Shown piece by piece: positions 1 through 64,000 of a stretch of 64,000 bases of DNA. The stretch is from an uncultured Rickettsiales bacterium. Lineage in GTDB: Bacteria; Pseudomonadota; Alphaproteobacteria; Rickettsiales; RGZB01. The translations under genes and the position numbers were made by a program. Within the stretch, counting starts at the first letter, position 1; every line of letters starts with the position of its first letter. The notes below the pieces were generated by a model. The model was not told the DNA's origin. It saw only the letters and a list, made by a program, of their open reading frames with translations, and ran no database searches. The stretch covers positions 15,139 through 79,138 of the forward strand of contig CAYXPR010000009.1 of the NCBI GenBank assembly GCA_964467255.1. The letters are read 5' to 3'.

Positions 1-239
1 AACAGTGCCCGACTCAGACAATTGTGGTGCTGATATATAGCGCGCCTCAGCCCATCCCCTATAAAGGCCAATTCGTGGAAGATATTTTGCTCAAACAAAA
101 CACGCTGACAGATAACAGCAGGGTGATTGTGAGTAGCTATTATGATGCAGCAAAAGATAAACACATGCTTGACGCGCTACAGCAGAAATTTCCCGGATAT
201 ACGGTGTGTTATTATCAGGTGGATTATTATGAGCATTAA
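1..239 (+). CDS. 3' end of an unidentified protein-coding gene (partial, runs off the left edge)
   Basis: The frame of ORF 24..239 stays open back to nt 3, so the listed GTG is probably internal. No family motif recognised. A hand count of nt 61-240 gives about 39% GC, against about 55-63% in neighbouring lines. Confidence 0.3.
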   Translation, partial: QCPTQTIVVLIYSAPQPIPYKGQFVEDILLKQNTLTDNSRVIVSSYYDAAKDKHMLDALQQKFPGYTVCYYQVDYYEH

Positions 240-253
240 AGCGGCGCGGTGAG

Positions 254-3200
254 TCAACAGCCCGGTGTGCCAGTCCCGGTATCGTTTTTGGTGCGCGCTT
301 CCATCGCTCCTTGCCAATTGCCTGCGCGCTCGGCGCTAGGTGTGGTGGCGTAGGTAAGGAAGGCGGCACGGTCATCCCCTGTATACCCCATGCGTGTGGC
401 AAACGCCTCGGCTTGTGCGAGAGTGGCGGGGTGGCCCTCGAGCCATTTTTTGACCTGAACATCGTGCATTTTTACACCACTTTTGTTTTGGATGTCTTTC
501 GCAAGACCGTTATTGCTTAAGTTTTCCTGATTCATGACGGTCTCCACGAATTTCTGGAAGGTAAAGCTTTCGTCAGTGCGTGATTTTTCAAGCAGTGCGG
601 CAGGAGAAATAATGGTTTCAGGGTTGATATATTTCCCGCGCGCCAGCGCCACAAAATCGCGTACGTCATCCGGCGCTTCGTAGCCGATGAATTTGGCGCA
701 GGCTTCTGCGATGGCATCGTTCTGTGCGAAGGTTTGGCCCCGTTCCCACTTGCCGATATTGCTGCCGGTAATGCCCTGATGCCCACCATGTACCACCCCG
801 AGATATTTACCGAACTCCGCTTGCGTGAGGCGCATCTGCGTGCGTGCGGTGTGAATCAATTTGCCGAAGTCTGCATCCTTGCGTGCATCGGTGATTAACT
901 CGTTGAGGGTTTTATCGAACGGCACGCCTAAAAACACATTGCTGATGCCGCGCGCAAAAGCGTCGTTGAAAGGGGAGAAGGCGGTACCAAGCTGGTCAAG
1001 GCTTTCGTAGCTAAGATTTTCTAGTTTTCTCCCGCCGGTGTGGACGGCGCCGATAGTATCAGTGCTTACCAGAATGGTTTCGCCTTTGCGCCCTTTCTTG
1101 CGAGTGAGTTCGCTCAGGCGTTTTTCGGTAAGGCCGCTTTGCGCGAGCAAATCATCGAAGGTTTCTTTGGCAACGGTTCCGGCGTCTTCTCCTTTTAGCA
1201 AACGCTCCTGCGCCACGCTGATGATGATGCGCGGCTCGGGAAGGTTCGGGTCGCCGCGGCCTAATTGCCAGAGCAGCAATTCCTGATGCGGTGTGAGGCG
1301 GAAGGCTTTTACCAGCATTTCCACTTCGCGCCCGCTTTTTACTTTCTCTCCTTCAAACAAATGGACGCTGCCTTCGTTAAAGCCCACCATGCGCCGGAAG
1401 GCGCGATCCGAAATATTCCACCCTTTTTCAGCGCTTGTGAAACGAGAGATGAATTCTTCAAGGCTGTGCCCGCCACCGGCGATGTAATCTTCCAGCAAGA
1501 TACCAAACGGCTTTTTTTGTGCGCGGTTGGCTTGTGTATAAGCGCCGCGCACCGCAGAATCGGGGCTTATGCCAAGGCCCTGCATAAGGCCGTCGATGGT
1601 CTTATCGTCCTGCGGATAATGGCGCGTATGGCAGTTATGCACCGTACCGATGGGGACACCACTGCGCTCAGAAATACCAGCCGCTGTAAAAGCACCACCT
1701 TTGGCTTTGTTCACCAGACCATCGACAATATCCTGCGAGGTGGTGGCCATGGTGGCACCACCGAACGCGCGCTGAACAGATAATTTTTCTGGCTCGGTGA
1801 TTTTTGCCAACTCTTTAGCAGGCAGGCCACTCAAAACATCGGTATAATGCGCGCTGATGTGGAAGAACTCGCATAAGGTGCGCATATTTTCAGCGGAGGG
1901 AATAAGCTCGCCCTTCGCGTAGGCTTCGAGTGTTTTGCCATAAATCCCCACATAAAAACCGAGTGCATCGAGATTGAGTGGGACGGTTTCAAACATGCGC
2001 TTGCAGAAAGACTGGCAAGTGAATTCGGGTGTGCCCGCTAAGTGGGGTACATCGCGCTCAATCACGAAATGTATTTTCCGCTGGATGGCCGAAAAGTCAT
2101 GCGCATGGCGCAGCTCGGCGCGCTGCAACGTGTCGAGCCCCAGAATGTCGCCGATGACGCGCGCTTTACGCGGTGTGGGGAGCGTGCGGTCGTGACGGAA
2201 ACTATCAATCATTTGTTCCGACACATTATAACCGCGCTGCTTTAACCCTTCGGACATCATTGCGTTTGTGGTGTTCGTCCAGTGCATGAGGGTGGAAAGC
2301 ACCTGACCATAGGTTTCAAGCCCGTTATTGCGGCGGGCGTTGACGTAGTCATAGCCTTTCACATTGCCATAAAAATCTTCGGCCGCTTTTTCAAATGCGG
2401 TGCGCTTTTCATAGACAGGACCTTCTTTCGGAAGCAGGCCGGCGTCGCCAAACAACCATTCCCCCAGCTTGCTGGCCAGCAATGAGGGCGAATGGGTGGC
2501 GGGCGCAGGCATAAAACCCTGCAGGACTTTGCGCTCGATACCGACATCGGTCAAAAAGGCTCTTTCCACGTCAGCCGGCGTAACGGGTGCTGTGGCGGCA
2601 AGCAGATTGAGCGACTGCGCGCGCGCCTTAAGCAACTCCTCATAGGCGAGGTAAAATGGGTGTTCGATTGTTTCAGACACGGGGCGGGTGAGCAACCGGC
2701 GGGTGTTGGCAGAAGTTACCGCAGGTGCGGGGTGTGGCGTCGGAGGGTGCGCGAGCACGCGCTCGCCAAAATGGGTCTCCAGCAGCTCCGGCTCGACGCT
2801 GATGACGCGATACGGATGCCCGAACTCATTGCGGCCTTTGGTTTCATATTCGCGGTGCTTCAGGTGCCCGAGCGTGCTGAATTCAGAAGGGCTCATCTCG
2901 CGGATTAAATCAGAACCCGCCATGGTGCGGCGGTAGGCCTCGGTGAGGTAACGTGTGAGGCGCGGGCTGGGCACGGCTGTGTCGCTCATGAGGTCGGTGA
3001 AGTCCTGCTCACTGATGCCGCCCGCGACATCAAGGTCGATGCGGTGCAGCATGTCGGCGGGGCTGACAATATCGAGCGCCAGCATCCACGCCGCCAGCGC
3101 TTCATTAAAATGCTCCGCCTGATAATCACGCAGATCGCCACCGAAATGGAAACTGAGCGTAGGGAGACTTTTTCCCGAACTATCCTCGGCATAATCCACT

Positions 3201-3256
3201 AGGTTTGAAATACGCTTTGCCACAGAACACCCCTTTTTAGTGCGCACGAGACACAC
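254..3256 (-). CDS. ~1000-aa soluble protein built from at least six degenerate XRE/Cro-type helix-turn-helix units (poly-HTH protein)
   Basis: Single uninterrupted 1000-codon ORF. Repeated HTH_XRE-like segments include 'MRLTQAEFGKYLGV..ITGSNIGKWERGQTFAQNDAIAEACAKFIG', 'GKTLEAYAKGELIPSAENMRTLCEFFHIS', 'GVKMHDVQVKKWLEGHPATLAQAEAFATRMGY', 'ISERSGVPIGTVHNCHTRHYPQDDKTIDGLMQGLGIS', 'VSEQMIDSFRHDRTLPTPRKARVIGDILGL' and 'VHLFEGEKVKSGREVEMLVKAFRL'. The N-terminal ~300 aa are unassigned. The start is uncertain: GTG 3256, or GTG 3223 preceded by AAGGGG at 6-nt spacing. Confidence 0.7.
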   Translation of the reverse strand: MCLVRTKKGCSVAKRISNLVDYAEDSSGKSLPTLSFHFGGDLRDYQAEHFNEALAAWMLALDIVSPADMLHRIDLDVAGGISEQDFTDLMSDTAVPSPRLTRYLTEAYRRTMAGSDLIREMSPSEFSTLGHLKHREYETKGRNEFGHPYRVISVEPELLETHFGERVLAHPPTPHPAPAVTSANTRRLLTRPVSETIEHPFYLAYEELLKARAQSLNLLAATAPVTPADVERAFLTDVGIERKVLQGFMPAPATHSPSLLASKLGEWLFGDAGLLPKEGPVYEKRTAFEKAAEDFYGNVKGYDYVNARRNNGLETYGQVLSTLMHWTNTTNAMMSEGLKQRGYNVSEQMIDSFRHDRTLPTPRKARVIGDILGLDTLQRAELRHAHDFSAIQRKIHFVIERDVPHLAGTPEFTCQSFCKRMFETVPLNLDALGFYVGIYGKTLEAYAKGELIPSAENMRTLCEFFHISAHYTDVLSGLPAKELAKITEPEKLSVQRAFGGATMATTSQDIVDGLVNKAKGGAFTAAGISERSGVPIGTVHNCHTRHYPQDDKTIDGLMQGLGISPDSAVRGAYTQANRAQKKPFGILLEDYIAGGGHSLEEFISRFTSAEKGWNISDRAFRRMVGFNEGSVHLFEGEKVKSGREVEMLVKAFRLTPHQELLLWQLGRGDPNLPEPRIIISVAQERLLKGEDAGTVAKETFDDLLAQSGLTEKRLSELTRKKGRKGETILVSTDTIGAVHTGGRKLENLSYESLDQLGTAFSPFNDAFARGISNVFLGVPFDKTLNELITDARKDADFGKLIHTARTQMRLTQAEFGKYLGVVHGGHQGITGSNIGKWERGQTFAQNDAIAEACAKFIGYEAPDDVRDFVALARGKYINPETIISPAALLEKSRTDESFTFQKFVETVMNQENLSNNGLAKDIQNKSGVKMHDVQVKKWLEGHPATLAQAEAFATRMGYTGDDRAAFLTYATTPSAERAGNWQGAMEARTKNDTGTGTPGC

Positions 3257-3287
3257 GTGCCCACCCTTACAGCATAGAGGACAGGTT

Positions 3288-3302
3288 TTAACAAAAGGTT
3301 AA
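3288..3302 (-). promoter_or_regulatory. TTAA-N7-TTAA motif (CtrA-box type) upstream of the poly-HTH gene
   Basis: The minus-strand reading is TTAA CCTTTTG TTAA(a). It lies about 30 nt upstream of GTG 3256, or about 63 nt upstream of GTG 3223. Confidence 0.45.
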
Positions 3303-3362
3303 ATAATATAGTGTTTTAAAAACAGTCGGTTAGTGTGTATTTCTGCGCCGCAGTTTTATGCC

Positions 3363-3378
3363 TTAACGCCTTTTTAAC
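3363..3378 (+). promoter_or_regulatory. TTAA-N7-TTAAC motif (CtrA-box type) upstream of the M20 amidase gene
   Basis: The plus-strand reading is TTAA CGCCTTT TTAAC, 32 nt before the start at 3411. Confidence 0.45.
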
Positions 3379-3410
3379 GAATTGGCGACATACTGTAAGA
3401 GCATGGATAG

Positions 3411-4856
3411 GTGTGCAAGGAGTTGAATTTGCCAGAAGATTTTAAACTAGCGCCGAAGCCGGATTTTGCCCTCGCGGGCAAACTCATCGGTGCGCTTAAA
3501 AAAGCCCACTGGGATAATGAGCCTGAGCGTAAAGGCATGCATGCCTATGGCTATACCAAAGCCGAGCAGGAGGCGATTGATATTGTGGTGGCTGAGGGCG
3601 TGAAGCTGGGCATGGAAGCGTTTTCGGATTTAGCAGGGAATATGTATCTGCTTTCGCGCGGCACAGGTGACGGTGCGAAAACCGACGTGATTGTGTCGCA
3701 CCTCGACACCGTGGAAAAAGGTGGCGTGCATGATGGGCGTGACGGCGTGGTGGCCGGCATAGCGGTGGTTGCCGGATTTAAGCAAAACGGCATTCCACAT
3801 GAGCATGATATCTGCGTGATGATTGCGCGCTCGGAAGAAAGCGATATTAACGGGCAGGTTTCTATCGGCGCAAAAGCGGCGACGGGCAGCCTGTCGCAGC
3901 AAGCGTTGTCGGGCCTTAATAACCGTAAAACAGGCCGCAGTTTGTGGCTTGAAATGAATGAGCTTGGCATACCGATCAGCACCCTTGCCGGAAGGCTTGA
4001 TGCCAGCCCGACATTATTCCCCACGGGGGATGCGGCCAAAGCCCTGATTGGCTTTTTGGTGGAAGCGCATATTGAACAAGGCAGTTATTGCGCCAAGCAG
4101 GATATTAATATCGGCATCGTGAATGCCATTCGTGGGAACACGCGCTTTCTGGATGCAAAGATTACCGGCGAGGCCGCGCACTCGGGCGCGACGTTTGAAG
4201 AAGACCGCGCTGACGCCAACCGCGCTTATGTGAAGCTGATGCATGCAGCAGAAGAATGGTTTGATGTGCAGCGCAGACATGGCCGCGATGTGGTGTTTAC
4301 GCCCGGTAAAGTAAAATCGAATAATGAGTCGGCGACGACCGTGTCAGACAATATAACCTTCTCATTTGAGATACGCTCGGCCGATGAAAAAGTCTTACAA
4401 GACTTTGCCACGTTCATGAAAACGAAGGCCGAAGAAATCGTGTCGAGTCACCCGAATAATAAACTGAAAATTGAATTGCCGAAGGCCAACATTGCCAAGC
4501 CAGCAGAGATGGACAAAGAAGTGATTGCCCATGCGCAGGCGATTGCGAATGAACTTGGCGTTCGCTCCGGCATCGTGACGAGCGGTGCGGGGCACGACAC
4601 GGTGCAGTTTGCCAACACCGGCACGCCGAGCGTGATGCTGTTCATCAAACAGGATGACCCGATTAGCCACAACCCACGTGAGGCGCGCCGCGAGGATAGT
4701 TTTAAGAACGCCTGCAAAATCATTGCGGGGATGATTATGAACCCGCAGGAAAGAACGCAAGAACCCACGCTGCCGCCGGAGGGCCCGAAAAGCTTCCGCG
4801 AATATATTGCGCAGCAGGGTGCCGTGCCCTATGAACCCGGCCAGTGGAAACGCTAA
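3411..4856 (+). CDS. Zn-dependent M20 amidase of the amidase/hydantoinase/carbamoylase family (allantoate amidohydrolase / N-carbamoyl-amino-acid hydrolase type)
   Basis: 'VSHLDTVEKGGVHDGRDGVVAGIAVV' matches the HLD(S/T)V..GG..DG..GV metal-binding block of this family. 'EAHIEQG' and 'SGAGHD' blocks are also present. There is a ~40-aa Pro/Glu-rich C-terminal extension. Confidence 0.8.
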   Translation: MCKELNLPEDFKLAPKPDFALAGKLIGALKKAHWDNEPERKGMHAYGYTKAEQEAIDIVVAEGVKLGMEAFSDLAGNMYLLSRGTGDGAKTDVIVSHLDTVEKGGVHDGRDGVVAGIAVVAGFKQNGIPHEHDICVMIARSEESDINGQVSIGAKAATGSLSQQALSGLNNRKTGRSLWLEMNELGIPISTLAGRLDASPTLFPTGDAAKALIGFLVEAHIEQGSYCAKQDINIGIVNAIRGNTRFLDAKITGEAAHSGATFEEDRADANRAYVKLMHAAEEWFDVQRRHGRDVVFTPGKVKSNNESATTVSDNITFSFEIRSADEKVLQDFATFMKTKAEEIVSSHPNNKLKIELPKANIAKPAEMDKEVIAHAQAIANELGVRSGIVTSGAGHDTVQFANTGTPSVMLFIKQDDPISHNPREARREDSFKNACKIIAGMIMNPQERTQEPTLPPEGPKSFREYIAQQGAVPYEPGQWKR

Positions 4857-4862
4857 AGTGAA

Positions 4863-8035
<3,173 letters not shown>

Positions 8036-8039
<4 letters not shown>

Positions 8040-9247
8040 TCAGCCTCGGCGGGTGCTGCGGCTTCAGGTGCGGCTTCTGCTGCCGGTGCAGCGGCAGGCG
8101 TTGCAGCAGGTGCATCCATTGGCACCATTTCCGGTATGACCGGTGTGCCCGGGCGTGCGCGCTGCAAACCATTCACCACAATTTTATCACCGGCTTTCAG
8201 CCCTTCGGTGACGATGCGCAAACCATCTGCCATGCCGCCAAGCTTTACTTCACGGTAGGCCACGATGTTGTCATCTCCCACGGCGAGGACGAATTTTTTA
8301 TTCTGGTCAGTGCCCACGGCACGGTCAGTAATCAATATGGCATCGACGTCATTCGCGCTGCCCACTGTGATGCGCGCAAACAGACCCGGCACAAGCGTAC
8401 CATCGGTATTTTCAAACATCGCGCGGGCGCGGATGGTGCCTGTGGCGCTGTCGAGGTGATTGTCGAAGGATTCAATCACGCCCGTGTGCACAGCAGCGCT
8501 TCCACTGCCGAGCTCTAAACGTACCGGAATCGCATCGTCATCCACCACCGCTCTGCGGGTGTAGGTGAGGAAAGTGGTTTCATCCATTTCAAAATCCGCA
8601 TAGATAGGCGAATTCGCCACCACGGTGGTGAGCAGCGGCGCGCCCGTGTTGATTTCAACAAGGTTGCCTGCGGTGATTTCCGCACGGCTGACCATGCCGG
8701 AAATGGGCGCGGTGACTTTGGTGTAAGCGAGATTCAGTTTTGCCACCTGCATGGCGGCCTTCGCACTTTGCAGCGACGCTTTTGCGACGCGCAGCGCATT
8801 CTGGCGGCGCTCATATTCGCGCTGCGGAATCACTTTATTTTGAATCAGTCCTTCGGCGCGTTCCATTTCTTTGGCAGCGAGTGTGTGTTCGGCCTCAGCA
8901 GAAGCCAGCGCACCCGCCGCGCGGTTTACTTCGGCCGTGAACGGGCGCGAGTCAATGGTGAAGAGCAAGTCACCTTTTTTCACCTGCGCACCATTGGTGA
9001 AATGCACGGCCTCGATGATGCCCGAAACTTGCGGGCGTACCTCGGCGCGGTCGACCGCGACCAACCTGCCGGAAAAACTTTTCCACGACTGCACGCGGCG
9101 CGAAATCACCTGCGCCACACTCACCGGCGCGGCACCCATTTGATCCATGCCCTGCGGGGCGGAGCCGAACCAACCCGGCACATAATTAATGGCCGCCAGA
9201 ATGAGCAGCACAAAACCAGCCAGAGTGAGCAACGTGGAGCGCCGCAT
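8036..9247 (-). CDS. RND efflux periplasmic adaptor (membrane fusion protein, AcrA/HlyD family)
   Basis: N-terminal TM anchor, a coiled-coil hairpin region (LRVAKASLQSAKAAMQVAKLNLAYTKVTAPISG) and a beta-barrel region. Translationally coupled to the RND permease. Ala/Pro/Glu-rich C-terminal tail. Confidence 0.9.
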
Positions 9248-9477
9248 AAGAAAAGACCCTTCAGGTGATGGAAAATGAATGCGGACGCAGCATGAAACAA
9301 ATTCGCCGTGTAGTCAATAATGCCAGAATGAAATTGTAAAATTATCTTCCTACAGATAATGCGCATAAATATGGTGTATTAGTATGAGACAAACTACAAT
9401 TAATTGATTTGCACTTTACAAACGAAACTCTGTGCCACATGTTTGCGGTAGGGAGTTTTGTCCTGAAGAGAGCTGGT

Positions 9478-10968
9478 ATGGCCAAAAAAATTCGCAAAAC
9501 GCCTGCTGTCCGGCGCAAGGTTCGTTCCGTACACAATACGGGGTCGGTAGCGATCTACGCGATGGTCATGCTGCTTGCCTTCACCGTGCTGTATTTTGGC
9601 ACCCAGCCCTTAATGAATGACCCAGATACGCCGTGGCACGTGGCGGCAGGTGAATATATCCGAGAAATAGGTAGCGTGCCGATGGCGGACCCATGGTCGT
9701 ATGCCACCACACAGGCGCGCTGGTATAATCTTTCATGGGCATGGGACGTGCTTATCAGCGTGGTGGCGGATGGAGCAGGGCTTGGTGGCCTTTTCATTTT
9801 TAGCTGCCTGTGTGGCGCGGGGGTGATTACATTTTTAGCCTTTGTTTTGCGTGCGCGCATCGGCCAGTTTAATGACGCCATTTTTATGGTGCTGGCTATT
9901 GTGGGCGTGACATACATGGCGCAGTATGGCGCCCGCCCGCAACTGGTAACCGAAGCGATGGCGGTGTTGTGGTTGTGGGGTACGCCGCAATTATTGAAGC
10001 AAAAAAAATGGCAGTATGTTCTTCCGCTCAGCATGGTGGTGTGGGTTAATTTCCACGGCGGCTTTTTGGCGGCTTATGCCATTTTAGGCGCCTATGTTTT
10101 TCAGGCATGGCAGAACAAACAAGGCCAGTATGTAAGGCAGGCCGTGATAACCGGCGCCATCAGTACGCTGGCGCTGTGTGCAAACCCGCTGGGCGTGCAT
10201 GTGTTTCAGGGAACGCTGCGCACACTGATTAGCGACATCACGCCGTATCTTTCCGAATGGGGTCCCATGGTGTTCACGGCATCTACGGGTTTTGATATGG
10301 CGCTGATTGCAATGATTGTGGCGTCGGGCTTTAGAGATAAAACCATTCCCGTAGCGGAAAAGATTTTAGCATTCACATGGATGCTGGCGGCGCTGTTTAC
10401 GGTGCGTCATCTTTTTCTAGCGGTGGTGATGGCGGCGCCATATCTGGTGCGTGCGCTGTCAAAAACACTGCCGCATATTCGTGAGTATCACGTGCCGCGC
10501 CGTTCATATCATGGTGTGGCATGCGTGGCGCTCGTTCTTGGGGTGGTGGTGCTGACCGCCATGCCAGTGCGGGAGGCCATCACCCATAAGTCACGCATTC
10601 TTTCAGAAGACCAAATACCGGTCGGCGCGCTTAATTTTATTCGGGAACATTACCCACGCACGCGCTTTCTGAACGAATTTTTTATTGGCGGCCACATGAT
10701 TTACTATAATCGTGATGTGCATCAAGTTTTCACCGATGGCCGTGCAGGTACAGCTTACAGCGAAAAAGACCTTGCTGATATTATTTTGCTGATGAAGGGT
10801 GAGAAGGTGGATGATATTCTCCGCAAACACGATATTGCCGGAGTTATTTTGCCAAGCTGGCGCAATGCCTATAAGATTCCGCAGCTACACAACCCGCGAT
10901 ACTGGCAGAAAGTGTATGATGATGGTGTGGGCGAGGTGTACATACGCGTTGTGCCACACAGAGAGTAA
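9478..10968 (+). CDS. polytopic inner-membrane protein of unknown function (possibly a GT-C-like glycosyltransferase)
   Basis: ORF 9409..10968 trimmed to ATG 9478 (MAKKIRKT..). At least 10 hydrophobic helices followed by a ~120-aa soluble C-terminus. No catalytic motif recognised, so the function is a guess. Confidence 0.6.
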   Translation: MAKKIRKTPAVRRKVRSVHNTGSVAIYAMVMLLAFTVLYFGTQPLMNDPDTPWHVAAGEYIREIGSVPMADPWSYATTQARWYNLSWAWDVLISVVADGAGLGGLFIFSCLCGAGVITFLAFVLRARIGQFNDAIFMVLAIVGVTYMAQYGARPQLVTEAMAVLWLWGTPQLLKQKKWQYVLPLSMVVWVNFHGGFLAAYAILGAYVFQAWQNKQGQYVRQAVITGAISTLALCANPLGVHVFQGTLRTLISDITPYLSEWGPMVFTASTGFDMALIAMIVASGFRDKTIPVAEKILAFTWMLAALFTVRHLFLAVVMAAPYLVRALSKTLPHIREYHVPRRSYHGVACVALVLGVVVLTAMPVREAITHKSRILSEDQIPVGALNFIREHYPRTRFLNEFFIGGHMIYYNRDVHQVFTDGRAGTAYSEKDLADIILLMKGEKVDDILRKHDIAGVILPSWRNAYKIPQLHNPRYWQKVYDDGVGEVYIRVVPHRE

Positions 10969-10981
10969 AGAGAGGAAAAGT

Positions 10982-11692
10982 ATGAAAGCACTACGAATAC
11001 TTGCACCCGTTGCGGTGCTGATAGTGAGTGGATTTGCTGCACAGGCTGCTACGGGCGTGCTGACAGTGATGGCCGAGGGGCTGACGAACGGAAGCATGAT
11101 CAACGAAAAGCATGCCTACTGCATTCCCAAGGACACACACCCCAGTGTGCCTGCCGGTGAAAATAAAAGCCCTGCGCTGCAATGGAGTAAGGGCCCAAAG
11201 GGGACTGAATCTTACGCCATTATTATGGCAGACAGCCAAGTGCCCACCGATTTTTCGATGGCCAATAAAGAAGGCACTGTAGTTTCCGACCGCATGCCCC
11301 GCCAGATTTTTTTCCACTGGGTGCTGGTGGATATTCCGCCGGATATTCACGAGCTTTCACTGGGTGATTTCAGCCGCGATGGTGAGATTGCACTCTATGG
11401 CCGCCACGGCCTGAACGATTACCCGAAATTCCTTGGTAAAACACTCGATGAAAAAACGATTGCGGAATACAGTAATTACGATGGCCCGTGCCCACCATGG
11501 AACGATGAAAAAATGCACAATTATCATTTCCGCGTCTATGCGCTGGATGTGCCCACACTCGAGAATTTAAAAGATCCGTTTACCGGCGCCGATGCCATGA
11601 AGGCGATTGAAGGCCACGTGCTGGCAGAGGGTGAGCTGGTTGGGCACTATACCCTCAACACCAAAATTCTGTTCGAGGAGCAGAAGCGGTAG
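10982..11692 (+). CDS. YbhB/YbcL-family phosphatidylethanolamine-binding (PEBP/RKIP-like) periplasmic protein
   Basis: 'FFHWVLVDIP' and 'HNYHFRVYALD' are the bacterial PEBP signature blocks. Signal peptide MKALRILAPVAVLIVSGFAAQA. ORF 10799..11692 trimmed to ATG 10982. Confidence 0.85.
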   Translation: MKALRILAPVAVLIVSGFAAQAATGVLTVMAEGLTNGSMINEKHAYCIPKDTHPSVPAGENKSPALQWSKGPKGTESYAIIMADSQVPTDFSMANKEGTVVSDRMPRQIFFHWVLVDIPPDIHELSLGDFSRDGEIALYGRHGLNDYPKFLGKTLDEKTIAEYSNYDGPCPPWNDEKMHNYHFRVYALDVPTLENLKDPFTGADAMKAIEGHVLAEGELVGHYTLNTKILFEEQKR

Positions 11693-11700
11693 CGCGCGTT

Positions 11701-12042
11701 TTACTCGCGGCCCGGAATCATGCCGGCGACACACGTGCCACCGATGCAGAGCGGAAAGTAATTTTCGATTTGCAGTTTACTGGGAAGCGTGGGTGGGCAC
11801 ACATAGCCGTTTTTGGAATGCTCGACCATCTCACGCAGATTTTCTCTTCGCCATTTCCGTACCCCTTTTTCAGGAACGGATTTAATGGTGCCACAATAAT
11901 TGTCCTGCACCAGCGCGCAATGTTCATCTTCCATGCAATCAAGGGCTTGGGCAGAAAGAGGCAATGACAGGATGGCCATAAGGCAAAAGCCGACCAGAAA
12001 ACCCCTGAGTATTTTTTGATATAAAAGCATGGAAGGTATCAT
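11701..12042 (-). CDS. small secreted Cys-rich protein, paralogue of 47462..47899
   Basis: Signal peptide ending LSAQA. The mature part carries the pattern C-x2-D-E-x-C-x6-C-G ... C-P-P ... C-x-G-G-x-C, which is shared with the 145-aa protein at 47462. Confidence 0.5.
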   Translation of the reverse strand: MIPSMLLYQKILRGFLVGFCLMAILSLPLSAQALDCMEDEHCALVQDNYCGTIKSVPEKGVRKWRRENLREMVEHSKNGYVCPPTLPSKLQIENYFPLCIGGTCVAGMIPGRE

Positions 12043-12308
12043 ACCCTGCCCGTCATTTTTTTGCTATGAAAAGCAGAATGTTAGAGGTTGGACCCGCATT
12101 GTATAACCCTGATGATAGGTTTGTGGATAAAAAGGGGGCAATTCAACTATAACATTGATTTATAAGGGAAACACCTACTTGTTGTCGGCGAGGGATATTT
12201 GTGCAAGGCGGAAACTGCCACCACAAGATGTAAAATACTCGTGGCAAGTTTAATAAAATCCAATATAATAATGTACATCAGTTCAGAAGACTTAAGGGGG
12301 AGAGGTCT

Positions 12309-12548
12309 ATGAAGAAAGCAAAGCTTGTATTGCCGCTCGTTACGATGCTGGTTTTTTCCGCCTTGCTTTCCGCGTGTAGCGGCCCCTCGAACAAAGCATT
12401 TTCACCACAAGCGGTGATGTCGTCGCAGGATATGATGCGCGGTTATGCGCAATGGCTGCGCGAGAACCAATCGCGCCAAGGCATGGTGATGTCGCCCCCT
12501 GGCGCAAAGCAGCAGGTTCGTCTGCCTGTGCGCATTGCGGAAATCTAA
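12309..12548 (+). CDS. small lipoprotein
   Basis: MKKAKLVLPLVTMLVFSALLSAC has a lipobox (LLSAC). GGGGAGAGG Shine-Dalgarno 5 nt upstream of the ATG. Confidence 0.6.
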   Translation: MKKAKLVLPLVTMLVFSALLSACSGPSNKAFSPQAVMSSQDMMRGYAQWLRENQSRQGMVMSPPGAKQQVRLPVRIAEI

Positions 12549-13375
12549 TTACGAACATCCGTTGATTCAAACCGCGCGATGATGCCATTGAGTGGCGGTA
12601 GGCGCAGGGTTTTCTCTGCCAGCTTTACAAGTAAAAAGCCAAGCGGGGTGAAACAGGCAAAGGCTAGCATCACCATACTGAGCGCCGCTGCGCCGACAAA
12701 AATGTCGGTGCACCAATGCGCGCCGCTTGCCATGCGTGGCAGCATCATCAACGCGCCTAGCGCGGCAACAATTAGCCCGCGCGTCTTGCCGGTAAAATGC
12801 CACAGTAACCCACTCATCATGATATAGAGCAAGGCGTGATCGCTCGGGAAGCTGGCGGGCGCGAAATCTTTTACGAACGCCCACGGCACAAGTTCAGAAA
12901 GTCGGTAGTTGGGCGCCAAGACCAGCGAGGGGCTGGGGTGTGGAAAATTGAACAGGAGTTTTCCGACAAGGACCGTTAATAACATGTAGCCAACGACCAC
13001 ACTTATCTCCGCGCTGCGGCGACGGAAAAATAATCCGCCATCTCCTTTCAGGTATGACCAGAACACGCAGAGAAAAATCATGGCCGGCACAATATCAATG
13101 AGACGACTGCTGAGAATAGCCCAGAAGATTTGTGTGCCGTGCGAAGAGGCGGCGAATTCATTCAGCCGGAGAAATATCGCAGCATCTACGTCGCTCCACC
13201 AGAGGCGCGTGGGTACAACAAAAGCCCAGCTGGCATAAAGCGCTGCGGCAACCGTTAGCCACAGCAGCAAGGGCAGTGGGCGTAGCGGATTTTCTTTTAT
13301 CGCACGCGGCGCCACCGCCATCTGATGCACATTTATCTGTGGCGTGGTGCGTGGTGTGGGAGTGGTGTCGTTCAT
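12545..13375 (-). CDS. PAP2-superfamily membrane phosphatase (lipid phosphate / lipid A / undecaprenyl-PP phosphatase type)
   Basis: 'FPSDHA' and 'SGAHWCTDIFVGAA' correspond to PAP2 motifs C2 (PSGH) and C3 (SRxxxxxHxxxD-like). Multiple TM helices. Confidence 0.8.
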   Translation of the reverse strand: MNDTTPTPRTTPQINVHQMAVAPRAIKENPLRPLPLLLWLTVAAALYASWAFVVPTRLWWSDVDAAIFLRLNEFAASSHGTQIFWAILSSRLIDIVPAMIFLCVFWSYLKGDGGLFFRRRSAEISVVVGYMLLTVLVGKLLFNFPHPSPSLVLAPNYRLSELVPWAFVKDFAPASFPSDHALLYIMMSGLLWHFTGKTRGLIVAALGALMMLPRMASGAHWCTDIFVGAAALSMVMLAFACFTPLGFLLVKLAEKTLRLPPLNGIIARFESTDVRN

Positions 13376-13377
13376 CC

Positions 13378-14367
13378 TTACACCTTGTGATATTTTTTAA
13401 ACCATTCCACGAATTCGGGGATACCATCCGCTAATTTCGTGGTGGGTTTGTAACCAAACAGGCGCGTGCTCTCGCTGATATCGGCGTGGGTGTCTTTTAC
13501 ATCGCCATCTTGCATGGGCGCCTGTTTGATAATCGCTTTTTTTCCCAAGCTTTTTTCCAGTAATTTTATAAGGTCGGGCAATTTTTCACTGCGGTTATTA
13601 CCAAGATTTAACACGCGGTGCGGCGCGGCAGTCTTTTTTGCTTTCGGCGGCGTTTTGAGTGCGCCGAGTGTGCCGGACACAATATCGTCGATATAGGTGA
13701 AGTCGCGGCGCATCTTGCCGCCACCAAACACGGTGATGGGCTTGCCTTCGGTGATGCCCCGCGCGAAAAGATAATACGCCATGTCGGGTCTGCCCCACGG
13801 GCCATAGACGGTGAAGAAGCGTAGGCCGGTGGCGGGAATGCCATACAGGTGGCTGTAAGAATGTGCCATGAGTTCGCCGCTGGCTTTCGTGGCGGCATAG
13901 AGCGAAATAGGTGCGCGTACATCCTGCGAGGTTTTAAGTGGCAGGTCAGCACTGTTGCCATACACCGAGCTTGAGCTGGCATACACAAAATGCTTCAGCT
14001 TTTTTAAACCACGCGCCACTTCGAGCATCACCAGCTGGCCAGTAAGGTTGCTTTCCGCATAGGCCATTGGGTGGGTGAGGGAATAACGCACACCCGCCTG
14101 TGCCGCGAGGTGGATGATGTGTGTGATGTCTTTGTGCGATTCGGCGATATGCTGCATGGTGCCGCGGTCAGCGATGTTGACGGGGTAAAAGCTAAACTGC
14201 CGCGTTTTGCGGTAACGCACCAGCTGCGCAAGGCGCGCGTGTTTGAGCGACACATCGTAGTAGTGGTTGAGGCTGTCGACCCCGATAACGGTTTCGCCTT
14301 TTTCAAGCAGCGCCTTTGCCACATGAAAGCCGATAAATCCCGCTGCGCCGGTAAGAAGAATCGTCAT
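13378..14367 (-). CDS. NAD-dependent nucleotide-sugar epimerase (extended SDR, UDP-glucuronate 4-epimerase-like)
   Basis: 'ILLTGAAGFIGFHVAKALLEKG' Rossmann motif, 'YASSSSVYG', and 'YAATKASGELMAHSY' (YxxxK). Confidence 0.85.
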   Translation of the reverse strand: MTILLTGAAGFIGFHVAKALLEKGETVIGVDSLNHYYDVSLKHARLAQLVRYRKTRQFSFYPVNIADRGTMQHIAESHKDITHIIHLAAQAGVRYSLTHPMAYAESNLTGQLVMLEVARGLKKLKHFVYASSSSVYGNSADLPLKTSQDVRAPISLYAATKASGELMAHSYSHLYGIPATGLRFFTVYGPWGRPDMAYYLFARGITEGKPITVFGGGKMRRDFTYIDDIVSGTLGALKTPPKAKKTAAPHRVLNLGNNRSEKLPDLIKLLEKSLGKKAIIKQAPMQDGDVKDTHADISESTRLFGYKPTTKLADGIPEFVEWFKKYHKV

Positions 14368-16250
14368 GCGGCTACCTTTTTAGACGGAAGGTTTGCGACG
14401 GGCAGCGGCGGGTCTTCTAAACCGAGGTCGCGTTTGCCGCCCGCCAAAAATGCGCGTGGTGTATAACCAAAATCTTTTGCTGCCATCTCAGAATCAAACG
14501 CCAGATTCTCGTTCATGCGGCGGGCCATTTCCGCGTTTAATTCTTTATGACGTAGTACAAAAGCATAGATACTGAGGAGGCGCGGCAGATGCGAGGTGAA
14601 CACGATGCGCGCCTTCACGCCCGCCGTATCGCGTATGCGTTCGACCATTTGCAGATAAGTGATTTTTTCACTGCCCGAAAGTGTGTAGCTTTTATCGTAG
14701 GTATCATGATTCGGGATAGCAGCGGTGACGGCGGCGGCAAGGTCAAAACAATGCACGGGCTGACGCATGCCACTGGCCGGAGGCATGAGCGGCTGAAAGC
14801 CATATTTCTGCATCTGGCCCAAAATGGTGGTGACGTTACGGTCCAGCCCTAAGCCATAAATCATGGTCGGGCGGAAAATAGTGCAGCCAATGCCGTGATG
14901 TTGGCAGGCTTTAAGCAACGACTCTTCCGCGTTTTTAAAATCCTGCACCAATTTTTTTTCATAAGGGTTGGTGGACGCGGCTTTACTGATGAGCGAAGTA
15001 GAGGAAAAACAAATCAGGCGTTTCACGCCGCGTGCGGCGAGCGCATCCAGGTGCTTGGGCAGCATCCAGATGGAAGCCGTGCAAATGACCGTGTGCGGAT
15101 TAAAATCACCAAGCGGCAGTATGTCTGCCTCAAGACTGCCCTGAATCCATTGCAAATTAGGGTGGGAATATTCCACCGTGGTGTTGTGATAGAGTGCCGC
15201 CACAGGCTGGCCCGCGGCGAGCAGGCGCCGCAGAATGGCAACACCAACCTGACCCGTGCTGCCGATGATAAGGTAAGGGGCTTGGTAGTCGAGTTTTTCA
15301 GACGGTTTTTCTTCCGGCAGCGGAGCAGCCTCAAGCCATTTAAGGCGGAGGAGTTGGCGTCGGCCGAAGCGTCGGCCCTGTAATTTTTCGATGATTTCCT
15401 TGAGCGTGATGATGCCCGCACGCACACCAAGACGCATGTAAATACCCGCCATGGCGAGCAGGCTGAAGCCGATGCCGTAACGGTCTTTGAAATGCTTGGC
15501 AAAATAATGCGCGAAGCCCTTGGCTTTATTCCACTCCACAAACAATGACGATACTTTGCTCGTGCTGCGGAAGTGGATAGAGTTGATGCCCGGCAGGTAC
15601 AGCACTTTGCCGCCTGCTTTGTTTACCAACAAACAAAAATCCAAATCTTCCACATGGAAGAAATAATCTTCGTCGATACCGCCGAGTTGGTTGTAATGGT
15701 CGGTGCGGATAAGCATAAAGGCGCCCGAAATAGCAGGCACGATTTCCGGTTCCTTGGCACCGGGCGCATCATCGAGATTGAGGCGCGGGAAGGCTTTGGG
15801 CAACACGCGCCACAACTGAAACACTTCCGACATGGCGATACGCGGCGTGAGTAAATTACGCTTGCACCCGCCCTGCGGTTTACCATCGGCATCCACCATG
15901 TGAATGCCCGCGAGCCATGCGGCGGGTTCATTTTCAAGTGCCGCGACAGACTTTTTCAGCGCGCCTGCGGGAATAACGCAATCTGGGTTCAGCAGCAGCA
16001 CATACGTGCCCTTGGCGCGGCGCGCGCCTAAGTTACAGGCGGCAGCAAAACCGATATTACCATGGCCGCGCAGCACGGTGAGTTTAATGTTTTCTTTCGC
16101 GAGCGCATCGAGCCGTGTGCGCACATGCTCGGGATTGCCGTTATCGACAATAATCAGTTCGGAAAGATGGTCCTGCGTGAGTACGGCTTCCATCGCCCGG
16201 AATAAAATCGGGCCGGTATTATAAGAAACCATGACAACACTAACGGACAT
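14364..16250 (-). CDS. fusion protein: N-terminal family-2 glycosyltransferase plus C-terminal atypical SDR/NAD(P)-binding domain
   Basis: The N-terminal half has 'VSVVMVSYNTGP', 'LLLNPDCV' and 'FFHVEDLDFC' (GT2/rhamnosyltransferase-like). The C-terminal half starts with the Rossmann motif 'YLIIGSTGQVGVAILRRLLAAG'. ATGA overlap with the downstream epimerase gene. Confidence 0.8.
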   Translation of the reverse strand: MSVSVVMVSYNTGPILFRAMEAVLTQDHLSELIIVDNGNPEHVRTRLDALAKENIKLTVLRGHGNIGFAAACNLGARRAKGTYVLLLNPDCVIPAGALKKSVAALENEPAAWLAGIHMVDADGKPQGGCKRNLLTPRIAMSEVFQLWRVLPKAFPRLNLDDAPGAKEPEIVPAISGAFMLIRTDHYNQLGGIDEDYFFHVEDLDFCLLVNKAGGKVLYLPGINSIHFRSTSKVSSLFVEWNKAKGFAHYFAKHFKDRYGIGFSLLAMAGIYMRLGVRAGIITLKEIIEKLQGRRFGRRQLLRLKWLEAAPLPEEKPSEKLDYQAPYLIIGSTGQVGVAILRRLLAAGQPVAALYHNTTVEYSHPNLQWIQGSLEADILPLGDFNPHTVICTASIWMLPKHLDALAARGVKRLICFSSTSLISKAASTNPYEKKLVQDFKNAEESLLKACQHHGIGCTIFRPTMIYGLGLDRNVTTILGQMQKYGFQPLMPPASGMRQPVHCFDLAAAVTAAIPNHDTYDKSYTLSGSEKITYLQMVERIRDTAGVKARIVFTSHLPRLLSIYAFVLRHKELNAEMARRMNENLAFDSEMAAKDFGYTPRAFLAGGKRDLGLEDPPLPVANLPSKKVAA

Positions 16251-16259
16251 ACGAACCTG

Positions 16260-16811
16260 TTACCATTTTACCGGATTTTTCTTGTAGTCAGCAAAGGTCA
16301 TTAATTTTGTATCGCGCTCGGATAAAACCGGGTCTTTCACCTGCCAGTTAATACCAAAGGCAGGGTCGTTCCATAAAATGCCCAGCTCGCCCGGCGCGTT
16401 ATAAAGCGCGGTGACTTTATACATGACGTCAGCCGGGCCATCGCCCAGCACGGAGAAACCATGCGCAAAGCCTGCAGGCACCCACAGGAGTTTTCCATTC
16501 GTATCGGAAAGTTCTATGCCCACATGTTTGCCATAGGTGGGCGAGGAGGGGCGTACATCCACCGCGACATCGTAAATGCTCCCGCGCACACAACCCACGA
16601 GCTTGCCCTGCGGCGGCGTGTGCTGGAAGTGCAGGCCACGCACCACACCCGGTGCGCTGCGTGAGTGATTGTCTTGTGCGAACTCGGTGGGCAGACCCGC
16701 TTCTTTAAAGCGGGCAAGATTGAAACGCTCCACGAAAAAGCCACGCGCATCACCATGCACTTTGAGTTCGATAATTTTGACCCCATCAAGGGCGGTTGGC
16801 AGCACCTGCAT
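16260..16811 (-). CDS. rfbC: dTDP-4-dehydrorhamnose 3,5-epimerase
   Basis: 'RGLHFQ', 'KLVGCVRGSIYDVAVDVR' and 'LWVPAGFAHGF' are RmlC signature blocks. 183 aa. Confidence 0.95.
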   Translation of the reverse strand: MQVLPTALDGVKIIELKVHGDARGFFVERFNLARFKEAGLPTEFAQDNHSRSAPGVVRGLHFQHTPPQGKLVGCVRGSIYDVAVDVRPSSPTYGKHVGIELSDTNGKLLWVPAGFAHGFSVLGDGPADVMYKVTALYNAPGELGILWNDPAFGINWQVKDPVLSERDTKLMTFADYKKNPVKW

Positions 16812-16855
16812 GCAAAAACCTCGTGACTAGAATATACTTAAAAGATGTAGCGGAT

Positions 16856-17752
16856 TTAACCGCGCGCTGCAAACTTGTTTTCAAGGCAGCGTTCGAGCGC
16901 ATCGTCCCAGCGTTCGATGGAAAAGCCAAAGGACTCTTCGATTTTGGCCAGCGACAGGCGAGAATTCAGCGGGCGCTGTGCCGGTGTGGGGTATGCGCTG
17001 GTGAGAATGGGCGCGACTTCTTTGACCGTTAGCGGCACACCCAGCGCGCGCGCTTTGGCAAAAATCGCTTCAGCAAACCCATGCCAGCTGGTTTCACCTT
17101 TGTTGCAGAGATGATAAATGCCGGAGGGGAATTCGTCATATTCAATCGCGTGCGAAAGGGCGAGCAGGCTGTAGCGCGCAATATCCATCGCGTAGGTGGG
17201 GGCGCCGATTTGGTCTGCCACCACGCTTAAAGTTTCACGCTCCGCACCTAAACGCAGCATGGTGTTGATAAAATTTTTGCCCTCTTCGTCGAACACCCAG
17301 CTGGTGCGGAAAATGAGATGCTCACCGCCTGCCGCGATAATGGCTTCATCGCCTGCGAGTTTGGTTTTGCCGTATAAATTCAACGGGCCGGTGGGGCTGT
17401 CTTCCAGCCACTGTGATTCGCCACCGCCGGGATACACATAATCCGTAGAATAATGCAGCAGCGGCACATCTTCATTCGCGGCGAATTCGGCCAGTACTTT
17501 GGGCGCTTCGGCGTTGATGGTGTGGGCGATGCTTTCTTCCTGCTCGGCTTTATCCACCGCCGTATAGGCAGCAGCATTGATGATGGCGAGCGGGTTATAT
17601 TTACGCACCACGTCCGGCAGTGTGTGAGGCTTTAAGAAATCTGCTTCTTCAATTGAGGGGCATATACCGAAACTACCCAGCCGCGCCATGAGCGCGCGGC
17701 CCACCTGCCCGCCCTGGCCGAAGACCAAAATGGGTTGGTGCGCACTGCTCAT
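16856..17752 (-). CDS. rfbD: dTDP-4-dehydrorhamnose reductase
   Basis: 'AAAYTAVDKAE', 'STDYVY', 'LNLYGKTKLAGDEA' and 'RTSWVF' are RmlD blocks. 298 aa. Confidence 0.95.
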   Translation of the reverse strand: MSSAHQPILVFGQGGQVGRALMARLGSFGICPSIEEADFLKPHTLPDVVRKYNPLAIINAAAYTAVDKAEQEESIAHTINAEAPKVLAEFAANEDVPLLHYSTDYVYPGGGESQWLEDSPTGPLNLYGKTKLAGDEAIIAAGGEHLIFRTSWVFDEEGKNFINTMLRLGAERETLSVVADQIGAPTYAMDIARYSLLALSHAIEYDEFPSGIYHLCNKGETSWHGFAEAIFAKARALGVPLTVKEVAPILTSAYPTPAQRPLNSRLSLAKIEESFGFSIERWDDALERCLENKFAARG

Positions 17753-18646
17753 TTAAGCGAGCCAGCTTTTGCCGGCATCGGCAATGTGCTTGAGGTATTT
17801 CGCGTAGTCGTTATTTCCGTAGCTGTCAGCCAGTGCACGCAGCTGGTCGGCGGTGATGAATTTGCGTGAGAACGCCACTTCCTCGATACAACCGATGCGA
17901 AGCCCCTGACGGTCTTCCACGATTTTGATGAAGTTCGCGGCTTCGAGCAGCGATTGCGGCGTGCCCGTGTCGAGCCATGCGACGCCACGGCCCATGATTT
18001 CCACTTTCAGCTGACCACGGCGGAGATACTCTTTGTTTACATCGGTGATTTCAAGTTCACCGCGTGCAGAAGGCTTGAGGTTTTTCGTGATATTCACCAC
18101 GTCATTATCATAAAAATAAATGCCGGTAATCGCCCAGTTCGATTGTGGATTTTTCGGTTTTTCTTCGATGCTGAGGGCTTTCATGTCGTCATCAAACGTC
18201 ACCACGCCATAACGCTCGGGGTCCTTCACGTGGTAGGCGAGCACTGTTGCGCCCGCACTCGCTTGCGTGGCACTATCAATCAGCTTATTCAGGCCGCGGC
18301 CGTGGAAGATATTGTCGCCCAGCACGAGGCATACGGGGCTGCTCCCAATAAACTCTGCACCTAGCACAAAAGCCTGCGCGATACCGCCCGGATTTGGCTG
18401 CACTTTGTAAGAAATATTTACACCCAGCTGGCTGCCGTCACCGAGTAAGTGCTGGATATTCGGGGTGTCCTGCGGTGTGGAGATGATGAGGATGTCTTTC
18501 AGGCGCGAGCGCATGACGAGCGACAGGGGATAATAAATCATCGGTTTGTCATACACTGGCATGAGCTGCTTGCTCATGACCTTGGTAACGGGATAAAGGC
18601 GCGTGCCGGAACCGCCGGCGAGGATGATGGCTTTCATTTTGCTCAT
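17753..18646 (-). CDS. rfbA: glucose-1-phosphate thymidylyltransferase
   Basis: '[17 protein letters not shown]' and '[17 protein letters not shown]' are RmlA blocks. 297 aa. Confidence 0.95.
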
Positions 18647-18667
18647 GACGTGCGTGTATCCTTTCGC

Positions 18668-19720
18668 TTAGGCCGCTTTGGCGTTGGCGGTTACCTTGCG
18701 GCACCACTCGCTGTTTTCAAAATACCACTGCACCGTGGCCTTCAGCCCCTGCTCAAAGCTGGTGTATGTACGTGTGTAGCCCAGTTCGCGTGCGGCCTTG
18801 CTGTCGTCAATCGCGTAGCGGCGGTCGTGCCCCGCGCGGTCTTTCACAAAGGCAATCTGTTCGGCGTAAGATTTTTTATCCGCGCGTGGCTTCAGTTCAT
18901 TCAGCACATTGCAGATGGCATGCACGGTTTCGAGATTGTTTTTTTCGGCATTACCACCGAAGCAATAAACCTCACCCGCTGCACCCTTGGTGAGGGCGAG
19001 ATAGACACCGGCGGCGTGGTCTTCCACATGAATCCAGTCGCGCACGTTTTTACCGTCGCCATACACGGGCAGGTTTTTGCCGGCGAGCGCGTTTGTTACC
19101 ATGACCGGAATCAATTTTTCCGGAAACTGGCGCGGGCCATAATTATTCGTGCAGTTGGTGGTGATGATGGGGAAACCATAGGTGTGGAACCACGCGCGGG
19201 CGAGGCAATCACCAGCGGCTTTCGATGCGGAGTAAGGTGAGTTCGGACGCAGCGGTGAGGTTTCGGTAAATTTCGCGGGGTCTTCGAGTGCCAACTCACC
19301 ATAGACTTCGTCGGTGGACACCTGCACGAAGCGGAAGTTTTTCTTTTTATCTCCTTCGAGCGTGTTCCAATATTGACGGGCGGACTCCATCATCGTATAC
19401 GCGCCGAATACGTTAGTTTCGATAAACACGGCAGAGCCGGTGATGGAATTATCCACATGCGATTCAGCGGCGAAATTCACCACGGCATCGATTTTGTGGG
19501 CGGTGAGAAGTTTTTCCACCAACGCGCCGTCGGTGATGCTGCCGACCACGAGTTCCCATTTGTCCTTCGGTGCAATCCAATCCAGATTTTCGCGGTGACC
19601 GGCATAGGTGAGTGCGTCGAGCACAATAACCTTTTGCCCGCGGCTCACGCACTGCGCGACAAACGAGCTACCGATAAAACCGGCGCCGCCGGTGACTAAA
19701 AGCGTCTGTGGTGTTGGCAT
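18668..19720 (-). CDS. rfbB: dTDP-glucose 4,6-dehydratase
   Basis: 'LLVTGGAGFIGS', 'VSTDEVYG' and 'PYSASKAAGDCLARAW' are RmlB blocks. 350 aa. Confidence 0.95.
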   Translation of the reverse strand: MPTPQTLLVTGGAGFIGSSFVAQCVSRGQKVIVLDALTYAGHRENLDWIAPKDKWELVVGSITDGALVEKLLTAHKIDAVVNFAAESHVDNSITGSAVFIETNVFGAYTMMESARQYWNTLEGDKKKNFRFVQVSTDEVYGELALEDPAKFTETSPLRPNSPYSASKAAGDCLARAWFHTYGFPIITTNCTNNYGPRQFPEKLIPVMVTNALAGKNLPVYGDGKNVRDWIHVEDHAAGVYLALTKGAAGEVYCFGGNAEKNNLETVHAICNVLNELKPRADKKSYAEQIAFVKDRAGHDRRYAIDDSKAARELGYTRTYTSFEQGLKATVQWYFENSEWCRKVTANAKAA

Positions 19721-19722
19721 AA

Positions 19723-19746
19723 AAACCCCTGATCTGTGCGGGGTTT
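19723..19746 (-). promoter_or_regulatory. stem-loop overlapping the rfbB ribosome-binding site (or terminator of the upstream gene)
   Basis: The minus-strand RNA reads AAACCCC-GCACAGATCA-GGGGUUU followed by UU-AUG. The 3' arm contains the only SD-like element (AGGGG) in front of the rfbB ATG at 19720. Confidence 0.3.
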
Positions 19747-19815
19747 ATAAAGGAATTTGCCAGAAAATCCAAGTAATTTTGTGCAAAAAGCCGTGCAGGC
19801 GCTTGGGGGCTGTTT

Positions 19816-20511
19816 TTAGGCCGGAACCTGCGGGATTTCCGCGGTTTCCTGCTGTATTTCTGCCAGCAGGTCGCGCTCCAGCAGTTTTCCGAGCATTTCG
19901 AGCTCCTGCGCCAGTTTTTGATAGGCGGGAGCGCCCTTTTTCTCATCAGCCTGCGCGCAGCGTGCATGGTGCAGGAAATCAGGATTTTCCTCCTGCCCAT
20001 AAAGCCCCGGCGCATGCGAAGCCAGCGTAATGCGCGGCGGCGTGCCCGGCAGAATAACAATGGGGAATAACCAGCATTCTAAGGGCTTATACCACCACGG
20101 ATGCTTGCCTTCCGACATGGCGAGGGATTGCAGCGAGCAGCGCCCCGCATCATCACGCATGCTGCAGGCGGTGTGGTGCTCAGGTTTAAGACCCGGCAAG
20201 GTATAAGAGCACGGCTTTTGCACGAAATGTTCGTGCGTGCGGTTTTCCCATTTGGTGAGTGGCGCTGTGGTAAGGTTGATATAATCAAAAAACGCGGGCT
20301 TCTGGTGGATTTGCGTGCGCACCTGCTCTGCTTCGCCCGCAGTAACATAGGCGCCCATCGCGCAGCAATAACAGCTGGCGGGTTCATAGGTGCAGTGGGC
20401 GAGTTTGGTGAGGAAGGCGGGGACATCAAGCACTGCGCCGGAAAGCGACTGCTGGAACTGAGGCAAATTCTTCGTAATCTGACTGAGCATGCACCCTAAT
20501 GCAAAAACCAC
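19816..20511 (-). CDS. Cys-rich protein, possibly a YkgJ/DUF3109-like zinc/iron-chelating fold
   Basis: 'CTYEPASCYCCAMG' and 'CSMRDDAGRCSLQ...KPLECWLFPI' resemble the CxxCxxCC ... C-x-L-x-D-G-x-C ... RP-x-x-C-x-x-FP layout. This is a weak call from memory. An alternative start is ATG 20490. Confidence 0.45.
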   Translation of the reverse strand: MVFALGCMLSQITKNLPQFQQSLSGAVLDVPAFLTKLAHCTYEPASCYCCAMGAYVTAGEAEQVRTQIHQKPAFFDYINLTTAPLTKWENRTHEHFVQKPCSYTLPGLKPEHHTACSMRDDAGRCSLQSLAMSEGKHPWWYKPLECWLFPIVILPGTPPRITLASHAPGLYGQEENPDFLHHARCAQADEKKGAPAYQKLAQELEMLGKLLERDLLAEIQQETAEIPQVPA

Positions 20512-20580
20512 CCTAAAAGGGCATACACCAAGCTATAAACGTCTGTATGGCAAAAGCCAAGCGCTGTTTAATGCGCGGGT

Positions 20581-21606
20581 TCAGCGGATGATATTTGGCT
20601 CTTTCGGCGCGGCGGGTGCTTCCGGTGCGGCGGGTGGCGGAGTGGCCGCGGCGGCATCCACGGGTGAAGTACCCATATCGGGGATGGCGACAGGTTTTTT
20701 CTCGAGCATGAAGGAAACGGGTATGATGAACTCGTTGATGAAGTCTGGCGAAGGATAGTCATCCGGCATCGGCGGCAGCGGGTCGGCACGGCGCACCATG
20801 TTGGCCGTGGCGGCATCTAGAATTTCATGACCGGTGGTTTCGGCCATTTCAAAAAAGCGGATATTCCCCAAACGGTCTGCCTGAATGCGGATGATGCCGC
20901 GCCCCTCGGTGCCTTTGCGCTGCGCCTCCATGGGGTAGACTTTGAAGCGCTGTAGCCAGAGCGTAAGCTGCTCTTCGTATGACAACACGGTGAGGCGATC
21001 AGATTCCGTACGATTACCAAGCGTGGAGCCGGAGATATCTATGCGCGCTTTGGGGTCGGCCGAGGCATTCATCTGCTGTACGAAAGGCACGTCGGGCGAT
21101 GCGGCGGCAGGATTATTCGCGTATTTGGTGACGGTGGATTTCGGCTGATTAAACGTTTGCACCAGCGGAGGCTGCGGCACTTTTTCAGGCTCGGTGCGCA
21201 CGGCGCGCGCTTTGAGGCGCGAGGGCGCATCGGACTCTTTCATTTTTTGTGACGATAAATCTTCCGAATCAATTTTCTCCGGCGCGACGGACTGAATGGC
21301 CGGCGTGGTTTCCACCGTGGGCTTTAACACGGGCTCAGGTGCGCGCAGCGGTTCTTTAGGTTGAATGTACGGTGTTTTTAACACAGGCTGCGGAATTTCT
21401 TTTGGCGCTTCTTGGTTGATGGCCTTGCTGCCACCACTGGGATTCGGCACTTTTCCGAGGCGAATGTTGATGGTTTTATACGGCACTTCAATTTTGTTTG
21501 GCAGAAAATCAATCGACATAACCAGCAGGCCGAGCGCGTGCAGCGTGATAGCTAGCAGCAGCGCGCGGTAAAAATATTTCTCCATGCTCTGGGCGAGCGT
21601 TGTCAT
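20581..21606 (-). CDS. tonB: TonB-family energy transducer
   Basis: N-terminal TM anchor, a long Pro/Lys/Glu-rich spacer, and a TonB C-terminal domain ('YPMEAQRKGTEGRGIIRIQADRLGNI...DAATANMVRRADPLPPMP'). It ends with an extra ~50-aa Ala/Pro-rich tail. Confidence 0.85.
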   Translation of the reverse strand: MTTLAQSMEKYFYRALLLAITLHALGLLVMSIDFLPNKIEVPYKTINIRLGKVPNPSGGSKAINQEAPKEIPQPVLKTPYIQPKEPLRAPEPVLKPTVETTPAIQSVAPEKIDSEDLSSQKMKESDAPSRLKARAVRTEPEKVPQPPLVQTFNQPKSTVTKYANNPAAASPDVPFVQQMNASADPKARIDISGSTLGNRTESDRLTVLSYEEQLTLWLQRFKVYPMEAQRKGTEGRGIIRIQADRLGNIRFFEMAETTGHEILDAATANMVRRADPLPPMPDDYPSPDFINEFIIPVSFMLEKKPVAIPDMGTSPVDAAAATPPPAAPEAPAAPKEPNIIR

Positions 21607-22004
21607 TTCGCCTCCGTGGCCAGCGAAAGATTGATAACGCCCATCTGCTCAAGCCCCTTTACCAGATTATTCAAGCTGGCGGCAGAGAGCTCGGCATCAG
21701 CCTTTACCAGCAAGGGCATTTCGCGGTTCTTGCTGAGCAGGGGCTGTAAGCGCACCGCCAACTGTGCAAGGGTCACGCGCTGTTCTTCAAACATTAGCGT
21801 GCCATCCTTGGTAACGAACAGGGTAAAGTTCTTAGTCATGAACGGTGCACTGGTGCGGGACTCCGGCGCATTGACTTCCACCGGATCCTGCTTCGCCACG
21901 GTGCCAGCAATCAGGAAAAAGCACAGCAACAAGAAGATGACGTTAATCATCGGGACCAAATCGGGCTCTTTGACTTTCCGCTTTGGCTTAATGAGGTTCA
22001 GCAT
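21603..22004 (-). CDS. exbD: ExbD/TolR biopolymer transport protein
   Basis: 133 aa. 'DLVPMINVIFLLLCFFLI' TM segment followed by an ExbD periplasmic domain. Overlaps the tonB start. Confidence 0.9.
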   Translation of the reverse strand: MLNLIKPKRKVKEPDLVPMINVIFLLLCFFLIAGTVAKQDPVEVNAPESRTSAPFMTKNFTLFVTKDGTLMFEEQRVTLAQLAVRLQPLLSKNREMPLLVKADAELSAASLNNLVKGLEQMGVINLSLATEAK

Positions 22005-22007
22005 GTG

Positions 22008-22400
22008 TTACTCCGCCAGCGTGATGCTTTTGCCGCCCGCCATGTGGATCAAGTCCATGGCCGAGACAATGCTTTGTGTGGTGACATCGGTTTCTGCGCG
22101 TAGCAGGATGGTTTTATCGGGCTGATCGACCAAAATGCGGCGCAGCGTGATTTCAAACTCCTGATGTTCGTAGGTGGTGCCGTTGATGTCGAGCCGGCGG
22201 TCGCTCCGAGCGGTGATGACAAGTGTTTTGGACAGGCCACCCGCGGACGCTTTTTCTGCATCGGCAAAACTTAGATCCATCATTTCCGTTTGTGAAAATG
22301 TGGTGGAGAGCATGAAGAAAATAATCAGCAAAAACACCAAATCAATCAGCGGCGTGAGGCTGAACATACCGCGGGATGGTTTGCTGCGCTGAATCTGCAC
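22008..22400 (-). CDS. exbD: ExbD/TolR biopolymer transport protein (second copy)
   Basis: 130 aa. 'SLTPLIDLVFLLIIFFML' TM segment followed by an ExbD domain. Confidence 0.9.
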   Translation of the reverse strand: MQIQRSKPSRGMFSLTPLIDLVFLLIIFFMLSTTFSQTEMMDLSFADAEKASAGGLSKTLVITARSDRRLDINGTTYEHQEFEITLRRILVDQPDKTILLRAETDVTTQSIVSAMDLIHMAGGKSITLAE

Positions 22401-22415
22401 GAGTAACCTTTCTTG

Positions 22416-23099
22416 TTAAGCGGTGGCGTGAAGCGCCTCAACACTGCCGCCGTGTGCGGCATGGGGCGCTGCCGTACCGCCTGCGGAAAGTTTACCGTGC
22501 AGCGACAACACGCGCGCGCCGGCATCTTGCATAGCGCCGCGGGCGCGCTCAATGATGCCGTCGAAAATATAGTGCGCGGCCAGCGCCGGAATGGCAACAG
22601 AAAGCCCTGCTACGGTGGTGAGCAGCGCGGTCCAGATACCGCCGGCGAGAATGGAAGGATCCACGCGTGCGCCAGCAGATTCAAGCGTAGAGAAAGCGGT
22701 GACCATGCCTGCCACGGTGCCGAGAAGCCCGAGCAGTGGGGAAATGCTGGCGCTCATTTCAAGCCCTTTCATGTGCGATTCCAGCGCGCGCAGCTCGCTC
22801 TGGGCGATGCGGGTGACTTCTTCTTCCGCTTTCTGCTTTGAGAAAGATGGGTCAGACACGCATACGAGCGAGAAAGCCAGCAAGCGTGCCAGCGGAGAAT
22901 TTTTGGAACGCGCATAGGCGATGGCATCTTTCACGCCGCGCTGTGAGAGGTAAGCGAAGGTGTGTTCGGCCACTTTGGTGTCAAGGATGCGCAGTTTCCA
23001 GAACTGGTAGATTTTAAATAGCACCACACCCATCACATACACCGAAAGCCCGAAAATCGGGAGCATAATCGGCCCGCCTTTATCAAACAGTTCAAACAC
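22416..23099 (-). CDS. exbB: MotA/TolQ/ExbB proton-channel protein
   Basis: 227 aa with three TM segments. The 'LGLLGTVAGMVTAF' and 'GGIWTALLTTVAGLSVAIPA' blocks are typical of ExbB/TolQ. Confidence 0.9.
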   Translation of the reverse strand: MFELFDKGGPIMLPIFGLSVYVMGVVLFKIYQFWKLRILDTKVAEHTFAYLSQRGVKDAIAYARSKNSPLARLLAFSLVCVSDPSFSKQKAEEEVTRIAQSELRALESHMKGLEMSASISPLLGLLGTVAGMVTAFSTLESAGARVDPSILAGGIWTALLTTVAGLSVAIPALAAHYIFDGIIERARGAMQDAGARVLSLHGKLSAGGTAAPHAAHGGSVEALHATA

Positions 23100-23218
23100 G
23101 CGCGCGCTCCCTTGGCTTGCAGGTTAAAATCTACCCTTTTGGTGTAGCATGGAAGCGGCGCAAAAATCCACCACTATTTGGGGCGGGATGCAGGCGGAAT
23201 AACGAGGTGTAGGTGGCC

Positions 23219-24484
23219 TTACGCGAGCCACGGTGGCAGCAAGTCGCGCGCGAGCATTTCATCATACGTTTCACGTTTACGGATGACGGCAAAATCATCA
23301 CCATTCACCATCACTTCCGGCACGAGCGGACGCGTGTTGTAGGTGGAGGCCATCACGGCGCCATACGCCCCTGCCGTGCGGAAGGCCACAAGGTCGCCTT
23401 CTTTGAGCGCCGGTAAATCACGCTGGCGCGCGAACACGTCGCCTGTTTCACACACCGGCCCCACCACATCTACCAGCTGGTGTTTACCGCGCCACTTGCT
23501 TTCATCCACCGGCACAATGTCGTGATGCGCGTGGTACAGGCTCGGGCGAATCAAATCATTCATCGCGGCATCAATGACCAAGAACTCGCGCTCCGGTGTT
23601 TTCTTCACCAGCACCACGCGCGAGACGAGCAGCCCCGCATTGCCGCAGATAAGGCGCCCTGGCTCCAGCACCAATTCGCAGTCGAGGTGCTTCACCGTTT
23701 CCATAATCATTTTAGCATAGTCGGTCGGGTGCGGCGGCAAAGTGGTGCTGTCATACGGCACGCCGAGGCCGCCGCCCAAATCGAGGCGTTTGATGTTGTG
23801 GCCGTTGGCGCGAAGCTCGCGCACCAGTGTTTCAATTTTTTCAAACGCGGCGCGGAAGGGAGCAAGGCTGGTGAGCTGCGAGCCGATATGGGTGGAAATG
23901 CCCACGACCTTAATGCCCTTAAGGCGCGCGGCTTCGGCATAGACCTCGCGCGCCTGCTCAAACGCTACGCCGAATTTGTCGGTTTTGCGGCCGGTGGAAA
24001 TTTTATCGTGCGTGCCGGCATCGACATCCGGATTCACGCGCACGGCAATCTGCGCGGTTTTTTTAAGGCGTATGGCTTCCTCGCTCAGCATGTGCAGCTC
24101 TTCGAGCGACTCAACATTAAACTGGCCAATATTTTCCGCCAGCGCATACCGCATTTCGCTGCGGGTTTTCCCTACGCCTGAAAACACGATGCGATGCGGG
24201 CTGACACCAGCGGCGCGCGCGCGGCGAATCTCGCCTTCTGACACGCAATCAGCCCCTGCGCCGAGGCGCGCGAGTGTTTTTAATACCGCGATGTTGGAGT
24301 TGGATTTTACCGCAAAGCACACCACATGTGGCACTTCGGCAAAGCCTTCGGAGAACACGTTGAAATGGCGCTCCAGCGTGGCCGCAGAATAGACATAAAA
24401 CGGCGTGCCGACTTTTTCCGCCAGTGCGCTGAGCGAAACATTTTCGGCGCAAAGCACGCCATTGGCATAGGCAAAATGATCCAC
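23219..24484 (-). CDS. lysA: diaminopimelate decarboxylase
   Basis: 'FYVYSAATLERHF', 'CFAVKSNSN', 'GGGLGVPY' and 'VVGPVCETGD' blocks. 421 aa, GTG start. Confidence 0.95.
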   Translation of the reverse strand: MDHFAYANGVLCAENVSLSALAEKVGTPFYVYSAATLERHFNVFSEGFAEVPHVVCFAVKSNSNIAVLKTLARLGAGADCVSEGEIRRARAAGVSPHRIVFSGVGKTRSEMRYALAENIGQFNVESLEELHMLSEEAIRLKKTAQIAVRVNPDVDAGTHDKISTGRKTDKFGVAFEQAREVYAEAARLKGIKVVGISTHIGSQLTSLAPFRAAFEKIETLVRELRANGHNIKRLDLGGGLGVPYDSTTLPPHPTDYAKMIMETVKHLDCELVLEPGRLICGNAGLLVSRVVLVKKTPEREFLVIDAAMNDLIRPSLYHAHHDIVPVDESKWRGKHQLVDVVGPVCETGDVFARQRDLPALKEGDLVAFRTAGAYGAVMASTYNTRPLVPEVMVNGDDFAVIRKRETYDEMLARDLLPPWLA

Positions 24485-24485
24485 G

Positions 24486-24593
24486 TTAATCCGCCTTTTT
24501 CTGCTGCACTTCGTGCGGGTGCTTTAAATCACCTTTCACGCCACACGCGGTGGGGAGCGCCAGCACAAGCAGAATGATAAACAGACGCAGCAT
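24486..24593 (-). CDS. 35-aa lipoprotein (LptM/YifL-like micro-lipoprotein), absent from the ORF track
   Basis: Hand translation of the minus strand gives [35 protein letters not shown]. It has a signal peptide plus a Cys lipobox. The ATG overlaps the argH stop (TAATG), and the stop lies 1 nt before the lysA GTG, so it exactly fills the argH-lysA gap. Confidence 0.55.
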   Translation of the reverse strand: MLRLFIILLVLALPTACGVKGDLKHPHEVQQKKAD

Positions 24594-26044
24594 TACACAT
24601 ATCTCCGTTTGGCATCCTGCACGGATTTTTTCACGTTCGCCGGAGCAGTGCCGCCGAAGCTGACGCGACTGGCGACAGAATTTTCTACCGACAGCACACG
24701 GAAAATATCATTCGTGATGCGCGGTTCAACGCTTTGCAATTCTTTGAGCGAGAGTTCGTTCAAGTGCAGATTCTTTTTAGAAGCCAGCGCGACCAGTTTA
24801 CCGGTGATGTGGTGGCACTCGCGGAATGGAATTTTTAAACTCTGCACCAGCCAGTCGGCAAGGTCGGTCGCTGTGGCATAGCCCGAAGCGGCGGCTTCTT
24901 TCAGCACGTCTTTATTCGCGGTGAAGTCTTTCACCATGCCGGTGGTGGCGCGCAGGCAGAGCAGAATGCTTTCGGCGGCGTCGAACACAGGCTCTTTATC
25001 TTCCTGCATGTCTTTGCTGTAAGTGAGCGGTAGACCTTTCATGACGGTGAGCAAGCCAATCAAGTCACCAAAAATACGGCCCGTTTTTCCGCGCACGAGC
25101 TCGGCGGCATCGGGGTTACGCTTTTGCGGCATGATGGAGCTGCCGGTGGTGAATTTATCGGACAGTTTCACGAAGTTAAACTGGCTGCTCGTCCACATCA
25201 CCAGCTCTTCGGCGAAGCGCGAGAGGTGCGTGGCGATAAGGCTGACGCAGAATAAGAATTCAATCGCGAAATCGCGGTCCGACACTGAATCAATCGAGTT
25301 GCGCGTGGGACCAGCAAAACCAAGCGACTTTGCCGTGGCCTGACGGTCGATCGGGAAGGATGTGCCGGCAAGTGCGGCGGCACCGAGCGGGCATTCATTC
25401 ATGCGTGCGCGTGCATCTTTCAAGCGGCTGCGGTCACGCCCGAACATTTCCACATAGGCCAGCAAATGGTGGCCGAGCGTGACGGGCTGCGCCACCTGCA
25501 AATGCGTGAACCCTGGCATGATGGTGGCGGCGTGTTCTTCCGCGCGTTTTAAGAGCGCGGCCTGCAAGTGCTGCAGTTCTTTTTCGAGCACGTCGGTGGC
25601 ATCGCGTACCCACAGGCGGAAATCGGTCGCCACTTGGTCATTACGGCTGCGGGCGGTGTGTAGCCAGCCGCCGTCGGGCCCGATTTTTTCGGTGAGGGCA
25701 GATTCGACATTCATGTGAATGTCTTCGAGTTCTTCTAGTAGCAGAAAACCACCTTCTTCCATTTCTTCTAAGATACGCTTTAGGCCATCGGCGATGCGTT
25801 TGCCCGCGCGGGGAGGAATAATCCCTTGTTTTAGCAGCATTTCACAGTGCGCGAGGGAGCCGGCAATATCTTGCCGGTAGAGTTTTTTATCGAAATGGAC
25901 AGAGCAATTGATGAGCTGCATCAACTCATCGGGCGCGGTGGCGAATTGCCCGCCCCACATACGGTTTGAAGCCGTTTTGGCGTTGCTTTTTGCCTTGCGG
26001 CTGCTAGGATTTGTTCCAGCCATAATGATACATCCATCCATCAA
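24593..26044 (-). CDS. argH: argininosuccinate lyase
   Basis: 'MWGGQF', '[11 protein letters not shown]' and '[12 protein letters not shown]' signature blocks. The true start may be ATG 26023 (MAGTNPSS..). Confidence 0.95.
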
Positions 26045-26056
26045 CGAAGTAGGGCC

Positions 26057-26620
26057 ATGAATATACGCATACTTACAATGTTTTGCCTGCTAGTGGCAAG
26101 TTTCTTTGCAGTGCTGCCGGGGGCCGATGCCCAGTCTGGCGCCCAAAAACGTACCGTGCCAGCGGGCGAATTGCCCTATACTCCACGCAATCTGCCTTTC
26201 AGCGCATTTAAAGACGAGCATGGCCGCAGCTATGGCCTTGGCAATTTTAAAGGGCAGGTGGTGTTGGTGAATTTTTGGGCCACATGGTGCGGCCCGTGTG
26301 TGGAGGAAATGCCTGCCCTGAGCCGCTTACAGGCGAAGTATGCGGATAAAGGCTTCAGGGTGGTGGCGATTTCGCAGGATGAATCGATGCAATTGGTGCA
26401 TAATTTCTTTGCAAAAAAGCAGATCAAAAACCTGCAATTGTTTATGGATGAAAATGCCGAAACCTTTGGCAGCTTTGGTTTTAGCGGCCTTCCTTCCAGC
26501 GTGGTGATTGACCATAATGGCAAAGAGGCCGTGCGGTTTACCGGCTTGCTTAACTGGGAGTCACCCAGCGCCCTGTATGTGATTGAAGACCTGCTGAAGC
26601 GCCGCAACGGCGAGCTTTAA
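26057..26620 (+). CDS. tlpA: periplasmic thiol:disulfide oxidoreductase, TlpA/ResA-like thioredoxin fold
   Basis: Signal peptide plus the '[14 protein letters not shown]' CxxC active site. Divergent from argH, as in many alphaproteobacteria. Confidence 0.8.
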
Positions 26621-26628
26621 GCAGACCA

Positions 26629-28869
26629 CTACCGCAATAGCTTTATGATGCTAGAGGAGCGGTCGGTCCAGAGGACGGGTTTTGTATCAGAGAAGGTCTC
26701 CCACCCATTTGCCTTGAGCTCATTGGCCACAGACGTGTTGAGCGTAATCACAGACCATAACGCCGCGAGCTGATTTTCTTTTGCGTCGGTCATTTTGAAA
26801 AGCGCCGTCGTGTTAGCGCTTTCCGCCAGGCCGCGCACGAGTGGTATTAAATCAAGATAGCGGTTTGAAATATGAATCGCGATGCTGCCGCCGCGGCGCA
26901 GCTTTTTCTGATACATTGCAATAGCCTCTTTTGTGACGAGGTGGATCGGGATGGAGTCAGAACTAAATGCATCCATGATGATCAAGTCATATGAGGCATC
27001 CGGCTGCTTGGAAATTTCTAGGCGACCGTCACCCAGAAAAATACGCATATGCGGGGCGCAGTCGCGCATGAACGTGAAATATTCCGGATTTTCAGCCACG
27101 GCAATAACCGCAGGGTTGATTTCCACAATGTCCAGATCGTCCGAAGGCCTTAGCAGGCAGGCAATCGTGCCCGCCCCCAAGCCCATGAGGCCCACTTTGC
27201 GTGGGCGATCATTATACGCCTCTGCGCGGATAACTTCTTTTAGTAATGCGTAGTAGCTAATCACGTCCAGCCGGTGATTGGGGTCAAGGCTTTGGGTGCC
27301 ATGCAGCGTGGTACCGTGCATCAGGTGGCGGTTGCCATCGGCCCCGTCTACCACCCGCAGTAATCCAAAGAAATTCCGCGCCCTGAAAATGGTCGTGCCG
27401 CCATCGAGCTTCGTTGGCATGCTGATAACAAACAGGCAGCCGATAATGAGCGCGCAGCGCACGACATAAGGATACATGCGCAATGCCAGAAGATAGGTGA
27501 TGAAGATAAGGACGGACGCAAGAATATTCGGTAACGCGAAGAAGGTGATGAGGTGTTCATACGAAAGATATTTCTCGATAAACACAGCAAAACCTGGCCC
27601 GAAAGTTTTTCCTAAAAATAAGAAAAACTGGTGCAGAAGAAGCACGGCCGCGGCAAAGCCGCCACCAATCAGTAAATCTCTCTTTAATTGGTGGGGCTTG
27701 ATGCCATTCATAAGCTGCGGCAAGAGGAGCGCCACCATCAGCATCAGGCCGTATTCGATGTAATTGCTGAAAAAGAGCGGTGCAATAAACAGGTTAAACA
27801 CGCTGCCCAGTGCGCCACCCAACCCGATCCAAATATAATATTCCGAGAGGAATTTTGCGTGAGGGCGCTGCCGCGCGAGCAGGCCGTGGCAGACCATTGC
27901 GTTGGCAAAAAAAGTAAAAAGATGCAGCATCACCAAGCCGGTGTGGCTGAAAAAATAAAACAGCGCCATCGCCGCATTTAAGGTTACCTGTGCTACGAGG
28001 CTTCGCTTTAAGAGCGCATCATTATGCTTGGTGAAAGCAATAACAAAGGTTGCAAGGTAAACAGCCAGAGGCAGCACCCATAGCAGCGGAAAGGAAGCGA
28101 TGTCCTGTGAGATATGGTTCGTGGAGCCAATCAGAAGGCTTGAGGGAACAAATGCCAAGACCACCCACCACAGGCGCTGGCGGCCTGAAAGTGCCGCAAC
28201 TTTTCCGCTCGCTTTGGGGCGCTTTTTTTCTTGTTTGGCTGACCTGCGCGTGTGAAGAAAAAAGGCACAGCATGCAGCAAGGAGAAGGGCATACACGCCG
28301 TAAGAATAGGACCAGACGTTAAGCTGCTGCTGTGCGTGCAGCATGGGCTCAAGCGCCAGCGGGAATAAAAAAAGCCCGAGGAAGCTGCCCGCATTACTGG
28401 CGCTGTAGAGAAAGTAAGGATCTCCCGCGCGTTGCTGGGGCAGGGCATGAAACCAATGCTGGATCAGCGGCGCTGTGCAGCACAGAAAAAACACAGGAAG
28501 CGCCACCCACTGCGCCAGCATCCACGCGGCAGAAAGCGCTTGGTTGGTCGCAAAAACCGAAAGGGTGGTGGGTGTAAACACTGTTAGCGGCAGGGTGATA
28601 ATAAGGGCGGCACCCAAGGCTAACACATGCACGATGCTTGGAATGCGCATACCCCAGCGCTGGGCCACCTTGTAGAAAAAATGGACGTAGCAATAGCCCA
28701 ATAGCAAAATGCACTGGAAGAAAAACAATGTGGCGTACCACACGGCAGGCGTGCCACCAAATGAGGGAAGAAGCAGTTTTGCTAACATGGGCTGAACGGT
28801 AAAAAGCAGGAGCGCGCTCACACCGGTGGTAAGGGAGAAAAGCAGAACAGCCATAGAACCTCGTGGCAT
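26629..28869 (-). CDS. fused polytopic membrane domain plus spermidine-synthase-like (class I methyltransferase-fold) domain
   Basis: About 470 aa containing 12 or more hydrophobic helices, then 'VGLMGLGAGTIACLL' (SAM/dcSAM-binding GxGxG) and 'YDLIIMDAFSSDSIPIHL' as in aminopropyltransferases. Confidence 0.8.
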   Translation of the reverse strand: MPRGSMAVLLFSLTTGVSALLLFTVQPMLAKLLLPSFGGTPAVWYATLFFFQCILLLGYCYVHFFYKVAQRWGMRIPSIVHVLALGAALIITLPLTVFTPTTLSVFATNQALSAAWMLAQWVALPVFFLCCTAPLIQHWFHALPQQRAGDPYFLYSASNAGSFLGLFLFPLALEPMLHAQQQLNVWSYSYGVYALLLAACCAFFLHTRRSAKQEKKRPKASGKVAALSGRQRLWWVVLAFVPSSLLIGSTNHISQDIASFPLLWVLPLAVYLATFVIAFTKHNDALLKRSLVAQVTLNAAMALFYFFSHTGLVMLHLFTFFANAMVCHGLLARQRPHAKFLSEYYIWIGLGGALGSVFNLFIAPLFFSNYIEYGLMLMVALLLPQLMNGIKPHQLKRDLLIGGGFAAAVLLLHQFFLFLGKTFGPGFAVFIEKYLSYEHLITFFALPNILASVLIFITYLLALRMYPYVVRCALIIGCLFVISMPTKLDGGTTIFRARNFFGLLRVVDGADGNRHLMHGTTLHGTQSLDPNHRLDVISYYALLKEVIRAEAYNDRPRKVGLMGLGAGTIACLLRPSDDLDIVEINPAVIAVAENPEYFTFMRDCAPHMRIFLGDGRLEISKQPDASYDLIIMDAFSSDSIPIHLVTKEAIAMYQKKLRRGGSIAIHISNRYLDLIPLVRGLAESANTTALFKMTDAKENQLAALWSVITLNTSVANELKANGWETFSDTKPVLWTDRSSSIIKLLR

Positions 28870-28892
28870 GGGGGTAAAGAATGGTGCTCATG

Positions 28893-29756
28893 CTACCAAA
28901 CAAAAGCGGGAATAGCTACCTTCGGGAAAATATTTTCTGTGGCGCAGAATGTTTCGAGCGCGGCCGCGTCAGGCAGCGTGCCGCTGGTGCAGCCTAAGTG
29001 CGCCGCTAAAATGCCACCCGTGCACAGCACCGAAAAAATACCCTGCGTGTTCGCGCCCTTGATATCGGTTTCGAGCGCATCGCCGATGGCGCAGATTTTT
29101 GATACATCCGGCGCACCAAAAAACGCCATGCATTCGCGGTACACATCAGGGTAAGGCTTGCCGAAATACGTGACGGTGCCGCCGCGGGCGAGATATTCTT
29201 TTGCAAACAGCCCCGCGCAAATTTGCCGTGCGCCGTTTTGCCGCACCACCTCCATGTCAGGGTTCGCGCAGATGAGGGGAAGTTTTGCGCTGAGGCAATC
29301 TTCAAACTGCTCGCGCTTTTCTTCGAAAGTAGAGGCTTCGCTGTCAAACCCGGTGATGAGGGCAAAATCGGCATCCGCTGCTTTTTCGACCATTGCGTAA
29401 TCGAGCCCCTTGGCAAGATCCATGTCTTTGCCCGGGCCGATATACACATAGTGTTTGCCGAGTGTTTGGCGCGTGGCGGCGAGGTGATGATGTGTGACTT
29501 CACCCGAGGTGAGGATATGGTCGTAGAGATGTTTGCCGACGCCGAGCCTATCGAGCACCATAACGGCTTTAGAAGCACGGCGAGGGGCATTGGAAAGGAA
29601 GATAATTTTTTTATTCCGACTCCGTAATGATTCAAGAGATGCAATGGCTCCAGGGTAAGTGTGCAAGCCGTCATGTATCACGCCCCACAGGTCGATGATG
29701 AAGTAATCAAACCGGTCCGCCAAGGGCGCGATATGGGTCATCAGTTCAGGTTTCAT
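28893..29756 (-). CDS. HAD-superfamily class IIA hydrolase (TIGR01459-like)
   Basis: 'FIIDLWGVIHDG' (motif I), 'IIFLSNAPR' and 'AIGDALETDIKGA' (motif IV). ORF trimmed to ATG 29756, immediately after the rhomboid stop. Confidence 0.8.
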   Translation of the reverse strand: MKPELMTHIAPLADRFDYFIIDLWGVIHDGLHTYPGAIASLESLRSRNKKIIFLSNAPRRASKAVMVLDRLGVGKHLYDHILTSGEVTHHHLAATRQTLGKHYVYIGPGKDMDLAKGLDYAMVEKAADADFALITGFDSEASTFEEKREQFEDCLSAKLPLICANPDMEVVRQNGARQICAGLFAKEYLARGGTVTYFGKPYPDVYRECMAFFGAPDVSKICAIGDALETDIKGANTQGIFSVLCTGGILAAHLGCTSGTLPDAAALETFCATENIFPKVAIPAFVW

Positions 29757-29758
29757 CG

Positions 29759-30598
29759 CTAGCCTCTGTTCCATGGCCCACGCTTGGTGGGAATGGTGGG
29801 CGGAGGGGCCACGCGCCGAGGCGGCAATTGCCCGCGTTTTGCCATTTCCCACGGCGAGTGCTCGGGTGCGTGGAATAATTTTTCGTCACGCCGGATAAAA
29901 AATTTCACCAGCACGAGGCCCGCCACAAAGCCGCCGATATGCGCCCAGAAGGCGACACCACCGCCGGTTTTACCTACAGAGGCCATGCCGCTTAGAATCT
30001 GCCCGCCAAACCACAAACCAAGCACTATGAACGCAGGCACATACATCATGCGCCACATAAAGAAGGGCCCGAGTGTGAAATATACACGCACGTTGGCGCG
30101 CGGGAACAGCATGATGTAAGCACCTAAAACGCCGGAAATGGCGCCGCTGGCGCCTACCATGGGAATGCCGGAGCTGGGGTCGGTAGCGATTTGCGCGACG
30201 GCGGCAACGATGCCGCAGAGAAGGTAAAACACGATGAAGCGCTTATGCCCCATGGCGAGTTCGACATTGTCGCCGAAAATCCAGAGATACATCATGTTGC
30301 CGGCAAGATGCATCAGCCCGCCATGCAGGAACATAGAGGTAATAAGGCTGACGTAAGGCGACACAGCAGGTGCCGGAATGGTGTATTGAATCTGCTGGAG
30401 AACTTCCTGCGGAAGCTGCGGCTCTACACCCATGAAATACGCAGGGATAACGCCATACATGAAAGCAAACATCTGCCCTGTTTCCGGCGGCAGGCTGAGT
30501 TGATACACAAAGGCGCCGATGCAGACCGCAATGAACAACCAGGTGATGTATTGGCGCTGGCCGGGATGAAGGGGATTATCGTCGCCGAGTGGAATCAT
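29759..30598 (-). CDS. rhomboid-family intramembrane serine protease
   Basis: 'HGGLMHLAGNMMYLWIFG', the catalytic 'GASGAISGVLGAY' and 'AHIGGFVAGL'. Six TM helices. Confidence 0.9.
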   Translation of the reverse strand: MIPLGDDNPLHPGQRQYITWLFIAVCIGAFVYQLSLPPETGQMFAFMYGVIPAYFMGVEPQLPQEVLQQIQYTIPAPAVSPYVSLITSMFLHGGLMHLAGNMMYLWIFGDNVELAMGHKRFIVFYLLCGIVAAVAQIATDPSSGIPMVGASGAISGVLGAYIMLFPRANVRVYFTLGPFFMWRMMYVPAFIVLGLWFGGQILSGMASVGKTGGGVAFWAHIGGFVAGLVLVKFFIRRDEKLFHAPEHSPWEMAKRGQLPPRRVAPPPTIPTKRGPWNRG

Positions 30599-30601
30599 GG
30601 A

Positions 30602-31378
30602 TTATTCCCTCATCTCGCTGCGAGTCGCCGCATGCTTATAATTATCGTCGCGTAGGAACACGCCGGAAAAACGCACATTCAATCCGCCGCAACTGCCGTT
30701 ATCGGCAGCGAAGAGCAGGTCAGGCGAGATTTGCTGCAAGGTCACTTCGCAGCCACTTTCTTTTTCAGAAAAAACAACCCGTGTGCCGGTGGGTTTCGCA
30801 TCGGCCTTGAACGCGCCGAAATGTACCACGCGTTCGTCGCTGCCTTCATAGGTGGTCACGGGGCCATACCAGAAGGCGCTGCCATCGGCGCGGAGTGTTT
30901 CAGCATCCAGCTTCGTGATGCGGATGCTGTCCGGCAGGAAAGTTTCGGATTCGCCCGTGACTTCTGTATTTTTTGCGGTTTGCGGTTTACCAGTCACCCA
31001 TGTGCCGAGCCAATGCGAAGGTTTTGGCTTTTTGGTTTTGACCACGCGCACGTTTTTTTCCGCCAGCCAGCCATAGGCGCTGCCGCGCTCAGAGAACAGA
31101 TGCACGAAACGGTAGTCACCCTTCTTTTCACCGAGCAGCAGTTGGTGGGTGAGGTAGGTTTTGTCGAGCGCGAGGGTGGCGCACTCTTCCCGCGCGGCGT
31201 CGGGGCAGCCATCCGTATAATCATTCAGCAGGGGAATCGGCGTTTTGATGTTTTTAGTAAAGCGCCCGAGCACCCAGGATTGTTCCGGTGTTTTATCGGC
31301 CGCAACGGTAAGAACAGGAATCATCATCACCGCCGCCAGCAACACTGCACAGACAATGCGAAGGCTGCGGCGCATCAT
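30602..31378 (-). CDS. secreted hypothetical protein
   Basis: Signal peptide [27 protein letters not shown]. No motif recognised. Tightly packed between lysK (4-nt overlap) and the rhomboid gene. Confidence 0.55.
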
Positions 31379-32958
31379 GCGGCGTCCTTACGCGCGAGGG
31401 ATTGTGTGGCGAGCGCGATGGTTTCTTCCACGCCATAGAGTGCGATGAAACTACCCATGCGAGGACCCTGTGCCTGACCCAGCATCACTTCATACAGCGC
31501 CCCGAACCAGTCACGTAAATTTTCAAACCCATGCAGCTTGCCCACTTCATACACCATGTTCTGAAGTTCTTCCGCCGAGGCACCTTTGGGCGCATCGCGC
31601 AGCTTGCCGATGAGGGCCTCAATCGCGGCACGCTCTTTTTCCGTGGCGTTGCGGAATTTTTTCTCCGGCTTGATGAAGTCGTGGTAGTAAGACACGGCAT
31701 ATTCAACCAGTTTGTCTAATAACGGCGAATTCTGCGGTGTTGCGTCGGGTGCATAGCGGCTGATGAAGCCCCAGAGTACCGATTTATCGTCGGTGCTCGA
31801 CACGCTAGCAAGGTTCAGCAGCAGCCCGAAAGTAACAGGCATGTTGCTCTTCGGCGGCACGCCGTTATGGATGTGCCACACAGGGTTTTCTACCTGCAGA
31901 ACCTCTTCCTGTTCCTCGAATTTAACCAGATGGCTAACATACTCATCCACATGTTTGGGTATCACATCAAAATGCAGGCGCTTTGCTTTGCGTGGCGAAC
32001 CATACATATAGAGCGCAAGGCTTTCCGGCGTGGCGTAACGCAGCCATTCATCAATCGTGAGGCCGTTGCCCTTGGATTTGCTAATCTTCTGACCCTGTTC
32101 ATCGAGGAACAGCTCATAGAAAAAGCCTTCCGGCGGGGTGCCACCTAAAATACGGCAGATTTTTGCGGATAGTTCCGCAGACGGAATGAGGTCTTTTCCA
32201 TACATTTCATAGTCGACTTCGAGTGCCGTCCAGCGCATGGCCCAGTCGGCCTTCCACTGCATTTTGCAACGCCCGCCGGTGACGGGCGTTTCCACGTCTT
32301 CACCGGTTTCAGGGTCAACATAGGTCAGCGTGCCTTTGGCGACATTCGTGGCCTTAATCGGCACTTGCAGCACCTTGCCTGTGCGCGGGCATACCGGCAT
32401 GAAGGGGCTGTAGGTCTGCTGGCGTTCATCGCCCAGCGTGGGCAGCATCACCTTTAAGATAGCATCAACTTTTTCTAGGCATTTCAGCAATGTAGCATCA
32501 AACATTCCGGATGTGTAACAATCTGTCGCACTCTTAAATTCATACTCAAAGCCGAACGTATCTAAAAATGCACGCAGGCGCGCATTCATGTGATGGCCGA
32601 AACTCTCATGCGTGCCGAACGGATCGGGGATGGAGGTGAGAGCTTTGCCCAAATGCTGCGCGACCATTTCTTTGTTCGGAAGATTATCGGGCACTTTACG
32701 GAGCCCATCCATGTCGTCTGAAAACGCGAACAGGCGCGTGGGGATGTCTGACAGGCGCGCGAAGGCCTGACGCACCATGGTGGTGCGCGCCACTTCGCCA
32801 AACGTGCCGATGTGCGGCAGACCCGAGGGACCATAGCCGGTTTCAAACAGCACGTAGCCTTTTTTTGGCGGCGCTTTTTCAAACCGCGTGACAAGTTTTT
32901 TGGCTTCTTCAAACGGCCAGGCTTTGGCGTTGGTGAAATGTTCAATCGAGATGGGCAT
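31375..32958 (-). CDS. lysK: lysine--tRNA ligase, class I
   Basis: 527 aa. '[15 protein letters not shown]' (HIGH) and 'KISKSKGNG' (KMSKS) in the class I LysRS arrangement. Confidence 0.95.
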
Positions 32959-33031
32959 GATGTTCTACGCTTAAAAAATATGCCGGATACGCCGGTAATG
33001 GCGAGAAAACTAATGTTTTGCGCGGTTCTTG

Positions 33032-34006
33032 TCAACGGACGGAAGGGAATCCGTCCTTCGGACAGGCAGGCATTTTAAAAAGCCCGTGTTTTAAACCGCG
33101 ACCGATGGATTTGAATTTGGCTTTGCGCCCTTTTTCAAAACAGCCGATGCGGAACATGTCATACGGCACCGCCAGCAGGTCATAGAGCACATAACCCGGC
33201 ACTTTGTACCAGTAGCCTTTCCACATGCAGCTGCGGTTCCGGTAAATGGTGAAGCGGCGCGGCGCCGTGTGATTGCTGGTGTGGAACGTGCGCTTTAAAA
33301 GCTGGTGCGCAGTTTTAGCGCCAATCGTGTGCGAAAGGCGCGCGCTGCCTGCGGCCAGAATGTGCCAGTGGCGGCTGCGGGCACGTAGGCAAAACTCGGT
33401 GTCGATATAGTCGATGTAAAAATCTTCCCGCATGAGGCCGACTTCCTCCAGCACCTCACGCCGAATAAGGCTGCCTGCGGCAATCACCGCCATCACGTCT
33501 TCTAGCGTGTGGTCTTCCCCCACGCCACGGCGGCGGAACAGCAGCCCACCCCAGCGCGACATGAAAGGCTGCGGCTTGTTCGTGTTGCGGTCTAGAATCA
33601 CAGGGGCGAGGATGCCGATTTTTTCGGGATGCGCGGTGGCAGCTAAACCTTCTTTCAGGCCATTGATCATGCCGGAGACGGCGGCGCTGTCGTCATCCAT
33701 CAGCAGCACCCATTCGGCGCCTTCCATAAGCGCTTGGCGGATGCCGATATTCTGCGCGCGCGCCAAACCGAAATTGGTTTCGTTGGCAATAAGGCTGACT
33801 TTGGGCGAGAGACTGTCTGCAATCGTGCGCACGATGGCACGGCTTATCGCCTCGGTGCTGTTATCGACGAGGATGACCTTTTCAACCTGATGCAGGTAGG
33901 TTTTGATGTGATGGGCAAAAGATTCGCTGACGTTATAGGTGACCGTTACGGCGAAGATACGCTGACAGAGGGCTGGGTCTTTATCCGCGAACCGGTTCTG
34001 CGGCAT
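33032..34006 (-). CDS. family-2 glycosyltransferase (rhamnosyltransferase-like)
   Basis: 'FAVTVTYN', 'VILVDNS' and 'VLLMDDDS' (DxD region). 324 aa. Confidence 0.85.
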   Translation of the reverse strand: MPQNRFADKDPALCQRIFAVTVTYNVSESFAHHIKTYLHQVEKVILVDNSTEAISRAIVRTIADSLSPKVSLIANETNFGLARAQNIGIRQALMEGAEWVLLMDDDSAAVSGMINGLKEGLAATAHPEKIGILAPVILDRNTNKPQPFMSRWGGLLFRRRGVGEDHTLEDVMAVIAAGSLIRREVLEEVGLMREDFYIDYIDTEFCLRARSRHWHILAAGSARLSHTIGAKTAHQLLKRTFHTSNHTAPRRFTIYRNRSCMWKGYWYKVPGYVLYDLLAVPYDMFRIGCFEKGRKAKFKSIGRGLKHGLFKMPACPKDGFPSVR

Positions 34007-34009
34007 GGG

Positions 34010-34480
34010 CTATTCGGCGATTTCAGGCAAAAAGCGTTTCACAAAGGCTTTGAGCGACAGCACTTCAGAACCCGGCGTGCTAACACCGACCTGCGCATTA
34101 TCCACCGTGATGAAGCCGTTTTCATAGGGCAGGGATTTTACCGCGCAGCCGCCATCTAAGGCATCGAGCACGCCGTTTTTCTCCTTTAGCAAGAACACTG
34201 CCGGTGTATTGGCGGCGGTGACGATGCCGAAGGGGCAGATGCCCGTCCAGCTTTTAACGGTGACGGTAGTGCCAGCGGTGACTTTGCCCTTCAGCACGGC
34301 TTCGATTTCAATCTCGATGGTTTCGGGGCGTTCTTTTTTGCTGCTATCGGTGCGCTTGCCGATGATGACGGTATCCACCCCTTTTAAGGTTTGATCCAGC
34401 GTGAGCTGTTTGGCGCAGGGTGCGCAGGCCAAAGCAGGGCTGGCGAATAAAACGAGCAGGAGGGGGAGAAGAAAGCGCAT
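34010..34480 (-). CDS. secreted hypothetical protein with an N-terminal CxxC
   Basis: Signal peptide MRFLLPLLLVLFASPALA followed directly by CAPC. No family recognised. Confidence 0.5.
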   Translation of the reverse strand: MRFLLPLLLVLFASPALACAPCAKQLTLDQTLKGVDTVIIGKRTDSSKKERPETIEIEIEAVLKGKVTAGTTVTVKSWTGICPFGIVTAANTPAVFLLKEKNGVLDALDGGCAVKSLPYENGFITVDNAQVGVSTPGSEVLSLKAFVKRFLPEIAE

Positions 34481-34483
34481 GGG

Positions 34484-36259
34484 TTACTCCACATCAGGCA
34501 TATGCAAGAATTTAGCACCCGCAGTGAGGGTGGCAAGCAAACCATAATGCTGCGGAAGTAATTTATTCATGAAAAAGCGCGCCGAGGCAAGCTTGGTTTC
34601 ATAAAACAACTTTTCTTCGCCGTCTTTCTTCGCCAGTGCAATCTTCGCGGCCTTTGCCCACAAGTAACCCAGCACCACCAGCGAGAACATGCGCTGATAT
34701 TCCACCGAAGCACCTGCGGCCTCCTCAGGGTTGGCCATGCCTTTTTGCGCAATCCACATACTGGCGCTTTGCAAAGAACCAATTGCCTGATGCAGCGGTT
34801 TGGTGAATTCTGCCATTTCGGGCACATCGCGGTTGGCGGCGATAAATTCGGTGGCCGGATGGAAGAAGGTGCGCAAATAACGCCCCATGCCCATCGGCAA
34901 TTTGCGACCGACTAAATCGAGCGCCTGCACACCGTTCGTGCCTTCGTAAATTTGCGTGATGCGTACGTCGCGCGCGAACTGCTCCATGCCATATTCTTTG
35001 ATATAACCGTAACCACCGAACACCTGCATGCCGATATTGGCGACATCCGAACCCATGTCGGTGAGGTAAGACTTCACAATCGGCGTCATCAGCTGAATGA
35101 AATCATCGCGCTCTTTGCGGAATTTTTCATCCGGATGGTGTTTGTGCAAATCCATCTGCAGTGCCACCCACATGACGAGCATGCGCATGCCTTCGGTGAC
35201 CGAACGCATGGTGAGCAGCATGCGGCGCACGTCTGGGTGCACGGTAATGGGGTCCGCCGATTTTTCAGGGAACTTCGCGCCCTTAAGGCCGCGCCCCTGC
35301 GGACGCTCCTTCGCGTAAGCCAGCGCGTTTTGGTAGGACACTTCGGCGATACCAAGACCCTGCACGCCGACATAAATGCGCGCCTCATTCATCATGGTGA
35401 ACATGGCTTTCAGGCCCTTATGCGGCACGCCGACGAGCCATGCTTTGGCGCCGTCGTAATTCATCACGCAGGTGGGCGAGCCATGCAGACCCATTTTATG
35501 CTCAATGCCGCTGCACACGATTTTATTGCGTTCACCCGGTGTGCCATCCGGCTTCAGATTAAATTTTGAGGCCACGAAAAGGCTGATGCCTTTCACGCCC
35601 GCAGGCGCATCGGGCAGGCGCGCCAGAATAAGGTGCACGATATTTTCCGTGGCATCCTGATCGCCTTCTGAGATGAAGATTTTACTGCCGGTGATGGAAT
35701 AACTACCATCCCCATTTGGCTCGGCTTTGGTTTTTACAAGGCCCAGATCCGTACCCGCTTGTGGCTCGGTGAGGCACATCACCCCGCTCCACTCGCCGGA
35801 AATCATTTTCGGCAAGTAGCGGTCTTTGAGTTCATCGGCGGCATGTAGGTAGAGCGCATTCACCGCGCCATGCGTAAGGCCGGGCAGAAGCCCGAACGAA
35901 AGATTCGCCGAGCAAATCATTTCGGTGAGTGGCATGGCGAGCGCCTCAGGCAAACCTTGGCCGCCATATTTGGGGTCAAACGTGAAGGAGGCCCAGCCTG
36001 CCTCCACATAGGCTTTATACGCTTCTTTAAAGCCCTTCGGCAGAATCACGTTGCCGTTTTCAAACTTGAGCCCCTCTTTGTCACCGGACTGGTTGATGGG
36101 CTGCAGCACTTCTTCGCAGAACTGCGCGGCGCCTTCTAAAATCGGGTCGACGAGTGAAAGGTCAGCAAAGCCCTTGATGACGTCTTTATATTGTGCAACT
36201 TCCAGCAGCTCGTTGAGCACAAACTGGTAATCGCGTATGGGTGCTTTATAACTTGGCAT
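34484..36259 (-). CDS. long-type acyl-CoA dehydrogenase (with extra C-terminal domain)
   Basis: 591 aa. 'CLTEPQAGTDLG', 'GSKIFISEGD' and 'IYEGTNGVQALDLVGRK' ACAD blocks, plus a ~150-aa C-terminal extension. Confidence 0.9.
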   Translation of the reverse strand: MPSYKAPIRDYQFVLNELLEVAQYKDVIKGFADLSLVDPILEGAAQFCEEVLQPINQSGDKEGLKFENGNVILPKGFKEAYKAYVEAGWASFTFDPKYGGQGLPEALAMPLTEMICSANLSFGLLPGLTHGAVNALYLHAADELKDRYLPKMISGEWSGVMCLTEPQAGTDLGLVKTKAEPNGDGSYSITGSKIFISEGDQDATENIVHLILARLPDAPAGVKGISLFVASKFNLKPDGTPGERNKIVCSGIEHKMGLHGSPTCVMNYDGAKAWLVGVPHKGLKAMFTMMNEARIYVGVQGLGIAEVSYQNALAYAKERPQGRGLKGAKFPEKSADPITVHPDVRRMLLTMRSVTEGMRMLVMWVALQMDLHKHHPDEKFRKERDDFIQLMTPIVKSYLTDMGSDVANIGMQVFGGYGYIKEYGMEQFARDVRITQIYEGTNGVQALDLVGRKLPMGMGRYLRTFFHPATEFIAANRDVPEMAEFTKPLHQAIGSLQSASMWIAQKGMANPEEAAGASVEYQRMFSLVVLGYLWAKAAKIALAKKDGEEKLFYETKLASARFFMNKLLPQHYGLLATLTAGAKFLHMPDVE

Positions 36260-36262
36260 ACA

Positions 36263-38659
36263 TTAGTTCCTCAACGGTTTACCGGTTTCCAGCATGTGTT
36301 CAATGCGGGCAAGTGAATCAGGATGCTTCACCAACTCCACAAACACATCACGCTCTAAGTCGAGCAAATCTTGTTCGGTGAGCGGCTTGCTGATACCGGC
36401 GTTGCCGCCGGAAAGCACTTTGGCGAGCGCGGTGGAAACCACTGCATCATGCGCCGTGGCCTTGCCGCTTTTCACGAAGCCTGCAATCGCCATGTGCAGC
36501 GCCGTGCGCGCCGTGGCACCCGGCAGGTGAATCACAGCGGGCTCTGGCGGTTTGTAATTCGGTGCGAGCTTCAGTGCGAGCGCTTTAGCATCGGCCAGCA
36601 CGCGGCGGCGATTCATGGTGATGCCGTGAATTTCCGGCAGGATGAGCATGTCTTTTGCGTGTTCGGCAGATTCACCTACCTTGGCAGTCGCGATATATTC
36701 AAACGACTTAGTGACTGCGGGCATGGTGTTCAAGGCCTTCACGGGCGGAATGAAAGAGAACATGCCACCGACTTTTGCCACCAGCGATTCTTCCTTCTGG
36801 CGTTGACGCACATGGCGCACGAGCATTTCTTTGCAACCACCCCAACCCGGAATGAGGCCGACGCCCACTTCCACAAGGCCGGAATAAAACTCTACGTGCG
36901 CTTGCACCGCGTCGCAATGCAGCAGCACTTCGCACCCGCCACCCAACGCCATGCCTGAAGGCGCACCCACCACAGGGAAGGGCGCATAACGCATGGCTTT
37001 GAACGTGTCCTGACCTTGTTTGATGATACCGTCGACGGTTTTCCATGCGGCGCAGTTCGCTACGAAGAGCAGCACGCCGATATTTGCACCGACCGAGAAA
37101 TTATCCGCGTCATTGCCGATGATGAGCGCGCGGTGATCTTTCTTCACCAACTCCACCGCTTCAACAATCATGTCGAGCAGCATGGGGTCGAACGTATTCA
37201 TTTTGGAAACGAATTCGAGGCACACGACACCATCGCCGACATCCCACAATGCGGCGGACGGATTTTTCTTAATGGGTTTTTTGCCGCGCTTCACATCGGC
37301 CAGCATCCAGCTGCCTGCCGGTACGGCGATGGCGGTGTAGCCCTTGCCATCGAAATACATTTTCTTCGTGCCTTCTTCTTTGTAGAAATTGCCCGTGCCT
37401 ACGGCAGAGAGAATTGGCGGCACGGCGATGTTCATGGATTTTAATTTTTCAGCGAGCCATGCGGCGCCCGAAGAATCCTTCGTGCCAAGGCGGTCAACCA
37501 GCTCAAACGGGCCGTATTTCCAGTTGTAACCAAGGCGCATCGCATCATCCACCGCCACGACGTTCGACGCGATTTCAGGAATAAGGGATGCGGTGTAGCT
37601 CAGTAAATGCGCGAGCACGGACAGCGCATACTGACCGCCTTTATCAGGGTGCTCCACGAGTGTGCGGAGACCATCTTTAGCTTTTTCCACGCTTTCAAGC
37701 TTGGCTTTTTCTTCCGGCCGGAAATTGCCGGTTTTAAAGTCGATCACTTCTTTAGATTTTTTGCCACCCTCGGTGTTGAGGCGGAAGAAGCCACCTTTGC
37801 CTTTGCGGCCCGTGTAGCCGTCTTTAATCATTTTGGTGACGATTTCCGGCTCTTTATAGATGGTGCGGAAACCGTCTTTTTCTGGCAGGGAGTCAAACAT
37901 TTCCTTTGCAATAAGCGGCAGCAAATCAATGCCAATCAAATCCATCAACCCGAACACACCGGTTTTCGGCACGCCGATGGGCTTGCCCATGACGCTGTCG
38001 GCCTCTTCCACCGTGAGGCCTAAACGCATGGCCTCGAGCATGGCAATTTCCATCCAATACACGCCGATGCGGTTGGCAATGAAACCTGGCGTGTCGTTGC
38101 AATCCACCACGCCCTTGCCGAGCGTGACGTCGCAGAAATTTCGGATGAGTTCGATGGTGTCTTTACGCGTTTCAGGCCCCGTGACGAGTTCGAGCAAGCG
38201 CATGTAGCGCGGCGGGTTAAAGAAGTGCGTAATCAAAAAGTCGCGTTTGAAACTTTCCGGCATACCTTCGGTGAGCGCATGCAGCGGAATGGTGGAGGTG
38301 TTTGACGACACAATCGCACCTTCCTTGCGGTAGGTATTCACCTTGCGGTAGACGTCTTTTTTGATTTCGAGTTTTTCGATGACGACTTCGATAATCCAGT
38401 CGCACTCTTTGAGCTTAGCGAGGTCATCTTCCATGTTGCCGATGGTGATGTGTTTTAATTTGCGCGGGTGCGTGAGTGCGGCAGGTTTTGATTTTTTGAG
38501 TTTTTCGAGCGCGCCCTCGGTGAGCTGGTTGCGGGTTTTTGCGTCTTTGGGCACAATGTCGAGCAGCAGCACGTCTGTGCCGCTATTGGCGATGTGCGCG
38601 GCGATACCCGCACCCATGACGCCTGAACCAATTACCGCTACTTTTTTAATGTCCCGCAT
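36263..38659 (-). CDS. bifunctional 3-hydroxyacyl-CoA dehydrogenase / enoyl-CoA hydratase
   Basis: 798 aa. N-terminal 'KKVAVIGSGVMGAGIAAHIA' (HCDH NAD-binding) and a C-terminal crotonase fold ('GMALGGGCEVLLHCD'). Confidence 0.9.
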   Translation of the reverse strand: MRDIKKVAVIGSGVMGAGIAAHIANSGTDVLLLDIVPKDAKTRNQLTEGALEKLKKSKPAALTHPRKLKHITIGNMEDDLAKLKECDWIIEVVIEKLEIKKDVYRKVNTYRKEGAIVSSNTSTIPLHALTEGMPESFKRDFLITHFFNPPRYMRLLELVTGPETRKDTIELIRNFCDVTLGKGVVDCNDTPGFIANRIGVYWMEIAMLEAMRLGLTVEEADSVMGKPIGVPKTGVFGLMDLIGIDLLPLIAKEMFDSLPEKDGFRTIYKEPEIVTKMIKDGYTGRKGKGGFFRLNTEGGKKSKEVIDFKTGNFRPEEKAKLESVEKAKDGLRTLVEHPDKGGQYALSVLAHLLSYTASLIPEIASNVVAVDDAMRLGYNWKYGPFELVDRLGTKDSSGAAWLAEKLKSMNIAVPPILSAVGTGNFYKEEGTKKMYFDGKGYTAIAVPAGSWMLADVKRGKKPIKKNPSAALWDVGDGVVCLEFVSKMNTFDPMLLDMIVEAVELVKKDHRALIIGNDADNFSVGANIGVLLFVANCAAWKTVDGIIKQGQDTFKAMRYAPFPVVGAPSGMALGGGCEVLLHCDAVQAHVEFYSGLVEVGVGLIPGWGGCKEMLVRHVRQRQKEESLVAKVGGMFSFIPPVKALNTMPAVTKSFEYIATAKVGESAEHAKDMLILPEIHGITMNRRRVLADAKALALKLAPNYKPPEPAVIHLPGATARTALHMAIAGFVKSGKATAHDAVVSTALAKVLSGGNAGISKPLTEQDLLDLERDVFVELVKHPDSLARIEHMLETGKPLRN

Positions 38660-38686
38660 ACCTGCACCATGATGTGTAAAAAATGT

Positions 38687-39319
38687 TTAGTCCCGACTTG
38701 TTCCGCGCTCCAGTTTTGCTAATTCTTTTTGTAGGCTTAAAAAAAGCCCGCGGTTGGAGGGCTCGAACCCTTCCGACAGGCGGCGGAATTCCGCCATCTC
38801 TTCCGGCTTTATCTCGACCTCGCCATTTTCGTCAGGCGTTTTGCCCTTCATCAGACTTTCTGTGCGGTGCTTGTGGCTGTATGCACCGATATCGATGGGG
38901 TTAGTGGTAAGGCCTTCCTTGTTGGCACCCTGTGAGACGAAAATGCCGACATCATCGCATTTTTCGACCAATTCTTTGATGTCTTGAATGATGGTTTTCC
39001 GCTCCTCTTTTGTGAGGGGCGTTTGCGGGTTTACCACCACTTTTAAAAGCGCCGCCAGGCTTTGCGAAAGCATGTATTCCATTTCATGTTCTTCGGGCTG
39101 ATTTTCATGACGCTTTGTTGGTGCCATTAAATCCCATTTTGGCGATACGCCGAGATGCATTTCATTCAAATGTGCAAATGCGCCCGAGACTTCTGACCTG
39201 CGCTGATCCAGCACGCGCAATTTGCCAGACGCGCCTGCGCTGATCACCTCGTTGACATCACCATTTAGCTGCGCAAGGCGTTCTTGCAGGCTTAACATGT
39301 CGGCGGGCGAGATGCGCAT
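38687..39319 (-). CDS. hypothetical soluble protein embedded in the beta-oxidation operon
   Basis: ORF 38687..39370 trimmed to ATG 39319 (MRISPADML..), 2 nt after the thiolase stop. 27 nt upstream of the HCDH/ECH start. No motif recognised. Confidence 0.5.
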   Translation of the reverse strand: MRISPADMLSLQERLAQLNGDVNEVISAGASGKLRVLDQRRSEVSGAFAHLNEMHLGVSPKWDLMAPTKRHENQPEEHEMEYMLSQSLAALLKVVVNPQTPLTKEERKTIIQDIKELVEKCDDVGIFVSQGANKEGLTTNPIDIGAYSHKHRTESLMKGKTPDENGEVEIKPEEMAEFRRLSEGFEPSNRGLFLSLQKELAKLERGTSRD

Positions 39320-39321
39320 GG

Positions 39322-40446
39322 TCAAATGGCCTCCAGCACCGTGGCGATACCCTGTCCGCCGCCGATACACATGGTGGCGAGGGCATATTTTTTCTTTTCA
39401 CGCTTTAACAGCAGCGCAGCTTTACCAGTGACACGCCCGCCGGATGCGCCGAGCGGATGGCCAATCGCAATCGCGCCGCCATCGATATTCAATTTGCTTT
39501 CATCAATGCCGAGGTCTCGTATCACCGCCATGGATTGTGCGGCAAACGCTTCGTTCAGTTCGATAATATCGATGTCTTTGATCGTAAGGCCAGCGCGGGC
39601 AAGCGCTTTTTGTGAAGCGCCTACGGGGCCAATACCCATGATTTCCGGCGCGCAGCCCGAAACGGCCATGCTTTTAATGCGGGCAAGCTTCGGTAATTTG
39701 TGCTTGTCAGCATATTCTTCTGAGGTGAGCAGCACACAGGATGCGCCGTCCGTTAAGGGACTGGATGTGCCTGCCGTGACCGAGCCCTTGGCAAGGAACG
39801 GCGGCTTTAATTCGGCAAGTTTTTCAAGTGTGGTGTCGCCGCGCACGCAACCATCTGTATCCACCGCGCCGATGGCCATGACTTCGTCTTTATATTTACC
39901 AGCCTTAATCGCCGCCGCTGCTTTCTGGTGGCTTTTCAGCGCGAATTCTTCCTGCGCCTTACGCGAGATTTTATACTTACTGGCGAGATTTTCTGCCGTG
40001 ATGCCCATGGCTTCATACGCCTCAGGATAACGTTCATACAGCGCCGGATTCGGCGCGGGGGTAAAGCCCACCATCGGCACGCTGGTCATGGATTCCACTC
40101 CGCCGCACAAAAACACATCACCGCTGCCGGTGGCAATTGCCCCCGCCGCATCGTGAATGGTTTGCATGGATGAACCGCAGAAGCGGTTGGAGGTGACGCC
40201 CGCCACGGTGACCGGCAGGCCCGCGATGAAGGCCACCAAGCGGCCAATGTTAAGGCCCTGCTCACCTTCAGGGAAGGCGCAGCCGAGTTTAATGTCTTCA
40301 ATATCGGCGGGGTTTATTTTGGTGCGCGCGACAAGCTCTTTAATGACGGCAGCGGCCAAATCATCGGGCCGGACATGCGCTAAAGCGCCTTTGTGCGCGG
40401 GGGTGAAGGGTGAACGGACATAGCCACAAATGACTGCCTGACGCAT
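39322..40446 (-). CDS. acetyl-CoA C-acyltransferase (3-ketoacyl-CoA thiolase)
   Basis: 'NRFCGSSMQ' (active-site Cys), 'NEAFAAQ', 'GHPLGASG' and 'CIGGGQG' thiolase signatures. Confidence 0.95.
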   Translation of the reverse strand: MRQAVICGYVRSPFTPAHKGALAHVRPDDLAAAVIKELVARTKINPADIEDIKLGCAFPEGEQGLNIGRLVAFIAGLPVTVAGVTSNRFCGSSMQTIHDAAGAIATGSGDVFLCGGVESMTSVPMVGFTPAPNPALYERYPEAYEAMGITAENLASKYKISRKAQEEFALKSHQKAAAAIKAGKYKDEVMAIGAVDTDGCVRGDTTLEKLAELKPPFLAKGSVTAGTSSPLTDGASCVLLTSEEYADKHKLPKLARIKSMAVSGCAPEIMGIGPVGASQKALARAGLTIKDIDIIELNEAFAAQSMAVIRDLGIDESKLNIDGGAIAIGHPLGASGGRVTGKAALLLKREKKKYALATMCIGGGQGIATVLEAI

Positions 40447-40609
40447 CGGAAAAATCCTCCCTCAAGCAAGAAAGCTAAAATGCAGCTAGAATACTGTTTT
40501 TTATTCGTTTCTTGCGGTTATCAGCCTACGCGATTCATGGGCGCGTGTAAAGCGTAAAGCATGGTGCAGTGCGATAATTTAGGGGGTTATTAACCTATTC
40601 AGGGCACGC

Positions 40610-41383
40610 CTATTCACGCCATGCACCAGCGCCCAACTCTTTTAGGGCTTTTGCTGTGGCCTCAACCATCTGTGCGCTGCGTTCAAAGGCTTGGGCGGCT
40701 TTAAGTGCATCGCCGGCCTCTTTGCGGTCATACTTGCCCATGGCAATATTGTATTCTACCACCCACATGGGGCCGGATAAATCACCATCATCCCTCCGCT
40801 CGATGGCGTCTTTTAGCTTTACGGCGCGCGAAACAATGTCGGATTTTGGCATGGGGATTGTATCGGCATGATAGAGGTTAATCGCATCAAGTAAATCATG
40901 TCGCATGGAAACCATCTCCAGCCGCTCCCGCTCATTCCGGTGGCTGAGTTGGATGAAATTCTCAAACGCAGGATTTTTCAGCTCATCGCGCACGCGAAGG
41001 AAAAGCGCGTCCAGCTGGTCATCGAGGCAATTTGCGCGGATGTCGTTAAAATAATCGACATGTGAGCGCCGGAGCGAAAGCACGGCTTTGCCCGGCTGAA
41101 GGGGGTCAGTAAAACTGTAGGAAAAACTTTCCTCCGGCAGCAGGGCGGACATGGATTTCAGCAGTTCGCGCACCGCATCTTTTTGTTCGGCGGTTTCGTA
41201 AGAGACGGCGCATTCTATATCGGGGTTTGTCGCGCGTAACATGCGCTGTGTGCGAACATTCATGTTGCCGAACTCTTGCAGTTCTTCCCACGTGGCGCGC
41301 GTTAGCCCGTGGAAAATCACCTGCTGGTGCCCCTGAATCTGTTCTTCTGTTAATGCAGACATGGACGAACGCTTTAGCGCCAT
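40610..41383 (-). CDS. hypothetical soluble protein (orphan, own promoter)
   Basis: ORF 40610..41389 with ATG 41383 preceded by GGAGGGG. No motif recognised. A TTAA-N7-TTAAC motif lies 38 nt upstream. Confidence 0.5.
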   Translation of the reverse strand: MALKRSSMSALTEEQIQGHQQVIFHGLTRATWEELQEFGNMNVRTQRMLRATNPDIECAVSYETAEQKDAVRELLKSMSALLPEESFSYSFTDPLQPGKAVLSLRRSHVDYFNDIRANCLDDQLDALFLRVRDELKNPAFENFIQLSHRNERERLEMVSMRHDLLDAINLYHADTIPMPKSDIVSRAVKLKDAIERRDDGDLSGPMWVVEYNIAMGKYDRKEAGDALKAAQAFERSAQMVEATAKALKELGAGAWRE

Positions 41384-41421
41384 ACACACACCCCTCCATC
41401 ATCCAGCATATGGGCAAGATA

Positions 41422-41437
41422 GTTAAAAAAACGTTAA
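41422..41437 (-). promoter_or_regulatory. TTAA-N7-TTAAC motif (CtrA-box type) upstream of the 257-aa orphan
   Basis: The minus-strand reading is TTAA CGTTTTT TTAAC. It sits in the 71-nt gap between the acyl-CoA ligase stop (41455) and ATG 41383. Confidence 0.45.
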
Positions 41438-41454
41438 GAAAGAGGGCGTTAACA

Positions 41455-43116
41455 CTAACGGAGCGTTTTTTTATCGATTTTGCCAATCAGGGTTTTGGGC
41501 AAAGCGTCGCGGAATTCAAATTCACGCGGCATTTCATACTTGGCCAGGTGATTCAGCAAAAAGCCGCGTAAGACATCTTCGGTTAAGATTTGGCCGGGCC
41601 GCACGACCACGAAAGCCTTCACCGCCTGCCCGTATTTTTTATCATCTACGCCAATCACGGCTACTTCCAGCACGGCAGAATGTTTGTAAATCGCCTCTTC
41701 GATATTGCGCGGATACACATTGAAACCGTGAGTGAGAATCATATCCTTCCGGCGGTCGACGATGAAGAAATATCCGTCTGTATCGTAGTAACCGATATCG
41801 CCTGTACGCAGCACACCGCCCTTTAGCACGGCATCGGTTTCTTTTTTGTTTTTCCAGTAACCTTGCATCACCTGTGGGCCACGCACGCAGAGCTCGCCGA
41901 TTTCATCCACACCGAGGAACTGCCCGCGCTTTTCCATATTCTCAATTAAAATTTCCGTTTGCGGCAGCGGCAGACCGATGCACGCCTTTTGTTTGCCCAC
42001 CAGCGGGTTGGCGGCGACCACGGGCGAGGCTTCGGTCAGCCCGTAGCCCTCAAGCAACATGCAGCCCGCCGCATGTTCAAAACGCTGTTTGATTTCCATC
42101 GGCAGTGGCGCGCCGCCCGAGATGCAGATTTTGAGTGACGTGAGGTTGTAATTTTTTATCGAAGGCTCATTGGCGAGGGCGGCGAAGAGCGACGGCACAC
42201 CCGGCATAAGGGTGGGTTTTTTCTTCGCGATGTCTTTCAGCACGGCCTTGATTTCAAAGCGCGGATGCAAAATGAGTGTGGCACCCAAGAAAAGACCCAT
42301 GTTCATGATGGTCGTCATGGCGAAACAATGGAATAGCGGCAGTACGCCGAGCAGGCGCTCATGTCCTTCTTTTAAGCTGCTGCACCAGAGCACACATTGC
42401 TGCGCGTTGGCGTAGAGATTTTCATGCGTGAGTTCGGCCGCTTTGGGCGTGCCCGTGGTGCCACCGGTATATTGCAGCACGGCAATGTCTTTCGACGGAT
42501 TGATTTTTGCCGGTTCGAATTCTTCGTCATGCGCGCACGCAAGTGCCGACCACTCCACATGCACCGCATCCTTTTTAATACGGGAGAGATTGCGCCCCTT
42601 AAACACACGGAATAAACAGCCCTTCAGGGCAGGAAGTGCTTCAGCAAAGCGCACAGTGACGAGCGTGCTAATCAGCCCTTCATCGGCAATGGCGCGGATT
42701 TTTTCGTAGAGCACTTTGACGTCGAGCGAGATGACAATTTTTGTGCCGGAGTCTTTAATCTGGTGCTGGAGTTCCATTGGCGCGGCGAGCGGGCTTAAAT
42801 TCACCACCGTGCCGCCCGCCTTTAAAATAGCGAAATAGCTGACAACGCTGTGCGGGCAGTTGGGCAGCATGATGCCCACTTTGGTGCCTTTTTTTACGCC
42901 CAGGCGCTTCAAACCCCGCGCCGTGCAATTCACCGCGTCATGCAGTTCCTGATAGGAATAGGTCTTGCCTAAAAAATCGATTGCGGTATGTTCGGGAAAC
43001 TTTGCCGCCGCTTGGTCTAAAATGGCATAGAGCGGCTTGCTGGCGATCGGATGATCCCACTCTACGCCCTTGGGGTACGATGCCAGCCAAGGGTTTTTTT
43101 TATTCGGTTTCTTCAT
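41455..43116 (-). CDS. long-chain fatty acid--CoA ligase (AMP-binding family)
   Basis: 'LQYTGGTTGTPKAAELTHENL', 'GYGLTEASP', 'LRTGDIGYYD' and 'PKTLIGKIDKKTLR'. ORF trimmed to ATG 43116 (MKKPNKKNPWLASYP..). Confidence 0.9.
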   Translation of the reverse strand: MKKPNKKNPWLASYPKGVEWDHPIASKPLYAILDQAAAKFPEHTAIDFLGKTYSYQELHDAVNCTARGLKRLGVKKGTKVGIMLPNCPHSVVSYFAILKAGGTVVNLSPLAAPMELQHQIKDSGTKIVISLDVKVLYEKIRAIADEGLISTLVTVRFAEALPALKGCLFRVFKGRNLSRIKKDAVHVEWSALACAHDEEFEPAKINPSKDIAVLQYTGGTTGTPKAAELTHENLYANAQQCVLWCSSLKEGHERLLGVLPLFHCFAMTTIMNMGLFLGATLILHPRFEIKAVLKDIAKKKPTLMPGVPSLFAALANEPSIKNYNLTSLKICISGGAPLPMEIKQRFEHAAGCMLLEGYGLTEASPVVAANPLVGKQKACIGLPLPQTEILIENMEKRGQFLGVDEIGELCVRGPQVMQGYWKNKKETDAVLKGGVLRTGDIGYYDTDGYFFIVDRRKDMILTHGFNVYPRNIEEAIYKHSAVLEVAVIGVDDKKYGQAVKAFVVVRPGQILTEDVLRGFLLNHLAKYEMPREFEFRDALPKTLIGKIDKKTLR

Positions 43117-43177
43117 CGTCCTCTCTCTCCGTTTAGAGGGCAATGAGAAGTGTAGCATAAGTTGGTAACGCAAAACT

Positions 43178-44194
43178 ATGACGAAAATGCACGAAACAGA
43201 TGTGGTGATTATTGGTGCTGGCCCCGTGGGGCTGTTCGCGATTTTTGAACTCGGCATGGTGAAGTGCCGCGCGCATGTGGTGGACACGCTGGATTTCGTG
43301 GGCGGACAATGCGCCGCGCTCTACCCCGAAAAACCGATTTACGATGTGGCGGGCTTTCCCGCGATTGAAGCCTCGCAGCTGATTCAAAGTTTAGAAGCGC
43401 AGGCGGCGCCGTTTAAGCCGACCTATCATTTGGGTCAGCAGGTGACGGGTGTGGATAAAAAAGCAGACGGCACGTTTGAGGTGACAACATCCAAGAACAC
43501 AAAAATTGCCTGTAAGGCGGTGTTGATTGCAGCAGGCTGCGGCGCGTTCGGCCCGAACCGCCCGCCGCTGGATGGCATTGAAGCCTATGAAGGCGGCGCG
43601 GTGCAATATCTTGTGCGCAGGCGTGAAGATTTTCGCGGCAAGAAAGTGGTGATTGCCGGTGGCGGCGATAGCGCCGTGGACTGGGCGATTTCACTTAGCG
43701 AAGTGGCCGAAAAACTCTATGTGGTGCACCGCCGCCCGAAATTCCGCGCGGCGCCTGAAAGCTGCAGCAAGCTCGACCAGCTGGCAGCCGAAGGCAAAAT
43801 TGAAATGGTGATTCCGTATCAGCTTTCCGGCCTTGAGGGCGATGGCAAAACACTCAAAGCTGTGGAAGTGGCAGACCTTGATGGGGCTAAGAAAAAACTC
43901 CCCGCCGATGTACTGCTGCCCTTCTTTGGTTTGGCGATGGAACTGGGGCCGATTGCGAATTGGGGCCTTAACATTGATGTGAATCATATCGCCGTGAACC
44001 CCGCCACGTGCTCTACGAACGTGCCAGGTATTTTTGCCATCGGCGACATCAACAGTTACGAAGGAAAATTAAAACTAATCGTGTGCGGATTTTCGGAAGC
44101 GGCGATGGCCGCGCATGCGATTTATAAAGTGGTGCACCCCGGTACCGCGCTGCATTTTGAATATTCTACGTCGAAAGGCGTGCAGGGAGCATAA
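43178..44194 (+). CDS. ferredoxin--NADP(+) reductase, thioredoxin-reductase-like type
   Basis: '[14 protein letters not shown]', '[20 protein letters not shown]' and '[13 protein letters not shown]'. 338 aa. Confidence 0.85.
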
Positions 44195-44196
44195 GC

Positions 44197-45066
44197 ATGG
44201 TTGCAACACGCATCGACGGCAAAGCATTTGCAGAAAAACTCCGCGCGGACTTGAAAGCGCAAGTGGCAAAATTGAAAGAAAAAACCGGCAGTGTGCCCGG
44301 CCTTGCCGTGGTGCTGGTGGGCAATGACCCTGCGAGTGAAGTATATGTGGCGAATAAAGGCAAAGCCACGGTGGAAGCCGGTATGAAATCGTTTGAATTT
44401 AAACTGCCCGCCACGGTGACCGAAGCGGAGCTTTTGAAAAAAGTGGATGAGCTGAACCGCGACACAAATGTGCATGGTATTTTGGTGCAATTACCACTGC
44501 CAAAACACATCGATGAACGTAGAATTATCGAAGCGATTGTGCCGGAAAAAGATGTGGATGGTTTCCACCCGATTAACGTGGGCCGACTTTCCACGGGGCA
44601 GCGCAGTTTGGTTTCCTGCACGCCGCTCGGCTGTAGTTTGCTGATTGCCGATGTGCTCGGCAAAGATTTATCGGGCAAGCACGCGGTGGTGATTGGCCGC
44701 TCGAACATTGTGGGCAAACCCATGGCGCAATTGCTGCTGAGTATGAACGCAACGGTGAGCGTGATTCACTCGCGCACGAAAAACCCCGAAGCCCTGTGCA
44801 AGCAGGCGGATATTGTGGTGGCGGCCATCGGCAAGCCGCGCATGATTAATGCGGCGTGGATTAAAGCCGGTGCGGTGGTGATTGATGTGGGCATCAACCG
44901 CATCAGCGAAGACGGCAAAAACAAACTGGTGGGTGATGTGGATTTTGCGGCGGTGGAAAACATCGCCAGCGCCATTACGCCGGTGCCGGGCGGCGTGGGC
45001 CCCATGACGATTGCGTGTTTGCTGAAAAACACCGTGCAGGCCTTTGAAGACGTCATAAAACGCTAG
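44197..45066 (+). CDS. folD: bifunctional methylenetetrahydrofolate dehydrogenase / methenyl-THF cyclohydrolase
   Basis: '[18 protein letters not shown]', '[10 protein letters not shown]', '[14 protein letters not shown]' and '[10 protein letters not shown]'. Confidence 0.95.
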
Positions 45067-45070
45067 TCTA

Positions 45071-45086
45071 TTAAGCCTTCTTTAAC
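45071..45086 (+). promoter_or_regulatory. TTAA-N7-TTAAC motif (CtrA-box type) upstream of the acidic orphan
   Basis: The plus-strand reading is TTAA GCCTTCT TTAAC. It begins 5 nt after the folD stop and ends 48 nt before ATG 45135. Confidence 0.45.
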
Positions 45087-45134
45087 CTTTTCGTGGCAGT
45101 CTATACGCTGGAGCATTGTAACCAGCGGAATTCT

Positions 45135-46424
45135 ATGTCACTGAAGGAATTTTCAGCACAGGCGACCTTATATAAAGACGACACTGTTGCGATTGAGCAG
45201 ACGCTGCTGCTGAACGAGCGCGACGACGGCAAGTTGCATGCGCAGCGCATCACCCGCGTGAATGGCGTTGAGGCGTGGAATAACCAAGTGCTGTTCTCGG
45301 TGTTTGAGGCGGGCAAAAGCATGGACGAAGCCATGACCGACATTCAACAGCGCTGGGACGAAGTTGAGCGTGGCGAGCTGCAATTCATGTGCAAAAATGC
45401 AGTGCTATATGGCCGTGTGAAACAGATTGAACCCAGCGCCGATTATATGGCAACGCTGCTAAAAGGCACACTGATTAGTTATTACACCATGCCTGATATG
45501 ATGGCGGTGGAAAACCCCGAATATGACAGCAACGACCGCTATGCACTGGGCGTGCAGTTCCGTAGCTTCCGCCACTCTACAAATATATACCGCAACGATA
45601 ATGGAGATGGTGATGGCGCGGCGCAATTACCCATCACCGACCGGTATGAAAACGCCATGCTGCGCATTGATGGCGCGGCAGAGAATATCATGGAGTTTAT
45701 GAACGCCGATATTTGGGGCGAGTCGATTCATGCGCCCGGCACCACACATGAAGGTTCGTCCTATGATTATGAACTACAGGGCGGCGAAAAAAGAGACATG
45801 TTTGAGGAATACAAAGACCCCGGCGAGCCAGACGTGTCTCGCGTGGTGCCGCTGGAAGACGATGATATTGAAGTGGGGGATGATTTTTTCTCCGGCGGCG
45901 AAGAGGAGTATGATGAAGACAGGGGTAATGAATATGATCTTCCGGAAGTGAATAGCTGGGAACAAGAAGCACAGCGCGAAAATTCGGGCGGTGGTTATGA
46001 AGTGGGTGAACAAACACCTATGATGCGGCTGGTGCCTGAGGTGAGTGACCGCATGTTTGAATTGGTGGAGCAACTGACCAAAGCATGGGTAATGATTGCA
46101 CAGCACCAGCAAAAGGGACATTCCCTTGGCGATGAGCCGCGAGCGGCGATAGTAGAGGCACTCAATGAAGCCATCCGCGAGACGAGGGAGGCAGCTACAA
46201 AGTTTGGCGAAGCGTTGGCAGAGGAAGGAAAAGGCGAATTTGCTCCGCGTCTGAGCCAGCTGGTGGAAGAAGGTTGGCGCAACGAAGGGGGTGTAGAAGT
46301 AAAGGGCCTGCTGAAAGTAGCGGAACAGATGCGCGATATGGTGAAAACCAAACGTGCAGATACCTATATCGCGCAGGGCCGCGAAGGCCCGACCCCCGGC
46401 ACCGGTGATTTGCCGAAGTTTTAA
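45135..46424 (+). CDS. highly acidic hypothetical protein (orphan)
   Basis: ORF 45093..46424. ATG 45135 (MSLKEF..) is preferred because GTG 45093 would lie only 6 nt from the putative promoter motif. The central D/E/G-rich low-complexity tract is 'EDDDIEVGDDFFSGGEEEYDEDRGNEYD'. No motif recognised. Confidence 0.5.
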   Translation: MSLKEFSAQATLYKDDTVAIEQTLLLNERDDGKLHAQRITRVNGVEAWNNQVLFSVFEAGKSMDEAMTDIQQRWDEVERGELQFMCKNAVLYGRVKQIEPSADYMATLLKGTLISYYTMPDMMAVENPEYDSNDRYALGVQFRSFRHSTNIYRNDNGDGDGAAQLPITDRYENAMLRIDGAAENIMEFMNADIWGESIHAPGTTHEGSSYDYELQGGEKRDMFEEYKDPGEPDVSRVVPLEDDDIEVGDDFFSGGEEEYDEDRGNEYDLPEVNSWEQEAQRENSGGGYEVGEQTPMMRLVPEVSDRMFELVEQLTKAWVMIAQHQQKGHSLGDEPRAAIVEALNEAIRETREAATKFGEALAEEGKGEFAPRLSQLVEEGWRNEGGVEVKGLLKVAEQMRDMVKTKRADTYIAQGREGPTPGTGDLPKF

Positions 46425-46496
46425 AACTTTTCCTTGCCGCCTGAAGCGTTATTGCGCATAGTCAGGCCGTTTTAAAGAACCCGATATAAAAACCAC

Positions 46497-47381
46497 ATGA
46501 AAAGCCAAGAATTGCAGGGAATTCTCTGGATGATTGCCGCCTGCTTTGGTGCAGCGGTGATGATGGCGCTTGTGCGCCATATGTCGGAACAATTGCCCGT
46601 GGCACAAGTGGTGTTTTTCCGTAACGTGTTCGCGCTGGTGTGGTTCGTGCCGTGGCTCGTCAAAAATGGTTTTAGCGTGGTGAGAACCACGCGCCCGAAA
46701 TTATTTTTTCTGCGCGGCTTTATCGGGCTTACAGCCATGCATGGCTGGTTTTATTCGCTTTCCGTGATGAAGCTGGCCGATGCCACCGCGCTTTCGTTTA
46801 CCGCGCCGTTATTTTCGACCATTCTTGCCGTGATATTATTCAAAGAGCGCATCGGCGCGCACCGTATCGGCGCGCTCATTCTTGGGTTTATTGGCGCGCT
46901 GGTGGTGCTGCGCCCCGGCTCGGAAGCATTTTCAACCTATGGCGTGCTGATGCTGGGTGTGGCGTTTGCCTGGGCCTGCTCGGGCACGATCATTAAGATT
47001 TTAACGCGCACCGAGTCCCCACAAGTGGTGGTGTTTTACATGGTGCTGATTATGACGCCGCTTTCCATCCCCGGCGCGCTGGCTGTGTGGCAGCCGATTA
47101 CGCTGCATCAGGTGTGGTGGCTGCTGGTGCTGGGCTTTGTGTCAAACGCCTTTCAGCTGATGCTTTCCACCGCCATCAGCAAAACCGAAATGACGGTGAT
47201 TTTACCCTTTGATTTCCTGCGCCTTGTGTTTGTGACGCTGCTGGGGTACCTGTTTTTCGCCGAACTGCCGGACGCATGGACGGTCACCGGCGCCTCAATC
47301 ATTATGGTCAGCGCTGTATATGCCGCCTACCGCGAACGCCGCCACACACGCAAAAATAAGCATAAGCCGCGCCTGCGCTGA
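46497..47381 (+). CDS. DMT-superfamily (EamA-like) transporter
   Basis: 294 aa, about 10 TM helices in two EamA-like halves. Confidence 0.85.
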   Translation: MKSQELQGILWMIAACFGAAVMMALVRHMSEQLPVAQVVFFRNVFALVWFVPWLVKNGFSVVRTTRPKLFFLRGFIGLTAMHGWFYSLSVMKLADATALSFTAPLFSTILAVILFKERIGAHRIGALILGFIGALVVLRPGSEAFSTYGVLMLGVAFAWACSGTIIKILTRTESPQVVVFYMVLIMTPLSIPGALAVWQPITLHQVWWLLVLGFVSNAFQLMLSTAISKTEMTVILPFDFLRLVFVTLLGYLFFAELPDAWTVTGASIIMVSAVYAAYRERRHTRKNKHKPRLR

Positions 47382-47461
47382 GCGGTATTTAGAGGCTCGA
47401 CATTTCTATGCACAGTGGGTATTCTCGCAGGCGTGTGGGTTTAAGCCTTTGAATTGGTATC

Positions 47462-47899
47462 ATGAAGCGCACTATTTTTAATTTCATTTTTGTACTGATG
47501 TCGCTGTGGGTGCTGGCGATGCCTTTTTCTGCGCGCGCGCAGGGCGGTGAGGAAGCACTGGTGCTGGATGCGCCGCCGTTCGTGCTGTGCGAACGTGATG
47601 ATGAATGTGAACCGATTGTCGGTATCTGTGGCGTGTGGGTGGGCGTGAACAGCTCGTTTAAAGACGAAGCGGTGGAAATCCTTTCTGAGCTGAATAATTA
47701 TCGCAACTGCAAACCCGTGCCCTTAAAAAAACCGGAAAAACTCGGTTGTAATGCCGGCCAATGTGATATTCGTCCGGACAAAGAAGGCTGTATGCTGCGC
47801 ACGCCGGATGGCAAATGCGAAATCCGTTGCGATACGCTCACGCCGGAAGGCTTCTGCCAAAAAGGCTGCATGATTGGTGTGGATTGCCAAAAACCCTAA
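47462..47899 (+). CDS. small secreted Cys-rich protein, paralogue of 11701..12042
   Basis: Signal peptide ending SARA. The core 'LCERDDECEPIVGICG ... CKPVP ... GCNAGQC' is shared with the 113-aa protein, followed by an extra Cys-rich C-terminal module. Confidence 0.55.
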   Translation: MKRTIFNFIFVLMSLWVLAMPFSARAQGGEEALVLDAPPFVLCERDDECEPIVGICGVWVGVNSSFKDEAVEILSELNNYRNCKPVPLKKPEKLGCNAGQCDIRPDKEGCMLRTPDGKCEIRCDTLTPEGFCQKGCMIGVDCQKP

Positions 47900-47916
47900 C
47901 CTTGTAAGGGCAGCAC

Positions 47917-48651
47917 ATGCTGGCACGGCGATTTTCCGCAGTTAAATTACAAAGCCTGAATCTGTTATTCCCGCCGCTATGTGCCAGCTGCCATGTGCCT
48001 GTGCAGGATACAAATAATGTCTGTGCGGATTGCTGGAAAGAGCTGCGTTTCATGACGGGGCCTGCCTGTAGTTGTTGTGGTGTGGCGTTGCCAGCAGACA
48101 CACGCGGCAGCATGATCTGCGCACAGTGTATTCGTACACCGCCAGAGTTTGACACCGCACGCGCAGCACTGCAATACGACGATGCCAGCCGCAGAATTAT
48201 CCACGCGTTTAAATATCACGACCGGCAGCATGTGCTACCGCTTCTGACGCGCTGGCTGTTTGCTGCCGGTGAGCCGCTGCTGAAAACGACAGATATGATT
48301 GTGCCTGTGCCGCTATCGCGCCTGCGGCTGTTTGGCCGCATGTTCAACCAGTCGGCATTGCTGGCGCAGGCTTTGAGCAAAAAAACCGGCATTCTGTATG
48401 CGCCGCTGGCGCTGACACGCGCGCGCCACACACCACCGCAGGCCGGCTTAAACCGAGCGGCCCGTCAGAAGAATTTGCAGGGGGCATTCAAGGCGAATAC
48501 CGAAAGCGTGAAAGGCAAACATGTGCTGCTGGTGGATGACGTGATGACCACAGGTGCGACGGCAAATGCGTGTGCCAAAACGCTGAAAAGCGCTGGTGCG
48601 GCATCGGTGAGTGTGCTGGCGATTGCCCGCGTGAATATTGAGGAAGCATAG
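47917..48651 (+). CDS. comF: ComF-family protein (double zinc-ribbon plus phosphoribosyltransferase domain)
   Basis: 'CASCHVPV..CADCW' and 'CSCCG..CAQC' zinc ribbons. PRTase motif 'VLLVDDVMTTGAT'. Confidence 0.85.
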   Translation: MLARRFSAVKLQSLNLLFPPLCASCHVPVQDTNNVCADCWKELRFMTGPACSCCGVALPADTRGSMICAQCIRTPPEFDTARAALQYDDASRRIIHAFKYHDRQHVLPLLTRWLFAAGEPLLKTTDMIVPVPLSRLRLFGRMFNQSALLAQALSKKTGILYAPLALTRARHTPPQAGLNRAARQKNLQGAFKANTESVKGKHVLLVDDVMTTGATANACAKTLKSAGAASVSVLAIARVNIEEA

Positions 48652-48652
48652 G

Positions 48653-49513
48653 ATGAAAAAACGTTCTGCAAAAAAAGCGCCGGCACCAAAAAAACTGATC
48701 GTAGCGTTGGTGCAGCCTGAAAGCGGCAACGACATGAAGAAAAATATTGCGGCGGCAGAGCGCTATGTGCGACAGGCGGCCGCGAAAGGCGCGCAATTGA
48801 TATTGCTGCCGGAAAATGTGGCGCTGATGTGCGGCAACCAAAAAGAGTTGGTGGCGAACGCGCACGAAGAAAAAAACCACCCGGCACTGAAAGCATTTCG
48901 CCAATTAACAAAAGAACTCGGCGTATGGCTGGTGATTGGTTCACTGGGCGTTTACAGCCCCGCCGTGCGCAAATTCTATAACCGCTCTTTCGTGCTGAAC
49001 AATAAAGGCGAGGTGATGGCGCGCTACGACAAAATCCATTTGTTTGATGCGACGCTACCTGGCGGCGAGCGGTATGGTGAATCCGCACGTTACAAACATG
49101 GCGCTCGTGCGGTGGTGGCATACACACCGTGGGGCGGCATCGGGCTTTCGGTATGCTATGACGTGCGCTTTCCGCAGTTATACCGCAGCCTTGCCAAAGC
49201 TGGTGCGGTGATGCTGGCCGTGCCTGCTGCCTTCACGCAGACCACGGGGCAGGCGCACTGGCATATTTTGCTGCGTGCCCGCGCGATTGAAAATGGTTGT
49301 TTTGTATTAGCGCCCGGCATGACGGGGCAGCACCCCGGTGGCCGAAAAACCTTCGGGCACTCGCTGGCGGTGGACCCTTGGGGCCGCGTGCTGGCGGATG
49401 CAAAAGCGAAGAAGGGTATTGTGCTCGCAACGCTTGATTTAAATGAAGTCGGCAAGGTGCGGCAGATGCTGCCCAGCCTGACACATGACCGGCATTTTTT
49501 GCTGCCAGAATAA
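48653..49513 (+). CDS. carbon-nitrogen hydrolase family protein (nitrilase/omega-amidase-like)
   Basis: The catalytic triad contexts are 'LILLPE', 'YDKIHLFD' and 'GLSVCYDVRFPQ'. Start set at ATG 48653 behind AGGAAG. Confidence 0.9.
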   Translation: MKKRSAKKAPAPKKLIVALVQPESGNDMKKNIAAAERYVRQAAAKGAQLILLPENVALMCGNQKELVANAHEEKNHPALKAFRQLTKELGVWLVIGSLGVYSPAVRKFYNRSFVLNNKGEVMARYDKIHLFDATLPGGERYGESARYKHGARAVVAYTPWGGIGLSVCYDVRFPQLYRSLAKAGAVMLAVPAAFTQTTGQAHWHILLRARAIENGCFVLAPGMTGQHPGGRKTFGHSLAVDPWGRVLADAKAKKGIVLATLDLNEVGKVRQMLPSLTHDRHFLLPE

Positions 49514-49520
49514 TTAAAAA

Positions 49521-50210
49521 CTAAACGTCAGAGAAACCGGAATCATCCGGATGGGTGGGTTTTTTTGATAGCAGTGCGGACGGCGCTTCCGGCTTGGCGG
49601 GCTTGGCGCCAAAACCAAAACGACCATCTTTCTGCTTGTCGCGTTTTACATTCACGCGGATGGCTTTTTCAATGTCGCCGCGGATGGCTTCGAGCGAAGG
49701 TGGCAGCACCGTGTCTTTGATGGAATGGGCAAAACCCAAGCGTGAAATAGCATCCATCGGTGCACCAAGGCCATGCGTGAATTTCATTTTTGCAGCAGTG
49801 AAATCGGCACCCACTAAACTCGTCATGTAGAGCTTCGTGTGATATAAATCCGCGCGCGAAAAATCGGCATAGTCGGCGCAGGCATGGTCGAACTGCGTGT
49901 CAGACATCACACAATCCGCGAACACAGTGTGGCGTGCGGTGACACCAGAAAAAATGACGTTCGATACATCAATGCCGCTGAAATCGAGCCCGCTGATATC
50001 CGACCCCGTAAGGTTGATGTAAGGCAGGCCGAAAGCGGCGCTGCTCTCTTTAGAAAAACTGCCATATTTGCGGAAAAGGGCGCGTAATTCAGGATTCGCC
50101 ATGTCGGCTTCGGTAAGGTCTACGCTGGTGAGGTCAATCATGCCGCCAGGGCCGAAATTACTCATGCGCAGGAGAACCTGCTTTGTGGAAAGGTGCGGCC
50201 GGCGGGGCAT
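49521..50210 (-). CDS. pentapeptide-repeat protein
   Basis: Tandem A(D/N)LxX-type repeats: 'GSDISGLDFSGIDVSNVIFSGV' and 'ADFSRADLYHTKLYMTSLVGADFTAAKM'. ORF trimmed to ATG 50210 (MPRRPHL..). Confidence 0.75.
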   Translation of the reverse strand: MPRRPHLSTKQVLLRMSNFGPGGMIDLTSVDLTEADMANPELRALFRKYGSFSKESSAAFGLPYINLTGSDISGLDFSGIDVSNVIFSGVTARHTVFADCVMSDTQFDHACADYADFSRADLYHTKLYMTSLVGADFTAAKMKFTHGLGAPMDAISRLGFAHSIKDTVLPPSLEAIRGDIEKAIRVNVKRDKQKDGRFGFGAKPAKPEAPSALLSKKPTHPDDSGFSDV

Positions 50211-50415
50211 GGTCAAACCTTCATCTCCCAAAAAACACCGCTGTTTCAATGGGCAACGGCTAAGGCTTACTATACCGCGACTTGCCGAAATTGAAAAGAA
50301 CAAGTTCTTTACACCCCGCGAGCGTAGCGGCACAATAGGTGCGACTTTCCGCTATTCCCATGCTAAAATGGGGGTATAAGTTAAGTCCGTGATAGGCAAA
50401 ACGAGCAGGTAGCGA

Positions 50416-52131
50416 ATGGAGCCAATTAACCTACCACCAGTGCAGGCCAACCTGCCGCCGATTAATAGTAATTCCGTGCCCAATGTGCGGCCGAACCCTG
50501 CGCTTGCCAGCTTGCCACCTGATGCGCTGGTGAACGCTACGGTGGTGCGCGCCGATAGCACCAGCGCCGTGCTGCGCACCCCCGCCGGTGAAGTGGCTGT
50601 GCGCACCGAAACGCCATTAAATCCCGGCAGCAGCATTGTGATAAAAATAGTGGTGAACACACTGGCTTCGCAAATCCGCCCGCCGGAAGGGCAGCCGCTA
50701 GCAAATAACCTTGTCCCATCAACCACCTTGTCGCAATTTCAGGCGCAGATTTTAACTGTGGATGGTCGTGCGCCCGTTGGCGTAGGCACCGACAGAGCAT
50801 TGGTAACAGTGACGCAGCCAAACCCACAAACAGGTACGCAGAACAGCACAGCAACAGGCACGCGTGCGGCAGTAGAACAAGGGGCAACGACCCTGAATAT
50901 TTCAAGCGGCACGGTGCTGCGCGCTGTGGTGACGGCGCCTGCGGCCACCGCGCAGCAATACCTGCCACCACCGCAGGTGACGTCGTCTGTACCATTCCTT
51001 GCACATGCGGGGCTGCAGGCCTATCAGGCCGCCACACCGAACACAAACCCAAACGCAGGTCTTGCCAACACGAGCGCAAGCAGCGTGCTGAAAGTGTCGG
51101 ATGTGCTTTCGGTGCATGTGCTGGCGGTGAGGGTCACGCCCGATGCGGCATCTACTAATCCGCAGGGGAGTTTTACCTCGGGCTTTGGTGCGCAATCGCA
51201 AAACCCGCAGCAGCAAGCGGCTACGGCGGCAAAACTTTCTGCGCAGCCCAGCTTTACCGGCACGGTGATTGGCACCGAACGCTCGGGAGAAACGGTGCTT
51301 TCCACCCCGCTCGGCACGATTAAATTGATGCTCGGTGGAGGGCTGCTTTCCAAAGGCACACAGCTGACGCTGGAAGTATTGAACATGGAAGCGCGCGCAG
51401 CGAGCACCGCACCGCTGCCGACCACGCTTGAAGAAGCGAAGGGTTTGCTGGGCAGAGGTGCAACGTCATTGTCGGAAATTGCGGGGCTGCTAGTGCAATC
51501 GCATGGCGCGGAAGGCAAGGAAGCCTTGCAGCAAGCATTGCCAAGTACACAACTGCCGCAGCAATTTGCCTCGCGTCTGTTGTGGTTTTTGGGCGGCGTA
51601 TTTTCCGGCAACGCGGCGGCGTTTGTGGGCCCTGAAGTGCAGCGCATGCTGGAGCAAAGCGGCAAAGGCGAATTGATTGGCCGTTTGCAAAAAGAATTCG
51701 GTCGCCTGAAACAAGCAGGGCAGGAAGGGCTCGGCAATGGCTGGACGGGCATGCTCTTTCCGGTGATGGATGGCGAAAAAATTGATCATGGCGCGATGTT
51801 CACCCGCCGCTTCCGTGAGGAAAATGCTGACGGAAAAACCGAAGACGGCACACGTTTTGTGGTGGATATGCGCATGTCGCAAATGGGGCCGGTGCAGCTG
51901 GATGGTTTATATCGTACGGACGGCGAGGCGAAGAAGTTTGATTTATTCGTGCGCACGAATGCACCGTTGAGCGATGAAGTGCGGACAGAAATTTTTGAAG
52001 TGTTCTCGGCCACCACGGAAGCGACTGGCCTGAATGGTTCGCTGCAATTTCAGGTGATGCGCAAATTTCCGGTGAACCCGCTGGAAATTGAAATGCCAAC
52101 CAGCGCGTCTGATGGTAACATCATCGCATGA
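50416..52131 (+). CDS. FliK-like (flagellar hook-length-control-like) protein
   Basis: 571 aa, Pro/Gln/Thr/Ala-rich. Repeated 'L.A.V......VL.T..G.....T..PL..G..L.L.V' modules, and a C-terminal segment 'TRFVVDMRMSQMGPVQLDGLYRTDGEAKKFDLFVRTN' resembling the Flg_hook domain. Assigned from memory of the family pattern only. Confidence 0.45.
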   Translation: MEPINLPPVQANLPPINSNSVPNVRPNPALASLPPDALVNATVVRADSTSAVLRTPAGEVAVRTETPLNPGSSIVIKIVVNTLASQIRPPEGQPLANNLVPSTTLSQFQAQILTVDGRAPVGVGTDRALVTVTQPNPQTGTQNSTATGTRAAVEQGATTLNISSGTVLRAVVTAPAATAQQYLPPPQVTSSVPFLAHAGLQAYQAATPNTNPNAGLANTSASSVLKVSDVLSVHVLAVRVTPDAASTNPQGSFTSGFGAQSQNPQQQAATAAKLSAQPSFTGTVIGTERSGETVLSTPLGTIKLMLGGGLLSKGTQLTLEVLNMEARAASTAPLPTTLEEAKGLLGRGATSLSEIAGLLVQSHGAEGKEALQQALPSTQLPQQFASRLLWFLGGVFSGNAAAFVGPEVQRMLEQSGKGELIGRLQKEFGRLKQAGQEGLGNGWTGMLFPVMDGEKIDHGAMFTRRFREENADGKTEDGTRFVVDMRMSQMGPVQLDGLYRTDGEAKKFDLFVRTNAPLSDEVRTEIFEVFSATTEATGLNGSLQFQVMRKFPVNPLEIEMPTSASDGNIIA

Positions 52132-52526
52132 AACACACCCCCGATGATGCCGTTAAACGCCGTGCACTGTTAAACCCAGTGCCCGCGCCCGGCAGACCCT
52201 ATGATTATGTGGTGGAGTTACGCCAGCCGCTCTTTGCCCGCACGAAAAACCCTATCACGCTGGTGGTGCGCTATGTGCCGGAAAAATTCATTCTCGCACC
52301 AGAGCGCCTGAACGCGTACCTGAAACAGAGTGAAAAAATCCCTCACGATTCCATTGAGGTGCTGGCCGACCGGATGCTAAGCGACCTGCTCAACGAACTG
52401 ATTCCGTTCTGGATAGAGATTCTGCTGGAGCAGCAGGAAGGCGAAGTGCTGCACCGCGTGCTGCGGGAAGAACGCCAGCCGGATTGGGATAATCCCTCGC
52501 TTTTAGCGCGCCTAGCGCCGCTGTAA
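52128..52526 (+). CDS. QueF-like T-fold protein lacking the catalytic cysteine
   Basis: The ATG overlaps the upstream stop (ATGA). 'ITLVVRYVPEKFILAPERLNAYL' and 'IEVLADRMLSDLLNELIPFWIEI' align by eye with B. subtilis QueF '[23 protein letters not shown]' and '[23 protein letters not shown]'. The protein has no Cys and lacks the E-S-K-S motif. Confidence 0.4.
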   Translation: MKHTPDDAVKRRALLNPVPAPGRPYDYVVELRQPLFARTKNPITLVVRYVPEKFILAPERLNAYLKQSEKIPHDSIEVLADRMLSDLLNELIPFWIEILLEQQEGEVLHRVLREERQPDWDNPSLLARLAPL

Positions 52527-52763
52527 AGCGTACAACCATCTTGTTAAGTACCCATGAAAAACAGGGAATTTTTCATTTCTCTGCCTAAAAATTATGCACA
52601 ACGGCAAACCTTCCCCTGTCAAACCCGCAGAAATGCGTGAAAGGCAAAGCGAGACAATAAAAATATTTCATTAAAAAACAAAGAGATAGATATATCTGCC
52701 CCATTTTGTGGCAAACCGTAGAAACCCGCGACGTTTTCGGCAAAATCTCCGAGGGGGACGGAG

Positions 52764-52798
52764 TTATCCACAGGCTTATCCCCGCTTTTCGTGGATAA
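52764..52798. promoter_or_regulatory. cluster of three DnaA-box-like 9-mers
   Basis: TTATCCACA (52764-52772, perfect consensus), TTATCCCCG (52776-52784, 2 mismatches) and inverted CGTGGATAA (52790-52798, equal to TTATCCACG, 1 mismatch). Further 1-mismatch boxes are TTATGCACA (52592-52600) and TTATCCGCA (52962-52970). An AT-rich tract lies at about 52655-52700. Confidence 0.4.
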
Positions 52799-52918
52799 CA
52801 GTTGGTGGCGCGCCTGAAATAAGGTAAAAATAGCGGGATTCCAAGGGGATGAACTAATCTCCCTTTGGAAGCAGGTGATAAAAAAGCAACAAACTGTTCC
52901 GAATAAAAAACACTATAG

Positions 52919-54775
52919 GTGAAAGCGATGGACAGTGCAGGGCATATGAGCGGTGCCGACATTATCCGCAAAAAAGTAGAGACACTGCCGGATGCGCCCG
53001 GCGTATATCGCATGCTGGGTGAAAAAGGCGAAGTGCTGTATGTGGGCAAAGCCGCCAATTTAAAAAAACGCGTGGCGAACTACACGCAACTGATGCGCCT
53101 AACCACCCGCCTGCAGCGCATGGTGACGCTGACGAAGGATATGGAATTTATCCTGACCCGCAGCGAGGCCGAAGCGCTTCTGCTGGAAGCCAATCTGATT
53201 AAGCAATATCAGCCGCGCTACAATATTTTGCTGAAGGACGATAAATCCTTCCCCTACATTATGCTGGATGAAACGCACGCATTTCCGCGCATCGCCAAAC
53301 ATCGCGGCGAGCGCAAAAAAGGTGCGACTTATTTTGGCCCGTATGCGAATGCGGGGGATGTAAACCGCGCCATGGCGGCGATTCAAAAAATGTTTTTACT
53401 GCGCCCATGCGCGGACACGGTTTTTTCAGCCCGCACCCGCCCATGCATGGAATATCAGATTAAGCGGTGCAGCGCGCCATGCGTGAAGCGCATCGGTGAA
53501 AAAGATTATGCCGCGTTGGTGCAGCAGGCGAAAGATTTTCTCTCAGGAAAAAATCAGGGCCTCAAAGAAAAGCTCCAGCAGGAAATGGAAACAGCGAGCG
53601 CCAAAATGCAATATGAAAAAGCCGCCAGCTTGCGCGACCGCATCGGCGCGCTGCAGCACGTGCAGGCCAACCAATATGTGAATGCGGCGACCGTGAGCGA
53701 TGCCGATGTGATTGGCCTTGCGGCAGATGCTCCACGCGTGTGCGTGCAGGTGCTGTTTATCCGCGGCGGGCAGACGATGGGCAGCCGCGCATTTTTCCCC
53801 ACGCGCACCGACGACATGACACCGCCTGAAATTATGGAAGCGTTCCTCGGGCGGTTTTATCAGCTGAGTCCGCCGCCGCCACTCGTGCTGCTATCGCACC
53901 GCCCCGAAAATAGCGAAGTGATGGAGGCGGCATTACGCCTGTTGGCAGAACGCAAGGTAACGCTCGAAGTGCCGCAGCGCAGCGAGCGCGCACAGCTGGT
54001 GGCGGGCGCCGTAGCTAATGCCGAAGAAGCCGCCCGCCGCAAAATTCAGGAAGACAGTAAGGAAAAAGAACTACTCGAAGGCGTGGCGAATCTGTTTGAA
54101 CTGGAGGCGCCGCCGCAGCGCATCGAGGTGTATGACAACAGCCATATTTCCGGCAAGCATGCGGTGGGCGGCATGATTGTAGCGACACCGGAAGGATTTA
54201 ACAAACAGGCTTACCGCCGCTTCACGGTGGAGTCGACCTCGCTGGCGGGCGGGGATGATTACGGCATGCTGCGCGAGGTGCTGCAGCGCCGCTTCTCACG
54301 CCTGAAACGCGAAGACCCCGACCGCACCAGCGCATGGCCGGACTTGGTGCTGATTGATGGCGGCGCGGGGCATTTGAAAGTGGCCACCGAAGTGCTGACG
54401 GAACTCGGTGTGAATGATGTGCCCTATGCCTGCATCGCCAAGGGCGTAGACCGCAATGCGGGGCGTGAAGTGTTCCATGTGGCAGGAAAAGAACCATTCC
54501 AATTGCCGGTGCATGATGCCACGCTGTATTACCTGCAGCGCCTGCGCGACGAAGCACACCGTTATGCGATTTTCTCGCACCGTGCGAAACGCTCGCGCGC
54601 CATCCGCAGCAGCGAACTGGATACGCTCACGGGCGTGGGTGCCACGCGCAAAAAAGCGCTGCTCACGCATTTTGGCTCAGTGCAGGCTTTGCGAAATGCC
54701 AGCGTGGAAGAGATTGGGCGCGTGCCCGGCATCAGTGTGAAACTCGCCGAATCCATTCACCAACAACTGCGCTAA
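52919..54775 (+). CDS. uvrC: excinuclease ABC subunit C
   Basis: GIY-YIG 'PGVYRMLGEKGEVLYVGKAANLKKRV', a UVR domain 'YEKAASLRDRIGAL', and C-terminal HhH 'LTGVGATRKKALLTHFGS'. The start may be ATG 52928 or 52946. Confidence 0.95.
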   Translation: MKAMDSAGHMSGADIIRKKVETLPDAPGVYRMLGEKGEVLYVGKAANLKKRVANYTQLMRLTTRLQRMVTLTKDMEFILTRSEAEALLLEANLIKQYQPRYNILLKDDKSFPYIMLDETHAFPRIAKHRGERKKGATYFGPYANAGDVNRAMAAIQKMFLLRPCADTVFSARTRPCMEYQIKRCSAPCVKRIGEKDYAALVQQAKDFLSGKNQGLKEKLQQEMETASAKMQYEKAASLRDRIGALQHVQANQYVNAATVSDADVIGLAADAPRVCVQVLFIRGGQTMGSRAFFPTRTDDMTPPEIMEAFLGRFYQLSPPPPLVLLSHRPENSEVMEAALRLLAERKVTLEVPQRSERAQLVAGAVANAEEAARRKIQEDSKEKELLEGVANLFELEAPPQRIEVYDNSHISGKHAVGGMIVATPEGFNKQAYRRFTVESTSLAGGDDYGMLREVLQRRFSRLKREDPDRTSAWPDLVLIDGGAGHLKVATEVLTELGVNDVPYACIAKGVDRNAGREVFHVAGKEPFQLPVHDATLYYLQRLRDEAHRYAIFSHRAKRSRAIRSSELDTLTGVGATRKKALLTHFGSVQALRNASVEEIGRVPGISVKLAESIHQQLR

Positions 54776-54861
54776 AGCGGCGTACCGCCTTAAACGGCGC
54801 TTGACGATGCGCCACTTTCACGACATTTTAGAAAGCAATCACCAAACCCAGCGCCGCCCGT

Positions 54862-55404
54862 ATGATATATTCACTGCCGAACATTTTGACCTATGTACGT
54901 ATCGCGCTGATTCCGGTGGTGGTGGCGGCATTTTATATGGATGGCCGCACGAGCCATCTCGTCGCTTCCGGCCTTTTTTTAGTGGCAAGTATTACCGATT
55001 ATTTAGATGGCTGGCTCGCCCGCTTGTGGCAGCAGGAATCGTCCCTCGGGCGCTTTTTGGACCCGATTGCGGACAAACTGCTCGTCGCCGCGGCGTTGAT
55101 GATGCTGGTGGATTTTGAACGCGCGGACGTGATTCCCGCTACTTTGATTTTGTGCCGCGAAATTATGGTCTCTGGCCTGCGTGAATTCTTGGCAGAAATT
55201 AAGGTGAGCGTGCCGGTGAGCCGCCTTGCCAAAGTGAAAACTGGCGTGCAGATGACGGCTATATTCTTGTTGCTGTTGGGTGCGAAAGGTAGCGGGTTTG
55301 TGATTGTAGAAACGCTGGGCAGCATCGCGCTGTGGATTGCCGCCGTGCTGACGGTGGCCACGGGCTATGCGTATTTAAAGGCCGGCGTCGCCCACATGAA
55401 ATAG
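54862..55404 (+). CDS. pgsA: CDP-diacylglycerol--glycerol-3-phosphate 3-phosphatidyltransferase
   Basis: CDP-alcohol phosphatidyltransferase motif 'DYLDGWLARLWQQESSLGRFLDPIADK'. 180 aa, follows uvrC as in many proteobacteria. Confidence 0.9.
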   Translation: MIYSLPNILTYVRIALIPVVVAAFYMDGRTSHLVASGLFLVASITDYLDGWLARLWQQESSLGRFLDPIADKLLVAAALMMLVDFERADVIPATLILCREIMVSGLREFLAEIKVSVPVSRLAKVKTGVQMTAIFLLLLGAKGSGFVIVETLGSIALWIAAVLTVATGYAYLKAGVAHMK

Positions 55405-55407
55405 CGC

Positions 55408-56424
55408 TTAGCGCTTCCAGATATCCTCGGCACCGCTTCCGAGCCCGCCCCGCAGGTCGGTGCGCGGCGTATGTTTTTTAGGTTCACGCGCCGGTTTTTC
55501 TTCTTTTGCCAAGGCCAGCGGCGGACTTCCCTTATGGTGCCACGGCGGCTGTGTACTAAGTTCTTTCGCGACCTCTGGTGTGACGAACACCTCGCGCTTG
55601 GGGAGCCACTCTGCAATCATTGCATCGAGCGATTCGATGCCGCTGTTTTCCACAGGGCGCGTGTAGGCGGTCATGACGGCACGTTCACGGCGCATTTTGA
55701 CGCGGTCAATCTGGTCATTCAGCTGGCTTGTATAATCCCTGAAATTTTCTAAGACGGCACCCGGCGTGGTTGTTTCTTTAAAGCCAATATGTGGCAAAAC
55801 ATCATTGCGGTGCAGCGCCTGAAACAGGCACATGAGATTGCCAGCGGCAAGCTTCGCACCACTGGCATCAAAACCAAACATTGCTTCGCGGGAATCGCGG
55901 TCTTCGGTGATCAGCACGCTGCCACCCTGCCCGGCATTTTGCTGCGCCGCTTTTCGGGTGAGCCCGTCGACATCTTTACTTTTGCGGAGCGCATCAAATT
56001 CAACAAAGCTGCGCGTGCGGTGCCCTCTGTCACTCAGCTCCTCCAGTTTTGAAAGTAACGCGACGCCTTCTTCGCTCTGCATCACGCGCACATTCGGCAA
56101 GCCCCCCGCAAGGGCGATGGCACCTAAATTGCGGGCGATTTGCCCTTGGTGGTAAATCACCGAGCGTTTTTCATCTAAGAACATGCGGTCAACCACATTA
56201 CCGGTTAGCGGGTTATGACCACTGGTTTCATAAATGACACTGGCGGGTAGGCCAATTTGTAAAAACCCCTGACGTGCTGCATCCACGATAGGGTCGATAT
56301 AGAGTTTTTTGGTGTTGCCATCTGCCAGCAGCGCAGGGCGCACCGGTGTGAACAAATGTTTGAGCGCGCAGCTGTCGATAACGGCCAGCGGGGCGTCTTG
56401 AAATAATGTCGGCGAAATAGCCAT
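55408..56424 (-). CDS. hypothetical soluble protein (orphan), with a possible PIN-like N-terminal domain
   Basis: 338 aa. GAGGAG Shine-Dalgarno. 'LAVIDSCAL' and 'VLITEDRD' are reminiscent of PIN-domain acidic motifs (weak). Basic/Pro-rich C-terminus. A TTAA-N7-TTAAC motif lies 35 nt upstream. Confidence 0.55.
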   Translation of the reverse strand: MAISPTLFQDAPLAVIDSCALKHLFTPVRPALLADGNTKKLYIDPIVDAARQGFLQIGLPASVIYETSGHNPLTGNVVDRMFLDEKRSVIYHQGQIARNLGAIALAGGLPNVRVMQSEEGVALLSKLEELSDRGHRTRSFVEFDALRKSKDVDGLTRKAAQQNAGQGGSVLITEDRDSREAMFGFDASGAKLAAGNLMCLFQALHRNDVLPHIGFKETTTPGAVLENFRDYTSQLNDQIDRVKMRRERAVMTAYTRPVENSGIESLDAMIAEWLPKREVFVTPEVAKELSTQPPWHHKGSPPLALAKEEKPAREPKKHTPRTDLRGGLGSGAEDIWKR

Positions 56425-56459
56425 AAACTCCTCTAGCCTATCAGTATAGGCGATAGAAG

Positions 56460-56475
56460 GTTAACAAAGCCTTAA
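56460..56475 (-). promoter_or_regulatory. TTAA-N7-TTAAC motif (CtrA-box type) upstream of the 338-aa orphan
   Basis: The minus-strand reading is TTAA GGCTTTG TTAAC. It lies in the 67-nt gap between the ilvE stop (56492) and ATG 56424. Confidence 0.45.
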
Positions 56476-56491
56476 GCTTTGAAAAATAGGA

Positions 56492-57397
56492 CTAATATTT
56501 AATTTTTTTGCCGCGGGCGAGGTTTTCGTAGTCTTCCATCAGCTGGAGCGTGACAGGGCCCACGGTGAAGTTATAGTTCGCCACCGACGCCACAGGCGTG
56601 ACTTCCGCCGCCGTGCCCGTCATGAAGGCTTCCTGCGCATCCGCCAGCTCTTCGGGGCGAATCCGGCGCTCGACCACCTTCAGGCCACGCTTCTTGGCTA
56701 AATCCATCACCGTGCGGCGGGTAATGCCGTCAAGGAAGCAGTCCGGAATCGCGGTGTGGACTTCCTTGTTGATGACGAGGAAGAAGTTCGAGCTGGTGGT
56801 TTCTGCCACGTAGCCGCGCCAGTCGAGCATCAGCGCTTCGGCATAGCCTTGCTTGTAGGCTTCGTTCTTGCTTAAGGTGCCAATCATGTAAAGACCTGCG
56901 GCCTTGCTGGCGGTGGGGGCCGTTTCAGGGTGCGGACGCTTCCATTTTGCCCAAGAAAGCCGTGCGCCTTTGCGCTTGGCTTCGTCGGTGTAATAGGCGG
57001 GCCATTCCCACGCGGCAATTGCCACATGTGTGGAAGACAGGGTGGTTAGAATCGCCATCTGCTCAGACCCGCGCCAGGCAACAGGGCGAACATAGCCATT
57101 CGTGATGTTCTGTTTTTGAATCACTTCGTCGGTGGCGCGGTTTAAATCATCCACGCTGTAAGGTACGTGGAAGCCGAGTATTTCTGCCGAGCGGCGGAGC
57201 CGTTCGTTATGCTCTGTTAGTTTAAAGGCCTTGCCTTCATAGACGCGGATGCCCTCAAACACGCAAGAGCCGTAATGCAGCCCGTGGTTCAGCACGTGCA
57301 CCTTGGCATCTTTCCACGGCACCAAACGGCCATCTTGCCAGATATAGCCATCGCGTTGGTCAAAGGGAATCGGCTTCGGTTGCATAAGTTTAGTCAT
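56492..57397 (-). CDS. ilvE: branched-chain amino acid aminotransferase (class IV)
   Basis: 'CVFEGIRVY', 'GYVRPVAWRG' and 'EAFMTGTAAEVTPV' blocks. 301 aa. Confidence 0.9.
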   Translation of the reverse strand: MTKLMQPKPIPFDQRDGYIWQDGRLVPWKDAKVHVLNHGLHYGSCVFEGIRVYEGKAFKLTEHNERLRRSAEILGFHVPYSVDDLNRATDEVIQKQNITNGYVRPVAWRGSEQMAILTTLSSTHVAIAAWEWPAYYTDEAKRKGARLSWAKWKRPHPETAPTASKAAGLYMIGTLSKNEAYKQGYAEALMLDWRGYVAETTSSNFFLVINKEVHTAIPDCFLDGITRRTVMDLAKKRGLKVVERRIRPEELADAQEAFMTGTAAEVTPVASVANYNFTVGPVTLQLMEDYENLARGKKIKY

Positions 57398-57468
57398 CCT
57401 GCTGGTTTGCGCTTTGAGATTAGGTAGCTATAATTACCCCAATAGCCCTGAAATCCTCAAGCTAAAAA

Positions 57469-58164
57469 GTGATCATGAGCCCAGAGAATGCCACCAAAGG
57501 CACAATTTTAGTGATTGATGACGATCGCCGCCTGCGCGACCTGCTGCAGCAGTTCTTAAGCGCGGAGGGGTATGAAGTGGCGGTGGCTGAAGGCGCAGGC
57601 GAGGCACGGCGCGCCCTGCAGCACCAAAACTTCGACCTTTTGGTGGTAGACGTGATGATGCCCGGTGAAACCGGCGTGGAGTTTACCAAGACCTTGCGTG
57701 GTGAAAGTCAGGTGCCCGTGCTGATGCTGACCGCCATGGGCGAGGTGGAAGACCGCATTCGTGGCTTGGAAAATGGGGCCGATGATTATTTAAACAAACC
57801 ATTTGAGCCGAAAGAGCTTCTCTTACGGATTGAAAATATTCTGCGCCGCGTGCGCGGCAGGCCGCAGGGCCCCGTGCGGTTTGGTGATTTTACCTTCCAC
57901 CGAGAGAACGGTACGCTCTATCGCGGGGCGCGCTTTATTCAGCTGACCTCGGCAGAACTCAAACTGCTCAAAATTTTTACCGACCGCCTGAACGAATCTG
58001 TTTCACGCGAGCAGCTTTCAAAATTGCTGAACGGTATTTCCGAGCGCTCGATTGACGTGCAGATTGTACGCCTGAGGCGGAAAATCGAAGACGACCCAAA
58101 AAATCCCGTATACTTACAGACCTCATGGGGCAGCGGGTATGTGCTGCGCGACCATCCGGAGTAG
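57469..58164 (+). CDS. OmpR/PhoB-family response regulator
   Basis: Receiver domain 'ILVIDDD', 'DLLVVDVMMPG', 'LTAMG' and 'KPFEPKELLLRI'. Winged-helix 'VDVQIVRLRRKIE...WGSGYVL'. The start is GTG 57469 or ATG 57475. Confidence 0.9.
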   Translation: MIMSPENATKGTILVIDDDRRLRDLLQQFLSAEGYEVAVAEGAGEARRALQHQNFDLLVVDVMMPGETGVEFTKTLRGESQVPVLMLTAMGEVEDRIRGLENGADDYLNKPFEPKELLLRIENILRRVRGRPQGPVRFGDFTFHRENGTLYRGARFIQLTSAELKLLKIFTDRLNESVSREQLSKLLNGISERSIDVQIVRLRRKIEDDPKNPVYLQTSWGSGYVLRDHPE

Positions 58165-58167
58165 GCG

Positions 58168-58809
58168 ATGAGAAAAAAAGACGAAAAAGATTGTTTTGGT
58201 GCAGAGGGTCCGCCACCCAATGTGCGTGCCGCAGTGAAAGCGTTTTTGGAAACACCTGTGCCAGCGGAAGAGGCGGTGCTGATTAATCGGGGCTATGGGT
58301 ATATCGTGTACGAACCCAAAACACTCAATTACGGGCACGTGATGGATATCATGGCGGACTTGTTGCAGCTGACGGCAACGTCCGCCAAACACATGGAAGA
58401 GCAGCTCGAGCAAATGATGGCAGAGCGTCAGCCGACTCCGCTCAAAGATGTGGGCGATGAATTTGAAAAAATGAGCGAAACGATTTTACAGGCGCGCGCT
58501 TTTGCCGCGCTGAATGAAAGTTTGCATCAGCTGGGCGCGGACGGAAAAATTCCGTTCAGCGACATGGAGCAGCATAAAATTATTTTACGCGAATCACCGA
58601 CCAGTTTTGAAGGTGCGATTGCGCTCGCGCGTCAGGAAAGAGAAGTGCTGAACCACCAGCAGGAGCATTATCCCCAAGCGCATATTGCCGATGGGCTGCC
58701 CGAGGTAGAAGCGCTCATCAAGGTGCTTGAAAAGCAGATGCTGCCGCAGATTGTGGCGCTGAAAAACACCGCACGCGGACGTGGCCTCGTGGACGACGAT
58801 AAAGAATAA
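58168..58809 (+). CDS. hypothetical soluble protein coupled to the response regulator
   Basis: 213 aa. The ATG is 3 nt after the regulator stop and preceded by GGAG. No TM segment and no H-box/N/G1/G2 kinase motifs. Confidence 0.55.
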   Translation: MRKKDEKDCFGAEGPPPNVRAAVKAFLETPVPAEEAVLINRGYGYIVYEPKTLNYGHVMDIMADLLQLTATSAKHMEEQLEQMMAERQPTPLKDVGDEFEKMSETILQARAFAALNESLHQLGADGKIPFSDMEQHKIILRESPTSFEGAIALARQEREVLNHQQEHYPQAHIADGLPEVEALIKVLEKQMLPQIVALKNTARGRGLVDDDKE

Positions 58810-58818
58810 TGACCGAGT

Positions 58819-61017
58819 TTATTTCGCGTCTAAAAATGCGGGCAACGGTGCTTCGTTCAACGCTTTGAGCTCTGACACTTTCACACTCGCATTACCGATG
58901 ATGATGCTGTCGCCACCGGTTTTACCGATGACGGTGGCAAACACACCTTCTTCCGGTGCGCGGGTGAGAATATGCTCAGCCATTTCTGGTGTGGCGGTGA
59001 CGATGTAGCGCCCTTGATCTTCCCCGAACGCACGTGCGATGTCGGTGGCGATGTCGAGCTCGGCACCGATGCCGCCTGCCATTGCCATTTCCGCAATCGC
59101 AACGAGCTGGCCGCCGTCAGATACGTCATGGCATGCGGTGACAAGGCGTTTTTGAATCGTCATGCGCACGAAGTCGCCATTCTTCAGTTCCAGACCCAAA
59201 TTCACCGGTGGTGGCGAGCCTTCTTCTTTGCCCATGATTTCACGCAGGTAAAGCGAGGAGCCGAGATGACCCTTCATGTCGCCGATACGGATGATGACGT
59301 CACCTTCCTGCTTGAACGCGACGGACGCATGTTTGGTGTAGTCTTTTAAAATGCCGACGCCGCCGATGGAAGGCGTGGGCAGAATGGCATTGCCCGTGGT
59401 TTCGTTATAGAGCGACACGTTGCCGGACACGACCGGATAGTTGAGTGCTTCGCAAGCTTTCGTCATGCCCTCTAAACAGCCGACAAGCTGACCCATGATG
59501 TCAGGCTTTTCGGGGTTGCCGAAATTGAGGCAGTTGGTGATGGCGAGTGGCGTGCCACCCACGGCGGTGATGTTGCGCCATGTTTCGGCCACGGCCTGCT
59601 TACCGCCTTCAATCGGGTCGGCATAGCAATAACGCGGCGTGCAATCGGCCGTCATCGCGAGCGCTTTGCCGGTGCCATGAATGCGTACCACGGCCGCATC
59701 GCCACCTGGAATTTGCAGCGTGTCATTCATCACGCGGTGATCGTACTGTTCCCAAATCCAGCGCTTCGATGCAAGATCAGGGCAGACGAGCAGTTTTTTG
59801 AGCGAGTCCACCAGATGCTGTTCGGTGCATTCGGTGTTGGCGAGCTTTATTTCCTCGCGGCGCGGCGTGGGTTTCCACGGGCGGTCGTAACTCGGCGCTT
59901 CCTCGGACAGCGGCGCAACGGGTAAATCAATCACCACCTTGCCTTCTTTTTTCGCAATCATGCGGCCCGTGGCAGTGACTTTACCCACGACCGCAAAAGC
60001 GAGTTCCCATTTTTCAAAAATTTTGCGCGCGAGTTCTTCTTTTTCCGGTTTCAAAATCACCAGCATGCGCTCCTGCGATTCAGAGAGCATGATTTCATAC
60101 GGCGTCATGCCTTCTTCACGCACGGGCACTTTATCTAAATCAAGCTCGAGGCCCGTGCCGCCTTTGCCCGCCATTTCAAACGTGGAGGAGGTAAGGCCCG
60201 CCGCGCCCATATCCTGAATGGAAAGAATCGCGTCTTCCTGCATCAATTCAAGGCATGCTTCAATCAGCAACTTTTCGGTGAAGGGATCGCCCACCTGTAC
60301 GGTCGGGCGCTTTTCTTCTGACTTTTCGTCAAACTCCGCACTTGCCATCGTTGCGCCGTGAATACCATCGCGCCCCGTTTTAGAACCGACATACACCACC
60401 GAGCTACCCACTTTGGAAGCAGCGGAGTAGAAAATTTTATCTTTGTTTGCCAGCCCCACTGTCATCGCGTTGACGAGGATGTTGCCGTTGTAAGACGGGT
60501 GGAAGGTGCATTCGCCGCCCACGGTGGGCACACCCACGCAATTGCCATACCCGCCGATGCCGGCAACGACGCCCCGCACGAGATGTTTGGTTTTCGGATG
60601 CGACATGGCACCAAAACGCAGCGCGTTTAAATTCGCAATCGGGCGAGCGCCCATGGTGAATACGTCACGCAAAATACCGCCCACGCCGGTGGCCGCGCCT
60701 TGATACGGCTCGATGTAAGACGGGTGGTTGTGGCTTTCCATTTTGAAAATGGCGGCCTGACCATCGCCAATATCAATCACGCCCGCATTCTCACCCGGGC
60801 CGCAAATGACCCATTCGGCCTTGGTGGGCAATTTCCGCAAATGGCGGCGCGTGGATTTATAGGAGCAATGCTCGCTCCACATGACAGAGAAAATACCGAG
60901 CTCGGTGATGTTCGGCTCGCGCCCTAAAATCGCGAGTACGCGATCATACTCCTCGGGGCTGAGGCCGTGCTCTTTGACGATTTCGGGAGTGATTTTCTGC
61001 TTCTCAGGAGATGCCAT
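58819..61017 (-). CDS. purL: phosphoribosylformylglycinamidine synthase subunit PurL
   Basis: 732 aa. '[13 protein letters not shown]', '[21 protein letters not shown]' and '[11 protein letters not shown]'-type blocks ('[16 protein letters not shown]'). Confidence 0.95.
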
Positions 61018-61113
61018 GCTGTATCAGTCCTAGTGCCGCTTTGGTTACGTTACCCTCTTCTTATAGAAGCGCTTATCTAGCAAGAAATTTGGGGAAATGC
61101 AGCAAAAATAGCG

Positions 61114-61965
61114 CTATTCCTGCGTTTTTTTCTTGAGGGGGTTCGGGCGCTTCCCCTGCTTAATTTCAATCCAGCGGCGGATGAGCTCCGGCGGCTTGCC
61201 GCGATAGAAGTGTTCAGCGATGCCTAGCAAGGTCCGTAAATCCGAGCGGTCCATCAGCTCATCATCGGAAATCAGATATTCCTCCGGCACCTCGCAGCGC
61301 ACCTGATGGTTGCGCTTGGCCATGGCCACCATCCAACTGAATTCGCTGCTTTTTGAGTATTCCTCGGCAAAGGCCTTTACCTTTTCGCAGGGCATATTTT
61401 CGCTGCGCATCAGCTGGTATTTTTCCATCGGCGTATCGGCGTGTTCGTAGAGATACAATATGCCCTTTTCCGGTGTGTAAGGGTTGTTTGCAAGGGCTTC
61501 AAACAGGGTGGGGCTGCATTGGGCGATGTGCTTGGTGGCAATAGATTCGAGCACCGTGGGCGGTGTTTGGTAGTTCTGCGCCAGCCGGATGGTGGCAATC
61601 ACGTGGTTGTTGAATAGTATAAAGCCAAAGATTGCGGTGAGGACGGCAGGCACTGCGATGCGCACCCAGCGCGGGGCGGAGACGGGTGCTTTGCGGAGCT
61701 TTGCAACAATCGCGGCGATTAAAAAACTAACTGCAAAAGTGACCAGAAGCCCAAGTGCAATATGGTACATGCTGGCAAAAATATTACCCGCCCCTGCTTT
61801 GGCGAACATACCAATCGAGAACACGCCCGAGAGCAAGCCACCCGCAAAACCGATGACGACCGGTGTGCCGCGTTTATAGTAAACCCAGTAGAACCCCATC
61901 AGCAAAAGCGTGATGGGCAGCAGGGCAACGCCATTGATAAAACCAAGCAATGTATCGAGTGTCAT
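61114..61965 (-). CDS. hypothetical membrane protein inserted between purL and purQ
   Basis: Four to five N-terminal TM helices, then a ~150-aa soluble domain. ORF 61114..62001 trimmed to ATG 61965, though the start is uncertain. Confidence 0.5.
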   Translation of the reverse strand: MTLDTLLGFINGVALLPITLLLMGFYWVYYKRGTPVVIGFAGGLLSGVFSIGMFAKAGAGNIFASMYHIALGLLVTFAVSFLIAAIVAKLRKAPVSAPRWVRIAVPAVLTAIFGFILFNNHVIATIRLAQNYQTPPTVLESIATKHIAQCSPTLFEALANNPYTPEKGILYLYEHADTPMEKYQLMRSENMPCEKVKAFAEEYSKSSEFSWMVAMAKRNHQVRCEVPEEYLISDDELMDRSDLRTLLGIAEHFYRGKPPELIRRWIEIKQGKRPNPLKKKTQE

Positions 61966-62033
61966 ACCGCTGATTATCCGCCGCCACGGCAGGCTTGGCA
62001 AGTGGATTTATAGCCTTGTAATAAAGGGGGAAT

Positions 62034-62723
62034 TTAGGCGAATTTAGCCACGAGTGCGTCAAACAGATGTTTGCCATCCGTGCCGCCCACGGCTTCTTCT
62101 GCAAGGCGTTCGGGGTGCGGCATCATGCCGAGCACGTTTTTCTTTTTATTGAAGAGGCCTGCGATGCTGTTCATTGCGCCGTTTGGGTTGGTGTTGTCGT
62201 TCACTGTGCCCTTAGCATCGCAATAACGGAAGGCGACAAGGCCGCCATCTTCAATCGATTTCAGCGTTGCGTCATCGACAAAATAATTGCCATCGTGATG
62301 CGCCACCGGAATGGTGATAACTTGACCTTTTGTGTATTTGGAAGTGAATGCACTGTCGGCATTTTCGACCTTCAGCTGCAAATCGCGGCAGATGAATTTC
62401 AGTTTTTTATTCCGCAGCAATGCACCCGGAAGAAGCTGCGTTTCGGTGAGCACCTGAAACCCGTTGCATACGCCGAGCACATAGCCGCCTTTTTCAGCGA
62501 AGCTTTTGACTTCGCGCATGATGGGCGATTGCGCGGCAATCGCGCCGCAGCGTAAATAATCGCCATATGAAAAGCCGCCCGGCACAGCCACTACATCGAG
62601 CTTCGGCAGCGTGGTTTCACGGTGCCAAATCATCGCTGGTTTTTCACCCGTGGCGCGGTGCAGCGCATCCGCCATGTCGCGGTCGCAGTTAGAGCCGGGG
62701 AATACGATGACGCCTGCTTTCAT
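62034..62723 (-). CDS. purQ: phosphoribosylformylglycinamidine synthase subunit PurQ (glutaminase)
   Basis: 'GVCNGFQVL' (nucleophile Cys) and 'MMPHPER'. 229 aa. Confidence 0.95.
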
Positions 62724-62735
62724 GTGTTGTAGGCC

Positions 62736-62981
62736 TTACTTCTTTTCCAGTTCCACGCGGTAATTTTCGACCACCGTGTTGGCGAGGAGTTTTTCGCACA
62801 TGTCTTTGAGTTTTTTCTCGGCTGCACCGCTGTCTTTTTCATCGAGCTCAATTTCGATGAACTTGCCTTGGCGTACGCCCTTGATGCCGGCAAAACCAAG
62901 ATTGCCCAGCGCGCCTTCCACGGCTTTGCCTTGCGGGTCGAGCACCCCGTTTTTTAGGGTGATGTATACATTTGCTTTCAT
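62736..62981 (-). CDS. purS: phosphoribosylformylglycinamidine synthase subunit PurS
   Basis: 'MKANVYITLKNGVLDPQGKAVEGAL' is a canonical PurS N-terminus. ORF 62736..63083 trimmed to ATG 62981. Confidence 0.9.
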   Translation of the reverse strand: MKANVYITLKNGVLDPQGKAVEGALGNLGFAGIKGVRQGKFIEIELDEKDSGAAEKKLKDMCEKLLANTVVENYRVELEKK

Positions 62982-62991
62982 GAGCGCCTCG

Positions 62992-63828
62992 TTATTTTTT
63001 CGTCGGTTTAGCCGGTTTTTTTGCTGCCGGTTTTTTCGCGCCGGGCGTAGGTACGGTCGGCTTCTTTTTGCCGCCGCCATCAATCGGCGTGAGCGGGTTC
63101 GGGTCTACGAGCACACCTAAGCGCCGCGCGACTTCCTGATAGGCCTCGCCGACTTTGCCGAGGTCCTGACGGAAACGGTCTTTGTCGAGCTTCTCGCCGG
63201 TTTTTGTATCCCACAGGCGGCAATTATCAGGGCTGATTTCATCGGCCACGATGATGTAGGCATTGCCTTCTTCATCGTAAATGCGGCCGAATTCCAGTTT
63301 GAAATCCACCAGCTTGAGGCCAGCACCCAAGAACAGGCCGGAGAGGAAATCATTCACGCGGTAGGACATGGATTTAATGTAATCCAGTTCGTCTTCGCCG
63401 CTCATCCACTGGAAGAACAACATGTGTTCTTCGCTCACCATCGGGTCGCCCAGCTCGTCGCTTTTCAGGTAAAATTCAATGAGCGGTTTGGGTAGCGGCA
63501 GGCCTTCTTCCACGCCGAAACGTTTGCACAGGCTGCCCGCGGTTACATTACGAACCACGACTTCCACCGGAATAATTTCAGCGGCTTTCACCAGCTGTTC
63601 GCGCATGTTGAGCGCTTTGATAAAGTGCGTGTCGATGCCGATTTCTTCAAGGCGCGTCATGATGTATTCGCTGATGCGGTTGTTCAGCACACCCTTGCCC
63701 GAAATCGTGCCTTTTTTCTGATTGTTAAAGGCCGTTGCGTCGTCTTTAAAATACTGGATGATGGTGCCCGGATCCGGACCTTCAAACAGAATCTTGGCTT
63801 TGCCTTCGTAGAGCTTACGACGTGTCAT
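62992..63828 (-). CDS. purC: phosphoribosylaminoimidazole-succinocarboxamide synthase, with a Lys/Pro/Ala-rich C-terminal tail
   Basis: '[10 protein letters not shown]', '[10 protein letters not shown]' and '[13 protein letters not shown]'. The last ~35 aa, '[37 protein letters not shown]', extend beyond the usual PurC length. Confidence 0.95.
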
Positions 63829-64000
63829 GCGTGTCTAACTTTCTACCCCTTCAAAAGGGGTTTACTTGCTTTTTGAGTGATTTTTCGCTAGCTATTTCTG
63901 TCCGCTCGCGCTATTTGAATAGCGCAAATCCTGCGGCGGGTAAATAGCCGATTAACGGCAGGATATAAAAAATCACTAGAAATCACCCATTTAGGTAGTG

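Follow-up and report, generated by a model that had tools for sequence, protein, structure and literature searches.

The XRE/Cro-C1 helix-turn-helix (HTH) domain is the commonest bacterial DNA-binding domain, and it is understood almost entirely as a single domain per chain that dimerizes on a palindrome. Its one- and two-domain regulators include phage repressors and HigA-type antitoxins. In eukaryotes, POU factors and the CUT-repeat proteins (CUX/SATB) place several lambda-repressor-like domains in one polypeptide, where they cooperate on composite sites. Two-domain HTH_XRE regulators are found in the Wolbachia prophage WO (bioRxiv 10.1101/2021.11.04.467296). Multiple HTH domains also form the C-terminal regions of the TnsD-type target selectors encoded by Tn7-like transposons (PMC10293859), and a further class for comparison comprises the polyvalent proteins that phages and conjugative elements encode (PMC5512222). 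Our literature searches found no description of XRE arrays like the one analysed here.

The window (the whole stretch of DNA analysed, 64,000 nucleotides from an uncultured Rickettsiales bacterium) encodes this protein on its reverse strand. The longest ORF, 254..3256, spans 1000 aa and is present as an earlier sequence-only reading of the window had claimed. Translation probably starts at the internal GTG 3223 (aa 12): a ribosome-binding site (AAGGGG) lies just 5′ of this codon, the homologue P0003 (54% identity) begins at the equivalent residue, and the 11 preceding codons are conserved far below the level of the rest of the gene. The coding sequence would thus occupy 254..3223 (stop codon 254–256), giving a protein of ~989 aa.

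The gene is real and under strong purifying selection. Two independent Logan assemblies (SRR12816580 and SRR12816581) carry it without a single difference in the DNA, as L001 and L002, and the ORF is also unbroken in P0003. The window copy is intact in both assemblies, but in a sister lineage of 84% identity a 1-nt deletion breaks the orthologue into 730 + 271 aa (in L003, L004, L005 and the gene calls of GCA_041443025.1). Such a break would be expected from gene decay or a faulty assembly. However, both halves remain under purifying selection (dN/dS against L003 is 0.11 for one and 0.09 for the other), and stop and start overlap at the split as GTGA, making coupled translation possible. Decay or artefact is already refuted for the window copy, and we regard it overall as vanishingly improbable.

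The locus is chromosomal and syntenic, with an RND pump, an M20 peptidase and MsrB. A neighbouring "low-GC gene fragment" (24..239, forward strand) proposed from sequence alone is actually the 3′ end of a complete gene for a 500-aa PMT_2-type glycosyltransferase, which looked like a fragment because the window edge cuts it. Divergently oriented is the M20 peptidase gene (longest ORF 3411..4856, forward strand; called in L001 at 475 aa, with a start about 3429). The suspected upstream CtrA-type motif proved to be a pair of TTAA-N7-TTAA boxes, one at 3288–3302, 65–79 nt upstream of the probable start, and the other at 3363–3377 in the intergenic stretch that separates the gene from the peptidase gene. 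The local chance of at least two boxes within 187 bp is P = 0.0008; both are conserved in L003 and L005, and they are the sole matches to this pattern in loci of 16–22 kb. These two conserved candidate boxes suggest that CtrA probably controls transcription of the gene, although, lying in a shared divergent region, they could instead belong to the M20 peptidase gene. A search of the window for RNA genes was negative.

The C-terminal two-thirds of the protein is divided into seven units, all encoded on the reverse strand. Five are XRE-type HTHs: c (aa 311–388, 2093..2326), d (aa 410–480, 1817..2029), f (aa 581–668, 1253..1516), h (aa 795–877, 626..874) and i (aa 897–975, 332..568). Unit g (aa 694–778, 923..1177) is a diverged XRE-like HTH, and unit e (aa 503–575, 1532..1750) a strongly diverged one. 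A tail poorly conserved in the alignment follows (aa 976–1000, 257..331; pLDDT <50). Three strings cited as examples in the sequence-only reading fall in units h (aa 829–858), d (aa 443–468) and i (aa 933–958). Individual units carry their own elaborations: unit f has an N-terminal extension, PFGxxLEDYxxGGG, and a C-terminal motif, LWQLGRGD, while an insertion separates helices 2 and 3 of unit g, and the sister-lineage deletion maps inside it. AlphaFold2 (AF2) predicts helices throughout, in a five-helix pattern that repeats; the full-length model, built from three sequences, has a pLDDT of 45.7 and was unusable for fold searches.

Standard domain annotation finds one weak HTH in these 1000 residues. 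We scanned the query against Pfam, whose XRE models include HTH_3 (PF01381), HTH_31 (PF13560), HTH_19 (PF12844) and HTH_26 (PF13443). Unit h is the sole unit to reach threshold on the query itself, with HTH_31 at aa 797–854 (27.6 bits against a gathering threshold of 27; HTH_3 at 21.9 bits), and as an isolated segment its HTH_31 score falls to 21.3 bits. Weak matches link unit h to Pou (E 0.06) and unit d to HTH_19 (aa 436–470, E 0.035); the remaining seven of nine query segments have no Pfam match, all XRE-type NCBIfam matches on the query are sub-threshold, and self-BLAST found no internal repeats. A pooled-unit HMM used in leave-one-out fashion detected c, h and i, and e marginally, but missed single-sequence d, f and g, so that the case for these three rests on profile–profile comparison and jackhmmer. 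With Pfam threshold reached by one domain, a naive segment-wise test would reject a poly-XRE array. Taken literally, the one or two matching segments of nine speak against the "at least six units" originally proposed; the profile–profile tests overturned this outcome and raised the number of demonstrable units to seven, visible only with family profiles.

On the evidence of these profiles, the seven consecutive modules c–i (aa 311–975) are homologous to each other and to the XRE/Cro-C1 HTH domain. Using per-unit orthologue profiles, hhalign aligned c–i in register at mostly 85–99% probability, whereas reversed or column-shuffled nulls never exceeded 2.8%. In the orthologue-only matrix, every pairing among c, d, f, h and i scores 94.5% or above. 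Unit c reaches at least 95% with d, f, g, h and i; unit f gives 96–97% with c, d, h and i; and the h–i pair stands at 99%. Unit g joins through c (95%) and h (93%), and unit e is tied to the array only via f (93%) and d (88–90%). Against an independent set of HTH_3 repeats validated by Pfam, hhalign probabilities are 95.5% for c, 98.1% for d, 96.1% for f, 86.7% for g, 92.4% for h and 94.8% for i, which makes six matches out of seven units; unit e stops at 46%.

Iterative searching agrees with this picture. Run over the family plus 341 decoys, jackhmmer ties together c–f, h and i without any decoy dropping below 1e-3; started from f, it reaches c, d, e (at 7e-8), h and i with zero decoys, and it further links c to d, h and i, and i to h and c. 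Four units exceed Pfam gathering thresholds once their orthologue consensus sequences are searched: d (HTH_31 31.9 and HTH_3 31.1 bits), f (HTH_3 33.4 and Xre-like-HTH 30.4 bits), h (HTH_31 39.4 bits) and i (HTH_3 56.3 bits). The consensus of c scores 21.9 bits with HTH_31 (E 2e-4) and the pooled unit consensus 80 bits; for a, b, e and g even the orthologue consensus finds no Pfam match, although HTH_26 is matched by 1/15 orthologues each of e and g. In relatives, the equivalents of unit c in P0004 and of unit d in P0008 are the best HTH_3 stretches.

Were h the only genuine XRE domain and the remainder unrelated helical filler, resembling HTHs by chance or composition, one would expect the single Pfam match and negative self-BLAST described above, as well as the uninformative PDB sequence-profile searches for a, b, e and g (no match for e and nothing useful for b; designed helical repeats and a weak "immunity repressor" match for g). 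That account would have to explain away the in-register alignments and their nulls, the absence of jackhmmer decoys, the matches to validated HTH_3 repeats and the above-threshold consensus sequences of d, f and i. For c–i it is largely refuted, and we consider it very improbable.

The N-terminal ~300 aa, described from sequence alone as unassigned, indeed have no Pfam assignment. They contain two helical modules, a (aa 31–122, 2891..3166) and b (aa 199–279, 2420..2662), both on the reverse strand, that may be degenerate copies of the XRE fold. Both are only weakly XRE-like, at 27–68% across the profile tests (E 5e-5 to 7e-4). By hhalign, unit a gives 40% with c, 28–32% with d and 68% with pooled c–i (E 5e-5), in register; unit b gives 27–41% with h and 54% with pooled c–i (E 1.3e-4). 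An AF2 model of the N-terminal region has a pLDDT of 80–92 and a five-helix pattern for a, and a pLDDT of 83–95 for b. The best Foldseek matches of unit a are XRE folds of HigA/GraA/ComR type, but at E ≥ 0.2, and the N-terminal model matched nothing at E < 0.2 in the PDB and BFVD. Calmodulin matches of unit a in the PDB profile search reach only E 0.007–0.1 and a Pfam EF-hand is absent; we rejected this assignment because calcium-ligand positions 1 and 5 of the 12-residue loop are unconserved in P0004 and P0006.

The family to which the protein belongs is uncharacterised and very rare. HMMER searches over 1.84 billion representative proteins found ~30 relatives (counted as clusters); a profile search with a 26-sequence alignment returned the same three proteins only, a metagenome contig scan added no relatives, and tblastn found no match to the window protein in plasmid and phage collections. 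Many relatives are collinear with the query across aa ~390–960, the ordered block d–i, and across the family, at 17–30% identity, every unit corresponds to a conserved orthologous position of its own. Retention of the ordered block in many members indicates that the array is ancient, each position having its own identity. The proposal of an old array, not a recent duplication, therefore holds, with position-specific conservation joined to a lack of BLAST-level similarity between units. The poly-HTH architecture emerges only when orthologue profiles are built from a few metagenomic relatives.

Some members combine the array with other modules. P0009 has an SF2 helicase core (ResIII/DEAD/Helicase_C) inserted in the array and adjoins relaxase/TraI genes, P0024 and P0028 (3273–5395 aa) fuse the poly-HTH block to SAM methyltransferases, and P0007 has a weak sigma-70 region 4 match. 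In the 13 other members scanned (P0003–P0006, P0008, P0010–P0012, P0015, P0018, P0021, P0022 and P0025), all Pfam matches at the gathering threshold are to XRE-type HTH families. No gene neighbourhood or operon partner was found to be conserved across family members.

The fusions to a helicase (with its relaxase neighbour) and to methyltransferases favour a nucleic-acid-binding role, and from such sequence comparisons we infer that the array binds DNA. The best explanation as a whole, to which we give an even chance, is a cytoplasmic, single-chain, multi-HTH nucleic-acid-binding protein. The ~989-aa chain would consist almost wholly of small five-helix modules of ~100 aa each, and its many HTH units would together bind nucleic acid. 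Each unit, being non-equivalent to the others, would in turn contact its own stretch of a long or composite DNA target, the single-chain array replacing the dimerization required by ordinary one-domain XRE repressors, and CtrA would probably control transcription through the two boxes.

A more specific version of this proposal, in which 7–9 non-equivalent XRE modules, each on the next segment of DNA, let a monomer recognize or coat some 70–100 bp, as a CtrA-timed nucleoid organizer and as the DNA-targeting arm of the relatives, is rather unlikely. In this Rickettsiales-like bacterium the protein would be a chromosome or nucleoid organizer. As to the relatives, the block would direct to DNA those polyvalent proteins of mobile elements that carry a helicase or methyltransferase.

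XRE-type HTHs can also bind proteins, as that of RodZ does with MreB, and the array might have been repurposed as a protein–protein interaction scaffold or adaptor instead of a DNA binder. Several features fit such a role: the Pfam-detectable signature is lost in most units; the units are near neutral or acidic (net charge −8 for unit a, whole-protein pI 6.3); insertions occupy the turn from helix 2 to helix 3 in a, g and h; and each unit is conserved at a distinct orthologous position, as specific partner surfaces would predict. A search for DNA tandem or direct repeats as candidate binding-site arrays or targets found none. Yet the recognition helix keeps its canonical pattern, GVSxSTIxxWExG...P, in the unit consensus sequences, the enzymes fused to the array in relatives act on DNA, and the lack of a conserved neighbourhood leaves nothing pointing to a partner. 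We hold the scaffold to be possible, if somewhat unlikely.

Less probable again, and in our view doubtful, is a secreted effector (nucleomodulin) with which an intracellular Rickettsiales-like bacterium would act on host DNA or chromatin. The closest genome is a MAG of a Rickettsiales bacterium, one distant homologue adjoins large ankyrin-repeat genes, and giant multi-domain proteins are frequent in the family; against this, we found no secretion signal or eukaryote-like domain in the query, which sits in an ordinary chromosomal housekeeping locus.

Set beside the known systems, the cytoplasmic multi-HTH protein that we favour belongs to the same superfamily as the XRE/Cro-C1 regulators, since HTH_31 recognizes unit h, and HTH_3/HTH_31 the orthologue consensus of d, f, h and i, above threshold. 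It differs from the one- and two-domain regulators in having seven to nine units in one chain, in the lack of any detected separate oligomerization or sensor domain, and in units that mostly escape single-sequence Pfam searches while keeping a family-conserved order. Nearer in layout are two uncharacterised tandem HTH_3 proteins, P0027 (533 aa) and P0030 (433 aa), in which XRE units that match query unit d are arranged head to tail, roughly 80–105 aa apart from start to start. Unlike those of the query, the repeats of these proteins plainly resemble one another and pass Pfam one by one (HTH_3 at 87–103 bits), which points to a homogeneous, younger array, and they do not have the query's position-specific units and N-terminal region.

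The likeness to TnsD is a working analogy, that of several HTH domains per chain reading a long asymmetric DNA site; membership of the TnsD/TniQ group was rejected, with no TniQ or zinc-finger core in Pfam or NCBIfam and no transposition genes at the locus. Relatives P0009, P0024 and P0028 resemble polyvalent proteins and carry the poly-HTH block. The window protein itself we do not place in that class; it has no enzymatic domain, its chromosomal neighbours are syntenic and it has no plasmid or phage match. POU and CUT factors are alike by architecture and differ in being eukaryotic, with two to four domains combined with homeodomains. The family fixes seven or more diverged XRE copies in a conserved order within one polypeptide and reuses the same block beside helicase and methyltransferase modules. 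This would mean a different use of the XRE fold, either in reading a long asymmetric DNA target or as a scaffold made from a DNA-binding fold.

The poly-HTH gene occupies 254..3256 on the minus strand of the window and encodes 1000 aa, an ORF confirmed in the ORF list. Searched with the full protein, Pfam reports HTH_31 at aa 797–854 (27.6 bits, gathering threshold 27), HTH_3 slightly under threshold and a weak HTH_19 at aa 436–470; the XRE-type matches of NCBIfam are all sub-threshold, and self-BLAST of the protein finds no internal similarity. Helix patterns and motifs delimit nine candidate units (a–i, from the N to the C terminus), of which two out of nine give an XRE match in segment-wise Pfam searches. 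The peptides quoted in the sequence-only reading, which had proposed six or more tandem degenerate units, map to aa 829–858, 443–468 and 933–958. Taken on its own, the query lacks XRE matches for most segments, an outcome that the sequence-only reading had named as refuting, whereas profiles built from orthologues recover seven.

As a reference for these profiles, we used the tandem HTH_3 repeats of the family members P0027 and P0030, independently validated by Pfam. Against them, hhalign returns 95.5% for unit c (aa 311–388), 98.1% for d (aa 410–480), 46% for e (aa 503–575), 96.1% for f (aa 581–668), 86.7% for g (aa 694–778), 92.4% for h (aa 795–877) and 94.8% for i (aa 897–975). Compared with one another as per-unit orthologue alignments, c, d, f, h and i match pairwise at 94.5% or above and in register; g matches c (95%) and h (93%), and e matches f (93%) and d (88%). 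The maximum among 144 null comparisons to reversed or column-shuffled templates is 2.8%. Single-unit jackhmmer queries against the family and 341 shuffled or reversed decoys connect six of the seven, all but g: searches started from f recover c, d, e, h and i; those from c recover d, h and i; and those from h and i recover c and one another, with no decoy below 1e-3.

Orthologue consensus sequences place d, f, h and i above the HTH_3/HTH_31 gathering thresholds of Pfam and give unit c 21.9 bits to HTH_31; units a, b, e and g have no match. The best Pfam stretches in homologues are the equivalents of c (in P0004), d and f (both in P0008) and e (in P0005). A consensus pooled over the units reads as textbook XRE (HTH_31 80 bits, HTH_3 72 bits). 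In leave-one-out use, the pooled HMM misses d, f and g as single sequences, so the evidence for these three lies in profiles. Seven XRE-type units can thus be demonstrated with orthologue profiles, bearing out the proposed six or more; support is strong for five of them, and for e and g it comes from profile–profile comparison only.

The N-terminal 300 residues, described as unassigned from the sequence, indeed yield no Pfam match with either the query units or the orthologue consensus. Units a (aa 31–122) and b (aa 199–279) align to the P0027/P0030 repeats at 1% and 5%, respectively. They resemble the HTH units only weakly (a to c 40%, b to h 27–41%; against the pooled units, 68% with E 5e-5 for a and 54% for b), yet the resemblance exceeds all nulls and is in register. 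An AF2 model of aa 12–312 (nine sequences; pLDDT 75.5 overall, 80–95 over both modules) comprises two five-helix modules. Foldseek finds no significant match to this model; its top small-protein matches are XRE folds (TM 0.45–0.69 per target, none significant), including HigA and GraA antitoxins, the ComR DNA-binding domain, NGO0477, the cyanase N-terminal domain, phage repressors and cro/C1 proteins. It is possible that a and b are degenerate XRE-type HTH units. A loop in unit a, DLDVAGGISEQDF (window 3002–3040, aa 73–85), resembles an EF-hand Ca-binding loop; we rejected an EF-hand assignment, with calmodulin matches at E 0.007–0.1 and ligand positions not conserved in homologues.

The family is small. 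A word-indexed search of 5.8 billion proteins retrieves only three: P0001, identical to the query; P0002, 84% identical and called as 730 aa; and P0003, 54% identical and 988 aa long. An alignment of these three, used as an exhaustive HMMER query against 1.84 billion representative proteins, finds only 30 at E ≤ 1e-3, ranging from 165 to 5395 aa. Clusters looked up for ten members hold 1–3 sequences apiece, all from metagenome assemblies and uninformatively named, and no relatives were found among annotated plasmids and phages. With the profile rebuilt twice, many members are collinear with the query over about aa 390 to 960, so that the array is a block whose order the family has conserved; in several members the C-terminal units are present in additional copies. 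Retention of this order at 17–30% identity bears out the earlier suggestion of an old array, not a recent tandem duplication. Across 26 members, the only residues close to invariant are G668 and, in the SGLT of unit g, G708. A family-specific motif, (L/F)xxLARG(D / xY), ends helix 5 in units f and h (window about 1247–1267, aa 664–670, and 632–649, aa 870–875).

The longest ORF begins with GTG at 3256, but the start is likely to be the GTG at 3223 (residue 12), because an AAGGGG ribosome-binding site lies immediately 5′ of it, P0003 (54% identity) starts at the matching residue and the 11 preceding codons are much less conserved than the rest. Relative to the 84% relative, from a MAG of a Rickettsiales bacterium of Lake Mendota, dN/dS is 0.106 over aa 1–725 and 0.089 over aa 733–1000, with dS 0.57–0.87. 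In that sister lineage, a deletion of 1 nt from the insertion that separates helices 2 and 3 of unit g (12180–12200 of the sister locus L003, equivalent to window about 1055–1075) splits the gene into 730 and 271 aa, whose stop and start codons overlap as GTGA. The sister loci L003, L004 and L005 share this deletion, as do the gene calls of GCA_041443025.1. Both halves have a dN/dS of about 0.1; the split is either recent or tolerated. The single ORF proposed from the sequence thus stands for the window copy, which is intact and whose DNA does not differ between two independent Logan assemblies of separate runs (SRR12816580 and SRR12816581), but the split in the sister lineage is real.

TTAA-N7-TTAA is a form of the CtrA box in alphaproteobacteria. 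Where one such motif had been noted upstream of the gene, there are two (3288–3302 and 3363–3377), both kept in the sister lineage; the probability of at least two within the 187-bp intergenic region is 0.0008. They are putative CtrA boxes; the intergenic region, however, is common to the poly-HTH gene and a divergent M20 peptidase gene, which they could serve instead. The 64-kb window holds five against 0.64 expected from shuffles, the others at 41423–41437, 45071–45085 and 56461–56475, and all five lie between long ORFs, suggesting that this genome has a recognisable CtrA regulon. The window-identical locus L001 and sister loci L003 and L005 (16–22 kb) contain none besides the two upstream boxes. 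An imperfect inverted repeat, GACAGGTTTTAA / TTAAAAACAGTC (3280–3291 and 3316–3327; 12-nt arms, 24-nt spacing), overlaps the promoter-proximal box, is mostly kept in the relative and is a possible operator.

Window and sister share the divergent M20 peptidase, an RND pump and a convergent PMT_2 glycosyltransferase as neighbours. The last (window 1–239, plus strand; 71-aa ORF; GC 48% versus 54% for the window) had been taken for a low-GC gene fragment at 24..239, and instead belongs to a complete 500-aa PMT_2-type gene, of which the window includes just the 3′ end. In L001 it is followed by a 454-aa class-I SAM methyltransferase, and P0028, too, has a PMT_2 gene nearby. This recurrence of PMT_2 and methyltransferase genes by the window locus and near P0028, with methyltransferases fused in P0024 and P0028, may be coincidence. 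Gene contexts differ at the P0003, P0005 and P0006 loci, and no neighbourhood is conserved across these, window and sister. Besides a second ORF of about 660–684 aa that contains three family-type units, the P0006 locus (L006 2276–4327 and 4360–9957) includes two large ankyrin-repeat genes, and a 1013-aa FlgE-like gene follows downstream.

Three relatives carry fused domains, which we judge more informative on function than neighbourhoods. P0009 (L009 39–4463) has a ResIII/DEAD/Helicase_C core (SF2 helicase) where units d–e would stand; relaxase/TraI_middle/LPD7 genes adjoin it (L009 8145–10829), so it probably lies on a conjugative element. P0024 (3273 aa; L010 177–9998) joins units f–h to two SAM methyltransferases and DUF7790, and P0028 (5395 aa; L008 2–16189) combines two poly-HTH blocks with methyltransferase, acetyltransferase, receiver and HATPase domains. 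P0007 has a weak sigma-70 region 4. The unit consensus sequences retain the canonical GVSxSTIxxWExG...P pattern, which counts for DNA binding; near-neutral or acidic unit charge, HTH-turn insertions in three units and a search that found no DNA repeat as candidate target count against it. The main rival, that the array is a protein-interaction scaffold, draws on these same three points and seems to us rather unlikely. Weighing both sides, we favour a single-chain multi-HTH nucleic-acid binder, with evenly balanced confidence.

Proteins with one or two XRE domains are commonplace. Two-domain XRE regulators occur in prophage WO (bioRxiv 10.1101/2021.11.04.467296), P0027 and P0030 appear in databases as homogeneous five-fold HTH_3 tandems, and TnsD-type proteins read long sites with several HTH domains on one chain (PMC10293859). 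P0009, P0024 and P0028 look similar to polyvalent proteins from mobile elements, in which a methylase–helicase dyad is known and poly-XRE arrays are not described (PMC5512222). Our literature searches turned up no account of an old array with seven to nine diverged XRE units in a fixed order. The architecture is unusual and rare, with nucleic-acid binding as its proposed function; the XRE domain is known, and such an array would be its new aspect.

Follow-up and report, generated by a model that had tools for sequence, protein, structure and literature searches.

The window, by which we mean the whole 64-kb stretch of DNA analyzed here, comes from an uncultured alphaproteobacterium whose nearest genomes are alphaproteobacterial MAGs and isolates, the closest being a Lake Mendota MAG labelled 'Rickettsiales bacterium'. 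A class I LysRS in the window and an ATPase zeta-inhibitor gene in an extension of it both point to an alphaproteobacterium. In a conserved enzyme, the genomes next in similarity reach only ~55% identity. The MAG lineage has a GC content of 54% and genes typical of a free-living bacterium (RND efflux, TonB/ExbBD, beta-oxidation, rhamnose synthesis), and the 'Rickettsiales' label of the host may be loose. On both strands of the window, TTAANNNNNNNTTAA matches exactly five times, with starts at 3288, 3363, 41423, 45071 and 56461. The original prediction had listed five intergenic TTAA-N7-TTAA copies and no further perfect one, and the search bears out its count and coordinates; all five boxes fall within the intergenic share of the window, which comprises ~3.3 kb (5%). 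The boxes, the candidate promoter parts and the genes behind them are the following:

254..3223, minus strand: gene of a multi-HTH (XRE-type) protein of ~989 aa; likely start GTG 3223, ORF open to 3256
3271..3276, minus strand: -10-like hexamer TATGCT, 11 nt past box 1, kept in the relative (L088); candidate -10
3288..3302, minus strand: box 1, sense TTAACCTTTTGTTAA(a), facing the multi-HTH gene; identical in the relative at L088:9955-9969
3363..3378, plus strand: box 2, TTAACGCCTTTTTAAC, facing the M20 peptidase gene
3389..3394, plus strand: -10-like hexamer CATACT, 11 nt past box 2
3429..4856, plus strand: M20-family peptidase/amidohydrolase gene; likely start TTG 3429 after the Shine-Dalgarno sequence AAGGAG; Pfam Peptidase_M20, 2.3e-18
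40610..41383, minus strand: orphan 3, 257 aa, soluble, acidic, without known family
41405..41410, minus strand: -10-like hexamer TATGCT, 12 nt past box 3, kept in L004/L006
41423..41437, minus strand: box 3, sense TTAACGTTTTTTTAA(c), 17 nt past the acyl-CoA ligase stop
45071..45086, plus strand: box 4, TTAAGCCTTCTTTAAC, 4 nt past the folD stop
45097..45107, plus strand: candidate -10 region of box 4; CAGTCT at N11 conserved, TATACG at N16 not conserved in the relative
45135..46424, plus strand: orphan 4, 429 aa, very acidic (pI 4.4), without known family
55408..56424, minus strand: orphan 5, 338 aa, soluble, without known family
56443..56448, minus strand: -10-like hexamer TATACT, 12 nt past box 5, invariant in four genomes
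56461..56475, minus strand: box 5, sense TTAAGGCTTTGTTAA(c), 16 nt past the ilvE stop

Four of the five targets have unknown functions, as had been claimed, and for the orphans scans with Pfam, NCBIfam, PHROG and PADLOC gave no match. The multi-HTH protein, which has weak matches to HTH_31/HTH_3, is 84% identical to that of the relative and 55% identical to its homologue P0009; only ~20 relatives exist among 1.84e9 representative proteins, and metagenome scans for more distant homologues found no relatives. Orphan 4 has only four homologues among 5.8e9 proteins, and orphan 5 only three. Compared with the relative, orphan 3 is 68% identical (dN 0.21, dN/dS 0.20), orphan 4 is 67-68% identical (L004/L006; 77% to L005; dN 0.22), and orphan 5 is 86% identical (dN 0.078). 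The box-fronted genes are the fastest-evolving of the region, with 68-86% identity to the relative vs 93-99% for their neighbours. AF2 models of orphans 4 and 5, which rest on alignments of 3-4 sequences, reach pLDDT values of 42 and 34. The box-fronted proteins are enriched in polar, disorder-prone composition, and pairwise BLASTP revealed no paralogy among them. A type IV effector-like C-terminus (basic/E-block) was considered for these proteins and dropped, as their C-terminal net charge is not elevated relative to other proteins (P = 0.36).

In two respects the original prediction had to be amended. The starts GTG 3256 and GTG 3411, assigned earlier to the multi-HTH and M20 genes, are likely GTG 3223 and TTG 3429, each preceded by a Shine-Dalgarno sequence, so that the box-to-start distances become somewhat longer. 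The target genes had also been described as inserted between core operons, but they are syntenic in the relative, and neither cassette ends nor common flanks were found. The position of three boxes directly behind housekeeping stops (those of the acyl-CoA ligase, folD and ilvE genes; see the distances above) was correctly described.

The number of boxes exceeds what base composition would produce. Dinucleotide shuffles of the whole window gave 0.64 expected copies vs five observed, the highest shuffle containing three, which agrees with the earlier rough estimate of less than one chance copy in 64 kb. When only intergenic DNA was shuffled, 0.22 copies were expected and five were reached in 0 of 5000 shuffles (Poisson P ~3e-6). 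Among spacer lengths from N0 to N15, five matches occur at N7 and zero to two at each other length; this enrichment at N7 only argues for a true excess and for the spacing specificity of a CtrA-type box. The second half-site reads TTAAC in sense orientation in four of the five boxes, the same fraction as originally reported. Two further boxes lie just outside the window (seven per 74 kb in all), both fronting genes without known family. One-mismatch boxes at 24524, 40579, 52543, 54790 and 63940 all lack the arrangement of a box followed at N11/12 by a -10. Within the window, no RNA families were detected by Rfam, and no TTAACCAT/TTAACAT half-site promoters were seen, a difference from Caulobacter. 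A replication-origin cluster was considered and rejected; the boxes are dispersed, and the cumulative GC skew climbs near-monotonically, with only slight dips and no lasting reversal.

All five boxes are kept at the orthologous promoters of the relative, with substitutions in the spacer only. At all 40 half-site positions the relative MAG has the same base (sites 3-5 in L004/L006, sites 1-2 in L088), even though dS in this comparison is 0.2-1.5. Box 2 reads TTAACATCTTTTTAA in L088, i.e. the half-sites are retained and two spacer bases differ, and its hexamer is CATAAT at the same position, with diverged flanks on both sides. Box 3 is TTAACGATTTTTTAA in the relative, box 4 is TTAAGCCTTCCTTAA in L004/L006 as well as in L005, and box 5 is identical in L006, L086 and L087. 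In the region of sites 1 and 2, conserved islands coincide with box 2, with the -10 that follows it, with the ribosome-binding site, and with an extended stretch over box 1 and its -10; the DNA between these islands has diverged. As the relatives are close, it is whole promoter blocks and not half-sites alone that are conserved, which counts against reading the conservation as a CtrA footprint. Among distant homologues of the multi-HTH gene, L090 has a perfect box in its upstream region, and that of L092 holds two TTAACAT half-sites, with no others in the 10.7 kb.

When the five sites were aligned with a sixth box from L093, the only conserved columns were the two TTAA half-sites, one T in the spacer, and A..CT 11-12 nt later. 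A -10-like hexamer yAnnCT follows the box at a distance of 11-12 nt in all six sites, site 4 having a poorer -10 than the others. With this spacing, the 5' T of each box would lie near -39. Most CtrA full-motif promoters in the TSS map of Caulobacter, among them ctrA P2, fliQ, fliF, divK and ftsQ, have the 5' nucleotide of the motif at -38 to -40. The predicted position of ~-39, with TSS positions implied by the hexamers, would agree with these mapped promoters and with the earlier suggestion that the boxes overlap the -35 region. At these sites there is neither a canonical sigma-70 -35/-10 pair nor a terminator, which we count in favor of CtrA-dependent promoters. On a spacer matrix built from 31 Caulobacter sites, the five spacers score +17.4 bits in sense vs -15.8 bits in antisense orientation (null -8.6 +/- 6.0, P < 5e-5); by this measure the spacers match the preferences of Caulobacter CtrA sites in sense orientation only. 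Box 7 (L093) departs from the spacer pattern.

We therefore consider it probable that the five boxes are binding sites of the CtrA orthologue of the host, built into class-II (activator-dependent) promoters. [quoted passage not shown] On this reading, the genome would encode CtrA, which would bind the boxes and activate transcription from the predicted TSS positions. Mechanistically, the CtrA orthologue would be an OmpR-family response regulator that binds both TTAA half-sites as a phosphorylated dimer, the half-sites following each other at 11 bp, one turn of the helix. The site would cover roughly -39 to -25, in place of a -35 hexamer, and from this position CtrA would bring RNA polymerase to the weak -10 (yAnnCT) that lies 11-12 nt further on. 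Transcription of each target gene would thereby rise in a pulse governed by the CtrA phosphorelay, i.e. by the cell cycle or a change of life stage, on top of any read-through from the upstream gene. Genes for CtrA and the CckA-ChpT phosphorelay are absent from the window, and neither ctrA nor core-regulon genes (flagellar, chemotaxis, division) occur in the window or the fetched extensions; for the lineage as a whole, no ctrA, cckA, chpT or sciP gene was recovered, which counts against the assignment. It also counts against it that no target is a member of the classical CtrA regulon of flagellar, chemotaxis, pilus and division genes, although the window contains no genes of this kind at all. 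The sole response regulator in the window, 57469-58164, was rejected as CtrA, as it reaches 129 bits on the CtrA model, far below the cut-off of 350.

Could the boxes be bound by something other than CtrA? Another OmpR-family response regulator, either lineage-specific or the kinase-less protein encoded at 57469-58164, might control a private regulon of fast-evolving orphans. OmpR-family proteins generally bind direct repeats ~10-11 bp apart, and the enterobacterial PmrA box YTTAAK-N5-YTTAAK even contains TTAA-N7-TTAA. The box density (five per 64 kb, or seven per 74 kb) is ~14 times that of GC-matched loci fetched from other, mostly alphaproteobacterial, genomes. It is also far above that of Caulobacter, which has 52 full-motif TSSs genome-wide in a genome of roughly 4 Mb, and these densities leave room for a lineage-specific regulator with a similar site. 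Boxes moreover preferentially front genes without family (6/18 vs 1/47, P = 0.0013), and the OmpR-type protein at 57469-58164 adjoins site 5 with no kinase gene next to it. This protein, however, is highly conserved (97%) and looks like a housekeeping OmpR/CenR-type regulator, and CenR, the closest candidate type, uses TGA-N8-TGA. As CtrA is the only alphaproteobacterial regulator known for this site, and as the spacer and TTAAC preferences fit Caulobacter CtrA sites in an orientation-specific manner, we regard another OmpR-family regulator as rather unlikely.

Much less plausible is that the sites are -35/-10 elements of an alternative sigma factor in which the TTAA repeats are incidental. 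The spacers do hold CTTT/CTTC ~17 nt upstream of (C)TATRCT, reminiscent of RpoH-like CTT(T/G) and CTATnCT, and site 4 has a sigma-54-like TGGCAG-N7-CGC whose GG-N10-GC is kept in the relative while TATACG is not. The invariant columns, however, are the two TTAA at exactly N7 and not a CTTG-type -35, the enrichment is confined to that spacing, and the sigma-54-like match occurs at one site only, where its distance of 9 nt to the box would not be that of an enhancer. A purely fortuitous origin from AT-rich intergenic DNA, or from copies of a dispersed repeat or mobile-cassette ends, is effectively refuted and extremely improbable. It is true that intergenic DNA has 35-47% GC vs 54% overall, and that a one-mismatch box (40579-40594) lies just past the stop of orphan 3 and is kept in the relative, but the intergenic null model and the conservation of the boxes at orthologous positions contradict such an origin. 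A dispersed repeat or cassette is rejected because the flanks are unrelated outside the box and the -10, and there are no paired ends around orphans 4 or 5.

If the assignment to CtrA is correct, the boxes make the CtrA regulon accessible from sequence in an uncultured lineage with almost no sequenced relatives. They would mark out a coherent group of genes that evolve fast and escape annotation, and would place the group under joint control by the cell cycle or by a change of life stage; such box-based flagging would guide functional work on orphans. We regard the boxes as a credible further case of a familiar control system and not as a new kind of system; they would show a conserved master regulator acquiring lineage-specific targets without revealing a new regulatory mechanism. 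A far-reaching and doubtful extension is that this freshwater lineage recruited the CtrA-type box for a regulon of unusual size, made up of soluble proteins that are lineage-specific, evolve rapidly and have polar, disordered tails, and that might be stage-specific and host- or prey-interacting or arms-race-like, a counterpart of the PmrA effector regulon of Legionella and Coxiella. Extrapolation of the density would then give roughly one box every 10-13 kb, and the box would be a genome-wide marker for such proteins in uncultured relatives.

How do these promoters compare with known systems? As in the PhoB pho-box, where an OmpR-family dimer acts in class-II mode, the place of the -35 would be taken by a direct repeat of 11-bp period that stops ~10-12 bp short of the -10, but the pho-box half-site is CTGTCAT and the regulator differs. 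The PmrA boxes bound by gammaproteobacterial PmrA, such as the enterobacterial pbgP box, likewise are tandem TTAA-containing repeats with an 11-bp period. In Legionella and Coxiella, many scattered genes that evolve fast and have unknown functions carry the PmrA repeat at a constant distance before their -10, and Zusman and colleagues reportedly described PmrA-dependent Dot/Icm effector promoters of both genera in 2007. In contrast, the host here is alphaproteobacterial, the PmrA half-sites are CTTAAT/cTTAATatT/CCTAAG vs TTAAC or TTAAG here, and the 64 kb plus extensions contain no Dot/Icm or other type IV secretion genes. With the CtrA boxes predicted or used in Wolbachia and Ehrlichia, our sites share a Rickettsiales-labelled host and the search consensus TTAA-N7-TTAAC in promoter regions (PMC4426382). 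Unlike these organisms, our lineage combines 54% GC with a gene content of the free-living type, and at this GC content boxes should arise by chance much less often than in the AT-rich genomes of endosymbionts. From Caulobacter CtrA promoters the sites differ in their much higher density and in their targets, which are lineage-specific fast-evolving soluble proteins and an M20 peptidase instead of flagellar, chemotaxis, pilus or division genes, and the role of CtrA here is a predicted one. In their architecture they resemble the Caulobacter promoters, with identical half-sites, N7 spacing and TTAAC preference, an A-poor, T-rich spacer on the sense strand, and one box per promoter; the -10-like hexamers predict a similar position of the box, whose 5' end would lie near -38 to -40 and take the place of the -35.

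The 64-kb window contains exactly five copies of the motif TTAANNNNNNNTTAA, all of them in intergenic DNA, which totals ~3.3 kb. Read in the sense of the downstream gene, these CtrA-type boxes are:

Window 3288, site 1, before the multi-HTH gene: TTAACCTTTTGTTAAa
Window 3363, site 2, before the M20 peptidase gene: TTAACGCCTTTTTAAC
Window 41423, site 3, before orphan 3 (257 aa): TTAACGTTTTTTTAAC
Window 45071, site 4, before orphan 4 (429 aa): TTAAGCCTTCTTTAAC
Window 56461, site 5, before orphan 5 (338 aa): TTAAGGCTTTGTTAAC

Whole-window dinucleotide-preserving shuffles gave an expectation of 0.64 matches, with a maximum of 3. As intergenic DNA is AT-richer (35-47% GC) than coding sequence, the null was restricted to shuffled intergenic segments, for which 0.22 boxes were expected and none of 5000 shuffles reached five (Poisson P ~3e-6). 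When the spacer length was varied from N0 to N15, N7 gave the five matches and each other spacing 0-2. The scan thus agrees with the original prediction of exactly five boxes, all intergenic and more frequent than by chance, and the observation is real and statistically strong. The start codons that had been assigned to the multi-HTH and M20 peptidase genes probably need revision, as translation is likely to begin slightly further downstream, at GTG 3223 and TTG 3429, each preceded by a good Shine-Dalgarno sequence.

The surrounding DNA is compact and of housekeeping type, with genes for an RND efflux pump, dTDP-rhamnose synthesis, TonB/ExbBD, lysA, argH, a class I LysRS, a beta-oxidation operon, trxB, folD, comF, nit, uvrC, pgsA, ilvE, an OmpR-family response regulator, purL, purQ, purS and purC; the GC content of window and host is 54%. 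In a collection of 185,579 species, the nearest genome is a Lake Mendota MAG (“Rickettsiales bacterium”, contig JBIKVZ010000001.1, 789 kb; here the relative), whose Nit protein is 97% identical to that of the window, while the next-best matches are ~55% identical and come mostly from Rhodospirillaceae, Emcibacter, Azospirillum, Thalassospira and unnamed Alphaproteobacteria. A gene for the F-ATPase zeta-inhibitor (PF07345), a family typical of Alphaproteobacteria, lies just outside the window, and together with the nearest-genome matches it indicates that the host is an uncultured, phylogenetically isolated alphaproteobacterium. Two gaps are unusually long for this compact region, 12043-12544 (502 nt) and 52527-52918 (392 nt), and neither contains a gene in the gene model or an Rfam match; a minus-strand ORF (52585-53058) overlaps the latter, and the relative's equivalent of the former has small ORF calls of 79 and 112 aa.

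The boxes are locally dense. Loci from 79 other, mostly alphaproteobacterial genomes, 1.38 Mb in total, contain nine perfect boxes (eight outside ORFs), which corresponds to 0.42 per 64 kb, or 0.36 in the GC-matched subset, versus five in the window. A 9.8-kb extension of the same genome past the right end of the window (L093) carries two further perfect boxes, both intergenic, at L093:6091-6105 and L093:8693-8707, i.e. 2.1-4.9 kb beyond window position 64000. The first, TTAAGGCTTTTTTAAC, lies between a propionyl-CoA carboxylase-type gene, whose stop is 16 nt upstream, and the gene for a 383-aa soluble protein without Pfam family, with a TAGGCT hexamer at N11; the second, TTAACTAAATCTTAA, lies 80 nt before a 203-aa soluble protein that likewise has no Pfam family. 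As only 6 nt separate the -10-like hexamer of the first from the called ATG, its mRNA may be leaderless. Among 65 genes, 6 of the 18 without a family are box-fronted, versus 1 of the 47 with a family (Fisher P = 0.0013).

In an alignment of the five window sites with a sixth site from L093, conservation is confined to the first TTAA, a single spacer T, the second TTAA (with C next to it in most sites) and, 11-12 nt beyond the box, an A..CT pattern that belongs to the hexamers TATGCT, CATACT, TATGCT, CAGTCT, TATACT and TAGGCT. Neither a canonical -35/-10 pair nor an intrinsic terminator was predicted at the box sites. Given the usual 6-8 nt from -10 to transcription start, a position near -39 is predicted for the 5' T of every box, and in the Caulobacter transcription start site map the 5' nucleotide of the full CtrA motif is at -38 to -40 for most promoters, including ctrA P2, fliQ, fliF, divK and ftsQ. 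Scored with a position matrix from 31 experimentally defined Caulobacter sites, the five window spacers reach +17.4 bits in sense and -15.8 bits in antisense orientation, compared with -8.6 +/- 6.0 for random spacers of intergenic composition (P < 5e-5). In both sets, positions 5-6 are C or G, the centre is T-rich and poor in A, and the second TTAA is preceded by G or T. The “G/C-then-T-rich” spacer pattern described earlier was thereby borne out, in sense only, and these scores and common features indicate that it is a property of genuine CtrA sites, with the same polarity relative to transcription. The site 4 promoter also contains, at window 45094-45108, a sigma-54-like GG-N10-GC element (TGGCAG-N7-CGC), of which the GG and GC are kept in the relative and the overlapping TATACG is not (TGTAGG in the relative's locus L006).

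All five boxes are kept at orthologous positions in syntenic loci of the relative, represented by two loci of the MAG contig itself (L004, L006) and a Logan contig encoding the same protein as the MAG (L088); L005, L086 and L087 come from two further metagenomic strains. The half-site bases are identical to the relative at 40 of 40 positions, and the only changes inside boxes are five spacer substitutions. Most informative is the divergent promoter of sites 1 and 2, where diverged DNA separates conserved islands, namely box 2, the hexamer 11 nt downstream (CATACT; the relative has CATAAT), the ribosome-binding site, and a longer stretch covering box 1 and its hexamer. At sites 4 and 5, the footprint is not specific to the half-sites, because the whole promoter block is 93-97% identical. 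An A/T-rich block upstream of box 1 (window 3303-3362, TGTTTTTAAA..ACTATATTAT) is kept in the relative, with diverged DNA between it and box 2, and may serve as an UP-element or as a second binding site. At window 40579-40594, between the orphan 3 stop (16 nt away) and the thiolase gene (133 nt downstream), lies a box with one mismatch, TTAGGGGGTTATTAAC; the relative has a one-mismatch box there as well (L004:5304), and no -10-like hexamer was found at N11-12.

Neighbouring housekeeping proteins are 93-99% identical to those of the relative (dN 0.006-0.047). The corresponding values for the box-fronted genes are:

Orphan 3, window 40610-41383: identity 68%, dN 0.21, dN/dS 0.20
Orphan 4, window 45135-46424: identity 68%, dN 0.22, dN/dS 0.14
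Orphan 5, window 55408-56424: identity 86%, dN 0.078, dN/dS 0.10
Multi-HTH protein: identity 84%

Judged by these comparisons, orphans 3-5 are real genes under purifying selection and among the fastest-evolving of the region, and the identity of the multi-HTH protein likewise points toward fast evolution. The three orphans also have the region's highest dS (0.81-1.56, versus 0.16-0.69 for most neighbours), which points to weaker constraint on codons, or to alleles that are older or recombined. Only 3-4 homologues each were found for orphans 4 and 5 among 5.8 billion proteins, and the multi-HTH protein has ~20 relatives among 1.84 billion representatives. The orphans are hydrophilic and without signal peptides, matched no family in Pfam, PHROG or PADLOC, and showed no paralogy in pairwise comparison; structure prediction gave models too poor for use. 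The multi-HTH gene and orphan 3, each a single ORF in the window, are both split into two ORF calls in the relative (730 + 271 aa at L088:10001-13005 and 157 + 103 aa at L004:5332-6129, respectively), where frameshifts, pseudogenisation or assembly errors may be the cause. In a post hoc comparison, the polar/disorder-prone fraction of the C-terminal 25 residues was 0.72 in the seven box-fronted proteins versus 0.55 in the other 51 (Mann-Whitney P = 0.001).

The multi-HTH protein has distant homologues (27-31% identity) at three loci. At L090 (31% identity), a perfect box lies in the shared divergent intergenic region (L090:2825-2839, with N11-TATATA) and faces the divergently transcribed gene of the glycoamylase family. 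Two TTAACAT half-sites (2885, 2955) occur at L092, the only ones in 10.7 kb, both sense-oriented and upstream of the homologue, and no CtrA-type element is found upstream of the homologue at L091. These elements are suggestive only. The L091 homologue lies between ankyrin-repeat proteins and flgE (L091:1437-8964), the latter with a clear sigma-54 promoter (TGGCAT-N5-TTGCA).

The best-supported reading, which agrees with every test run, is that the boxes belong to class-II promoters bound by a putative CtrA orthologue; the link to CtrA had been proposed in the original prediction, and here both binding and activation are inferred. A dimer of the orthologue would occupy the two half-sites, one helical turn apart, take the place of the -35 element, and recruit RNA polymerase to the weak -10. 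The orphans probably also receive read-through transcription, because no terminator lies between the acyl-CoA ligase, folD, ilvE and carboxylase genes and the boxes, and the box would then add a regulated pulse on top.

What alternatives exist for CtrA? Another OmpR-family regulator may act at the boxes, as the enterobacterial PmrA box, too, is built around TTAA repeats of 11-bp period, but the half-sites and spacers found here fit CtrA and not PmrA. A striking functional parallel is PmrA of Legionella and Coxiella, which regulates scattered effector genes via a repeat of this kind that keeps a constant distance to the -10, yet the C-terminal net charge of the box-fronted proteins is unremarkable, being no different from that of others. 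The neighbouring response regulator (57469-58164, plus strand) is conserved and OmpR/CenR-like, and the CenR site is TGA-N8-TGA, which differs from the box. As a candidate for CtrA itself this protein was rejected (129 bits, cut-off 350). It has no adjacent histidine kinase and is followed (58168-58809, plus strand) by a 213-aa protein without family, 85% identical to the relative. An alternative-sigma promoter fits poorly, as only the N7 spacing is enriched and the conserved columns are two TTAA at N7. Chance or repeat origin also fits poorly, with an intergenic expectation of 0.22 against five observed, and the boxes are not copies of a repeat, because their flanks are otherwise unrelated.

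Two features of the CtrA reading are less ordinary, the high box density in this region and the preference for fast-evolving, lineage-specific soluble proteins. Both leave room for an expanded, stage-specific “orphan regulon”, which we nevertheless consider unlikely. CtrA and its motif are reported to be conserved across Alphaproteobacteria (PMC9437464, PMC4426382); CtrA-type boxes as such are already known, and what is new is their presence in this lineage.

Follow-up and report, generated by a model that had tools for sequence, protein, structure and literature searches.

The region described here lies in the window, by which we mean the whole 64-kb stretch of DNA that was analysed. It contains two overlapping genes on the plus strand, hereafter the large gene and the small gene, and a pentapeptide-repeat gene that points away from them across a short intergenic region. 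Its features are as follows.

49521 to 50210, minus strand: pentapeptide-repeat gene, divergent from the pair; matches PF00805 (E=5.3e-15) and PF13599 (E=1e-8), with tandem A(D/N)LXX repeats
50211 to 50415, no strand assigned: divergent intergenic region of 205 bp, read from the sequence and scanned for promoters
50416 to 52131, plus strand: large gene, 571 aa, ATG start, from the ORF scan and its homologues
50512 to 50667, plus strand: beta module 1 (aa 33-84), first copy of a duplicated module of about 46 aa; beta strands predicted by AF2 at pLDDT 74-83
50761 to 51243, plus strand: predicted disordered spacer (aa 116-276), rich in Ala, Thr, Gln and Pro; pLDDT below 50 over aa 122-275
51244 to 51387, plus strand: beta module 2 (aa 277-324), from the AF2 model and hhalign
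51427 to 51723, plus strand: conserved helical domain (aa 338-436); AF2 helices at pLDDT about 70-83, with conserved alignment columns
51742 to 52056, plus strand: C-terminal domain of beta sheet plus helix (aa 443-547), pLDDT about 80-85; possibly a T3S4-like fold, on a weak match
52128 to 52131, plus strand: ATGA stop/start overlap (4 nt) of the large and small genes, read from the sequence and consistent with translational coupling
52128 to 52526, plus strand: small gene, 132 aa, ATG start; cysteine-less QueF-like T-fold protein, from AF2, Foldseek and profiles

The first-pass annotation of this DNA had described ORFs of 571 and 132 aa translationally coupled through the ATGA overlap, a pentapeptide-repeat gene transcribed divergently from a shared 205-bp region, and an absence of flagellar neighbours within 64 kb. 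A direct reading of the sequence, together with the PF00805 match, agrees with the first two descriptions; the pentapeptide start ATG at 50210, which sets the length of the intergenic region, is the start called in the near-identical contig L002. The third holds as well: tblastn searches with ten flagellar proteins (FliF, FliH, FliN, MotA, FlbD, FlhA, FlhF, FlhG, FliI and FliJ) detected no flagellar genes in the window, the sole matches being a weak one of the MotA/TolQ family and an OmpR-type response regulator.

Are the two ORFs genuine? Both are under strong purifying selection, with dN/dS values of 0.063 for the large gene and 0.059 for the small gene in the comparison with L002 (95% identical to the window); these values are comparable to those of uvrC (0.038) and pgsA (0.031) in the same pair of contigs. 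Because of these low ratios, and because both products belong to conserved families, we regard the two ORFs as real genes that did not arise by chance.

The pairing had been treated as a peculiarity of this locus, and the proposed survey of alphaproteobacterial genomes shows otherwise: 73 of the 78 assessable reference-genome loci have the large gene directly upstream of the small gene and in the same orientation. Of 62 homologous pairs, 19 have the 4-nt overlap, and in about 55 the genes overlap or are separated by no more than 20 nt; Azospirillum lipoferum 4B, where the two genes are AZOLI_RS19710 and RS19705, has the 4-nt overlap too. The surroundings of these homologues are flagellar. About 60 of 80 loci carry the arrangement flhA-flhF-flhG-large-small, convergent with fliJ-fliI, and the FlhG, FliJ, FliI, FlhA and FlhF clusters are each present in 52-61 of the 80, the usual order being fliF/fliG, a fliH-like gene, fliN, motA, a sigma-54 activator gene, flhA, flhF, flhG, large and small. 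In about 150 species of spiral-shaped alphaproteobacteria, from genera that include Azospirillum, Magnetovibrio and Terasakiella, the pair lies inside the polar-flagellum cluster, and independent metagenome contigs show the same context. The identities of the flagellar neighbours were confirmed by Pfam in a Terasakiella locus (L029) and by RefSeq annotation in A. lipoferum 4B. No que genes are found among the conserved neighbours.

In these flagellar clusters the members of the pair are annotated "hypothetical". Our searches of the literature on QueF or T-fold proteins with flagella, on alphaproteobacterial T3S4 proteins, and on flhF/flhG in Azospirillum, Magnetospirillum and R. centenum returned nothing that describes either gene, and an association of a T-fold with flagella was not found in the searchable literature; it appears that nobody has studied the pair. 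In our view, the pair most likely represents a so far uncharacterised module with an accessory role in the Rhodospirillales-type polar flagellum.

The linkage has exceptions. A few genomes (L067, L035, L052 and Caenispirillum salinarum) have the small gene but not the large one, and in others (L004, L005, L006 and L009-L011) the large gene has no small gene next to it. These solitary occurrences of each gene, as well as the 64-kb window devoid of flagellar genes, were counted against the mechanism proposed below. In one sequence (P0114), the two genes may be naturally fused; the junction is in frame and has no homopolymer run. This possible fusion was counted for the mechanism, but its standing as strong Rosetta-stone evidence was downgraded, given that flhA and the sigma-54 activator gene are also split on that contig. 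A real fusion, with its stably folded and probably oligomeric C-terminal T-fold, would speak against passage of the protein through the type III channel. A DnaJ-SH3 gene in Caenispirillum was considered as a conserved third partner and ruled out, being confined to that genus.

The large protein has, as far as its predicted structure goes, a ruler-like build, consisting of a duplicated beta module, a variable spacer and a compact C-terminal domain. The two modules align with each other at an hhalign probability of 98.5% (E=2.2e-15), pointing to an internal duplication of 46 aa. Across the 59 members of the family, the spacer ranges from 108 to 427 aa and is rich in Ala, Pro, Gly and Thr. The C-terminal domain is the best-conserved part, with invariant W443, R480, Q494 and D509. 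The window protein is the most divergent member of the family and keeps all of its invariant positions. Neither it nor any other family member matches a Pfam or NCBIfam family, and the family profile finds no match among PDB sequences even at E<=10.

Could the large protein be a FliK? The first-pass annotation had called it FliK-like, on the basis of its layout and a C-terminal segment said to recall Flg_hook, and had suggested a search with the corresponding Pfam model. That search gave no match to PF02120 for the window protein or for any of the 59 family members, even at E<=1, in a test where E. coli FliK scored 75.7 bits (E=2.6e-21). Profile comparison with a FliK C-terminal alignment assembled from E. 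coli, Salmonella, Proteus, Cupriavidus, Pseudomonas, Aeromonas, Ralstonia and Azospirillum led to the same result. The large C-terminal domain reached an hhalign probability of 0.2% (E=0.28) against eight gamma- and betaproteobacterial FliK C-termini and 6.1% (P=0.006) against A. ramasamyi FliK alone, compared with 92.8% (E=3.9e-7) for the control of alphaproteobacterial FliK against the gamma/beta profile; the negative controls also behaved as expected. The resemblance to Flg_hook was therefore not confirmed by sequence methods, and membership of the FliK/Flg_hook family is not supported; of the likeness itself there remains a weak structural match to a T3S4 domain, described next. The flagellar link suggested by the first-pass annotation did prove right, in that the family sits in flagellar clusters elsewhere.

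In structure searches with Foldseek, no match of the C-terminal domain reached E<1e-3, and the only high-probability match was 5CUK, the T3S4 switch (SS) domain of PscP. Its probability is 0.99, but E is 0.089 and the alignment spans no more than 68 columns (rmsd 3.5; TM 0.48 on the target), and the fold is a simple one. This E-value over 68 residues, like the lack of a sequence link between the large protein and FliK, was counted against the mechanism below. An HMM of the FliK core found no match at E<=10 in any ORF of 91 loci, and therefore no canonical fliK lies near the pair. On the Azospirillum chromids, which were the replicons covered by the search, the only canonical FliK found belongs to the lateral-flagellum cluster, and none stands beside the polar hook locus; this restriction to the lateral system was counted among the observations for the mechanism.

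How, then, might the pair act? We tentatively favour a reading that falls a little short of being probable, namely that the window pair is a relocated polar-flagellum module whose products form a coupled complex at the export gate, the large protein being a ruler-type, T3S4-like factor and the small protein its non-catalytic partner. The two proteins would be made together through translational coupling and would act as a complex on the cytoplasmic side of the type III export gate of the flagellum. As a spacer- or ruler-type factor with its C-terminal domain in a T3S4-like switch or docking role, the large protein would be a functional analogue of FliK/YscP, not a detectable homologue. The small protein might serve it as a chaperone, an adaptor or a ligand-sensing subunit. 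In the window lineage, the pair would have left the flagellar cluster, gained the promoter region that it shares with the pentapeptide-repeat gene, and remained under selection. The evidence counted for this reading includes the conservation of the pair, its flagellar context, the architecture of the large protein, the 5CUK match, the T-fold of the small protein with its lost catalytic loop and retained E77, and the purifying selection. The acidic character of the small family (median pI 5.2) was also counted on this side.

A different, somewhat unlikely account that nonetheless deserves serious attention is that the large protein is never exported and is a cytoplasmic scaffold, a landmark or adaptor that works with FlhF/FlhG to set the place and number of polar flagella and has no part in hook length, while the T-fold protein senses a purine-, pterin- or 7-deazaguanine-like ligand and tunes it. 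The pair is found in genomes with the FlhF/FlhG system, downstream of flhF-flhG and often with overlapping start and stop codons, as this account would have it, and it does not need the FliK homology that proved undetectable. The invariance of E77 (aligned with QueF E97), D26, D86 and R12 in the small family suggests a preserved pocket, and a folded T-fold fused to the C-terminus is easier to square with a cytoplasmic protein. However, no polar-targeting, membrane or nucleotide-binding domain was recognised in the large protein with Pfam and NCBIfam, the candidate ligand is putative only, and the window copy persists without flhF or flhG nearby. The T3S4-like structural match and the variable Pro-rich spacer also suit a ruler better.

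The situation of the window copy raises a further question. Judged from its homologues, the pair in the window has been relocated from the flagellar cluster in which its conserved counterparts lie and now stands beside a pentapeptide-repeat gene, and the 205-bp region must supply the relocated pair with a promoter of its own. One sigma-70-like match was found on each strand (TTTACA-17-CACAAT at 50308-50336 on the plus strand; TTTTCA-17-TATAGT on the minus strand), neither above chance, so that no convincing promoter emerged from the scan; a CtrA-type box (TTAA-N7-TTAA) was not found in the region. Among the 80 reference-genome loci, linkage to a pentapeptide gene is seen only in L012, a close relative of the window. 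Another locus, L004, has the same divergent pentapeptide-large arrangement, conserved at 34-38% identity, with a large homologue that is 34% identical. The pentapeptide gene, whose linkage is confined to L004 and the window's clade, is thus ruled out as a general part of the module. A metagenome scan for further members of the window's clade gave no confirmed match.

It is conceivable, though we consider it unlikely, that in the window lineage and L004 the pair, or the large protein alone, has been co-opted with the pentapeptide protein for a non-flagellar role, possibly in an organism that has stopped making flagella. Such a change of role would fit the 64-kb window without flagellar genes, the retention of the pentapeptide-large arrangement in L004 and its absence from all flagellar-context loci, the divergence of the window large protein within its family, the R94F substitution in the window small protein at a position where 99% of the family have Arg, and the purifying selection that persists on the pair. 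On the other side, L004 has no small gene after the large gene, and therefore the two loci are not strictly equivalent. Furthermore, 29 of the 33 conserved positions of the small protein are kept, as are all invariant positions of the large protein, and 64 kb is a small share of a genome in which flagellar genes may be scattered, as they commonly are: R. centenum has five flagellar gene clusters (PMC2890560), and those of Azospirillum are spread over several replicons.

The small protein offers a view of the module from its other half. According to profile and structure comparisons, it is a genuine QueF-derived T-fold that has lost both the Cys/Asp catalytic loop and the NADPH motif. Its AF2 model (pLDDT 82.9) has a beta-beta-alpha-alpha-beta-beta core, and the top Foldseek matches are QueF (4FGC/4F8B; E about 1e-4, TM 0.6), QueF-L (5JYX) and FolE. 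The family profile matches B. subtilis QueF (4FGC) at E=5e-4, and QueF-L weakly, at E=0.044. PF14489 is matched by 43 of 54 family members (best E=7.5e-7) and TIGR03139 by 51 of 54 (best E=7.8e-9), all under the curated cutoffs. The family, uncurated, comprises at least 400 clusters at 50% identity (401 at E<=1e-10). The block-by-block resemblance to QueF noted at first reading thus has statistical backing. For the window protein itself, the suggested PF14489 search yields 17.2 bits against a cutoff of 27.3, under the threshold although the homology is significant at the family level, and TIGR03139 yields 18.6 bits against a cutoff of 86.9.

The catalytic apparatus of QueF is missing. In the profile alignment, the loop that bears Cys55 and Asp62 of B. 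subtilis QueF is a QueF-specific insertion deleted in the small family, no column has five or more Cys in the alignment of 80 members, and the window protein has zero cysteines, as first described. The lack of an E-S-K-S motif likewise stands in the alignment to QueF: the NADPH-binding motif E-[SL]-K-[SA]-h-K-[LY]-[YFW] is not conserved, the family keeping only its final Tyr and one Leu, and the window segment reads I-L-A-P-E-R-L-N-A-Y. It is a reasonable inference from the sequences that the small protein is dead for QueF chemistry. The earlier description of a catalytically dead protein is therefore sound as regards the QueF catalytic residues; ligand binding, in contrast, may survive, because the residue aligned with QueF Glu97 is invariant. 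This residue, E77, aligns with E97 in the H-E-D-C segment; it shows no variation among 54 sequences and is conserved at 99% among 80. Glu97 of B. subtilis QueF is the substrate-anchoring residue. The family has also gained an invariant C-terminal motif, E-D-R-Q-P-x-W-D-N-P-x-L-L.

The apparent pocket invites a bolder, quite unlikely proposal: the T-fold would retain a site for a purine, pterin or 7-deazaguanine and, as a small-molecule sensor on a ruler-like protein, would gate the assembly of the polar flagellum, either at hook completion or at FlhF/FlhG-dependent initiation, in a module that also works off-cluster. That the 132-aa protein is an active 7-deazaguanine/queuosine enzyme, a QueF or QueF-L variant incidentally adjacent to the large gene, is very improbable, since its clear QueF homology and the retained Glu97-aligned residue are set against the deleted Cys55/Asp62 loop, a Cys-free window protein in a family with no conserved Cys column, the unconserved E-S-K-S-h-K NADPH motif, a score of 18.6 bits that is far under the equivalog cutoff of 86.9, a position next to the large gene that 73 of 78 genomes share, and the lack of que genes among the conserved neighbours.

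Flagellar clusters are among the best-annotated bacterial loci, yet two conserved genes of the flhA-flhF-flhG operon are still "hypothetical" and have no Pfam or NCBIfam model of their own in Azospirillum, Magnetovibrio, Terasakiella and about 150 other species. Should the large protein prove to be the factor that sets length or switching in the Rhodospirillales polar flagellum, a gap would be filled, because on the Azospirillum chromids no system but the lateral one shows a canonical FliK. A T-fold partner that binds a ligand would give flagellar assembly a new regulatory input, and if that partner gates assembly as a sensor, it would represent a new class of flagellar checkpoint leading from nucleotide or cofactor metabolism to motility. 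These proposals are directly testable in the genetically tractable Azospirillum. The window copy, off-cluster yet under continuing selection, amounts to a natural experiment on the stand-alone working of the module.

How does the module compare with known systems? As in FliK, YscP and PscP, a folded or semi-folded N-terminal part of the large protein is predicted to be followed by a long disordered Pro/Ala/Gln-rich spacer of species-variable length and by a compact C-terminal domain with the strand order beta-beta-beta-alpha-beta, and the family's genes, the window copy excepted, are embedded among the export-apparatus genes flhA, fliI and fliJ. Unlike those rulers, the large family has no detectable sequence homology to FliK; it has a duplicated 46-aa beta module and a helical domain of about 100 aa ahead of the C-terminal domain; its gene follows flhG and is not found after fliJ or beside flgD; and it has a dedicated T-fold partner gene.

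The small protein, in turn, shares with unimodular QueF (B. subtilis YkvM; 4F8B/4FGC) the T-fold beta-beta-alpha-alpha-beta-beta core, D-Y in strand 1, Y-[VI]-P-D in strand 2, L-x-x-Y-L in helix 1, the Glu that opens helix 2 (aligned with E97) and D-L-x-x-E-L-x-P-R-[WY]. It differs in lacking the Cys55/Asp62 loop, the NADPH-binding motif and, in the window protein, any cysteine, in having the new C-terminal motif and an N-terminal R-R-x-L-L helix, and in a gene context that is flagellar and not that of queuosine biosynthesis. Like QueF-L, the archaeosine synthase QueF-like amidinotransferase (5JYX/5K0P), it is short and single-domain and lacks the NADPH-binding motif. QueF-L keeps the catalytic Cys and forms a thioimide, consistent with the thioimide-intermediate title of the 5JYX structure, whereas no catalytic Cys occurs in the small family; moreover, QueF-L is archaeal and acts on tRNA, whereas the small family occurs in alphaproteobacteria and goes with flagellar genes. 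Export chaperones offer a further analogy. Although the small protein has a T-fold instead of the helical bundle or class I alpha/beta fold of those chaperones, it resembles FliS, FliT, FlgN and the class I injectisome chaperones in being about 130 aa long, acidic and presumably cytoplasmic, and, as with type III export chaperones, its gene adjoins and would be translationally coupled to that of a putative cognate partner within a type III gene cluster.

What is this pair of genes, which the first-pass annotation had read as a FliK-like protein coupled to a QueF-like one, a pairing that it did not recognise? The pairing is real, but it is no local oddity: it is a widespread flagellar-cluster gene pair, apparently undescribed, and the copy in the window is unusual only in having left the flagellar cluster. 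The locus comprises three features.

50416..52131, + strand: large gene, ORF of 571 aa
52128..52526, + strand: small gene, ORF of 132 aa, QueF-like T-fold protein
upstream of the large gene, divergent: pentapeptide-repeat gene (PF00805, E=5e-15)

Both ORFs are present as annotated, the TGA stop of the large gene overlapping the ATG of the small gene (ATGA). The 205-bp intergenic region that the large gene was said to have in common with the pentapeptide gene is likewise found, taking the ATG of the latter at 50210, the start chosen by gene callers in the near-identical metagenomic contig L002 (~95% identity). Because the dN/dS values between the window and L002 (large gene 0.063, small gene 0.059) are comparable with those of uvrC (0.038) and pgsA (0.031), we judged the two ORFs to be real genes under strong purifying selection. 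In the same comparison, dS is 0.16 in the large gene (50416-52128), about threefold below that of the small gene, uvrC and pgsA (52128-55401; 0.5-0.7), possibly reflecting recent recombination or nucleotide-level constraint. A tblastn search with eleven flagellar proteins from related loci bore out the claim that the whole 64 kb window holds no flagellar gene; the neighbours are housekeeping genes, namely folD, EamA transporters, uvrC, pgsA, purL and genes for a ComF-like protein, a nitrilase-family protein, a branched-chain aminotransferase and an OmpR-type regulator. The CtrA-box-like motif TTAA-N7-TTAA occurs five times in the window (3288, 3363, 41423, 45071 and 56461) against 0.64 expected, a count reached in 0 of 100 shuffles. 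One site lies 22 bp before a 443-aa acidic ORF (45093..46424, +) and another 37 bp before a 338-aa ORF (55408..56424, -), neither ORF having a Pfam match; the 205 bp in front of the pair contain no copy of the motif.

Scanning one genome per species (GTDB) for the small-family motif [EQ][DE]R[QR]PxW[DR]N[PED], we obtained 148 species and kept 80 loci, almost all from Rhodospirillales-type alphaproteobacteria, including many Azospirillum, Magnetovibrio blakemorei MV-1, Terasakiella brassicae, Hwanghaeella, Caenispirillum bisanense, Thalassospiraceae and numerous MAGs. In 73 of 78 assessable loci, the small gene is directly preceded, on its own strand, by a large-family gene (HMM, six-frame ORFs). 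The two genes overlap or lie within 20 nt of each other in about 55 of 62 pairs, with the 4-nt overlap of the window in 19 of the 62. From all-against-all clustering, Pfam (Terasakiella) and RefSeq annotation (A. lipoferum 4B), the conserved order is fliF, fliH-like, fliN, motA, sigma-54 activator, flhA, flhF, flhG, large, small, followed by convergent fliJ-fliI and an OmpR-type regulator; members of the FlhG, FliJ and FliI clusters occur at about 60 loci each. The first homologues had pointed the same way: P0007 and P0008 come immediately after flhF (SRP54) and flhG (ParA), near fliJ, and P0017, P0018 and P0019 adjoin flhG, fliJ and fliI. These data show a conserved module of the flhA-flhF-flhG operon, its two genes co-oriented and in most cases coupled in translation. 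In A. lipoferum 4B it consists of WP_014188891.1 (615 aa) and WP_014188890.1 (117 aa), with a 4-nt overlap, both annotated 'hypothetical protein' in RefSeq. The genome closest to the window is L012 (JBIKVZ010000001.1; 93% identity in the small protein), a Lake Mendota MAG labelled 'Rickettsiales bacterium'. The G+C content of the window is 51-57%, both gene families otherwise occur in Rhodospirillales-type genomes, and the label of L012 may be loose.

The large protein has a real domain architecture, as follows.

aa 33-84: beta module 1, ~46 residues (AlphaFold2 model and alignments)
aa 122-275: disordered spacer (pLDDT below 50)
aa 277-324: beta module 2, a second copy (hhalign of module 1 with module 2: probability 98.5%, E=2e-15)
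aa 338-436: conserved helical domain (AlphaFold2 model and alignments)
aa 443-547: beta-sheet-plus-helix domain, the most conserved part (pLDDT ~80-85)

The spacer is rich in Ala, Pro, Gly and Thr and ranges from 108 to 427 aa in the family, of which the protein of the window is the most divergent member (median identity 28% vs 34%). The proposed likeness to FliK/Flg_hook was not borne out at the level of sequence. No Pfam or NCBIfam family matched the protein or any of 59 large-family members, none of the 59 matched PF02120 even at E<=1 (E. coli FliK scored 75.7 bits), and the large-family profiles matched nothing among PDB sequences. We also compared the C-terminus by hhalign with FliK C-termini from eight gamma- and betaproteobacteria and one Azospirillum. 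The probability was 0.2% against the gamma/beta profile and 6.1% against the Azospirillum sequence alone, whereas Azospirillum FliK matched the gamma/beta profile at 92.8% and the small family, as a negative control, matched the FliK profile at 0.1%. Membership of the FliK family was therefore rejected. The sole high-probability Foldseek match (0.99, with an E of only 0.089 over 68 columns) was 5CUK, the substrate-specificity-switch (T3S4) domain of PscP, the ruler of the Pseudomonas injectisome. The last domain may thus share the T3S4 fold, a resemblance rather than a demonstrated homology, and the large protein is built like the type III rulers.

On Azospirillum chromids, an annotated canonical FliK adjoins flgD in the lateral-flagellum cluster, and tblastn with the FliK C-terminus found a single locus in each genome, which in no case lay on the replicon of the pair. 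The polar-type hook locus, with an 869-aa FlgE-like protein and flgK, has no fliK alongside. In A. ramasamyi (L102 13986-20179; NZ_CP029830.1), these genes are accompanied by one for a 683-aa 'hypothetical protein', with neither flgD nor fliK nearby, and the lateral cluster lies on another replicon with standard fliK-flgD. The FlgE-like protein is unusually long at 869 aa, that of the lateral cluster being 414 aa. This distribution fits the use of a non-canonical length or switch factor by the polar system; it is not proof, because the search covered the chromids alone.

We tentatively favour, at a little under even chances, a model in which the large and small proteins would form a complex. 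The large protein would be a ruler- or spacer-type factor whose C-terminal domain takes part in T3S4-like docking or switching at the export gate, serving the polar flagellum as a functional analogue of FliK, and the small protein would be its non-catalytic partner (a chaperone, adaptor or ligand sensor). The main rival, which we consider rather unlikely, is that the large protein is a non-exported scaffold linked to FlhF and FlhG, whose genes precede the pair, with the T-fold protein as a ligand-sensing subunit.

Exceptions and a fusion bear on the proposed complex. In P0114 (816 aa), the large architecture is fused to a T-fold domain within a flagellar cluster (L104/L105 8001-10451), in frame, with ~25 extra residues and no homopolymer runs at the junction. 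As the same assembly splits the flhA and sigma-54 activator genes, possibly through assembly error or real gene decay, this fusion is weak evidence that the two proteins associate physically. In one MAG (L067 3304-4615), the small gene directly follows flhA-flhF-flhG and precedes fliJ-fliI with no large gene; the small protein can therefore remain in the cluster partnerless. The small gene is also without the large one in L035 and L052, after unrelated membrane-protein genes, and in Caenispirillum salinarum (L001 1900-9726; CP085224.1), where it lies after an apparent rRNA operon, beside an IS66 element, and precedes a gene for a 436-aa DnaJ/zinc-ribbon/SH3_3 protein. L007 shares the order of small gene and DnaJ gene (74% identity), and C. 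bisanense (L019) keeps the normal pair. Conversely, the large gene lacks an adjacent small gene in L004-L006 and L009-L011. Linkage of the divergent pentapeptide gene to the large gene is confined to the lineage of the window and to L004, the large proteins of the window and L004 being 34% identical; a non-flagellar role alongside the pentapeptide protein, peculiar to the lineage of this organism, is, in our estimation, quite improbable.

The small protein is a homologue of QueF. In the window, it scores 17.2 bits against PF14489 (cutoff 27.3) and 18.6 bits against TIGR03139 (cutoff 86.9); these models are matched by 43 and 51 of 54 family members, respectively, at E<=0.01, and a five-sequence family profile matched B. 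subtilis QueF (4FGC/4F8B) at E=5e-4 over 85 residues. Its AlphaFold2 model (pLDDT 82.9) has a beta-beta-alpha-alpha-beta-beta T-fold core, with QueF, archaeal QueF-L and GTP cyclohydrolase I as best Foldseek matches. The family is sizeable (527 representatives at 50% identity in an exhaustive HMMER search, 401 at E<=1e-10, nearly all of 120-165 aa) and has no curated model. An active QueF-type enzyme is scarcely credible: the QueF loop with Cys55 and Asp62 shows up in the profile alignment as insertions peculiar to QueF and is therefore deleted in the small family, the E-S-K-S-h-K NADPH motif is not conserved, and 80 members share no conserved Cys column. The protein of the window, as first described, has no cysteine and no E-S-K-S. 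Judged from these sequences, QueF or QueF-L chemistry is excluded; the term 'catalytically dead' may be too strong, as a binding pocket may survive. E77 aligns with Glu97 in the H-E-D-C segment of QueF, the Glu that anchors the substrate ring, and is one of the (near-)invariant residues, together with R11/R12, D26-Y27, Y49-x-P51-D52, Y64, D86, R94-W95 and the family-specific C-terminal motif E114-D-R-Q-P-x-W-D-N-P-x-L-L. The small protein of the window is off-consensus at 4 of 33 strongly conserved positions (R94F, G33Q, D52E and D115E), as is its 94%-identical relative P0001. Position 94 is Arg in 99% of the family and in B. subtilis QueF (P-R-Y), and these changes may mean that function has shifted in the clade whose pair no longer lies in the flagellar cluster.

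Neither family has an entry in Pfam or NCBIfam or a name in RefSeq. We found no literature on the pair, nor any account of a T-fold protein among the conserved components of flagellar clusters; the paper on the R. centenum genome (PMC2890560) goes no further than to show "uncharacterized genes" in its drawings of the flagellar clusters. The pair should surprise a flagellum specialist, and the mechanism that we infer is directly testable in Azospirillum, the instance in the window being a relocated copy. Its nearest known kinds are the type III rulers and the QueF-family T-folds: the pair resembles both, yet lacks features that define membership of each.
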